NCBI RefSeq assembly: GCF_004010195.1
Contig: NC_057759.1
Coordinates: 3,188,834 to 3,233,652, forward strand
Length of the DNA: 44,819 bases
From: Chiloscyllium plagiosum
Taxonomy: Eukaryota
Reading direction: 5' to 3'
Shown: piece after piece, positions 1 through 44,819 of the stretch
Layout: each line of letters begins with the position of its first letter
Position numbering within the stretch: the stretch's first letter is position 1
The notes under the pieces: generated by a model
What the model saw: the letters and a program-made list of their open reading frames with translations, nothing else
What the model was told of the DNA's origin: nothing
Database searches by the model: none
Translations under genes and position numbers: made by a program

Positions 1-216
1 TGTATTCCGTGTATGGAATGAGCTGGCAAAGGAAGTGGTAGAGGCGAGTGCAATTGCAAAACTTAGAAGGTATCTGGACGAATATATGAATAGGAAGGAT
101 TTCGAGCATTATGCTTGTAAATGGACCTAGATTTTTATAGGCTACCTGATCGGCATAATTAAGTTGGATGGAATGGTCTATTTCCGTGCTTTACATCTTT
201 ATGACTGCATGATTCC
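1..216 (+). mobile_element. CR1-clade LINE, 3' end (runs off left edge)
   Basis: Encodes a decayed ORF2 C-terminus (RVWNELAKEVVEASAIAKLRRYLDEYMNRK), followed by a CR1-type 3' UTR ending in an ATGACT/ATGATT tail. Similar to the copy ending at 13497. Confidence 0.8.
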
Positions 217-418
217 ATTACATCCATTCGTCAACGGTAATTGATTCTTTAAACTTCTCCATTTTCGTCTCCCACTCTGTTATGACAGAAAACTCTATAT
301 TCAGGAATATTGAGCTGTCAATTTTGCCTCTCATTTTGCTAGAGTTATAGCAAGCGTATAATGTAACCAAACGTCTATCAGTGTCCTTAATGAGTCTGGC
401 ATGTATACAATATTCAGT

Positions 419-577
419 TAGTAACAATAATACTGCAGATGCTAGAATTCAAAGTAGACAGGCAGAAGGACAGAATAACACAGCAAGCCAGCACCATCAG
501 GAAATGGAGAAGTCGATGTTTCTTGTGTAACAGTTCTTCAGGATTCAAGTGTTCTTCCAGCCTCCTGCCTGTCATCT
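419..577. mobile_element. Short fold-back Penelope pLTR-derived insertion (old)
   Basis: ACTGCAGATGCT terminus. Inverted arms at about 456-481 and 549-574. Decayed hammerhead on the minus strand at 511-543 (CTGAAGA...GAAACATC). Degenerate direct repeat at 402-418 and 578-594 (14/17 match). Confidence 0.65.
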
Positions 578-1186
578 TGTTTACAATAATCATTCCATTG
601 AATTATAAACCGTTCAACCATGTCAATTTCCTTTCTTGGACGCTTTCTAAACCCGTTTTGTTTGACTTTCTATATCACTGAACACATCACTATTAGGGCT
701 GGGAAGAAATGGGGAGCACAAAATTCCTGACAGCTTCTCACAGTTAATGCAGCAGAATATGATTGAAAGTGATTAGAAAGCTTGGGTAAATATTTGATTT
801 CTGCTGTCTTCACAAGTTGCAACAACAGTAGCTCTGTAGTTCCATAGTAATTGCACTGCAGCTGCAGTTATTTTTGCGTACGACATATAAAAGAACATTT
901 CATATTACTTTCAATTAGTGAATTTCTCTTGAATTATTTATTCCATCTGTTACAATACTAATATGACATGTTAGTTATGATCCTTCAAATAATCATTGAT
1001 ATAGATTGTGAAGCGATCATAGATTCACCTATGTAAAAAAAACACACTAAAAGCATTAGAGGAAATGATTCAATTAAAGTTATGAGAGTCTCAAGCTGTA
1101 AAGGCAGTCCTCATCACATTACAGGGAGAATTGGATGACAGGTACAGAAACTAGCAGATATTGGAATGTGGGTTGAATAAGCACAT

Positions 1187-1937
1187 TGTAAGACCGTAAG
1201 ACCATAGATCCATTAGACGTAGGAATAGAAATTAGATCTTTCAGCCCATCGAGTCTGCTCTGCCATTCTATTACGGCTGAAAATTTCTCAATTCTGTTCG
1301 CCTGCTTTCTCCCCAAGCCCTTGATTTCTTTGACAATCAATAACTTATCTGTTACAGTCTTGTTTATATTCCATAGATTCGTTACTCTCTGGCTGAAGAT
1401 GTTTCTCCTAAACCGTCTTCCTTTTACTCGAAGGCTGTGCCCTCGGGTCCTAGTCTTTAATATCAATGGAACTATCTTCTCAACATTCACTCTATCCAGG
1501 CCTTTCAGTATTCTGGAAGTTTCAATTGGACCACGCCTCCCACCTGAACCTTCTAAACTCCATCCAGTATTGACCCAGAGTCCTAAACTTTCTTCATATG
1601 TTCAGTTTTTCATTCTTAGGACCATCATCGTGAACTTCCTCTGAACATGCTTCAGGGCTAGGACATTCTTCCTGTTATATGGGGTACAAAACTGCACACA
1701 ATACTCCCAATGTGGTCTGACCATAGCCTTTTTGAGGCTCAAAAGTAAATCACTGCTTTTATATTTAAGTCTGTTCAAAATAAATGACGGTATTGCATTT
1801 GCCTCCCGAACTACTGACACAACTTGGAAGTTGACCTTGAGAGAATCCTACACTAGAACTCCCAAGTCTCTTTGCACTTCAGATTTCGGAATTCTCTCCT
1901 CGTTTAGAAAATAGTCAATGCATCTATTCTTCTTACA
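1187..1937 (-). mobile_element. CR1 LINE 3' fragment
   Basis: ORFs 1602..1820 (MVRPHWEYCVQFCTPY...VQRKFT) and 1119..1490 (RTRGHSLRVKGRRFRRNIFSQRVTNLWN) match CR1 ORF2 C-terminal motifs. Tandem tail GTAAGACC at about 1187-1208. Confidence 0.9.
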
Positions 1938-2179
1938 CCTAAGGATAAAGACAAACTTGTCCAATAAATGCAGTGAGAAAGAAACTGCTCTCAACTCATT
2001 AGTTGAATAATTCCAACATTACCCATTCATAACCGCATAACTTTGTTGAACTTGATGTTACAACAATTAGTACAAATCAAGATTGTTTCATATGTTTTGT
2101 ACTGGGCTCATTAAGGAATTTAAAAGATTTTTATGTGATAGGCAAGTATCCAAACAATTGACAGTTAACACTGTGCCTA

Positions 2180-4531
2180 GGAGAAATTGAGGACTGCAGA
2201 TGCTGGAGATCAGAGTCAGAAAGAGTGGTGTTGGAATAGAACAGCAGGTCAGGTAGCATCCGAGAAGCGGTAGAGTCGACATTTCGGGCATTAGGCGGGA
2301 GCGTGGTGTTGGAAAAAGCACAGCGGGTCAGGCAGCATCCGAGGAACAGGACAATCCACGTTTTAGGCATAAGAATTTATCAGGAATGACTCTTGTGGGA
2401 CTGGGAGGTGGATAAGTGATAAATGGGAGGTTGGTGGGTTTCGGGTAAAGGTAGCTGAGAATGTGATAGGTCGATGAAGGTAGGGAGAAGGTGATAGGTC
2501 AGAGAGAAGGGTGGAGTGGATGGATGGGAAGGGTGATAGACAGCTCAACAGAGTGGTGCCGAGGTAGAGGCTTGGGACTGGAATAAGGGAGGAGGAGGGG
2601 AAATGAGGAAACTGGCGAAATCCACATTAATTCCGTGTGGTTGCAGGATCCCAAGGCGGAAGATGAGACGTTCTTGCTCCAAACGTCGGGTGGTAATGAT
2701 TTGGCAATGGAGAAGGCACAAGGCCTGCATGTCCTTGGCGGAGTGGGAGTGACAGTTGAAGTGTTCAGCTGCGGAGAGGTAGGGTTGGTTGGTGAGGGTG
2801 ACCCAGAGATGATCTCTGAAATTTTGGTAAGTTGGTGTTCTGTATCCCCAATGTAAAGGGCACCACATTGGGTGCAATTCTACCTTGGAACTGGAGGGCA
2901 TCGTCGACGACGTGGGAAGGGAGACTGTGGTCTTGGAAGAAAGAGGCAATCTGGGATTTTCGAAGGTGGAATCGATTATCCTGCAAACTGATGCGGCAGA
3001 GACGGAGGGATTTTGAATCAGGGATGGCGTTTTTATAGGAGGTAGGGTGGAATGAGGTGTAGTCTAAGTAGCTAGGTCAGTCGATGGGTTTGTAGTTGAT
3101 GCCCATGTTTAGTCCGTCACCAGAGATGGAGATGGGGAGGTCCAGGAAGGTGAGGGATGTGCCTGAGATGGTCCAGGTGAATGTGACGTCGAGGTGAAAG
3201 GTGTTAGTGAAGTTCAACCTTCTCGTGGGAGCATGAGATGGCACCGATACAGTCATCGATGTAATGGAGGAGCAGATGGGGGCGTGTGTGGTGCCCATGT
3301 AACTATTGAAGATGACTGTTTCACGTTGCCGACAAAGACGAAGGCATCCTTGGACCCATGCAGGTGTCCATAGGTACCCAGTTGGTTTGGAGGAAGTGGG
3401 AGGATTGGAAGAAGAAGTTGTTAAGGGCGAAGACAGGTTCAGCCAGGCAGCTGCGGGAGTGAGTGGAAGGGTATATTTGGAATTGAGCGAGATGAACAAA
3501 CAGAAGGCTTGGAGGCCTTTGTCATGGCCGATAGTTGCCCACTAGTGAAGATGAGGCGTTGGGGTCTGAGGAAACGAAAGTCTTGGACGAACTGAAGTGT
3601 ATGAATAGTGTCCCGAGCATAGGTGGCGAGTTCCTGGACTAAGGGGGAACAGCACACGGTGACAAGATATGCAGAGAGGAGTTCAGTGGGACACAAGCTG
3701 GCTGAGACCATGGACCAAAAGGGGAAGTCAGGTTTGTGAATCTTTGGTAAGAGGTAGAATCGGCAGTGCTGTGTTCATGGACAATGAGTTTGGAGGCTAT
3801 GGATGGCAGATCGCCAGAGGAGATGAATTCGTGGATGATCTGGGAGATGATGGTTTGGTGATGGAGGGTGAGGTCATGGTCGATGGGTCAGAAGGAGGAA
3901 GTGTTTGCAAGTTGGTGCCTGGCTTCAGTGGTCAGTGCGCCAAACTACCACTGCACCACATCACCTCCCCGCCCTATTTGCAGGTTTGATGGTGAGGTTG
4001 GGTTTGGAGTGGAGAGAGTGGAGGGCTGCAAGTTGTGAGTGTGGGAGGTTAGAATGGGAGAGGGGTGTGAACAGGTTGAGGTTGCCGATGTCATGGAGCC
4101 TGTCAGAAATGAAAAGATCAAGTACATGTAATTGGGCAGTTCAGCGTGTCCAGGTGGATGGGGTGTGATGGTCGGGAGAGGCAGGTTCCTTGGTGGCTGG
4201 GCGGGATTCTTGATTGAAAAGGTGGGCCTGAAGGCAGAGGCATGGAAGTAATGTTCAAGGTCACGATGCATATCAAACTAATTAATCTGTGAGCATAGAG
4301 GTATGAAGGTGAAGCCTTTTCTGAGGACTAAACATTCATCCTCAATGAGGGGGAGGTCTGTGGGAAGAGTAAAGAAACGGCAGGACTGGGATCTAGGACC
4401 TGGGATAGGACTGGAGCTGGGTGTGGTGACGAAGATAGTCCCTTGGGTGGGCGCGATTATAGGGTCAAGAGTGACTTCCAGCACCACACCGTCGACTCTG
4501 AGCTCCAGCATCTATGGTCCTCACTTCCTCC
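2180..4531 (-). mobile_element. Penelope-like retroelement (Neptune-type), decayed, near full-length ORF
   Basis: N-terminal LVLRKGFTFIP (4278..4511), RT thumb FTWTISGTSLTFLDLPISI..YKP (3077..3499) and GIY-YIG C-terminus EHFN..HS..DM..LEQERLIFRLGILQPHGINVDF (2545..2949). Two tandem pLTR ends at 2180-2390 and an inverted pLTR terminus at 4476-4531. Confidence 0.9.
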
Positions 4532-4532
4532 C

Positions 4533-5340
4533 AGTTGATTTCAGGCATACGCCCTTCATCAGGAATGTAAGGATGGGTGGAAGGGGCTGAGTGATAAATA
4601 GGAAGGGTTGGGTCTGTGGGGTAGGTCGCTCAAAAAGTGATAGGTGAATGCAATTGGGCGGAGGAATGGTGATAGGTCAGAACGGAGGCTAGACTGGACT
4701 GTTGACAATGAAGATTGGCGGGTAGAACAATTCAAGAGGGCATGCGAAGTTGGAGCGCTGAATCTGAGATGAGGTGGCGGGATGGGAGATGAGGACATTG
4801 CTGAAATTGATGTTGATGTGGTGTGGGTCGAAATGTGGAAGAAGAGGCATTCTTCCCCCTGTCATCGGGTAGCTAGGAATTGACTGTGAGGGAGGCCCGG
4901 GGGTTGCATTGTCATTGGCAGAGTGGGAGGGGGAGTTGAAGCAGTCAGCCACAGGGCAGCGGGGTTATCTGGTTTCACAGGCATGCTGTCTGAAACAGTC
5001 CACAAGTTGACGTCCAGTCGCTCCAATGTAGAGGAGACAACATCGAGAGCAACTGATGCAACAGATGAGGTGTTCAGATATTCAGGGAAATCTCTGGTGG
5101 ATCTGAAAGGATCCTTTGGGACCTTAGATGGAGGTGAGACAGGAAGTTTGGGTAAAGGTTTTATAGGTCTTGCAGCGGCAAGAGAAGATGTCAGGAGTTG
5201 AGGGTGTGTTGGTGGGAGGGCGGGGTCCTATCACGTTAGTCGAGGAGGGAATGAACTCTGCAGAATGCTGATGGTGTAGGGAGGGAAATATATCTCATTG
5301 GTGGGATCTGACTGTAGGTGGCAAAAATATGTGCAGTTGG
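4533..5340 (-). mobile_element. Penelope-like 3' fragment (GIY-YIG region plus pLTR)
   Basis: DCFNSPSHSAND...PHHININFSN (4689..4952). The pLTR at 4533-4566 carries a hammerhead remnant (minus strand CTGATGA-A-GGGC-GTAT-GCCT-GAAA-TC). Confidence 0.8.
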
Positions 5341-5528
5341 CAAATGTTTGGGCAAGAATGTCCTTCAATAGAGTGTCCACAGTAGAAAGCCCCAAGAAGG
5401 GAGACACGGCAGTCCGTGAAACATAATTAGGCCATGGAACATCAGGGGTTGACCACAAGCCTGTCTGTGTCTAGCTTCACAGTACTATAATTAGCTTAAT
5501 TGCAAATAGAGAAATAATTGATTAATAT

Positions 5529-5823
5529 GGGTGGCACGGTGGCCCAGTGGTTAGCACTGCTGCCTCACAGCGCCAGGGACCCGGGTTCAATTCCCGCCTC
5601 AGGCGACTGACTGTGTGGAGTTTGCACGTTCTCCCCGTATCTGCGTGGGTTTCCTCCGGGTGCTCCGGTTTCCTCCCACAGTCCAAAGATGTGCAGGTCA
5701 GGTGAATTGGCCATGCTAAATTGCCCGTAGTGTTAGGTAAGGCGTAAATGTAGGGGTATGGGTGGGTTGTGCTTCGGCGGGGCGGTGTGGACTTGTTTCC
5801 ACACTGTATGTAATCTAATCTAA
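5529..5823 (+). mobile_element. HE1-type tRNA-derived V-SINE (elasmobranch)
   Basis: Pol III A box TGGCCCAGTGG (5540-5550), B box GGTTCAATTCC (5584-5594), V-domain core GTGTGGAGTTTGCACGTTCTCCCCG...CTCCGGTTTCCTCCCACAGTCCAAAGA and a (TAATC)n tail. Confidence 0.93.
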
Positions 5824-5929
5824 AAAAATGATTGGTTTGTAAATGACTAAAGGCGGAATGAAATAAGTGCATAAAAATGTATGTTTCCTTCATTTGGTGA
5901 AGACTGCTCTGGAATTACAGAGGGTTTCT

Positions 5930-6955
5930 CCAACCGGTGTAATTTTACTAGACTTCTTGATGCGGGAAGTGAACTCCTGGGTATCCAATGAATCATTTGG
6001 TTATTCCTTCCCAACAATCGATAACTAATGTTCTACATCCCATTTCCAGAGCAGTTTATGAAACATCTAAACCTACACTTTAGTTCCCATTTCCCTGTCA
6101 TATTACCATTATAGGTCATCAACAGCACTCAAAAATGTATGGATGAGGATATTTTTCCCAACTCTTCCGAGGCACAACCCGTCAATTTTGTAGAGATCCC
6201 ATATTCCACAGAAACCAAACCAAACTTTAAGAATCTTAGCCCCACTCGTTACAGCATTTCACCAGCCAGAATATATTCTGTTCTATTCTCTTATTCCTCT
6301 CTCACTAATACTTGGCGCTGTGAATAAACCCTGAGAGGACTTCAATTGCGACCCATCATTTTAACTTCACTCCTAAATTCCAATGTTCACCTTTTAGGTT
6401 ATCATCCATTTTGTTCACCTATATCAGTGGTATCTACTACGCCCACTGGCTGTTGCCCCCTCCCCCCTTCCAGAAGATCCTGCAGAAACTCCATGTCATC
6501 CTTGACCTTTGCATCAGGTAGAGAATATACCAGCCAGGAGTCACATCCGCTCAACAGAAGTGCCTACCTGTACACTTTACCTTTGAATTCCATGTCAGTA
6601 TAGTCCTGCTGCTCGTTTCTGCACTTTCTGTTCAAATGTCTTGCCAAGAACTTGGCTGAAGCTGCTTTCCACTGATATGCCCAGCTCCCCTCATTTTCCC
6701 CTCCCCAGTACACGAAGTGGTATATGTGTTTGTGAGAAGGAGGAATGGCCACAGCGGATATCTGATATTGCTTGTTATGAAATTACTTTATCGGATAGTT
6801 ACTCATTCTGTTTCTGCGTGTGTAACCTTCTCTTGCGGTGTGATAGCTTTACCATACGTGCTATCCCCAGAATTCTCAGAATCTTGGATGCTCCACAATG
6901 TGTCTAACTGCAGCTCCAGCTCTGAAAGCCGTTAGCCAGGAACTGCACCTCGTCA
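5930..6955 (-). mobile_element. CR1 LINE 5' part (ORF1 SGNH-esterase remnant), old
   Basis: The minus strand reads as a decayed LPDAKVKDDMEFLQDLLEGG..QPV..TTDIG..NLGVKL, resembling the CR1 ORF1 esterase motif LPGARVKDV..GTNDIG. Confidence 0.65.
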
Positions 6956-6959
6956 TACA

Positions 6960-7950
6960 AAGAGTCATAGATTCAAAGAAATGTATAAAATGGGAACAGA
7001 CCCTTTGATCCAACCCGACCATGCCAACCGGATATCCTAACCTAATCTAGTCCCATTTACCAACACTTGGCTCATATACCTCTAAACACTCTAAACCCTT
7101 CCTCTTCATATACCCATCCAGATTCCTTTTAAATTCTGTAATTGTACCAGCCTCCAGTACTTCATCTGAAAGCTCACATCACGCAAACACCACCCTCTGA
7201 GTGAAAAAGTTGCCCATTAGTTACCTTTTATATATTTTGCCCCTCATCCTAAGTTATGCCCTATTGTTCTCTACTCTCGCACCTCAGGCAAAATACTTTT
7301 TTCTATTCATCCTATACGATTCCCACTTTTTTTGATAAACCTCTATATGTTCACCCCTCAGCCTATGACACTCCAGAGAAAACAGCCCCAGGCTATTCTG
7401 CGACTCCCTAGAGCTCAAATCCTCCAACCCTGGCAACATCCTTGTAAATCTTTTCTGAACACTTTCAAGTTTCACAACATCCTACCGATAGGAAGGATGA
7501 GAACGCAATATTCCAAAAGTGGCCAAAACAATGTTCTGCCCAGCCACAAAATGACCTCCCAACTCCTCTACTCAATACTCTGACCAATAAAGGAAAGCAT
7601 ACCAAACGCCTTTTTCACTACCCAACGTAACTACATCTCTAATTTGGAGGAACTATGAACCAGCACTCCAAGGTGTATTTGTTCAACAACACTGCCTAGG
7701 ACCTTACCATTAAGTGTATGAGTTCTGCTCTTATTTGCCTTTCCAAAATGTAGCAACACGCATTTATCTAAAAAAAACGCCATCTGCCACTCCTCCGCCC
7801 ATTGGCCCAGTTGATCAAGAAGCCATTTTACTCTGAGGTAACCTTCTTTGCTGTCCAGTACACCTCCAAATTTGGTGTCAACTGCTAACTTACTAAAAAT
7901 ACCTCCAATGTTCACACCCAAATCATTTATGTAAATGCCAAAAGGAGTGA
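6960..7950 (-). mobile_element. CR1 LINE 3' fragment
   Basis: ORFs 7631..7921 (SKLAVDTKFGGV..QWAEEWQMAF..KCVLLHFG) and 7284..7475 (KLESVQKRFTRMLPGL..LGLFSLE..RLRG). GAGTCATAGA tail at about 6961. Confidence 0.92.
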
Positions 7951-7994
7951 CTGTAGATATTCAATAACCCACTGACATTTCAGCAGTTTGCAAG

Positions 7995-8945
7995 GTTGCC
8001 AACATCTCCCCAGTGTGAAGTGACTGATGTAGAAATGTGGGTTGGGGGCGGGGGTTGCTCACCTGAACTCAATTCTACAGAAAGAGCATCTGAATGGACT
8101 CAGGTCTATGTAAACTTGAGGATGACATGTCAGCTCCCAAAAAGACTTGGCGAACACTTCCCACAGATTGGACATTGAAAAGTTTATCGCCAGTGTAAAT
8201 CCAAGAGTTTCTCTGTTAGCTGGATGACTGAGTGAATTATTTTCCACATTCAGCATGTAAGAAAATCCTTCCCACGATATATTCACTGGTGTTTCAGCAG
8301 GCTGGACGACCGAGTGAATATGTCTCACACTTGGCACAGGTTACCAGCCTTTCCCTAGTGTTAACTGTCCACAAATTGGTCGATTCAGTGAATCTTCGAG
8401 GAGAAAGTGAGGACTGCAGATGCTGGAGATCAGAGCCGAAAATGTGTTAAGAAGAAGGGCTCATGCCCGAAACGTCGATTCTCCTGCTCCTTGGATGCTG
8501 CCTGACCTGCTGCACTTTTCCAGCAACACATTTTCGATTCAGTGAATCCCCACACTCAGATTCTACAGTGGGTCGGGTGGTGTACAGTGAGTTCAGATAA
8601 ACGCCTGAACTCTGCCCTGCAGGGTGGACTGGTAAAAAGCCTCTCATATCTGTGAACTCACTCGTCTGTAAACAAGTGAATGAGTCAGAAAATCCCCTAT
8701 TCACACCAGGACCTAGTGAATGGCCTGTGTGAATTCATTGATTCGTCTGGAGGCTGGATGCCAAGGTGAATCTTTTCCCAAATACACAATAGATAAACGC
8801 CCTCTCCCCAGTGTGACACGCTGATGTTTTCGCAGGTTGGAGAGATTAGTAATCCCTGCCTAAATTAATCTAAATTAATCCCTTGCCACATTCAAAGTAC
8901 GAGAATGGCTTTTCCCCAGCATGAATATGCTGATGCATTTCCAGT
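7995..8945 (-). pseudogene. Decayed tandem C2H2 zinc-finger gene
   Basis: The minus strand reads LEMHQHIHAGEKPFSYFECGKG, then LSNLRKHQR/HTGERAFIYCVFGKRFTLASSLQTNQ*IHT, ...PFRCSFCRIEF and HQSLHTGE. These are repeated HTGEKPF-type linkers with lost Cys residues, stops, frameshifts and a TE insertion at 8395-8533. Confidence 0.85.
8395..8533. mobile_element. Short fold-back Penelope pLTR-derived insertion
   Basis: Minus-oriented pLTR terminus (GAGAAAGTGAGGACTGCAGATGCTGG) joined to a plus-oriented arm beginning GAAGAAGGGCTCATGCCCGAAACGTC. Exact 15-bp direct repeat TCGATTCAGTGAATC at 8380-8394 and 8534-8548. Confidence 0.88.
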
Positions 8946-8989
8946 TCATTTCAATAAATGAACTTTAATTTTCCTCACTAATCTCTTGT

Positions 8990-10780
8990 TTTGAACCTTC
9001 TCAAAAGCCATTTGAAAGTCCAAAAACACAACATCTATCGATTCACGCTTGAGCTGAAAAATGTATTGCTGGAAAAGCGCAACAGGTCAGGCAGCATCCA
9101 AGGAGCAAGAGAATCGACTTCTTCATGGCTTGTCGACTCTAGTGGTCACATCTTCAAAACATTCCAGAGGATTTGTCAAGCTTGATTTATATTGAGTGTA
9201 GTCATGCTTACTTGGACTGATGCTGTCAATGCTTTTCAAATCCTCAATTATGACTTTCTTAATAATTGAGTAACATTTTCACCACCACCGATGTCAGCTC
9301 CCCGTATTCTCTTCAAAAAATTGGATTATATTATCTACCCTCCTGTCCATTGAAACTCTTCCAGACTTTTAAAACAATGAAAAATTATCAATAATGTATC
9401 TGCTTTTTCTAGAACCATTTCGTTAAGTACTCTGAGATGCAAAGCATCGGGCCCCGGGATGTTGTCAGATTTTAATCCCATCAATTTCCCCAAACCACTT
9501 CCTGAATAATAAGGATTTCCTCAGATTCCTCCATTCTTGACCCTCTGTCCTCGAACATGGATGGAAGGTTTTTTTTTTATTTTGTTCCAAGTGAAGTCAG
9601 ATTCAAACAATTTGTTTAACTGGTTCTGCCATCTTTCTGTTGTCCATTAAGAATTCACCTGATTCAAACTATCAGGGAGAAACATTTGTCAGCGGCAGTC
9701 CTTTAATCTTAACATAACCATAGAACCTTTTGCAGTCAGGTTTTTTATGTTTTCTAGAAGCTAACTTGCACACTCTGTTTCTCTTTCCAAATTAATCACT
9801 ACGTCCTCCTCTGCTGAATTTTAAATTCCTCCCAGTCCTCAGGTTTGCTGTTTTCTCTGGACAATTTAAATATGTCCTCTTTGGATTTAACACCCTCCCT
9901 GATTTCTTCTGCTAAGCATCGTTGGGGCACCATGATTTAAACTGAGCCAGACAGAAATGTGCAATTGTTAAAGTTCATCCATGCATTCTTTAAGTATCTG
10001 CTATTGCTTATCCAACACCAATCCCTTGGCCAGTTTATCCCAGCCACCATACCATCAAAGTTAGCTTTATGTTCAGGACGCTAGTTTCAGATTTAAGTGT
10101 GTCATTGTCCATATTAGTGAAGAATTCTACCATTTTGAGGTCACTCTTCCCCGAAGCATCTTGCACTAAAATGTTGCCAATTAATCCTCTTTCACTTCAC
10201 ATAGCCAGTCTGGGATGGCTTAGTCGCAGTCGGTTCCTTGACATATTGATTGAGGAAATCATATTTCATACAGTCCAAAAAATCCTCCTCCATCGCATTG
10301 GTACGAGTTTGCTTCGTCCAATTAATACGTAGATGGAGGTCATCTAAAATAACTGCTGTACATTTACTGCGTGCAATTCTAATTTCCTGTTCGAAACAAT
10401 CCTCAAAATGACAACTACTCTTTGGTGGTCTGTATACAACTCCCACTAATGTATTTTTCCTTTAAGCATTCCACTGCTCCATCCAAACAGATTGCACATC
10501 ATCCAGGCTGATGTCTTCCCTTACTGTTGTAATATCCTCCATAACTAGCAACGCTACCCCAACTACCTTTCCGTTATGTCTATCTTTACAGAAAATTGAA
10601 CAACTGCGAAAGTTGAGTTCCCACCCTTGGTCATCCTGGAGCCAGGTCTCTGTGATCTCAATTACAACATATCCATTAATAACTGTTTGCGTAGTTACTT
10701 CATCCAATTTATTACAAATGTTCCTCGCATTGAGACCCAGAACCTTGAAGTTCATTTTTTTAATGGCATTTGTTGCCCTC
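8990..10780 (-). mobile_element. CR1 LINE ORF2 fragment (APE endonuclease to start of RT)
   Basis: LNARNICNKLDE..ITETWLQDDQGWELN..GVALLV (10462..10755), GVVYRPPKS..FLNQYVKEPT (10192..10446) and a DVVFLDFQMAFEKV-like RT motif near 8995-9040. Confidence 0.88.
9051..9125 (-). mobile_element. Penelope pLTR fragment inserted in CR1
   Basis: GCTGGAAAAGCGCAACAGGTCAGGCAGCATCCAAGGAGCAAGAGAATCGAC matches the pLTR family at 8451-8533. Hammerhead stem II and GAAAC are deleted (TGAAGAA joined to GTCGATT). Confidence 0.75.
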
Positions 10781-11584
10781 GTCGACTTATGATGTAATAT
10801 GCCCCTTTTTGATTTTGATTTTTGTTTCCCGGTTAAAATTATTAAAGTTTACGCTATCGCAAGCGATAGAAAGTTGTGGATTTAAGAATAGAACACACGA
10901 AGTGAGAGACAGAAGGAAAAGCTGGGCAAAGCCAGTCTTAGATGTGAGAAGTACTGCTGCAGCCTCACCATCAGCACCCACAGTACGACAGGAAGAAACA
11001 CTGGCAGACCAATTCAACAGTGCGTGCAAGAATTCCATCTACCACTAATGGCGAGAGCTCAAAGTTAAGTTTCATTGATTCTGGTACTTAGAAAATAATG
11101 AATAGAAGGAATGTCGAGAGATTGTTTTTCGAGCAAAAACTTACATCACCAGAGCAAAGGCAGGTTCAGAGTATTAAAAATGTCGGAAGCCGTTCAGTGT
11201 GAGTTAAAGAGAGTTTGACAACGAGTTAAAATGTTAGCTCGTCCAAATAATAAGGCAACGTTCTTCTGTGAACCCAAGAGCACAATCATGGTTAAGATGT
11301 GTTGCTCAGAGACTCTTTCAACTTGCATCCATGCTTATTCTGTATTCCTCCTTTTTAAACGAAAGGAACTATTTTACATCACTCTGCGTTGACCTACATT
11401 TACCGTACTTACAAAACTACCTGTGATATTCCTGCTCCTTCCTCACAGTGAGTTTTAACGAGGGCAGAAGGACATTGGCATCACTTCAAACATAATAATA
11501 GGTCCATGGAAGCTGGAGATGGTAAAGTAAACACAACGTTGCTAGGGTGCTTTACAGCTGGAAATGTTATTATCTGAGCAAAAC

Positions 11585-12454
11585 TTAAATAAACGGACAA
11601 ATAAACAAATTGTTCAACTGCTTTCGGAATTTGGTCTGGGTCACTGCATAAATAAACGTATATGTACAACAACTTAGTATCCGCAACATGGAACCCAATA
11701 TCTGAACAATGTTGCCCCGATAAATCTTCACATTTCCAAAATACAACGTTCTTCCTCATATGGAATACGCCATAAAATGATGAAATTTGAGGAGAGTACA
11801 AACAATAAAATAATAGATTTCCTGCGATTTGTTATTTCCGGTCCTTTGGGATTTTCACCACTGCCATGCGCCAGGTGTCTTCTCCGTGCTCTGCTGGTCC
11901 TGATAATGTGCTTGACAGTAAAAATATTCCGCAGCAGGATCAGCATGAATGGAACCCCGGGTGTTATAAAGTGATTTATGATCTCAGTCATTATCCATAA
12001 ATGTAATGTCTGTTTGGCGGACATTACTAAACAAAATGGAATGATGTACGACAAAATATATTGATCTGTGAATAGGAAATACCAGAAAATATTCTTTCTG
12101 CAACTCACAGCAGTTACTGTTCCAAGGACCACAGCTGCAGTTTTCTTAGTGCAATATTTACATTTCAACTTCTGACAACAAATTGCAACAAAAAAAAATC
12201 AAAATTAAAAGCCCTAGTGCATCAGACAGAATAATCAGTGGCTGCATAATTTAGGACTGCATGAATATTACACACACGAATGGAATACCGCAGGTGATAA
12301 AACTCTTTGTGGAAAGTCTGTGGAATATCCCTCAGTAGCACATCTAGGATAATGACCAGAAGGTCTGCCACTGCTATTGCCACCAAGTACCGGAAAACAC
12401 ATTTGGAGGGACCACATTTTTCCCATGAAAGGATCGCAACAGCTATCACATTGA
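11585..12454 (-). pseudogene. Exon 2 of a GPR139/GPR142-like class A GPCR pseudogene (expanded chondrichthyan family)
   Basis: Pyrimidine tract and AG acceptor at 12456-12455. Reads NVIAVAILSWEKCGPSKCVFRYLVAIAVADLLVII..CNIHAVLNYAATDYSV*..FD(fs)FVAICCQKLKCKYCTKKTAAVVL..TPGVPFMLILL..RRKSIILLF..ILW(fs)..LSCCTYTFIYAVTQTKFRKQL. Lesions: TGA at 12224-12222, a frameshift in the T-run at about 12190-12198 that destroys the DRF motif, and a frameshift plus stop at about 11770-11758. Confidence 0.9.
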
Positions 12455-12789
12455 CTGAGTGCAAGGGAGATAAAGAGGGGAATTAGGCTGTGAGCAGAAC
12501 GTATTGTTTAAAAAGTGAGGAAGATAGTCAGGCATGGGATTCCCCTTCTTAAAGAAAAGGGAAGAACCCAGTCCCATTTGCTCTTATGGGTCCAGGAGTG
12601 ACAGGTTGCACTGGGGTGGGGGTGGGTGGGTGGGAAATGCTGATGCTGTGATTGTAAAGTTAGAGAACATCACAAACTTCAGCACAAGATGGATGGAAAA
12701 AAGGAAAATCAACAGAGACAGAGAGATATAAAGAAAGGGGATAACTTGACTATGAGCAGAGAGAGTGAGGGGACAGTGAAAGTTGCAGA

Positions 12790-13497
12790 GGTTTGGAGTG
12801 ATGCTGTACAAAGAGTTCTTTGACAGTGGAGCAACAGGTAAATAAGATAGTGAAGAAGGCATTTGGTATATATTCCTTTGTTGATCAAAGCATTGAGTAT
12901 CCATTGGGAGAACATGTTGCAGCTGAACAGGACATTGATCAGGCCACTTTTGCAGTATTATGTGCAATTCTGGTCTCCGTGCTATAGGAAGGACGTTGTG
13001 GAACTCGAAATGATTCAGAAAAGATGTGGCCACGTTTGGAGGATTTCAGGTTAGGATTTCAGGTGGAGAGGCTAAATAGGCTGGGGCTATTTCCCCTGGA
13101 GCGTTGGAGGCTGAGGGGTGACCTTATAAAGGTTTATGAAATCATGACGGACACGGATAGGGTCAATATACAAGGTCTTCCTCCTGAGCTGGGGGACTCC
13201 AGAACTAGAGGGCATAGGTTTAGGGTGAGAGGGCAAACACAATAAAAGGACCTAAGGGGCAAATGTTACACGCAGAGCGTGGTGCATGTATGGAATGGGA
13301 TGCCAGAGAAAGTGCTGGAGGCTGGTGCAATTGCATTTAAAAGTCATCTGGATGGGTATGTGAATAGGAATGTTTCAGAGGGAAATGGGCCAGGTGATGG
13401 CAAATGGGACGAGATTAGGTTAGGATATCTGGTCGGCATGGACGAGTTGGATCGAGAGGTCACTTTCCGTGATGTACATCACTATGACTCTATGACT
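12790..13497 (+). mobile_element. CR1 LINE 3' fragment (intronic)
   Basis: LIRPLLQYYVQFWSPCYRKDVVELEMIQKR, LGLFPLERWRLRGDLIKVYEIM and VWNGMPEKVLEAG, with a CTATGACTCTATGACT tail. Confidence 0.93.
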
Positions 13498-13782
13498 TTC
13501 TAACATTATTACAGATCGAAATTATACGATATACATTAGCAAACCAGTTAACACCGAATGAAAGACCAAGAGGAACATTTGCAGAAAGAATGAGCGCAAA
13601 ATGGTCGGCGGGATAACTCCGCAGTAAGAATTACCATATGGTGATATAGAGAACAATTTTGACATCAAAAATGAGTTCAAATTGAGATCAACAAGAAAAT
13701 CAGCAGACAGTTAGTGTGGAGTGAGAAACTGAGGAAACATTTGAAGAGAGTCTCAGTGACGATTCAGAGACAAAGCGTACAC

Positions 13783-13803
13783 AGAGAGAGAGAGAGAGAG
13801 AGA
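13783..13803. repeat. (GA)n microsatellite
   Basis: About 10 AG/GA units visible directly. Confidence 0.9.
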
Positions 13804-14249
13804 ACACCAGATAGTGATGGAACGTTACATTCCCTGAAAGAGTCAGTCAGTAGTGAGAGACTAATGGCAGCAATATTAAGGTGTGGATGATGAATAACTA
13901 ATGAAGACGAAAATCAGGAGGGGCATAGAATGCACAATGAGAGAACAAGAAGAATTGTTCTAATGATAGAGAGAGAGAGAGTCAGCCAGAAAATCCTCTG
14001 TTGAATCCAGCAACATTTTTTTACAGACGTTTTCTTTGACCAGCTCCTTCAAACAGACTGCTTGCATAAAGCCAAACCAAACCAAGCCAGAAAATAACTA
14101 TGAACTGGGAGAAATCGTCACGCTATTTCATTATACAAGTGTTCTAAAAGTAACTCAAAAACCTTGTCATGTCGATATTTCTAGACATACCAGAACCTCT
14201 GCCTTTGCAGCATCATCACAATAATAAGTTATACCGGCAGATCGTGCCA

Positions 14250-15030
14250 TAAAAATGCATCAGGGCAGCAGAACAGAGAGCAGAATGCAGTGCAGCAGTT
14301 GCAGAGAAGGTGCACAGGGTGTTCAAGATTGTTACATTGTAACATTGTATCCTGCACTCCGTCCTTCTACCCTGATGCACCTGCATAATGAGATCTATCT
14401 GTAAACTCGTAAACCAACACTTTTCACTGTACATCGATGCACATGACAGTAATAAATCAAATCAAATCATTTGAGAGGTCAGTTCAGAACTAATATCAGC
14501 TGGGAAGAAGCTGTTCTTGAATCTTTCCATATGTGTTTTCAATCTATTATTTTTTTTAATAAAAGTAATAGTGGGATTTGGGCATGGCTGGTTCGCCAGC
14601 AGTCATTGCTCGCTCTTGGTTGCCCTTGGGAAGGTGGTGATGAGCTGTTATCTTGAACTGCTGCAGTCCATCTGCTATGGGTTGACCCACAATGCCATTA
14701 GGGTGGAAATTCCAAGATTTTGACCAACGACAGTGAAGGAATACTGATATATTTTCAAGTTAGGATGGTGAGTGGTTTGGAGGGGAACTTGAAGGTGGTG
14801 CTGTTCCCAAATATCTGCTGTCGTCGTCCTTCTCGGTGGAAGTGATTACAGATTTGGGAGATGGTATATGAGAACCTTTGGAGGACGGAATATGGTGGAA
14901 GAGGGTATAACTGAGGTTGGAGGAGACTTTCATTATTTTGGTTGCTTTTTCGAGGCAGCAGGAAATACAGATGGAGTCAATGGATGAAAGACTTTTCTGC
15001 GTGATTGGCTGGGTGTGTTAGTGACCTTTG
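14250..15030 (-). mobile_element. Old non-CR1 LINE 3' region (possibly Rex1/Babar-like), interrupted by two insertions
   Basis: Segments 14250-14330, 14470-14555 and 14883-15030 resemble a LINE 3' region. A plus-oriented tail of the same family ending AATAAATCAAATCAAATCA sits at 14331-14469. The clade assignment is from recall only. Confidence 0.45.
14560..14882 (-). mobile_element. LINE 3' end, second CR1-like family (family B)
   Basis: Clear similarity to the reverse complement of 19150-19460 and to 41625-41950 (GCCCTTGGGAAGGTGGTGATGAGC..CCCACAATGCCATTAGGG..GGATGGTGAGTGG..GAACTTGAAGGTGGTG). Confidence 0.8.
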
Positions 15031-15055
15031 AATACAGTGGAGCAGATTTGAGTCT

Positions 15056-15183
15056 AGATTAGATTAGATTACATTACAGTGTGGAAACAGGCCCTTTGGC
15101 CTAACAAGTCCACACCGACCTGCCGAAGCGCAACCCACCCATACCCCTACATTTACCCCTTACCTAACACTACCGGCAATTTA
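15056..15183 (-). mobile_element. HE1-type SINE 3' fragment
   Basis: (GATTA)n tail plus CAGTGTGGAAACAGGCCCTTTGGCC..CCCATACCCCTACATTTACCCC, near-identical to 22646-22775. Confidence 0.9.
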
Positions 15184-15184
15184 T

Positions 15185-16975
15185 TGAAGAGTAGCTAAAT
15201 TGGTGTTTCACCTGGAAGCTGTGTCTGGAGCCACAGACATTGAGGATTGAGGAGAATGTAGCGAGGCGTTGGGAGTGGAGGAGGAGAGGAAAACTTTGTC
15301 CCGGAGAGACCAGTCCTTGTAAGGTGCTGACACAGAAGTGGATGGGAATATGTCTCTGGAGGTGGCTTAACAGGGGCATTGTTGGAAATGCTCGTCTATG
15401 ATTCTTTGGATGTGGATCCCAGTGGGATGGAAAGTGAAGACCAGGGGACACTATCAATGTCGTTGGAAGAAGGAGAAAGGGTGACAGACAAAGTGCAGGA
15501 AATGGGTCAAAAATAGCTAAAGGGCTATCTTAAACATAGTGCTAAAGAGTGTTTGAGGAGAAAAGTGAAGATCTCTGAAACTCATCCCCGCACCCCTCCC
15601 CCCTTCCCCCTTCCCTCCCTGCAGAAGGCTGCATACTCAAAAAAGATGCGATAGAAACGGAGAAACTGGGATAATGGAATTGAGTCCTTACTGGAAGCAA
15701 GGTCAGAGAATGTATCATCCAGATAGCCATGGGAGCTGGTGGGCTTGTGGGAGATACAGGCGTTCAGTAATTGAAATAGAAATGTCGAGGAATAGAGAGC
15801 AGGAGTCAGATAGACCAGATTAAGGGGAGATCTGGCTGGATATTGACGTACTTTCTCATGTCCAAATGGGAGAGTGGAACAGCACTGACGATGACATCAA
15901 CTTAACAGAGAAAGAGTTGTCTGTAGGGCCAAAGTAAGATTCAACAAGGAATGGTCCACATACCTCACAGAGGGACAGGAAGAAATGGAGCCCATGTAGG
16001 TACCCGTGACCAGTCTTTGAAATTGACAAAAGTGAGAGGAGTTAAAGGAGATTTTCGTCAGTGAAGATGTGCTTAACATGGTGGAGGAGGATGGTCTAGA
16101 AGGAAAGTATTAAGTCTTTTCTCTGAGGGAAAAACCCTAAGACCATTCTGATGCAGGATGGGCATGTAGAGGGATGGCAGGTCCATGGTAAGAAGGAGGA
16201 GTATGGTGCCATGAAACTGGAAGATTTGTAATTTACATAAATCATCAAACGAATCACAGGTTTATGTGGCCAGGGAATTCGACACGGAGAGAGAAAAACA
16301 ATTCAAGTTCGGAAATAAGTTGTGTCGGGCAGGAACAGGTGTAACCAATTATCCTAGATTGGGCTGGAAGTCAGAAGCAGGCTGTATGCATTTAGGGGAA
16401 TGTGCGACTGGAGGTTGTGTGGAGTATAGGGGAAATGTCCAGATTACATGGGATTGCGAGTGCCGTGTTAGACGGTGGGGCCATGTTCTGGGGGAAATAG
16501 AAAAGGGTTCAAAGAGCTGGCACTCTGCTTCCACAATGTAGAGGTCAGTATGTCAGGCAACAAGAACACCACTCTTGTCAGCAGACTTGGTTGAACAATT
16601 TGGATTGGATCTGAGAGCATGGAGTTGAGTCAGTTCAGAAGAGCATATGGTCAAATGGGCATATATAAGTTATGGTGAACAATACAACATAACGAATTGT
16701 CAAAAGGACAAAAAGGTTGAATGTCGGTAAATGGCCAAGTGGAGGAGCCCAGGTAGACTGAGAGTATTGGAGACAGGTGAAGGGATCTGGAGGGTGGGAA
16801 AGGGATTGTCGTATAAAGATATGGGCACAGAGGAGAATGTGATGGAAGAAGACTTTAACATCATGTCATACCCAAAATTCATTCCATGAATAGGGTTGAG
16901 GTGGGAGAGAGCAATATTCCTAAGAAATTTGCTGAGTACAAAACGATCCACATCAGGGAGTGATGCTTAATGCTC
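15185..16975 (-). mobile_element. Old Penelope-like element (Neptune-type), heavily decayed
   Basis: GTYMGSISSCPSVRYVDHSL (15897..16079) resembles the GTRMGPSYACLFVGFVEQS RT motif at 23150-23230. SFQVKHQFSYSS precedes the GIY-YIG region, and RFVLSK lies near 16940. Confidence 0.65.
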
Positions 16976-17458
16976 AGTGATATGTTATTACCGGCAACAG
17001 GGGTTAGCACTCAGAGAAAGAGTAAGTTGCTACTGGCAGAGGAATAAGGAGCTGCCATACTGCTGTCACCATTTTAACAGTCTGCCTCAGGTGTAAGCAA
17101 AAGAATAGACCAGATTAGACACTGACGACAAATGTGAGAGCAGTTAAGTATGTATTAGGGTAAAGAACAGCAATACGTGAACTTAGCAGGCTAGGCGCAG
17201 AGATAAAATTAACGTGAACCAAGTTTAGGTGAGGATCGAGAAGGCAAGCAGACATCAATGAATCATTTACCTGATCTAGTACCTGGATTTCTATATTAAG
17301 CAGGTGCATAAAAACTAAAGAGATCATGAAATATCACTTGAACAGTGAACACGCAAGTATAGAGAAATGCAAAGAACAGTTACATCAACAAGGATGGCAC
17401 CAAAAATGGCAATCTGTTCAACATGGCTTACAGATGGCATTGTGAGGCGTAGACTCAC

Positions 17459-17600
17459 CAGGGACACCAATAATGCCAAGCATGGGACAGTAAACATAAA
17501 CAAAAACCCAAAGTGCGGCCTCGATTCGATATGTTAACTTCATCCAGTCATCGTCACTGTAAAGAAAGTAAAGCCAGCCAGCGATGCTCCTTCCCATCAT
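17459..17600 (-). pseudogene. Exon 1 of the same GPR139-like GPCR gene
   Basis: ATG at 17600 gives MMGRSIAGWLYFLYSDDDWMKLTYRIEAALWVFVYVYCPMLGIIGVP, then a G|GTGAGT donor (GT at 17458-17457). This phase-1 junction joins in frame to exon 2 (G+TC=Val, giving the GVPVN TM1 motif) across a 5004-bp intron. Confidence 0.88.
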
Positions 17601-17735
17601 TGAATTATTTTCCCTCTCACTTTCATTAACTGCATTGATATTCTACTGTATTGCTCTCAATGCTAGCCTCGAATCTATTGACGCACTGGTTTCTGATTGC
17701 TGCAAAGATATTGCTCCTGTTGCCATTTTGTGACA

Positions 17736-17800
17736 ATTGAAGGGAATCCATTAAGAAGCAGTCAGTGAAGCAGCTCACATCTCCCCTAGTGACACAATTA
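17736..17800 (-). promoter_or_regulatory. Candidate homeodomain + O/E(EBF)-like composite sites upstream of GPCR exon 1
   Basis: Minus strand TAATTG-TG-TCACTAGGGGA (17800-17782) and TAATGG-AT-TCCCTTCAAT (17753-17736) share the same 2-nt spacing and lie about 135-200 bp upstream of the ATG. The EBF matches are imperfect. Confidence 0.3.
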
Positions 17801-18474
17801 TGTTCAATTTGACAGCCAAAAATTCCAGTCAATGAATAAACAATTGATGCAGCTCCTTTGAATCAAACAAGTTTTATATCACAATGTATTAGAACTTTGA
17901 CGTGGATGGTGTAGAGATTTGTTTTGCAAACACGCATGGAGGAAATTATTCAATAAGAAGAGAAGGCTTAAACTTAATTATACAGATGTATTTGAATCGG
18001 ATTAAAGAGCTGCATATTTGGCCTGTTTAACGAACATGAAGGCAAGTTTTAATCTACACAGTTAAGCCACCTGACATCAATGATACTGAACGTTAGAAAC
18101 AATATAATCATTATGGATAAGTCAATGTATAAATAAATATTAAAAAAAAGATAAGTCAATGGAAAAGGGCATCTTAACTGCGTGATCTTATTCTGCATTT
18201 TACAAAAATCAATTAGTCCTGAGCCAGCTTATCATCAATGAATCTCTGCTTCTGTCCCTCCGTCACACAATGCCACACAGCGATCAATACTGATCCCAAT
18301 CAACATCGAAGTTACCACTTTTGAGATGCCACCTTTTTCTACTGGACAGATTCTCCTCTGCCACCAAATCACCCATTTGTTGAATTCAAATGTCACAATC
18401 TGTTGGGGTGAGCATCAACTGACGCTTATCTCCTTCTCCTTCACACCACACAAAAGTCTACTTTGCATTTTCCT

Positions 18475-19460
18475 CATGCAGGGTAGTGTCCTAGGCCCAA
18501 CAGTCTTCAGTTGCTTCATTAATGACCTTGCCTCTGTCATAATGTCAGAAGTAGGGATGTTCATCTATGATTGCACAATGTTCAGAATGACTCGTGACTC
18601 CTCAGATACTGAAGCAGTCCGAGCTCAAATAAAAATTTGGACAATCTCTACGCTTGGGCCAACAAGTGGCTAGTAACATTCGCGCCACACCAATGCCAGA
18701 CAATGATCATCACCAATAAGAGACACGCTACCCATCACTCCTCGACAGTAGAATGATTACCATCACGAAATCTCCCACTGTCAACATTCTTGGGTTTTTC
18801 ATTGACCAGAAACTCAACTGGACTCACCACCTTAACACTGTGGCCACAAAAGCCGGACAGAGATCAAGGATATTGTGGCGAGTAACGCACCTCCTGAGAC
18901 GTCACAATCTATCCACCACCTGCACGGCATAATTCAGGAGTGTGATGGAATAATCCCCACTTGTCTGGATGGGTGCTGCTCCAATAACACTCAAGAAGAT
19001 TGATACTATCAAGGACGAAGCAAACTGCTTGATTGACACCACATCTATAAAATATTCAATCCCTTCACCGTCAGCGCTCAGTAGCAGCAGTGCATATTAT
19101 CTATAAGATACACTATAGAAATGTACCAAAGATCCTTAGACAACACCTTCCTATCCCACGACCACTTCCATCTGGAAGGACAAGGGCAGCACGTGGATGG
19201 ACGTGGGAACACCACCACCTGCAAGTTCCCCCCCCAAGCCACTCGCAACCCTAACTTGAAAATATACCGTCATTCCTTTCCAGTTGCTGAGTCAAAATCC
19301 TAAAATTCCCTGCCTTCAGGTATATTGGTCAACCCACAGCAAGTGGACTGCGGCGATTGCAGAAGGCAGTTCCCCACCACCTTATCAAGTGCAAACAGGG
19401 ATGGGCTGTCAATGCTGGCCAGCCAGCGAAACCCAAATCCCACAAATGAACTTTGAAAAA
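18475..19460 (+). mobile_element. LINE 3' fragment, CR1-like family B
   Basis: RT motifs QGSVLGPTVFSCFINDL..MFIYDC (18326..18673), followed by the family-B 3' UTR. Confidence 0.88.
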
Positions 19461-19489
19461 TCACAAAAACACAGAGCAGGTACAAACGG

Positions 19490-20815
19490 GCCAATTATCA
19501 TCTAACATGTCAACTTCTCAATCATAAGTAAAGTGATGGAAGATGTCATCAACAATGCCAGCAAGCAGCACATGCTCATCAATATTCTGCTCAGCGACGC
19601 CCAGTTTGGATTCCGCCAGAACCGTTCAGTTTCGAACTTCATTACAGCCTTGTTTCAAACATTTTTGAAAGTGCTAAATTTCAGAAGTAAGTTAAGACCT
19701 ACAGACCTTGAAATCAAGACTGCAATTGAAAGGAATGGCATCAAGACGCTCGAGGAAAACTGGAATAAATTGGTGTTAGAAGGAAAGCTCTCCGCCGGTT
19801 GGAGTCATATATGGCATATAGGAAGACCGTTGTTGTTCTTGGGAGTCAGTCATCTGACCTCCAAAATGTCTCTAGAGGACTTCCTGAGGATAGTGTCGTC
19901 AGCTCATCTTTATCAATGATCTTGCCTCCGCACTAAGGTCAGAACTGGAGTTGTTCACTGGTGTTTGCACAATGTTGAACAGCATGCTCGACTCCTCAGA
20001 TACTAAAACTGTTCATGTTCAAAAGCAGCAAGATCTGGACAGTATCCAGGCTTGGGTTGACAAATAGCAAGTAACATTCATGGGAGACAAATGACAAACT
20101 ATGGTTATCATCAATAAGAGGCCATCTAACCACCACAATTCATCGCCCCCTACCCCTAGACATTTAATAATGATACAATCACTGATAATCCCTTCTTCAA
20201 CATCCACAGGGTTACCATTGACCAGAAACTCAACTGGACTCGCTACATAAACATATTGGCTGCAAAAGGAGATTGGAAGCTTGGAATACTGCAGCGAGTA
20301 ACTCACCTTTTGATTCCCAAAGTATTTCCACAATCTACAAGGCAGAATTCAGGATTGCCATACAATACTCCTCAATTGCCTGTATTGGTCCACTCCAACA
20401 ACACTCAAGAAGCTTGACACCGTGCAGTACAACGCAACCAGCTTGTCTAGCACCACAATAGCAAGTATCCACTCCTGCCACCACCAATGCTTCGGGGGCA
20501 GCAGAGTGTATCATCAAAAATATACATTGCAGAAATTCACAAAAGATCCCCAAAAAGCAGTTTCCAAATCCACAGTCTGAACGGACAAGGCACCAGATAA
20601 ATAGAACACCACTACAAACATTCACGATCCTTACTTGGAAATATATTGATGTTGGTTCACTGTCGCTTCGTCAAAATCCTGGAATTCTCTCCCTAAGGGC
20701 ATTGTAGGTCAACCCACAGGAGGTGGATTGTAGAAGACAGGTCATTGACCGCATCTCAAGGGCAAATAGGGATAGGCAATATGCTGCTCAGCCTGTGACA
20801 CCCACTTCCAACAAA
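19490..20815 (+). mobile_element. LINE 3' fragment, CR1-like family B (second adjacent copy)
   Basis: LLSDAQFGFRQNRS (19533..19919). Shares CATTGACCAGAAACTCAACTGGACTC and the 3' UTR with 18475-19460. Confidence 0.85.
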
Positions 20816-21254
20816 AATGGGATAAGGAACTCGTAGGACGTGGGCATTAGGAATTTATGAGCGTGTGAGACAAAGAGAAAGAAATGATAAAACGTGAAGG
20901 GAAATAAGTTCTAAGACAACAAAGACAGATACAAAGAGAGAGGGAGAGACTTACTCTCTGTACTTTCTTGCTAATATCCTTCGACATGTTTCAGTGAGCA
21001 TCAGCTTCACAATTATATGTTCCTCACCCATCGTCAGGACCCTTGTTTCTTCCATTCATGTCTGTACGCTTGTAACAACTGAACGGTTTTACAGTCTGGT
21101 CTCAAGAGAGGAGGAGGGCACAGGGATGGGAAGTCTTTCAGTGTGAGGGGGTTTGCAGTAAATGAGGAGGCAGTCAGAGGACGAGGTAGTGGGAGGGACA
21201 CAAGGGCCCCACACCTGTGAAACCACAGCTCCACTCTTTTCACTACCCTTTCAT

Positions 21255-21690
21255 TGCTGTTCATTTATAGGACCTGGGTAACTCTGGCCGGGCTGACATC
21301 TATTGGTGATTCCTTGTTGCTGCCCTTCAGAAGTTTGGATGGGGGAGGGGATGTGATCTCCTTCTTGAGCCGCTGCAGTCCGTCTACTGTGAAGAGGAAC
21401 ATAATAAACTCTAATGGGAGAAAGTCGAGGGTTTTGACTCCACTACAGTGAAAAATGGTCGATACATTTCCAAGTCAAGGTGGTGAGTGGCTCTTGGAGA
21501 GGGGCTTGCAAGGAAGTATGCGTGTTTCTTCGTGTGTTGCACTTTTTAATAAGAAGTAATATAATGTTTAAATTTTTTTCTCATGCTAGTACATGTGACA
21601 ACATATCAAATTCCGTTGTATTCTCATGTATCTGCCATCCTTGTCCTTCGAGATGGAAGTCACCATGGTTTTGGAAGGTTCTGCCTGTTA
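21255..21690 (-). mobile_element. LINE 3' end, family B, old
   Basis: TTCTTGAGCCGCTGCAGTCC..TTTCCAAGTCAAGGTGGTGAGTGGC..AGATGGAAGT..TTTTGGAAGG matches 41700-41935. Confidence 0.7.
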
Positions 21691-22644
21691 ACCCCTGTTC
21701 TTACTTCAGGGAGATGACAGAGAGGCATTGACTCGTAACTGGGACTCTATGAAGGTAATTACTTTAGAGACGACAGGGGTGACAATGTATGTGCCATTTC
21801 TGGACATTGCCGCCGATTACAGTATGCTGCATACCAGTTGCAATCTGAAATCGATTAAATATTTAAAGAAAACACGGGATGTGTGCAATGTAGTGAACGG
21901 ATTTATTCATGATTGAAAAGCGTTGGGTGAGGGCTCGTGAGGACGCACAATATAGATACAGATCCGGACTACAGTAACTGCAGTAACTTCAGGCATTGAC
22001 TGAGATGCCCCTAGCTGAGGCATACATTTGCTCTTTCACGTTCAATGGGTGTAACGTATGCAGCAAAACAAATGAAATAAGCACTTCTTCGAGAACTCGA
22101 ACTCACCAGCGTGACATCCTATAATTCTACATATTCCCCTCGGTTGTTTGGCAGCCAATGGATATATATGAGAAACAAAGGCAAGAGTCAATTGCTGGCC
22201 ACAGTCAGGGGCTGCAACCTTCCCATAATATCATGAGATTTATCCATGAAGTTTAGAGACAAATGTTGCCTCAGCTACTGATAAGCAAACTATATATGAC
22301 GAACAGAGGACATCCCAGGTGGGTAAATCTGTCGATTTGATGTGATCAAGTATAGGTCTTTGGTGGATATCCCTTGAAATGGGGTGTTTTCAGTGGAAAC
22401 AATCTGCTGTTTATTTATTGCAAAGGGAAAAAAATCCGAGAATATTAAAGAACTGAAATGGAGTTGTTCACTCATGGGATATGTCTGCAATTGTTCACCA
22501 AATACATGGTGACTCGATGGTGGACTGCCAGAACTATCACTGGACTCGCCGTCCAGGACGACCCAGCTCATGTTGAAATTTGAATCATATCCAAATGGTC
22601 TAGAGAAGGAAAGGACAATCTACTTCACTAATGTCCATTAGTGA

Positions 22645-22960
22645 AGATTAGATTAGATTACTTTACAGTGTGGAAACAGGCCCTTCGGCCCAACAAGTCC
22701 ACACCGACCCACCGAAGCGTAACCCACCCATACCCCTACATTTACCCCTTACCTAACACTATGGGCAATTTAGCATGGCCAATTCACCTGACCGGCACAT
22801 CTTTGGACTGTGGGAGGAAACCGGAGCACCCGGAGGAAACCCACGCAGACACGGGGAGAACGTGCAAACTCCACACAGTCAGTCGCCTGAGGCGGGAATT
22901 GAACCCGGGTCTCTGGCGCTGCGAGGCAGCAGTGCTAACCACTGTGCCACCGTGCCGCCC
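22645..22960 (-). mobile_element. HE1-type V-SINE, full length
   Basis: Reverse complement of the 5529-5823 copy, with A/B boxes, V core, an intact GGCC-GAAG-GGCC 3' stem-loop and a (TAATC)n tail. Confidence 0.95.
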
Positions 22961-23129
22961 ACTAAGGTTTACTGCTGCCCTTACCTCGTCTGATTTACAT
23001 GTGATAACAGATTCAATGCTTCACTCTAAATGTCCACTGGGCAGTAAGATATAGAATAACAATTGGTTTTGCCATCGACGGCTGCGCCCCATGAACGGTT
23101 ATTGTTCATATCAACTGGTGAGTTTATGG

Positions 23130-23250
23130 TTAAGGTCAGCGTGGCGCTGGAAAAGACGGACTGTTCTACAAAGCCGACAAAGAGACAGGCATAGCTGGGG
23201 CCCATGCGGGTGCCCATGGTTACCCCTTTGATCTGGAGTTTGAAATGGTG
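23130..23250 (-). mobile_element. Penelope RT fragment
   Basis: LQIKGVTMGTRMGPSYACLFVGFVEQSVF in ORF 23026..23415. Confidence 0.85.
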
Positions 23251-23349
23251 TAGAAATATTGTTTGTTGACAGTATGAATTCTTCTGAGAATGTAATACAT
23301 TAGTGATACTTTGCAGTTCTGAGACAGTGTGGCCCTCAGTTGAGGTATT

Positions 23350-23713
23350 CCCCCCCCCCCCCCCCCCCCCCCACCGTACCCCAGTTTCCACCTTCCAGCT
23401 CGGCACCGTCCTCATGACCTACCCCACCTGTTAATCTTCCTTCCCACCTATCTGCTACACCCTCCTCCCCGACCTATCACCTTTACCCCCATATCCATCC
23501 ACCTGTTGCACTCTCAGCTATCTTCTCCTAGGCCCACCCACCCCTTCAATTGAACTCTCCACACCCGTGGCTCCCAGCCTCATTCCTGATGAAGGGCTTT
23601 TGCCCATAACGTAGATATTCCTGCTCCTCGGATGCTGCTGGACCTACTGTGCTTTTCCAGCACACTCTAATCTTGGCACCAATCTCCAGCATCCGTAGTA
23701 CCACTGCTGCCTG
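23350..23713 (+). mobile_element. Penelope 3' UTR/pLTR with mutated hammerhead, preceded by poly-C
   Basis: Reverse complement of the 2180-2600 region. CTGATGA-A-GGGC-TTTT-GCCC-ATAAC-GTA at 23586-23613, with the core GAAA mutated to ATAA. Confidence 0.88.
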
Positions 23714-24059
23714 ATGAGTTTATGCATTTGTCAGGCTAAAGCTAACAGAATGGAACGTGGTCTTCAGAAGAATGAATTACCTCAATCTGCCCTTCTGAAA
23801 GTTGAGGAAGATTGTTTGAAAAGACATGAACTCACTTGAAAAGGCAACAATTAATGTTACTCCATCATTGGCAGTGCCGGACTGCACCATCATCAAGAGC
23901 CCAAGAACTACCAACAGGATAGTTCTAATGCTTCACTGATTTTCTGCTGCACTCAGAGGTACCCAGAGGATGAAATCTCCTGATAGGTTAACGCAGACTA
24001 ATAAATGCAAAGTCCACCAAAACTGAATATGTCTTGCACATGTGCAGGGGCCATTTCTC

Positions 24060-24230
24060 TAATGATTCAAAGAGTGACACACCCAGACTCTCACAGACTC
24101 TCACAGACACACACACACTCGCTTAAACACTGACTCAAATACACTGACATGCACATGCATACAGTCACACACAAAAACACATGACTACACAAACTCACAT
24201 GCATACATTTGCACATACTGACGTGCAATG
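24060..24230. repeat. CA-rich low-complexity tract (resumes at about 25540-25690 after the CR1)
   Basis: Degenerate (CA)n / CACAGACTCT repeats on both sides of the CR1 at 24231-25540. Confidence 0.7.
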
Positions 24231-25540
24231 ACAAGAACAAAGAACAAAGAGAATGACAGCACAGGAACAATCCTTTTGGCCCTCCAAGCCTTCTCTGATC
24301 GAAGTCTTCTCTCTAAACCTGTCACATATTTTCTCAGGGTCTGTACCCACTTCCTCCCTGACCATTCATGTATTTGTTTAGATACATCCTAAATGATGTT
24401 ATAGTGCCCGACCCCACCACCCTCTGCGTAAAGAACTTTCCACCCATATCTCCTCCAAACATTTCCCCTCTCACTTTGAACTCATGACCCCTAATAATTG
24501 AATTCCCTCACTCTGGGAAAACCTCTTGCTATCTACCCTATCTATAACTTTTAGTAAGGCGTTTGATAAGTTTCCCCTTGGTACCCTCATGGAGAATGTG
24601 CATTTGCATGGGGCACAGGGTGCACTCACTTAACGGATAAAGAACTGGAGGGGCAATAGGAGATTTTGTAGGTCTTAATTCGGGTCCTCCCTCAATCTCC
24701 ATCTCTCCAATGAAAATAATCCTAATCGATTTAACCTCTCCTCATAGCTAGCACGCTCCATACGAAGCAAACTCCTGGTGAACCTTCTCTGCACGCTTTC
24801 CAAAGCATCCGTATCCTTTTGGGTAATGTGTCGACCAGAACTGTACAGTATTCCAAATATGCCAAAACCAAAGTGTGATACAACTGTAACATAACCTGCC
24901 AACCCTTGTACTCAATACCCTGCCCAATGAAGGAATGCATGCCATATGTCTTCTTAACCACTCTATTGACCTGCGTGGCCATCTTCTGGGAACAATGGAC
25001 CGGAACATCCAGATCTCTCTGTACATCAATCTTCTCCAAGACTTTTCCATTTACTGTATAGTTCGCTCTTGAATTGGATCTTCCGAAGTGCATCACCTCG
25101 CATTTGCCTGAATTGAACTCCATCTGCCATTTCTCCACTTAACTCTCGAATCTGTCTTTATTCGTCACTATCTGCGATACAACCAAACAGTGTTATCTGC
25201 AAACTTGCTAATCAGGCCACCTATACCTTTCTCCATGTCATTTATGTATATCACAAACAATAGTGGCTCTAATACGGATCCCTGTGGAACGCCAATGGTC
25301 ACTGGTCTCCATTTCGAGAAAATCATTCCCACTACTACTCTCTCTCTCCAGTTCATAATCCGTTGAGTGAGTGCACCCTGTGCCCCATGAAAATTCACAT
25401 TCTCCATGAGGGTACCAAGGGGAAACTTATCAAACGCCTTACTGAAGTCCACGTTTATGACATCTAGATCTCTTTCCTTATCAATTAACTTTGCCACTTC
25501 CTCAAATAATTCTATTAAGTTGGGAAGACATGACCTTCTC
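24231..25540 (-). mobile_element. CR1 LINE 3' 1.3 kb (RT to tail)
   Basis: VDFSKAFDK..GVPQGSVLEPLLFVIYINDM..ISKFADN (25168..25554), KWQMEFNSGKCEVMHFG (24731..25138) and an (ACAAAGA)n tail at 24231-24250. Confidence 0.95.
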
Positions 25541-26265
25541 ACATTAACATACATGAAGTCTCACACGTGCAGTAACACATGCACAATCACGCTGCCAACC
25601 ATACACATGCACACACACAATACACAACCACACAGAGTCAGGTGCACTCACATGCTCAACCACATCCAAACTCACACACAAAGAGACACTCTGATGCAAT
25701 GGAGACAGTGTGGGGTAACTTATACTTGTGGTTTCAGCAGTATTCAGCTGCTGGGTTGGCTGTAACATTATAATGGTTATTGTTTGGGATGGCTGAAAGT
25801 TTATACTCCGCAGTGTACAACATATGTGTTGTCTACGGTAAAACAATATTGACAGTATTTTTTTTTTACAGTGTGAAATAACAAATATATGAACACTCAG
25901 CAATGTGCAAAGTGTCCTGTCTACAGTAATACATACTTATAGTGTGGAACAACTGAGATTTGGGCACTGAGCTGTTGAGGCCTAATATTGACCAGACCAG
26001 CCAAAAACTTGTTGTTAACTTTGAGAAGCGACTGCAAAAATATTAGCTGCTTTGCATCCACAATTAAAATAGAGACATCATTCGTTAGTCATTGCATGTC
26101 TGTCCAATACTCTGAGAGGTCCTGGCATCCTGGAAGTTGTCAGTTATTTCATTTAATTCTCTACTTTTTCTGCTTTGCCTCCTTCCCAGCCACTCACTCT
26201 GATCTTTCCTCACTCTCTTCGTTTTTCTCTCGATCTGCCGACCTCGACTTGGACGCCTCTCCCCA

Positions 26266-26267
<2 letters not shown>

Positions 26268-26306
<39 letters not shown>
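26268..26306. repeat. (CT)n microsatellite
   Basis: About 19 CT units visible directly. Confidence 0.95.
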
Positions 26307-26310
<4 letters not shown>

Positions 26311-26473
26311 AATTTCAATTTCTCTCTCATTCCCCTTCTCCTCCTCCCTATTTCCAACTGATTCTCAACAGTTTCCCTGGCTCTTACTTGCACTGTTCCT
26401 ATGAATCACCATCTACAAACACTCTTTCAGCTTTTTATCTTCATATCACTACTGTTGGGTAAATGTTTGCATT

Positions 26474-26525
26474 GGGTAGCTCAGTTGGTAGAGTGGCTTG
26501 TTTGTAATACAGAGCGATGCTGAGG
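26474..26525 (+). mobile_element. Truncated tRNA-derived SINE head
   Basis: GGGTAGCTCAGTTGGTAGAG (A box/D-arm-like), with no B box or acceptor stem following. Confidence 0.45.
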
Positions 26526-28891
26526 GCTGAGGGAAACATTGTAAGTGAAAGGGCGAGTAATAGGCTGGGGGTGGAGTTTGCTAATGCTATTCGGCTGGTT
26601 TTTAACTAATTCAGCAGACGGATGGCAATCTAAATTATAATTCAAGTAGAGAGGCGATTGAGAATAGGGAGGTCTGGAATACGGTTTCAGGGTCACAAGA
26701 GGGCAACAACAAGCAAAACGTTGTTTTGACATGTGTCTATTTCAATGCCAGGAGCATCTGGAATAAAGTGGGTGAACTTGCACTATGGGCCACTACTTGG
26801 GATTTTGATGTTGTGGCCATTTCAAAGACATAGGTAGAGCAGGGACAAGAATGGTTGTTGCAGGTTCTGTGATTTAGATGTTTCAGTAAGATCAGAGAAC
26901 GTGGTAAAAGAGGTGGGAATGTGGCAGTGTTAGTCAAGGACAGCATTATGGTTGCAGAAAGGACGTTTGAGGACTCGTCAACCGAGGTAATATGCGTTGC
27001 GATTAGAAACAGGAAAGGATAGGTCACCCTGTTGGGAGTTTTCATCAGTCCTCTGAGCAGTTCCAGAGATTTTGAGTAAAGGATAGCAAAGACGATTCTC
27101 AATAGGAGTGAGAGTGACAGGTTAGTTGTTATGGGCGATTAAATTCCCAAATATTGACTGGGAATGCTATAATTCAAATACTTTAGATGGGTCAGGTTTT
27201 ACCCATTGTGTGCAAGAGGGTGTTCTGACATAGTATGCAGACAGGTAAACAAGGGGCGAGGCCACATTAGATTTAGTACTGGGTCATGAACCCGGCCAGG
27301 TGTTCGATTTTGAGGTAGGTGAGCACTTTGTTACTAGTGACCACAACTAAGTTATGTTTAATTTAGCAATGGAAAGGGATACGTATAACCGGAGGGCAAG
27401 AGCTACAGCTGAGGGAAAGGCACTTACAATGCGATTAGACAAGATTTCGGATGCATAGGATAGGGAAGGAAACTGCAGGAGATGGGCACAATACAAATGT
27501 GGAGCTTATTCAAGGAACAGCTAATGTTTCCTTGGTAAGTTTGTATCTGTCAGACAGGCAGGAAGTTGTTGAGCGCAGCAGCCGTGGTTTACTAAGGATG
27601 TTGAACCTCTTGTCAAGCAGAAGAAGACTAATGTTGCGATGAGCTGTGAAGGCTCAGTTAGGATGATTGAGAGTTACAAGGCAGCCACGAAAGATCCAAA
27701 GAGAGAGCTATGACAAGCGAGGAAGGTACATGAGAATTTGTTGTTGGATTTGATCAGGGAAATGCCGAAAGCTTTCTCTAGACATATAAGATATAAAAGA
27801 ATGACGAGAGTAAGATTAGGGTAAATCAAGGACAGTAGTGGAAAGTTGTGCGTGGAGTCAGAGGAGATGGGGAAGTGGTAAATGAATATTTTTCGTCAGT
27901 ATTCACACTCGAAAAATACAATATGTTTGAGGAGAATACTGAGATGCTGACTGCTGGACTAGTTGGGATTGAGGTGCATAAGGACACAGTGTTCGCAATT
28001 CTGGAAAGTGTAAAAATGGATAAATCCCTGGACCAGAGGGTATTTATCCTAGGATTCTCTGGTAAATCAGGGAGGATTATTGCAGAGCCTTTGACATTGA
28101 TGCTTATGTCGTCATTATCTACAAGAATAGTGCCAGAAGAATGGAGGATAACAAATGTTGTTTCATTGTTCATGAAGTGGAGGAGAGACAACCCTGGAAA
28201 TTACAGACCCGTGACCCTTACTGTGGTTGTGGGTAAAGTATTGGAAACGGTTATAAGAGATAAGATTGATAGTCACCCAGAGAAGAATAAGTTGGTTAGG
28301 GATAGTCAACAGGGTGTTGTTAAGGTTGTGCCTTATTGAGAAGGTGACCAAACAGGTGAATGAGAGTAAAGCCGTTGATGTGGTGTATATGGATTTCAGT
28401 AAGATATTTGATAAGGTTCGCCACATTAGGCTATTGCACAAAATATGGAGGCATGGAATTGAGTGTGATTTAGCAGTTTGGATCACAAATTAGTTAACTG
28501 AAAGAAGACAGGGGGTGGTGATCAATGGAAAATATTCATCTAGGCACTCACGTACTAGTGATGTTTTGGGTCCACTGTTGTTTGTCATTTACATTAATGA
28601 CCTCGATGAGGTCATAAAAAGGATGAAATAGTAAATTTGCGGGTGACAGTTAGTCGGTAGAGTTGTGAATAGTGACGAAGAAAGTTGTAGGTTACAGAGA
28701 AACATAGGTAAGCTGCAGAGCTGGGCTGAGAGGTGCCAAATGGAGTTTAATGGGAAAAGTGTGAGGTGGTTCACTCTGGAAGGAGCAACAAGAGTACTGG
28801 GCTAATGGTAAGAGTTTTGGCAGTGTAGATGAGCAGAGGGATCTCGGTGTCCTTGAAAGTTGCCACGCAGGTTGATAGTGTTGTTAAGAAG

Positions 28892-29602
28892 TGTTATAAA
28901 GATGTGGGTATGCTTTAAGAGAGTTAAAAGCAGTAGAATTATCAGACAGAGCAACCAAATATTCTCAATGAAGTAACAATGTAATACTTCATCGAACAAC
29001 TCGATTAGCTGATTGCCTGGAAATGAAAAGAAACAGATTTGAAGTAGGCCAATCTGTTTAAAGCATTCCATGAAGAAAAATTCCAATCAAGTTTGAATTA
29101 AATATATTGACAATCTTAAAAACCAATGACACAATCCAATGCTCTGGTGTATAGGACCGGGGAAGATGGAACTGTTAGGAGGAGAACTGCCAAACCCCAG
29201 CAGGTAAAAAACTGCCTGAACAATAGCTCTCGTAAAAATACCATTTTGATCAGTAACCTGTGAAGCAGAATTCCTAAGAAGAACAAAAGAAGACACAGGA
29301 AGATCCAAATAGAAGAATCAATAGCTACCTGTTTTTGAAATAAGAAGTGTTGCTTCGTAAATCTTAATTGGGAATTTTATCAACTAGTATTGTTGAAGTG
29401 AAGGTAAAAGATAGGCTAGCATAAGGACTTGTACATAGTCGTTAGATAATTATTCTCTGTTATACTTTCAGAAATAAAGTAGTTAACTTTGACTTTAAAA
29501 CGCTGTTGGCCAATCGAATTTTTACAGATTACTGCATGGAATGAACCTTTTTGGAGTTGTTGCTTTTAAATTAAGCAGGAGGGTTTACCCCGTGTCGTAA
29601 CA
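28892..29602 (+). mobile_element. Solo LTR (711 bp) inserted in CR1
   Basis: Starts TGTTATAA and ends TCGTAACA (TG..CA with short inverted termini). 4-bp TSD GAAG at 28888-28891 and 29603-29606. AATAAA at 29473-29478. The CR1 sequence is contiguous when the LTR is removed. Confidence 0.88.
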
Positions 29603-30112
29603 GAAGCATATGATGTGTTAGCTTTTATTCGTATAAGGACTGAGTTTCTGAGCCATGAGATCATGTCGCAGCTGTACAAAATTCTGGTGCAGCCACATTT
29701 GGAATGTTGCATACATTTCTGGTAACCACGTTATAGGAAGGATGTGGAAGTTTTGTAAAGTGTTCAGATGAGATTTATTGGGTTGTTGCCTGGTATGGAA
29801 GGCAGGTCTTACGAGGAAAGGCTGAGGGACTTGAGGCTGTTTTCTCTCGAGAGAAGAAGATTGCAATGTGACTTAATTGAGTCATATAAGATAATCAGAG
29901 GATTAGACAGGTTGGACATTGAGAGTCTTTTTTTCAGATGGCAATAGCTAGCACAAGGGGACATAGCTTTAAATTGAGGTGTGATAGCTATAGGAGGTAG
30001 TTTCTTTACTCAGAAAGTAGTAGGGGTTTGGAATGCACTGCCTGCAAGAGTAGTAAACTCGCCATCTTTAAGGACATTGCAATTGTCATTGGATAGGCAT
30101 ATGAACGAGAAT

Positions 30113-30325
30113 CTGGATCAGTGGTGCTGGAAGAGCACAGCAATTCAGGCAGCATCTGACGAGCAGCAAAATCGACGTTTCGGGCAAAAACCCTTCCTGA
30201 ATTGCTGTGCTCATCGGATGCTGGCTGAATTGCTGTGCTCGTCGGATGCTGCCTGAATTGCTGTGCTCTTCCAGCACCACTGATCCAGAATCTGGTTTCC
30301 AGCATCTGAAGTCATTGTTTTACCT
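30113..30325. mobile_element. Short fold-back Penelope pLTR-derived insertion with internal 28-bp tandem repeats
   Basis: Inverted arms at about 30112-30165 and 30236-30289. Partial hammerhead on the minus strand (GAAGGGTTTTTGCCCGAAACGTCGATT). Repeats start at 30197, 30225 and 30253. Exact 14-bp TSD ATATGAACGAGAAT at 30099-30112 and 30326-30339. Confidence 0.9.
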
Positions 30326-30500
30326 ATATGAACGAGAATGCAATAGTATAGTTGAGATGGGCTTCAGATTGGTTCCACAAGTCGGTGTATCATGGAGGGC
30401 TGAAGGGCCTGTACTGCACAGTAATGTTCTATGTTCTTATAGAGAGAGGGTTGGAGCATCTGAAGATGGTTTCGGAGACTGGGAGATTTATGGGTGTTAA

Positions 30501-30764
30501 TGAACAGCATAGATACGGGGAGGGTTTTTTTAGTGATTGGAACGAGGTCAGTCAAGTAAACCTCATTAATATGTGTTCCCTGATTGGGACTGTTAACCTG
30601 GTTAAATCATGGACTCCTGGCTGACAGAAATGGACAGGACCATCATGAGTTCTGTTCACTATAGGGCTGGCACTGATCGAGCTTGTGGCAGTGTCATGTG
30701 CCATTCATGTATAAATAAAAGGTGATTTGGTGACAGGATACCTGCCTTTGTAGGGTTAATTTAA
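30501..30764 (+). mobile_element. Possible short solo LTR (Gypsy-type), old
   Basis: TGAA...TTAA ends flanked by a TGTTAA direct repeat (30495-30500 and 30765-30770). AATAAA at about 30714, followed by GGTGATTTGGTGACAGGATACC, which I recall from shark Gypsy LTR 3' ends. Confidence 0.5.
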
Positions 30765-31255
30765 TGTTAACATCTGGTAGAGGTTTTAGAGATCAGGAGG
30801 GCTGGAGGTGTCTTCACAGATCTGGATGGATATGTAATATGCAGTATTCAGAGAAAGTGCGCAGAATGTGCGGAATTGGGAATGCTGGAGAGACGAGAGG
30901 ATGTTACAGAGCTGGTTAGGCACTGGAGCAAAGAAAAGTGATGGGCAGCGTTGTAGGTGTTTGAACAAGTTGTAGATATGTTGAACACTGTAGTGGCTGG
31001 AGAAGGTTATGTACATAATGAGGTTTGACGGGACAGGAGAGAAATCATGACATTGGTGGTGATGTGAATTGGTGAAGATTGCAAAGGGTGTGAGATTTCT
31101 ATTAATCGAGCAATAAGACAGAAAGGAAAAGCTGTAAGGACTTGAGAAATACGTTCTACAGAGGGGGGAATGGAGGGCTGGAGGACATTTCAAAGAAAGA
31201 AATTTTATATCGCCTGCAAGAGTTACAGAGAGATGGAGGGCAGGAAGAAACTATT

Positions 31256-32591
31256 GTCTCATTCGATGTAACGGCACTGTTCACCTCTATCGATTAAATC
31301 CTAGCCAGAGAAACAATAGCCAACCTGCTGGACATACAGAACAGACAACAAGACGGGGAACCTATCAACAAAGACTGCATACTCAAACTACTGGACCTGT
31401 GCCACACAACACACTTCACATTCAACAATCAAATATATGAACGAATCAACGGCACACCCATGGGCTCACCCATCTCTGGACTCATAGCAGAAGCGGTAAT
31501 GCAAAGATTAGAACAAACAGTCTTACCACAAATGCAACCCAAACTCTGGGTCAGATATGTAGCTGACACCTTTGTAATCATTAAAAACACAGAAATAGAA
31601 AACACACACCGGATCATCAAAGCCACACTCACAGGAAGCAGATTCACAAGAGAGGAAGAAAAGGAAAACCAACTCCCATTCCTTGAGGTGATGGTACAGA
31701 GAAAACCGAACGGAGAATTCATCACAAAGGTATACAGGAAAACCACACACACAGACCCAAGTCCTGAACTACGAAAGCAACCACTCCAACACACTCAAAA
31801 GAAGTTGCATCAAGACACTGTTCAAAAGAGCCACAACACACTGCAGCACACCAGCACTGCAAAAACAGGAAGAAGAACACCTCTACAATGTATTCACCAA
31901 AAACGGATACCCCCGCAATTTCATCAACAGATGCCTAAGGGAAAGACAACAGAATGAGGACATGCCACAACCCAAAGGATGAGCCACCTTACCATACATC
32001 AAGAACATTTCTGAACTGACAGCCAGACTACTACGACTACTCATAACAGCACACAAACCAACAGCCACTCTCAGACAACAACTCACCAGGACAAAGGACC
32101 CGATACCCAGCATGAGCAAAACCAACGAGGTGTACAAAATCCCATGCAAGGACTGGAACAAAACACTACATAGGACAAACAGGAAGACAGCTAACGATCA
32201 GCTTCCATGAACACCAACTAGCCACGAAACGACACGACCAGCTATCCTTAGTAGCCACACACACAGATGATAAGTAACATGAGTTTCACTGGGACAACAC
32301 TATTATTATAGGACAAGCCAAACAGAGAAGAGCCAGGGAATTCCTCGAGGCATGGCACTCATCCACAGATTATATCAACAAACACATCAACCTGGACCCA
32401 ATATACCGGCCACTACAGCGGACAGCTGGAACTGACAACGGAAGCGACACAGACAAACCACTATCAATGCCGGAGGAAACATCACAGAAGCGCTTCACAG
32501 GAGGCTCCCTAGCACTGAGGATGTCACCTAGACAGGGGACGAAACGTCTGCAACACAACTTCCCAGCTCGGCGAACAGAACCACAACAACA
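31256..32591 (+). mobile_element. Penelope-like element (Poseidon-type), 5'-truncated, RT + GIY-YIG + pLTR
   Basis: VSFDVTALFTSID, GTPMGSPISGLIAEAVMQRLE, WVRYVADTF (YVDD mutated), ENQLPFLEV, VYRKTTHTD, VYKIPCKD..HYIGQTGR and AREFLEAWHS..INKHINLDPIY. Frameshifted. Confidence 0.95.
32512..32551 (+). ncRNA. Minimal type I hammerhead ribozyme motif (PLE pLTR)
   Basis: GCA-CUGAGGA-U-GUC-A-CCU-AGAC-AGG-G-GAC-GAAA-C-GUC-UGC. It has an intact CUGANGA/GAAA/GUC core, stem I GCA:UGC, stem II and a palindromic ACGU in place of stem III. Predicted cut after C32548. Confidence 0.8.
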
Positions 32592-32614
32592 GGGCAGCAT
32601 TGGCTCATGGAGGT

Positions 32615-32945
32615 TACAGAGAATCATAGAAAGCCGATAGTGTGTAAACAGGCCACTTGGCTCCAATTCCACACCTACCCTGCGAAGAGTAACCCACCCA
32701 GACACATCCATCTACCCTATATTTTCTCCTGACTAATGCACCTAACCCACCCATTCCTGAACATTATGGGTAATTTAGCTCAGCTAATTCACCTGGATTG
32801 TGGGAGGACACCGAAGCACCCGAAGGAAATCCACGCAGACACAGGGAGAATGTGCAAACTGTTTGCAGTCGCTCACAGCTGGTTTTCAACATGGTTTCCT
32901 GGCGATGTGAGGCAGCAGATCTAACCACTGGGCAACCATGCTGCC
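32615..32945 (-). mobile_element. Older HE1-related V-SINE
   Basis: GGATTGTGGGAGGACACCGAAGCACCCGAAGGAAATCCACGCAGACACAGGGAGAATGTGCAAACT..CTAACCACTGGGCAACCATGCTGCC is a diverged match to 22800-22960. Confidence 0.88.
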
Positions 32946-33149
32946 GTGCAGCGCTCGGAATCTATCGCATGGGATTGATGATGTTACAGAGACAGGATGT
33001 TATTGGATTTGGAGGACTTTCAAGTATCACACTGAACGACACAGACATCTTTTGGCACAGAAGGATGTCATGTGACCGATTATAGTTACACCAGCTCGTC
33101 AACTGGACTCTATCCTGTGTGTAATGTTCTCCTCCTTCTTCCATATCCT

Positions 33150-35170
33150 TACACATTATTTTCGTGTCAATAATCATTCATTCGCCTCTTGAATATTTCC
33201 ATCATACATGTATCTATAAAACATCCAAGCAAATGCTAACTACTCGCAGAGAATTGTTTTCCAGATATGAATCCTCCTTCTCATTCCAAACCTGCTTTAC
33301 TCCATCTTTTAATCCGCTCAGCCTGAGGTGTCCACAGAAGATTCTGGGACAGTTCTCTATTGGCTCTCAGGGTTTTCATAACTCCCTTCGTCCCACCCCG
33401 CTGTCACCATCTTCCCTCTGAATCTTCTGCATTCCTCCTGGTTCACAATTTGATTCTCTACCTGACATCGATTCGATTTTCTTCTCCATCATCGGGGGAC
33501 AGTTGGGTTTGTTTATCCAGCCCTTCCTACTTGAGAGACCATTCCTCGGCTGTACCTAAACCATCTCCTCATTGTTCAATTTTTCTTTTTCTGATAAACT
33601 TGGTGTTCCAGTCAAAACTTCCTGGCTTCATTCTTGCCCCATTGAAGGCTGCTCTCAGTCAACTAATTTTTCTCATTCTCAATTATTGCAAACCATTCTC
33701 TATCATCGTCATGAACTTCCCAATAAAATTATCACTGTGTCCCAAAACGTTCCTCTACTGACATTAGATCCACTTGCCCCACCTCTACTCCAAGGGCCAG
33801 GTCCAACAGGATATGCTATCCCGGGCTGGACACGTTATTCTGCAGTAAGATCTGTTCCCTGCTATCCAGGAACATTCGCCCCTCATGACCCCGCACGACT
33901 AGTATCACAGTCTATATCTGAATAATTTAATTTCTCAATATAACTACTCTGTAGTACTGTCATCGCTCTCTAATATCCCTGTATAGTTACTCTCTTCATC
34001 CTGGCCAACTGGTTGTTGGCCTCCAGATGGTACCTCACAATGTAATTGTATACTTTTGTTCTGTAGCTCCAATTAAATTCATTCTATCATTGGACTCCTT
34101 CAATAACACTAATCTTGACCAATTCTTCTATCCTTCATCCTTTCCCTACCCTTTTATCGTTTCTGAATACTTTATACCCAGCAATATTTAAAACCCTGTC
34201 CTGCCGTTCCTTAAGCCAGCTCTCAGTTATCAGTACATTAGATTTCCACACAGAAAACTGCATCTGTAACTCCCCAGGCTCCAAGTACTCACGTCCATAC
34301 AGAGTATTAAAGATTTAGAATTTCTTTCTTAATCTAACTTCCACAGTTAAACTTGTTTTTGAAAATTAGTACCAGCTGCACCTCCAAGTATTTTGTGAAT
34401 CCTGGTAGTCTCCTCCACTATTCCTTCCTGGATCCAACACACACGCTAAGTTATTTTCAATCCCTCCCAAATTTCCGACAAGGAAATCAATCCTAGCTCT
34501 GTCACATGTTCTCTGACCTGTCTTATACAGTTGCTGCCTTCTCCAGAACCAGTCTCAATGTCTCGGGAACTTGAAGCCCTTCCTGATGCATTATCGTTCC
34601 AATCACAGTCTCATCAACCTAAAACTTCGAGTTTTGTTCTCACTTGTACATGGCACTGGAGGGATTCCAGGGATTGAGATCCTGCTGTTAACCATCCACC
34701 TAGCTCCTTAAGTTCTGATTACCAGAACAATTCACCTTTCCTATCCATCTCATTTCTACCAACATGGACATCACCTTTGAATGCTCACTGTCCCCCAAGC
34801 GAATGTCTTGCAGACACAATGACATCCTTGACCTCACAATCCGGGAATTAATTTCACAGAAACGCTTACATCTTCTTCAATTTACTGAATTCCCTGTGAC
34901 TATTGCTCCTCCTTCCATCTCCTTCCCCTCCTGTACAGTCAGGCCGCTTGTTGTGACACAAACATGGCTCTGACTGCACTCTCCTGAGCATCTAGCCCCT
35001 TCATCAGCTTCTAAACTAGAAACCGAATTGTGAGTCAGACATTAGGCTATTCCTATATTCCCTGGCTGTGTCTCTTCGATTGACTGGGCGCCCATTCCCT
35101 TCCTTCTTCCAGGCTGTCATGTCTGCAGGGTGATTTTCTCACTTTATGTGCTATCCACATAACTCTCACT
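33150..35170 (-). mobile_element. Old CR1 5' portion (ORF1 and endonuclease), heavily decayed
   Basis: Reverse-strand ITESWLKERQDRVLNIAGYKVFRNDKRVGKG near 34140-34230, and ORF1-like sequence near 34450-34900 similar to 6100-6550. Confidence 0.65.
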
Positions 35171-35519
35171 GCTTGCAGACCAACAGCATTTTAGGTTATT
35201 ATGGGGTTAATTTTCCTTGAGGCATCAAACACTGAAATCTTTTAAAAGTTTGATGGATTTTCTTAAAAATATTACAAACCCAATCCTCCTCTTTTTTTCT
35301 CTCTCTGAGAAACAATCAGTTTGGTTTGGTTGGTATCCGTACCGGGATTTGTGACCAGGTTAAGATAACAGGGAGAGGCATGTGATTTTGGGTTAATCTT
35401 GAATGAAATGCTGAAAGATCGTTTGGTGTGTGGGATTAATGATTTAACCATGTAAGAATGCGGGTCATCTTAATCCCGAGAAGACTTCAAACAGGCAATA
35501 CAACTGACGTTGACATTAG

Positions 35520-38335
35520 AAAATGTTGATATCACTTTCCGTGTGATCAGGACGTAAATCTGCAATTTTGCAAGTCCTGACCAGTACCATCTGCCTTACA
35601 GGCAAGAGTAGAGGCGCCGCTCTGGAGGCTCGAAAATTAAGGAATCATCAAACCAGTGCAATGTGTGGAATGGGCAGCACCAGGTGTAAAGGTTGTGAAA
35701 CCTGCCCGCGTTTCTGGAGATTATAAGTAAGTGCAGCATGGGAGCAGCAGGGCATCCCAACGTAGTTCATCTCTCCGACTGAGCTTTGCTGACACCATTT
35801 GAGAGTCGACAGTCGCAGAGCGTCATGCAGGACATATCCTGAATAGAGTGACATTAGTTCAGAGCTCAGGTAAACCCCACAACAAAGCTAATTGTCGGTT
35901 GAGGGGTAAAAATGTCTTCGGAATCTCGGCTGTCAAGCCATCTTTGGACTCCAGACAACAAAGGAGTCCTGCAAGGCCTGACTTGATTGCGAGAACCCAT
36001 ACAAGATTAGCCAGGAGAGTGCACAGCCTAGAAATGCACCTACATGTGTGGCAGAACAGGTAAATTGCGTAGCAACATTCAAGTCAGATTCAATTAAAAT
36101 AAATGGCAGGTTAAATGTCACCCAGTTCTCACAGATGTCAATATAGCGGCAATTGTGTCAATGGCTAAGAGTGAGAGCGTACATGAAGTAGCCATTGCAA
36201 CTTAATGGTATGATTTCTGTTCCAGTCTCCTTCGAGAAGCAGTTGCTGCAGTTCCCACTTGCTGTTGCAAAAGCCTCGCCCCCAAGCCCATTGGGAACGA
36301 ATTGGTTGAGGAAGATTCATCGTGACTGACCCAACATTTTTGGAACAGAAAATCGTTGCCAATTTGAAGTCCAAATTAAATACCTAGAAATGTTTCTGGA
36401 GGGGCTAGGGAACTATCAAACGCGTTGATATCACTTTACATGTGACCAGGGCGCAAGTCTGCAAATTTGCAAGGCCTGACCAGTACCATCTGCCTTACAG
36501 CAAGAGTAGAGGTGTAGCTCAGGAGGGTTGAAAGCAAAGTAATAATCAAACCAGTGCAATTTGTGGAATGGGCAACACCAGGTGTAAAGCTTGTGAAACC
36601 TGTCCACCTTTCTGGGGGTTATAAGCAAATTATAAACAACTTCTCGCAGGTGAAAGCATGCTCAATTCTTCGCATCGAGGACTCGAAAGATAAACTGGTG
36701 AGGTGGGGTGGAGAGATGTTGACGGGCGTGGGTGAATGCTTCCATCATGAAGCTGGACGTAAGTCAAGCCAACCTGCAATTTTGAGTAGATGTGGAGTCC
36801 TAGAAATATGCTACAATTAATGCATGTAATGGGTCACACCAATAGGTACGACTGCCATTTTGGGGTACAATCAACCTGCAGCCTTTTCCAGCAGAAAATG
36901 GAGAACATTTGACATGGGCTACCTCGGGTTGGCATTTATCTGAATGACGTGTCACTAACAGGGAAGACCAGCAAAATCTCTTGGAGACCGTGGCCATAGT
37001 GCTTGAACATTTCTTCAGGGCTGGTGCTCGCCTTTGAAGGGAAGGACGAGTGAATCCGGCGCCCTAAGTAGCCTACAGGAGCCAGAGAGTCGACAAAGCC
37101 GGGATAAACCAGTTGGTGATCAAAGATGTCCTGGCTCACATGTCTGTGCCGGAGCTTATGTTTTCTTTGAATTGGTGAATTATTACAGGACATTCATAAG
37201 TAATCTGGCCCACACCTTTGAGCTCTTGCATCTGCTATTGTAAGGGTTCAGTCTTGGAAGTGGTCATATTGCCAGGAAGTAGCCTATAGAGAAGTGGGGA
37301 AGAAAAACAGCTATTGTCATCTACCGTGTTGACTCACTATGATCCCAAGTGAGGGGTGGTGCTGACATGCAATACCTCCTTATATGGATATCGGACTCGT
37401 GTTGGTTCATTGGTGTCCCAATGGAGAGGAACGTCCAACAGTGTATGCTACCTGGGCTTTGGCTGATGCTAAATGCAAATGCCGAGATACAGCAGGTTTG
37501 GCTGTCATCTTTGGTGTAATTAATTTCCAACAATATCTTTACGGACTAAACTTGGCACAGCAACGGTAAGGAGGATAAGGAGGGTGTGCTAGGTAAGGAA
37601 GGCCATAGCTTCTGGTCGAATTCAGCTGTGAATCTGTATTCTCAGTGCCTTGAATAACAAGTTGCAAAACCCTCCAGGAGGCCAAGTGGCTGCTGCAGAA
37701 GCCTTGAGCTGCCTCACACTGTCACATACTGCAATAGTGCCAGTTCCCCGGAAGAGGCCATTCCATTTTTAAACTTTCGGTCCATCCGTCCACTCACCAT
37801 TGACAATATCCAACTGTGCATACACACAAATAAATCGTCCTGCCAAAATTAAAACAGCTGAAGTTAATGGGAGAAACAATCAGGCCATCACAACTAGAAC
37901 TGAAACCTTCCTGGACCCAGTGATATCACATAAGCCTGCAGGACCGCATATTATTATGGGGAGCAAGAGTTATTCTCCTGAGAAAACATCCTCGGCAGAT
38001 ACTGGCTGAACTCCAGCAGCATCATCCAGGGCTTTCCAAGGTGAAGTTGTTGGCAAGACGTTCCGTCTGGTGGTCAGTATTAGATATCGACATTGCTGGA
38101 TTGATGGATCAGTGACCACAGAGAAAACAAAGATAAAACTTACCGCCAGCAGTACCTCCATCACCGTGGGAGTGGCCAAGAAAACCCTTGGACTCGCCTA
38201 CACATCAAATATGCCAGCATTTTTAGAAATGAATTTTCCTGGTTGCTGTGGATGCCCTTTCAGAATAGTTGGACATGAATAGCGTTTGTCCGGCAAATGT
38301 ACGGATATCGATTGAAAAACTGCGAGCATCGATTT
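35520..38335 (+). mobile_element. Ty3/Gypsy LTR-retrotransposon internal remnant (protease, RT, RNase H, integrase)
   Basis: RT N-terminus PVPSALQ.RVE..IIKPVQFVEWATP. RNase H LTHYDPK..VLTCNTS..GLVLVHWCPNGEERPTVYAT..GLAVIFGV..FQQYLYG. Integrase zinc-binding region QHHPGLSKVKLLARRSVWW..PSPWEWPRKP. Many frameshifts. Confidence 0.85.
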
Positions 38336-38399
38336 TAATGGGGGGTGAGAACAATGAACTTTGCACTGAACTGTTTCGTCCTCCAGCCCGTTAACCCTG

Positions 38400-39110
38400 C
38401 CTATCTCTGTTATGAAAATCATCTGGGAGAATGCTACCGCTCTCTGTAACATGTGCTGCAGGGTTTAAAATTCTGCCGATCTTCGTGTGCTCCTCCAGTA
38501 CCTACAACTGCTCCTGTCTCTGCAACCTCGTCCCACACACTGAAACCTCTTCCGACACGACATTCCCTGCCTCAGTTACATTTTGTGGCTTCTACGAACC
38601 ATCCTGTCTGTGGTATCCTCTTTACTTCATCAGCCCTCGCTATCTCTGCAACTTCCACCAGCCTCCATAATCATCTTTACCTTTATAAACTACTCCAATC
38701 CCTCCAGTACCCTTTCTCTATACACCCCTCCAATCCCTATGTCGCTCCCCAACTATTGAGCGTGTTTCAATTCCGACAAACTGTGCCAGTCTGCAGCTCT
38801 ATGACCCACTCCCGCCCCAGATCATACACGTCTCCCTATCATATACTAATGTGCGAACCTCTCCAGCAACTACAACATTGCATTTCTCAGTTTACTCCTC
38901 TACTCCCGACAGCCATCCCATTCTTTGTAAACGTGCACCTCAAACCCTTTCCCTTTGTGTAATTTACTCCTTCCCTTTTTAAACTGCCCCAAACCTTCCA
39001 AACTACTCCATCTCTATACACTACTGCAGCTCCTACAGTCCCAAACTACCCTTAAACTGCAGAGAACCTATCAACCTTCCTAACTGTGTAATCACTTTAG
39101 GCCCCTGCAA
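38400..39110 (+). repeat. Degenerate C/T-rich tandem repeat (CTATCTCTGYAACCTCCTCCAG-like units), possibly L2-derived
   Basis: Recurring variants such as CCTATCTCTG, CTGTCTCTGCAACCTCG, CTATCTCTGCAACTTCCACCAG and CCTCTCCAGCAACTACAAC at roughly 35-bp spacing. Confidence 0.55.
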
Positions 39111-39197
39111 CATTCTCGATCTTCAATGTTTGTGAGAAGATTTGTAGCTCGGTTGCTCGTTGTTGTGGTTCTGTTCGCCGAGCTGGGAATTTGTGTT

Positions 39198-39237
39198 GCA
39201 GACGTTTCGTCCCCTGTCTAGGTGACATCCTCAGTGC
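39198..39237 (-). ncRNA. Minimal type I hammerhead ribozyme motif
   Basis: The reverse complement is identical to 32512-32551. Predicted cleavage C is at 39201. Confidence 0.8.
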
Positions 39238-39592
39238 TTGGGAACCTTCTGTGAAGCGCTTCTGTGATGTTTCGTCCGGCATTTATAGTGGTTTGAAACT
39301 GCCGCTTCCGGTTGTCAGTTCCAGCTGTCTGCTGCAGTGGCCGATATATTGGGTCCAGGTCGATGTGTTTGTTGATATAATCTGTGGATGAGTGCCGTGC
39401 CTCAGAGAACAGCCAGGGAATTCCTCGAGGCATGGCACTCATCCACAGATTATATCAACAAACACATCGACCTGGACCCAATATACCGGTCACTACAGCG
39501 GGCAGCTGGAATTGACAACCGGAAGCGGCAGTTTCAAACCGCTATAAATGTCGGAGGAAACATCACAGAAGCGCTTAACAGGAGGCTCCCAA

Positions 39593-39632
39593 GCACTGAG
39601 GATGTCACCTAGACAGGGGACGAAACGTCTGC
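39593..39632 (+). ncRNA. Minimal type I hammerhead ribozyme motif
   Basis: Identical to 32512-32551. Predicted cut after C39629. Confidence 0.8.
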
Positions 39633-39699
39633 AACACAAATTCCCAGCTCGGCGAACAGAACCACAACATTCTCGATCTGTGGAACGTTTTACAATATC

Positions 39700-41600
39700 T
39701 GCGACTCTCCCATTCCAGTTCCCCCAAGACTCACCATCTACGTAACAGCGTCCCGTCGCTATCACTGACCCTGTCAATGTAAGCTCCTCCATCTATCTTG
39801 CCAGCATACCCTGGATCGCTTGGTAATTTACCTTCTCAGTTTCCCACGTGAAAACTTGTCAAAAGACCTTACTTAAATCTACGTAAAGTGCAAACAATGA
39901 CCTACCCAAAAGCAAACATTCCATCACCTTCTGGAAAATTTGTGCTAGACTTGTTAGACAGGACCATCCCCTAGTATAGACAAATGACTAAACCTTACTC
40001 TTCTATAAACTTCGCTGTTCTTCTCACTCCCTCTTTCCTTGTCATCCAGTCCTGAATATTCCAAGGCATCAATAGGTATCTGGGCTTGTTGTTTCGAAAT
40101 TATATCCCAAAGGGAACATGTTGGGCCTATAATTCTAACCGTACATTTTTGAGTAGCTCCACTCTTTCTCTCTAGATTTAACCTCAAGTAGCTATTTCTG
40201 ATCTTATTTTTTTGGCCAGAACTTGCCTTTCTTTTTCAATTTAGCTTACTCCAATACAAAACTCTTTCTTGCAGACCAATTTTACCCTTTTCCATGTCAT
40301 AGTATTGTGATCACTACCAATAACGTTCTCCCTTACTGTCATGTCCAAAGTCTGTACAGCTCCATTCCCAAGATTTACATCCAAACTGTATTGTTCCTTG
40401 TAGGAAAACCTGCATGAAAGATTCTCAGTTATGTAAGGCTGCCCCTCTAAACCCTTTCTACTGCTAAGACCGTAATTAATGTTGGGGGAAAAAGAAAAAA
40501 AAATCCCATATAATTACCGAATTTGCAATTGAAAACATATTATAAATTGACTGCATTTATGATCCTCAACTGCCACTGGCTGTTAAGGGCCTACAATATA
40601 CTCCTACCCGTGTGACTGCCGCTTTTGATGGTAATTCCATAAATTCCCCTCCTTACTGCAGTACCTGTTACCATAACTAATAATGCGATGCAACCTCTGT
40701 GTTTGTACTCTTCTCTGTTTTGGCTGGTGACCCTGTATGCTGGTGTATAAAGCTGCTGGGGCGTCATTTCCTCAAGCAGGTCTCTGTGATGGCAGAAACT
40801 ATTGAAGTTCCCTGTGTCAGTCTATGCTCTTAACCAATCTGCTTTAGCTCTAATATTTCTGACATCCAACCACGCCTTGCACGATTGAGACATGACAATC
40901 GTAAACCTGCTTTGCCTTGGTTCATTTACCATATTATGTTGCGCTTTTATTGAGCTAATTTTGTTTGAACTCTGTTGAAACACGTGAAACTCCTCGCAAC
41001 AGCACATGTCCTACCTGTTAATTGATCACATTCGGATTCGGGATTTCTGGTGTGCGTGGAGAGACCCCACCTTCGCCAGAAATGATGCATGTGGTCCAGA
41101 AGCAAAATCTTCCCAATTCTTCGGCCAATCGTCCATCTGCTGTATTCACCTGTTTCTGTGCTCATTAGCCCATGGCATTGTGCATAAGCTTGAGATTATA
41201 ACCTTCAAAGTCTTACTTATTGATATTGTAGATACCCGTACTGGTTATGCAAGGCCTTATCCCTATTACTAGCTATGTCACTAATCCGAATGTCTGCCTT
41301 ATTATCGTTTCTCTTCAAGATGCAATGCAACCGGCCAGTAGCATCAGGGAGACAACATACCACCTTGGAAAATTGCCTGCGGCTACAGAAGCGCCGATCT
41401 TAACTGATGAATCGCGTATCACCATTGATCCATCCTTCTTGTTTCCTTCTTTCAGTAAGACCAGCCCGTTTTGGATGCAAGAAGGATAATCCTCACTGCA
41501 TTTTCTAGACGTGCCAACCCACTCCTAAATTCCAGAACAGAAAACCGACTTGTGAGTGGGGCCACAGGAGTCTTCTGTACTGTATACTGTTTCTCTTTCA
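39700..41600 (-). mobile_element. Very old CR1 remnant (ORF1 through RT pieces)
   Basis: Reverse-strand YVDLSKVF*Q near 39855-39885, an endonuclease-like ITETCLR near 40770-40790, and ORF1-like FPRWYVVSLML near 41340-41375. Confidence 0.5.
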
Positions 41601-41624
41601 CTGCCGGGTGATCAGCCTTTCTTA

Positions 41625-42945
41625 TTTATTCATTTTGTATGACGTGGGGGTCACTGGCAAGCAAGTATTTATTGCCCATTCCTCGTTACCCATGAGAAGG
41701 TGAGTGTGAGCTACCTTCTTAAACCGCTGCAGTTCCCCTGCAGAAGATTATCCCACAATGCCATTAGAGGGAAGGAATTCGATGATTTTGTCCCAGTGAC
41801 AGTAAAGGAATGGCGATGTATTTGCGACTCAGAATGGTGAGTGACTTGAAGGGAAATTTGAAGGTGGTTGTATTCTCAAATATCTGCTGCTGTTTTCCTT
41901 TTAGATGGAAGTGGTCCTGGGTTTGGAAGGTGCTGTCTAAGGATATGAGGTGAATTTCTGCAGTGCATCTTGTAGATAGTATACACTGTTTCTACTGAGC
42001 GCTAGAAATGGAGGGACTGGCTGCTTACGGATGCAGTGTCAATCAAGGAGACTGCTTTGTCCTGGCTGGTTTCAAACTTCTGGAATATTGTTGGGTCTGC
42101 ACTCATCCAGGCAAGTAGGAAGTATGACATCATACTCCTGACGTGTACCTTGTAGATGGTGTAAAGTTTTTGAGGAGTCTGGAGGTGAGTTAGGCCGCAG
42201 AATTCATGGCCTCTGATCTGGTCTTGTAATCACTGCGTTTATGTGGTGAGTCCAGTTGAGTTTCTGATCAGTGATAATTCCCAGAATGCTCCGAATGGGG
42301 GATTCATTGATGGTAACTTCATTGAATGTCAAGAGGCTATATTTGGCACGAATGCTACTTGCCAGTTGTCAATCCAAGTCTTGATATTGCCTCGATCTTG
42401 GTACATTTGGACACGGACTGCTTCAATTCCCTGAGGAGTCTCGAATGGTGTGGAACAGTGTGCAATCATCAGTGAGCATCCTCCTTCTGACCTTATGATG
42501 GATGGAAGGTCACTGATGGCGCAGCTGATGGTTAGGCTGAGGACCCTAACCTGAGGAACTCCTGCAGAGATGTCCTGGAGCTCAGTTGACTGACCTCTAA
42601 CAAACAGGTATGACTCTAAACAGGTATACCTGATGTGGCAGGTATGACTCTAAACACTGGAGACTTTGCCTCATGATAACCATTGTTTCCAGTTTAGCTA
42701 AGCTGCATTGAAGGGCCATTGGTGGAATGCAGCCTGGATGCCAAGAGGCGTCACTCTCATCTCACCTGTGGTCGTCAGCTCTTTAGTTTGGACCAGGGCT
42801 GTAATAATGGTAGAAGCTGAGTGGCCCTGGCTGAACCCAATTTGGGCGTCACTGAGCAGGTGCTACTTGATAGCGCTGTTGATAACAACTTCCATCATTT
42901 TACCAATGATCGAGAGTAGACTGATGGGGCATTAATTGTTTCAAG
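41625..42945 (-). mobile_element. LINE 3' 1.3 kb, CR1-like family B
   Basis: Reverse complement aligns with 18475-19460 and 19490-20815 (GTGAGTCCAGTTGAGTTTCTGATCA, CAATCATCAGTGAGCATC, GAACCCAATTTGGGCGTCACTGAGCAGG). Confidence 0.88.
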
Positions 42946-43543
42946 ACCTGTGAGCAACTTTTTTTTTCTTTTTTTTGACAAGGGCACTTGCGATTACGAG
43001 ATGAAAAGAACAGATAAGACGAACAATTCGGAGTATCACCCATTTCTGTAATTATGGAGAAATACATATTTGGAGTAATATAAGAGGATGCAGAAATTAA
43101 GATCTTAATTACCAACATAATACTGCGTCTTGTCAGTTCACTGCCTTGTTCTGCATCACATGCAATGGAGACTGTGAAGCCAGAGTCAGGTCTTTAAAAT
43201 TCACTGGGTGAAACTGAACACAGAATTGAAAAGCTTAAATCTGGGCATTTCAGGCCAGAAAGCCGTCATTGAAGTATTCTACTTTCAAATATATTTCTCA
43301 TCAACCTGTTCAGTTATAACACTACACTTTAGAAACAGGTAGGACCTGAACCCAGGTTGTCCTAGTACTGCGATTAGGACACTACCAGTGCACTGCAAGA
43401 ACATTCAGAAATTGATTTTTAGACTCTGTCTTTGCATGCATGGTAACTGATTTAACTTAAAAATGACACTGCCAGTTCTTAATTATTCAACTTGCAAAGT
43501 CCATGCCAGCCATTTTGTTTTTAAATAGGCCATTTCCTTTTCT

Positions 43544-43996
43544 CATTTCCTCTGGTTGGAATGCCATGCTTCCAGTAATACTTGTGCATATCTCTGTTTG
43601 GCTTGACCTAGGATGGATTTGTTGTCCCAGTCGAAGTGGTGTCCTTCCTCATCCATATGTAAGGATACTAGTGAGAGTGGGTCATGTCGTTTTGTGGCTA
43701 GTTGATGTTCATTTATCCTATCAACAAACACATTGACTTGGATCCCATTTACCACACCCTGCGAAAAAGAATAGGAAATAACATCACCATAGGAAATGAC
43801 GTCGCCGCATGAAATAACATCACCAACCCTAGGAAACTCAAACATATACATGTAAATACAAAGTGGGCTACGCCACCAGTGCTTCGTTCGGCGACTCACT
43901 GAGTATGATGACAAAATGTCTGAGAGCGAAACTTCCAGCTCAGCGAGCAAACCTACATCCAAAACCTCAACCTGAGGTATAAATCTTCTCAAAACT
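43544..43996. mobile_element. Poseidon-type Penelope 3' end with a 5' inversion and decayed hammerhead
   Basis: Minus strand 43544-43715 encodes INEHQLATKRHDPLSLVS..HHFDWDN..LLEAWHSN. The continuation (INKHIDLDPIYH) and the pLTR run on the plus strand at 43716-43996. Hammerhead remnant CTCA-CTGA..GAC-AAAA-T-GTC-TGAG at 43895-43924. Confidence 0.88.
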
Positions 43997-44151
43997 AGTT
44001 AAATTTTAATTTCATAACAATATTGATTGAAACGTTTTTTCAGTGGACTTTTGCTAATTTTTGTTGTACATAAGGTGTTTTTAAAAGCATTTGAAGGAGT
44101 CGACAGGGCACTGAGATTTTCTGACATTACCTGTTTCACAACAGAATGGTC

Positions 44152-44430
44152 TAGAACATAGAACATAGAACATAGAAGAATACAGCGCAGTACAGGCCCT
44201 TCGGCCCTCGATGTTGCGCCGATCCAAGCCCACCTAACCTACACTAGCCCACTATCCTCCATATGCCTATCCAATGCCCGCTTAAATGCCCATAATGAGG
44301 GAGAGTCCACCACTGCTATTGGCAGGGCATTCCATGAACTCACGACTCACTGAGTAAAGAACTTACCCCTAACATCTGTCCTATACCTAACCCCCCCCCC
44401 CCCCCTTAATTTAAAGCTATGCCCCCTTGT
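44152..44430 (-). mobile_element. CR1 LINE 3' end, apparently young
   Basis: Perfect (TAGAACA)n tail, CAGGCCCTTCGGCCC stem-loop, and reverse-strand RGHSFKL and WNALP motifs. Confidence 0.9.
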
Positions 44431-44433
44431 TAA

Positions 44434-44819
44434 TCTCTGCACAGTATCTCTCAAAGAAAGCTGCTCTCTGCACAGTATCTCTCTCAGAAAGCTGCTCTCT
44501 GCACAGTATCTCTCTCAGAAAGCTGCTCTCTGCACAGTATCTCTCTCAGAAAGCTGCTCTCTGCACAGTATCTCTCTCAGAAAGCTGCTCTCTGCACAGT
44601 ATCTCTCTCAGAAAGCTGCTCTCTGCACAGTATCTCTCTCAGAAAGCTGCTCTCTGCACAGTATCTCTCTCAGAAAGCTGCTCTCTGCACAGTATCTCTC
44701 TCAGAAAGCTGCTCTCTGCACAGTATCTCTCTCAGAAAGCTGCTCTCTGCACAGTATCTCTCTCAGAAAGCTGCTCTCTGCACAGTATCTCTCTCAGAAA
44801 GCTGCTCTCTGTACAGTAT
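44434..44819. repeat. 31-bp minisatellite (TCTCTGCACAGTATCTCTCTCAGAAAGCTGC)n, about 12.5 copies, runs off right edge
   Basis: GCACAG recurs at 44439, 44470, 44501 and so on. Units are identical except the first (CTCAAAG) and last (GTACAG). Confidence 0.97.

Follow-up and report, generated by a model that had tools for sequence, protein, structure and literature searches.

Results

Two-armed insertions and their longer relatives

The window, a stretch of 44,819 nt of Chiloscyllium plagiosum DNA, contains five short two-armed insertions of 139–580 nt, which we label E1 (419–577), E2 (8395–8533), E3 (30113–30325), E4 (39123–39669) and E5 (23129–23710). Four of these five, all from this one window, were chosen by eye for their two-armed shape; E5 was absent from the initial annotation and was found here as a fifth case. 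In E1–E4 each insertion consists of two pLTR-derived arms in opposite orientation, as had been described before. The short insertions encode at most the last 40 codons of an element, and the coding features were read from longer copies. A Poseidon-type copy of the E4 family (1.35 kb, 31244–32590, forward strand) retains reverse transcriptase (RT), a GIY-YIG region and a hammerhead, and ends at the tail-less end (+70) with no inverted arm. In an older Poseidon-type insertion at 43550–43997, the left arm (about 43550–43712, reverse strand) and the right arm (43715–43997, forward strand) are contiguous and do not overlap in element coordinates; to judge from this geometry, it is an L1-style twin-priming inversion. 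A long Neptune-type copy (2179–4475, reverse strand) begins with a tail-end pLTR stub (2179–2296), followed in direct tandem by a copy whose start is the tail-less end (about 2297–2300).

Among nine frames searched from the longer copies, one (31298–31954) matched RVT_1 (E 6.4e-6), with 26.5 bits and thus under the 29.6 cut-off, and none gave a GIY-YIG Pfam match. By eye, GIY-YIG motifs can be read as VYKIPC..-HYIGQTG across a frameshift and as CxxC-LYIG in 4780–5290. The features of an endonuclease-bearing (EN+) Penelope-like element (PLE) are present, namely a pLTR hammerhead, a one-sided 30–40-bp tail, inverted truncated copies and a target site duplication (TSD), and E1–E5 are almost certainly truncated PLE insertions. 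The Poseidon clade is marked by the lack of a zinc-finger linker between RT and EN, the Neptune clade by a zinc-finger-like linker at this position, and both are defined by RT phylogeny as well, Poseidon grouping with Penelope/Poseidon. In the Poseidon-type copies (E4 and those at 31244 and 43550) we saw no Cys-rich stretch before EN, and their layout is like that of the Anolis carolinensis Poseidon element (PAc). Among the Neptune-type copies (E1, E2, E3, E5 and those at 2179 and 4549), a degenerate Cys-rich stretch is seen directly ahead of EN in 4780–5290, with E1–E3 assigned to this type by pLTR likeness only. The two-armed layout is common to one Neptune-type and one Poseidon-type family, in agreement with the initial annotation. 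A 25-nt pLTR pattern had 0 matches in viral contigs and 0 in metagenome contigs, and an RT query of metagenome contigs returned 199 pattern matches with no confirmed relative.

Target site duplications

Ten boundary pairs were each scored against 400 random boundary pairs, and five of them, those of E1–E5, showed a TSD of 14–15 nt. All TSD copies are given on the forward strand. The duplications are exact in E2 (8380–8394 and 8534–8548, 15/15), E3 (30099–30112 and 30326–30339, 14/14, the left copy lying in a LINE remnant, within its 3' end) and E4 (39108–39122 and 39665–39679, 15/15), and none of the 400 random pairs was this good. The same holds for the 13/14 match of E5 (23115–23128 and 23711–23724). 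In E1 the repeat is degenerate, with 13/15 identities between 402–416 and 578–592 (1/400 random pairs as good). A TSD range of 14–17 bp, as proposed earlier, therefore narrows to 14–15 nt; 17 nt is reached only on a looser reading of E1, extended to 418, with 14/17 matches by eye. We found no above-chance TSD at 43543–43997, at 9053–9127 or for two readings of 2179–5290 (2179–4549 and 2179–5290), and the 7-nt repeat at 31244–32590 is borderline as a TSD (13/400 random pairs as good). With a 14–15-nt TSD in five of the ten boundary pairs, the two-armed layout is common in the window but not universal. AT content of the targets at E1–E5 is mildly raised (57–80% vs 56% for the window). E2 sits in a decayed zinc-finger-like repeat, and its TSD length is a multiple of three.

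Arms, ends and junctions

In E1, a tail-bearing Neptune-type arm (419–545, reverse strand) extends from the tail end past a degenerate hammerhead core, which it exceeds upstream by about 3–8 nt, and is followed by a tail-less arm at 548–577 (forward). The E2 tail arm (8395–8448, reverse) comprises the tail and just 12 nt past the tail-less end; its tail-less arm (8451–8536, forward) begins 2 nt inside the hammerhead core, and its final 3 nt are the first three of the TSD. E3 has the opposite order, with a tail-less arm (30113–30196, reverse) that terminates inside the hammerhead core and a tail arm (30197–30325, forward) whose inner end consists of 2.6 copies of a 28-nt unit (30196–30268). The Poseidon-type tail arm of E4 (39123–39403, reverse) has its tail end at position +106 relative to the ATG and extends through a whole hammerhead into the end of the endonuclease region. 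Its tail-less arm (39403–39669, forward) has its outer end at +68, with the final 5 nt being the first five of the TSD, and exceeds the tail arm by 23 nt on the inner side, where the loop 39404–39426 is sense element sequence. The E5 tail-less arm (23129–23248, reverse) has about 25–30 nt of pLTR end and then jumps into RT-coding sequence (23153–23248, matching 3309–3399); the tail arm (23362–23710, forward) is about 350 nt long. The inverted part common to both arms measures 25 nt in E1, 12 nt in E2, about 60–68 nt in E3 and 243 nt in E4. Because its arms share just 12 nt, E2 is hardly a hairpin.

The outer ends recur at fixed positions. Counted from the hammerhead core, Neptune-type tail ends lie at +123 to +127 in all four reliably aligned cases (E1, E2, E3 and the copy at 2179), and the tail arm of E5, used as the reference, runs to about +125. 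Tail-less ends fall within about 13 alignment columns in 6/6 Neptune-type arms, and in the Poseidon type they are at +68 (E4) and +70 (the 31244 copy) vs the tail end at +106. Alignments that overran into flanks or were spurious (the E1 tail-less arm and the arm at 4476) were left out. The length present in the tail arm only, TSD overlap included, is 34, 45, 37 and 43 nt in E1–E4 and about 33–36 nt in E5. On these alignments, the outer arm ends are the two 3' ends known for the element, one with and one without a 34–45-nt tail. The arm described earlier as truncated hence has a fixed element end at its outer side, not a break.

In E2, E3 and E4 the tail-less arm carries upstream sequence that the tail arm does not have, and the tail is missing from the tail-less arm. 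Since each arm holds sequence that the other lacks, neither was copied from the other, and the simple fold-back second-strand synthesis suggested initially fails here. The arm-only segments of E2–E4 reach local scores of 5–7 against the opposite arm, which equals background, and for the E4 loop the score is 20 with the 31244 copy in sense orientation. Likewise in E5 and the 43550 copy the second arm is not derivable from the first; E1 is ambiguous. The E4 arms differ at 13 of 243 positions, the 31244-copy base being found in the tail-less arm at 7 and in the tail arm at 6, and comparison of all 243 positions with that copy gave no pattern telling two templates from one. They stop at most 24 nt apart, beside two 8-nt palindromes. 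The five insertions have five different centres, and the inner junctions show 0–2 nt of homology or filler.

At the tail-less end, the overlap of arm and TSD by a few nucleotides was borne out: it is exact over 5 nt in E4, 3 nt in E2, 1 nt exact in E3 (7/9 of the first bases) and 1 nt in E1. Over the first nine TSD bases, 19 of 36 positions agree with the sequence by which the element continues, with 9 expected (binomial p 3e-4 to 1.5e-3), and the short complementarity noted before is thereby upheld. Primer complementarity is seen in three of the five insertions (E2–E4); it amounts to 1 nt in E1 and is lacking in E5.

Hammerhead motifs

We defined the minimal hammerhead motif as CUGANGA, stem II and GAAAC-GUC, in agreement with PMC4209133. 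E4 contains two whole minimal cores (39201–39234 in the tail arm and 39596–39629 in the tail-less arm), and the whole motif also occurs in the 31244 copy. The cores of E1 (509–541) and E5 (at 23586, with GAAA mutated) are degenerate, and E2 and E3 have stem II and GAAAC-GUC only. Of the four insertions first said to bear a whole or partial hammerhead, only E4 has an undegenerated whole one, and E2 and E3 lack CUGANGA. An Rfam search returned no hammerhead at E<=1 and three chance-level matches. On the reading favoured below, the pLTR would carry the hammerhead along as a passenger that is not the function of the insert.

Empty sites and read data

A contig from another organism (run X8, record 18) joins 39107 directly to 39665, at record positions 562/563, and thus lacks E4 together with one TSD length. 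As an empty-site check for E4 this gives the single TSD copy, on a contig that is 8–11% diverged and possibly a paralogue. For E3, a LINE paralogue at 44160–44440 fits one TSD copy best (score 274, vs 246.5 with none and 264 with two). Real TSDs and these empty sites agree with a staggered cut of about 14–15 nt, as had been put forward.

Read mapping covered four of 24 sequencing runs over a stretch that includes, of the five insertions, E3 and E4. A joint 30112–30355, in which E3 is absent, is present in three of the four runs. In run X19, depth is about 14,000 over the E3 bin, 2,600–4,000 over E4 and below 2 in the flanks; at the E4 centre (39401) it is 370 vs thousands in the arms. A row with two letters missing at 39401 comprises 41 reads in X19 and contigs in all three organisms. 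Among the 15 joints listed of 1,545, no E3 or E4 centre was reproduced, and no pile-up of molecule ends was listed over the stretch with E3 and E4. The rows considered also comprised 24 of 14,068 loose ends and 24 of 306,951 pieces.

Discussion

The two-armed layout is known for PLEs, and the junctions described here suggest that both cut chromosome ends may start copying element RNA. We consider such twin priming, in which both target ends start cDNA on the element RNA, the probable route. The insertions would be extreme 5'-truncated products of autonomous endonuclease-bearing PLEs, each formed upon insertion. A GIY-YIG endonuclease would nick both target strands about 14–15 nt apart and leave two 3' overhangs, for which TSDs and empty sites are indirect evidence. 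One overhang might prime reverse transcription at a distal start site at the end of the tail, the other at a proximal start site 34–45 nt upstream, possibly aided by the 3–9 nt of primer–RNA pairing observed in the sequence; these would be the two start positions that in vitro work has mapped for PAc. Both cDNAs would end early. In Neptune-type insertions the stop would mostly fall close to where the hammerhead core begins on its upstream side, possibly because the RNA has its 5' end or a structural block there. Joining of the 3' ends of the cDNAs would involve 0–2 nt of homology or filler and would in some cases follow slippage (E3) or a jump between templates (E5); repair would then fill in and fix the TSD. 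An arm overlap of up to 243 nt means that strand displacement or two RNA copies would be needed. The non-overlapping inverted arms at 43550–43997 are explained only by two primings. Against twin priming, E1 fits simple fold-back equally well, the E4 arm stops near palindromes are more easily explained by a hairpin intermediate, and tail-less-end complementarity is lacking in E1 and E5. The sample of five insertions from one window, the five boundary pairs that lack a 14–15-nt TSD and the lack of a two-template pattern in the E4 arm differences also weigh against it.

A self-primed hairpin (Arkhipova et al. 2013, PMC3846280), in which a tail-started antisense strand folds at a palindrome and copies itself to the tail end, the older strand then losing its tail to the endonuclease, which also links the hairpin to the target at a staggered break, is in our view unlikely. 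It predicts the tail-less arm to reach further upstream, as in E2, E3 and E4, it accounts for the turn of E4, and the tail has been ascribed to endonuclease resolution (PMC8557442). However, the geometry of E1 is the opposite, the inversion at 43550–43997 offers no overlap for folding back, the E5 tail-less arm jumps into RT sequence missing from its tail arm, and homology at the junctions is just 0–2 nt; moreover, in vitro work traced the tail to two sites of RT initiation and not to cleavage (PMC11167929). Still less likely is that a single target-primed cDNA started at the tail end copies itself back to the tail-less site, with microhomology joining the other target end. E1, with its longer tail arm and a short second arm wholly within it, fits fully, and arm/TSD overlap, found in E2–E4, is predicted. 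The second arms of E2, E3, E4 and E5, in contrast, hold sequence missing from the first, and nothing in this route accounts for the end position shared with the tandem copy (about 2297) and the non-inverted 31244 copy. As a general route, fold-back is ruled out for four of the five insertions; for those of the E1 type it is a possible one.

We give little credence to a non-autonomous family, similar to MITEs or retrozymes, in which a palindromic mini-element formed once and was amplified as a unit. MITEs have terminal inverted repeats, a fixed short TSD set by the transposase and many near-identical unit copies; retrozymes are tandem hammerhead-bearing monomers giving circular RNA. pLTR ends are indeed very abundant in X19, the 39401 row could be a recurring junction near that of E4, and non-autonomous PLE derivatives exist. 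Five insertions with five centres, the drop in depth at 39401 and the joints listed, none of which matches an E3 or E4 centre, stand against amplification as a unit, as do arms that are not equal terminal inverted repeats and the absence of a working ribozyme core in E2 and E3. We rejected a MITE because the termini are offset by the tail, the 14–15-nt TSD varies in sequence and the centres differ, and a retrozyme because the units are inverted, not tandem, and two lack the core. The initial view of MITE-like ribozyme hairpins is hence not sustained. Two separate insertions at a single site, or chance flanking repeats, are very improbable. PLEs are able to target their own pLTR (PMC11167929) and the 2179–5290 cluster appears nested, but a single TSD frames both arms in five cases, there is no second TSD inside, and the arms of E1–E4 come from the same subfamily. 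Chance repeats were rejected, as TSD matches this good were reached by 0–1 of 400 random pairs.

Returning to twin priming, we tentatively extend it, at somewhat less than even confidence, to PLE integration as programmed double priming by a dimeric RT–GIY-YIG complex, with nicks fixed 14–15 nt apart, cDNA started from both tail ends and the tail-less start helped by primer–RNA pairing. If this were true, the tandem pLTR (as at 2179–2300) would arise when the 3' end of the first cDNA, in place of the target, primes that same second start, and a single rule would account in Neptune and Poseidon alike for the TSD, the tail and both the inverted and the tandem pLTR. The origin of tandem and inverted PLE pLTRs and of the one-sided tail has been stated as undefined (PMC8557442), and the only in vitro PLE study does not extend to second-strand events (PMC11167929). 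Where stump-sized copies number tens of thousands, a genome is a large natural read-out of the mechanism: counts of TSD lengths, of arm geometries and of complementary ends can tell twin priming from hairpin models. In annotation, stump insertions should be entered neither under MITEs nor under a new ribozyme element.

Comparison with known systems

With PLE pLTR hammerheads and animal retrozymes (PMC4209133), the insertions have in common a type-I minimal hammerhead in the pLTR and thousands of dispersed short copies; E1–E5 differ in being inverted, not tandem, and two of five are without the core. L1 twin priming (Ostertag and Kazazian 2001, as presented in PMC12016303) similarly places two opposite cDNAs at both target ends, with a TSD of about 13–15 nt and a centre showing small overlaps, gaps or filler; the cDNAs overlap by a median of 12 nt and the TSD median is 13 nt (PMC12016303). 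Compared with L1 as given there, E1–E5 lack poly(A), would use GIY-YIG instead of APE, have a second start that is fixed and not spread, and overlap by up to 243 nt.

In vitro, the PAc protein, predicted to be dimeric, nicks and extends both strands and initiates at two neighbouring internal sites, which mark the limits of the tail (PMC11167929). In PAc as in E4-type elements, the ATG lies where hammerhead stem II begins, both strands are used, and two AC-rich ends about 36–40 nt apart delimit the tail, at +68/+106 in the E4 type, with the distal site at +111–118 in PAc. That study found start site and target without homology, vs pairing at three of the five tail-less ends in the window; inverted insertions were not related there to the two starts, and no stagger was measured (PMC11167929).

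Another close system is that of EN+ PLE complex tandem or inverted insertions (Pen2a_Av etc., PMC3846280; PMC8557442), with head-to-head inverted truncated copies, a one-sided 30–40-bp tail, a single TSD around the unit with one copy at the empty site, and short captured or jumped segments. An inverted pLTR with a tail at one end and a TSD is the 'typical Penelope structure' (PMC3846280; PMC8557442 Fig. 2); the layout is thus already published and not the under-described system it was first taken for, and E1–E5 are its smallest form. TSDs of Adineta PLEs are 8–10 bp and PLE TSDs have been called variable, in contrast to 14–15 nt in all five insertions and two clades here. Our literature search found no published proposal of twin target-primed reverse transcription for PLEs. 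PLE papers favour self-priming or endonuclease resolution, whereas the geometry of E1–E5 favours two primings.

Two-armed insertions and their target site duplications

The four short insertions of the initial annotation, E1 (419-577), E2 (8395-8533), E3 (30113-30325) and E4 (39123-39669), were borne out on inspection of the sequence, both in presence and in layout. A boundary-anchored direct-repeat search, set against 400 random boundary pairs, recovered exact target site duplications (TSDs) for E2 (15 nt), E3 (14 nt) and E4 (15 nt), whereas that of E1 is imperfect, with 13 of 15 positions matching. One random pair scored equally well for E1 and none for E2, E3 or E4. A fifth two-armed insertion, E5 (23129-23710), was absent from the earlier list; its TSD matches at 13 of 14 positions (0/400 random pairs as good). 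No comparable TSD was found around five further boundary pairs of Penelope-like element (PLE) pieces. The non-inverted Poseidon-type copy at 31244-32590 has just a borderline 7-nt repeat, matched by 13/400 random pairs, and direct repeats were at chance level for 43543-43997, 9053-9127 and both readings of 2179-5290.

Four of 24 listed sequencing runs were mapped onto window positions 29400-40000. A contig from another organism (run X8, record 18) joins 39107 to 39665 (record positions 562 to 563) without intervening letters, lacking E4 and one TSD length. This contig, 8-11% diverged from the window, could be a paralogue, because divergence is just as high in a contig (X15 record 14) of the window's own species. 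The E4 flanks (38617-39107 and 39665-40000) have diverged look-alikes even in that own-species record, and the E4 flank is therefore a low-copy repeat or duplication. The target of E3 is a LINE end, of which a second copy lies at 44160-44440; its alignment score was 274 with one E3 TSD copy, 264 with two and 246.5 with none. Among the joints listed, one skipping E3 (30112-30355) was found in three of the four runs. The initial annotation had called for empty sites with a single TSD copy; both the E4-free contig and the E3-less LINE copy agree with this, and the TSDs are true duplications.

Judged by sequence, the insertions are ends of PLEs. Longer copies of their families contain a reverse transcriptase (RT) domain (RVT_1, E 6e-6, short of the curated cut-off) as well as GIY-YIG motifs and a CxxC insert, read by eye. 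Linker region and layout of the end repeats (pLTRs) are compatible with the putative Neptune and Poseidon labels. PLE pLTRs have been described to carry hammerheads (PMC4209133). A whole or partial hammerhead had been claimed for each of E1-E4: both arms of E4 hold whole minimal cores, those of E1 and E5 are degenerate, and E2 and E3 lack CUGANGA. The minimal core is whole in the 31244 copy, and an Rfam search detected no hammerhead.

Outer and inner ends

The initial reading of a complete end plus a truncated arm has to be revised, as in alignments each of the two outer ends coincides with a recurrent end of the element. Measured from the hammerhead core, the arm carrying the 34-45-nt tail reaches +123 to +127 in E1, E2, E3 and the Neptune-type 2179 copy; in E4 it reaches +106, counted from ATG. 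The tail-less end lies 34-45 nt upstream of the tail end. The non-inverted 31244 copy terminates at the tail-less end too (+70 versus +68 in E4), and the second, tandem copy of the 2179 cluster begins there (~2297). Loose ends of reads at 30321 confirm that the element continues beyond its tail end, and both ends are therefore internal RNA positions. At 2179-2300, a tail-end pLTR stub halts in hammerhead stem II, followed by a direct-tandem 2.2-kb copy from the tail-less end; this layout suggests that tandem and inverted forms may use one common second start site.

Relative to the first hammerhead-core base, the longer arm stops at about -7 in E1, +3 in E2, +10 in the 2179 stub and, by eye since the alignment overran, about +6 in E3; none of these stops uses the cleavage site. 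Among the loose ends listed genome-wide at 30196, the first nine letters agree, and agreement is then lost in X12. E5 and E4 depart from this pattern, stopping about 225 and 170-190 nt upstream, respectively. The stops near the core may plausibly reflect a structural block or run-off at the 5' end of the RNA.

Formation of the two arms

The inverted sequence common to both arms spans 25 nt in E1, 12 in E2, about 60-68 in E3, 243 in E4 and 23 in E5. In E2, E3 and E4, the tail-less arm extends further upstream than the tail arm, to which the tail is confined; private arm parts have no match in the opposite arm (scores 5-7), and the loop of E4 reads as ordinary element sequence in sense orientation (score 20). 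The tail-less arm of E5 jumps into RT-coding sequence. Because private parts are unmatched and E5 makes this jump, one arm cannot be a fold-back copy of the other in four of five insertions (E2-E5), and fold-back, as proposed initially, does not hold as a general route. E1 has the opposite geometry to E2-E4 and is compatible with fold-back or twin priming. The inverted arms of the older insertion at 43550-43997 follow directly on one another in element coordinates, as is classic for L1 twin priming (defined in PMC12016303).

Most likely, two-armed insertions originate from two target nicks that would lie 14-15 nt apart; each nick would prime synthesis from a different one of the two start sites, and the two cDNA ends would then be joined. 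This route builds on the observed TSDs, end positions and non-derivable arms, and on complementarity: at the tail-less end, the first nine TSD bases match the element continuation at 6 positions in E2, 7 in E3, 5 in E4 and 1 in E1 (19/36 summed over E1-E4, p 3e-4 to 1.5e-3). The E5 tail-less end, read by eye and outside this count, has no complementarity to the TSD; the lack of end complementarity in E1 and E5 counts against twin priming. Frangieh et al. 2024 (PMC11167929) showed nicking and extension of both strands by the Poseidon protein of Anolis; it starts at two adjacent internal sites bounding the tail and is modelled as a dimer. The emphasis of this in vitro study on non-homologous starts likewise counts against our reading. 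Template letters in its Fig. S1 have AC-rich ends similar to those of E4. We infer the order of events, the number of RNAs and how the enzyme takes part in the second nick.

The mechanism rests on five insertions chosen by shape. Arkhipova's self-priming hairpin would likewise yield the geometry of E2-E4 if trimming at the tail-less site followed; the stops of the two E4 arms lie beside palindromes and no more than 24 nt apart, which self-priming would predict, and the 13 differences between these arms give no evidence of two templates. A trimmed hairpin fails for E1, E5 and the 43550 copy. At 39401, in the E4 centre, two letters are omitted in 41 reads and contigs from all three organisms. 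This omission, next to two 8-nt palindromes, may be a recurrent junction, a hotspot or an alignment-edge artefact; the one indel row leaves room for a recurrent E4-like centre, a point against our reading.

Other features in the window

A sense pLTR arm at 4476-4549 extends ~10 nt beyond the usual tail end and adjoins an antisense Neptune-type copy (4549-5290) whose start is only a few bases away from where the hammerhead would cleave; nested insertions or priming at a ribozyme-cut end may account for this, and no TSD was detected. The lone tail-less arm at 9053-9127 is 93% identical to E2 over 61 nt, with a flanking 5-nt repeat at chance level; a short deletion has apparently removed its hammerhead stem II. 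Within an antisense LINE remnant, the RT-coding segments 24550-24650 and 25346-25446 form a 101-nt inverted duplicate (94%); this inversion is of LINE type and has no connection with the PLE insertions. Around E2 (8100-8900), decayed minus-strand repeats with HTGE..C..C remnants are presumably C2H2 zinc-finger-like. Frames in the very decayed 15184-16500 stretch resemble a minus-strand Neptune-type ORF; tblastn within the window gave no match, and no pLTR was seen there. A SINE-like repeat of ~300 nt occurs in four copies, up to 96% alike (5528-5823, 15051-15183, 22648-22961 and 32639-32945), and a minisatellite with a 31-nt unit (44434-44819; 12.5 copies, 99%) extends off the window end.

Comparison with known Penelope-like elements

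Our literature search found neither a twin-priming proposal for PLEs, figure content and bioRxiv supplements lying outside its scope, nor a 14-15-nt TSD peak, for which the 2005/2006 PLE reviews and Repbase reports may give figures. The Craig et al. 2021 preprint calls PLE TSDs variable. The "typical Penelope structure" of Arkhipova et al. 2013 (PMC3846280) comprises direct pLTRs with an adjacent inverted pLTR, a 31-bp tail on one of these pLTRs and a 9-bp TSD; TSDs of 8 and 10 bp are also described there, as is an empty allele that has a single copy. The same layout, in which only one end bears a tail (30-40 bp), is drawn by Craig et al. 2021 (PMC8557442) and given again in a curation guide (PMC8969392). 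The window insertions match this published layout in their inverted pLTR, tail at one end and TSD. The architecture is already known, and the families of E1-E5 are further members: the insertions are real, and most of what they show is ordinary PLE biology, to which they add a mechanistic twist that can be tested.

Follow-up and report, generated by a model that had tools for sequence, protein, structure and literature searches.

The stretch analysed here, hereafter the window, comprises 44,819 nucleotides of Chiloscyllium plagiosum and contains, at 39108-39679, a short insertion built of two inverted arms with a hammerhead motif on either strand. The question raised by this locus is whether such a structure moves as a unit, acts as a source of double-stranded RNA or is what a single insertion event left behind. 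A first-pass annotation, made from the letters alone, had proposed the former two possibilities. Our analysis indicates that the locus is, in all likelihood, one dead-on-arrival insertion of an EN+ Penelope/Poseidon-type retroelement.

The insertion is bounded by an exact direct repeat of 15 bp that cannot be extended, and at ≤2 mismatches the 15-mer has 2 matches within the window against a shuffle mean of 0.12. The right TSD copy and the right arm overlap by 5 nt, the first 5 of the repeat being the last 5 of the arm; both the repeat (15/15) and this overlap had been reported by the first-pass annotation and were borne out. The inverted arms (39161-39403 and 39427-39669) are 243 nt each and differ by 13 mismatches, all of which (13/13) fall in the inner 160 nt and none (0/13) in the outer 83 nt, so that the alignment reproduced the arm geometry described earlier. 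The whole element was folded into a single hairpin (−493 kcal/mol, z = −46.6). The left copy, on the minus strand, continues for 38 nt beyond its arm, to 39123; this segment (39123-39160), overlooked in the earlier reading, is the PLE tail of the left copy and no filler. The right copy, on the plus strand, starts at 39404 and not at 39427. The nucleotides 39404-39426, previously taken for a spacer between the arms, are its own 5' sequence, colinear with a neighbouring copy of the same family from 32323 onwards. By blastn, the right copy is identical to neighbour 32323-32588 at 250 of 267 positions, while the left copy (39161-39403) is 93% identical to neighbour 32347-32590. At 39403/39404 two 5'-truncated copies meet head to head (5'-5'), with 1 nt fitting either; in the blastn comparison of the element with the neighbour, the minus match ends and the plus match starts at 39403. 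The junction 18-mer occurs once within the window, and the left copy begins in the middle of a palindrome of 8 nt, located at 39423-39430 in the right copy. The sequence private to each copy consists of the 38-nt tail (left) and 23 extra 5' nt (right). A simple self-primed fold-back of a single cDNA was considered and rejected, as either copy has sequence absent from the other.

Table 1. Coordinates of the insertion, its parts and the neighbouring copy (positions in the window).
Feature	Position	Strand	Basis or remark
Left TSD copy	39108..39122		Exact repeat of 39665-39679; 10 bp unambiguous and 5 bp also matching the element end
PLE tail, 38 nt, left copy only	39123..39160	-	Encodes the onward ORF N-terminus; ORF translation match; loose ends of the family at 39122
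Left 5'-truncated PLE end copy	39161..39403	-	Endonuclease C-terminus, hammerhead, ORF start
Left minimal type I hammerhead	39198..39237	-	Mirror of 39593-39632, identical to the right-arm motif
Head-to-head junction	39403..39404		blastn against the neighbour
Right 5'-truncated PLE end copy	39404..39669	+	23 nt longer 5' than the left copy; ends at the tail-less terminus
Right minimal type I hammerhead	39593..39632	+	Motif anatomy; cleavage predicted after C39629
Right TSD copy	39665..39679		First 5 nt common to the right copy's end
Neighbour copy, same family	31244..32590	+	5'-truncated, frameshifted, without tail; outgroup in the arm comparison

The insertion had been called non-coding, a description that its arms do not support, as they are ORF-derived and comprise the last 68 codons of the endonuclease end together with the first codons of an ORF. 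The translation of 39406-39609 is identical to the C-terminus of P0002 at 57 of 68 residues, and that of 39124-39228(-) to residues 19-53 of P0003 at 33 of 35. Both proteins are named from Chiloscyllium punctatum, and proteins of this species are also the closest matches of the neighbour's RT (84-89%, among 59 hits). The neighbour contains RT motifs (RVT_1, E = 6.4e-6), a GIY-YIG end, a hammerhead, stops and frameshifts, and a candidate 7-bp TSD; in tblastn it is colinear, across three frames, with the RT and GIY-YIG proteins P0009, P0010 and P0014. In P0009, RVT_1 is followed by GIY-YIG, both slightly below the Pfam cut-offs (29.3/29.6 and 22.2/22.6), and in the related protein P0023 both domains exceed them. 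Neither a tail nor an inverted copy was found at the neighbour (31244-32590), and no Cys cluster was seen by eye in its linker. The earlier reading had placed the parent family at 31256-32591: this copy (about 31244-32590) is indeed a relative, but, being truncated and frameshifted, no working parent. It was also rejected as the direct template, having no tail and departing from either arm at shared sites. Judged by its sequence, the insertion has the set of features that defines EN+ PLEs, i.e., an RT/GIY-YIG ORF, a min-HHR, an inverted truncated copy, a one-sided tail and a TSD. The PLE origin and inverted pLTR structure suggested at first pass are thus supported by the ORF matches and the 39403/39404 junction. 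A metagenome scan with P0002 gave 76 pattern matches, none of them confirmed. The promoter/terminator scan returned 0 sites and was disregarded, as its model is bacterial.

The presence of a hammerhead core in both arms, on opposite strands, was confirmed, and the two motifs are identical. In the right-arm motif, helix I has 3 bp, the core is intact, a single unpaired U precedes helix II, helix II spans 7 positions with one A.G mismatch, and helix III is a palindrome without a loop. Both the ORF start codon (39602) and the stop of the preceding ORF (39610-39612) lie inside it. The start codon is located upstream of that stop (39602-39612), so the ORF end, the ribozyme and the ORF start would overlap in a tandem array. 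The hammerhead call was based on motif anatomy compared with the features given in PMC4209133, not on Rfam. The Rfam search of the whole window at gathering score gave 0 hits, with no hammerhead, and at E ≤ 10 in 39000-39800 no hammerhead was present among 8 hits; these, 7 to models of miRNA hairpins at scores well under the gathering thresholds and 1 to a fragment of an lncRNA, were rejected as generic hairpin matches. Common to this copy and the metazoan PLE min-HHRs described there are the intact core, the unpaired nucleotide before helix II, G10.1-C11.1, the long helix II and the palindromic loop-less helix III, whereas this copy differs in belonging to a shark family, in its 3-bp helix I and in having a cleavage site that is predicted only (PMC4209133). 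Folding of a single arm by MFE did not yield the hammerhead (z about 0). This is expected because the motif is of the dimer type, and folding energy was left out as ribozyme evidence because single-arm MFE misses such a fold. The metagenome scan with the ribozyme stretch gave 0 matches. In a read-through of either strand, the antisense arm would come first and the ribozyme would thereby be buried: in the folding model of a read-through transcript the core paired to the antisense arm with a mean of 0.9997, which supports the self-masking postulated earlier. By analogy with characterised motifs, this masking would need no purpose: PLE min-HHRs of this kind did not cleave as monomers and did so only weakly as same-sense dimers (PMC4209133), and either strand of the insertion carries a single sense copy. 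The same paper links dual min-HHRs on opposite strands, 100-700 bp apart, to truncated PLEs.

The family context was derived from 4 of the 24 sequencing runs listed, namely X1 and X4 (organism A, DNA), X9 (organism B, a second species; DNA) and X21 (organism A, RNA), mapped to 38800-39450; this stretch covers the left flank, tail, left arm and junction, with the right flank outside it. The summed word depth was about 1e6 for the element and about 20 for the flank, and while these values give no copy number, the PLE family is clearly very abundant in the genome. Among the 18 of 872 loose ends listed, ends pile up at 39122 (73, 97 and 110 contigs) and at the mirror position 39161 (90, 139 and 149 contigs), and the flanks at these ends are unrelated and AT-rich (consensus agreement 0.35-0.37). 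Both outer ends of the element are the two standard termini of the family, 38 nt apart. In organism B, a contig of 735 nt matches 38800-39122, breaks off precisely at the end of the left TSD and goes on for 392 unaligned letters; organism B thus seems to have the empty site, as judged from the stop of the alignment. The organism A runs have a hole at 38976-39107 and are uninformative on whether those individuals carry the insertion. Within the window, no relatives of the flanks spanning an empty site were found by blastn, tblastx or tblastn. The flanks resemble what we take to be an old CR1/L2-type LINE.

With the neighbour as outgroup, 7 of the differences map to the left arm and the other 6 to the right arm. 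In both organism A runs, 88-99.9% of the family depth disagrees with six of the 7 letters of the left arm; the remaining one (39335) is absent from the rows listed and may be a family polymorphism. Two letters of the tail also differ from 84-99% of the family depth in the organism A runs. When read in the endonuclease frame, the arm differences comprise 10 non-synonymous and 3 synonymous changes, the neutral expectation being 23-30% synonymous, and their pattern looks like neutral decay after insertion at about 2.7% per site. The flank diverges by 9% between the two species (29 substitutions over 323 nt), which leaves room for 2.7% of arm decay. Variation among functional masters was rejected as the source of the differences, as these are mostly non-synonymous. 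The first-pass annotation had described the mismatches as non-uniform along the arms. With the end fixed beforehand, the mismatch-free outer 83 nt have P = 0.0035, but the 83-nt boundary was chosen after the mismatches had been seen, and a gap that long anywhere in the arm is marginal (P = 0.052, or 0.049 with CpG weighting; KS P = 0.07). The comparison of the outer part, tail and TSDs with the inner part gave P = 0.03 in Fisher's test, and a mismatch-free ribozyme alone P = 0.06-0.07. The conservation of the outer end is marginal and suggestive at most. Both arms have minority family letters in common (39296-39298 and 39378), and both copies probably stem from one source within one small lineage. 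The neighbour (32346, 32372) and the fold-back (39426, 39452, 39378) also have two linked letters in common; in the organism A runs these make up at most 0.3-2% of the family word depth. A rare lineage thus has two members 7 kb apart, and this could reflect a local burst, conversion or a population unlike the runs.

In the scenario that we favour, the enzyme would have made a staggered double-strand cut, 10-15 nt apart, and reverse transcription would have been primed from both exposed 3' ends. The outer RT start site would have given rise to one cDNA, and with it to the 38-nt tail; the inner RT start site would have served for the other, presumably aided by the 5-nt primer-template match. Both would have stopped after about 270-280 nt and been joined end to end over 1 nt, and the arms would then have decayed neutrally. 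We infer the two priming events, the order of the steps and the lack of later movement of the locus. A hammerhead would be expected in each copy, given a distance of 40-110 nt between the ribozyme and the RT start sites. Neither copy can have served as the template of the other because each has sequence absent from its partner, and for this reason the insertion lends in vivo support to the model that the PLE enzyme primes at two fixed start sites of the RNA, using both ends of the target.

This scenario is in line with in vitro data on Poseidon of Anolis carolinensis (PAc), for which PMC11167929 reports cutting and extension of both target strands, two RT start sites that bracket the tail, and an ORF start within hammerhead stem II. 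The element shares with PAc the ORF start in stem II (here ATG 39602), the two termini bracketing the tail, AT-rich targets and, probably, the extension of both target strands (PMC11167929). In contrast to PAc, which is reported to start at a site without homology to the cut DNA, the tail-less end here matches the target by 5 nt; the termini here lie 68 and 106 nt after the ATG. Typical of PLE insertions are a 5'-truncated copy in inverted orientation and, at one end, a tail of 30-40 bp (PMC8557442); rotifer copies have head-to-head inverted pLTRs, 8-10-bp TSDs and a 31-bp tail (PMC3846280). The insertion resembles these canonical EN+ PLE complex insertions (PMC8557442; PMC3846280) in its head-to-head inverted copy, one-sided tail, short TSD, unequal 5' truncation and palindrome near the junction. 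It differs in that both copies are only about 270-280 nt long, without an ORF body between them, and in that its TSD of 10-15 bp is somewhat longer than the 8-10 bp of the rotifer examples (PMC3846280). Already in the literature are the inverted copy, the tail at one end, hammerhead pairs on opposite strands and siRNAs derived from inverted Penelope repeats. A search of mostly open-access literature found no paper that combines Penelope, shark, inverted and hammerhead. So read, the insertion is a clean example of a known PLE footprint, very abundant in this genome, and matters little.

A very unlikely alternative accepts the same origin as a dead insertion and adds that the locus is read through, serving as a source of hairpin endo-siRNAs or as an A-to-I substrate directed against the family. 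A transcript of either strand would form a near-perfect 243-bp hairpin, and RNA of the family is present in X21 (493 reads, 16 of them at ≥99%). There is also a precedent: Drosophila siRNAs match inverted regions of rearranged Penelope copies (PMC3681739), and the siRNA-producing rearrangements (PMC3681739; PMC3136932) resemble the present locus, whose long inverted repeat would likewise yield dsRNA on read-through. The proposal of a dsRNA/small-RNA source made at first pass is to that extent conceivable, but X21 gave no sign of transcription of the locus and, unlike the Drosophila case, no locus-specific reads. The depth was zero on all 14 unique-flank bins, and the locus letter was carried by 0 of 145 reads at 39274, 0 of 16 at 39397 and 0 of 40 at 39378. 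The numbers of A>G and T>C sites (9 and 14) were similar to those of the DNA runs (8-11 and 6-10). RNA mapping, recommended in the earlier reading with A-to-I editing in mind, therefore returned neither locus letters at these three sites nor an excess of A-to-I-type changes. The negative is weak, as X21 is one polyA single-cell run of a different individual, of which about 2% was read, and does not cover small RNA. On either side of the junction the X21 reads favoured one and the same strand of the element, most likely the sense strand, and read ends did not pile up anywhere along 38800-39450. Even if the alternative held, this hairpin would be one among a great many of its kind.

It has also been considered that the fold-back was transcribed whole and re-inserted in trans by the PLE enzyme, with the junction kept and the outer ends maintained as selected cis signals. 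The identical outer 83 nt cover the ribozyme and the inner RT start, and in rotifers a sequence lying between pLTRs can be mobilised in trans (PMC3846280). Among the 15 of 44 joints listed, 6 change strand and 5 land at 39403-39427, making up 11 head-to-head junctions with 11 different position pairs; the other 4 are skips within the arm. One of these junctions, 39206/39334, found at other loci, reached a depth of 1105 in X9, i.e., about 45x the flank depth in organism B (1105 vs 24), and was also detected in both organism A runs (45 in X1 and 22 in X4), so it may be multi-copy. Passive duplication inside a larger repeat would explain this depth equally well. The ten other inverted junctions listed, all different, had word depths of 5-125 against a flank depth of about 4-27. 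At the locus itself, the 39403/39404 junction was spanned by 0 of the 24 pieces listed (of 56,602), and the left-arm letter 39397, 7 nt from the junction, retained a depth of 19 in X4 and 113 in X1. This is near single-locus depth and points to little or no amplification after the letter arose. The two divergent letters of the tail, which is also a cis region, argue against selection on the outer ends, and the 243-bp hairpin would bury the RT start sites. Movement of this fold-back as a unit is thus highly improbable, and we give very little credence to the broader proposal that fold-back PLE stubs of the shark lineage, this locus included, can be re-mobilised whole as palindromic non-autonomous retroelements, for which the 39206/39334 junction, found in both species, gives the best hint. 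Were fold-backs to move as units, they would represent a kind of palindromic non-autonomous retroelement not found described in the literature searched, and the PLE enzyme would be able to use self-paired RNA. Among the strand-changing joints, one of the 6 listed (39201/39321) has an arm end ≤1 nt from the mirror of the cleavage site 39629.

The retrozyme-like unit postulated at first pass did not hold up, as the ribozymes are on opposite strands, each transcript has one sense copy and the structure is the standard PLE footprint. Non-LTR retrozymes consist of tandem same-strand units (PMC7229834; bioRxiv 10.64898/2026.07.22.740005), and the element is not one of them, as it has no tandem same-strand ribozymes. 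It resembles them in being short, hammerhead-bearing, PLE-related and without an intact ORF. In retrozymes, the head-to-tail, same-strand ribozymes release unit-length and circular RNA (same sources), whereas the element studied here, with one ribozyme per strand, cannot release a unit. Retrozyme hammerheads are also mostly of the canonical type I with a looped helix III, in contrast to the loop-less palindromic helix III found here (PMC7229834, PMC4209133).

Inverted repeats can correct each other, and the mismatch-free tract would fit a one-off insertion whose outer arms were later homogenised to 83 identical nucleotides by intrastrand template switching or gene conversion. This is the least probable of the explanations, as conversion would carry over changes private to the donor, of which there were none (at 2.7% per site, such an absence has a chance of about 0.10), and among the rows listed, which leave out 115 weaker ones, none falls in 39161-39243, so that both arms appear to equal the family majority there.

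Consistently with a dead-on-arrival PLE insertion, two elements of a second hammerhead-type family serve as in-window controls and share the build of the 39108-39679 insertion. The first (30099-30339) is a head-to-head fold-back with inverted arms and an exact 14-bp TSD. The second (8380-8548) has an exact 15-bp TSD, a very short inverted copy and a tail or extension on the left, and its tail-less right end overlaps the right TSD by 3 nt. At 30099-30339, an extension of about 35 nt is present on the right side only, and the right copy contains short internal tandem duplications. Further fragments of the second family lie at 2180-2390, 9058-9131 and 23580-23710, one of them as a partial tandem; a TSD search at these fragments (near 2.2, 9.0 and 23.6 kb) yielded no convincing duplication. 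An older, more diverged inverted pair of a related PLE family occupies 43552-44010, its minus-strand member being a GIY-YIG fragment and its plus-strand member a decayed end with hammerhead and tail. A tandem repeat of near-identical units with a 31-nt period (44372-44805) reaches the end of the window. Finally, an inverted repeat of 101 nt (24550-24650 and 25346-25446), 94% complementary and with its halves 695 nt apart, lies in LINE-like sequence and is possibly an inversion junction.
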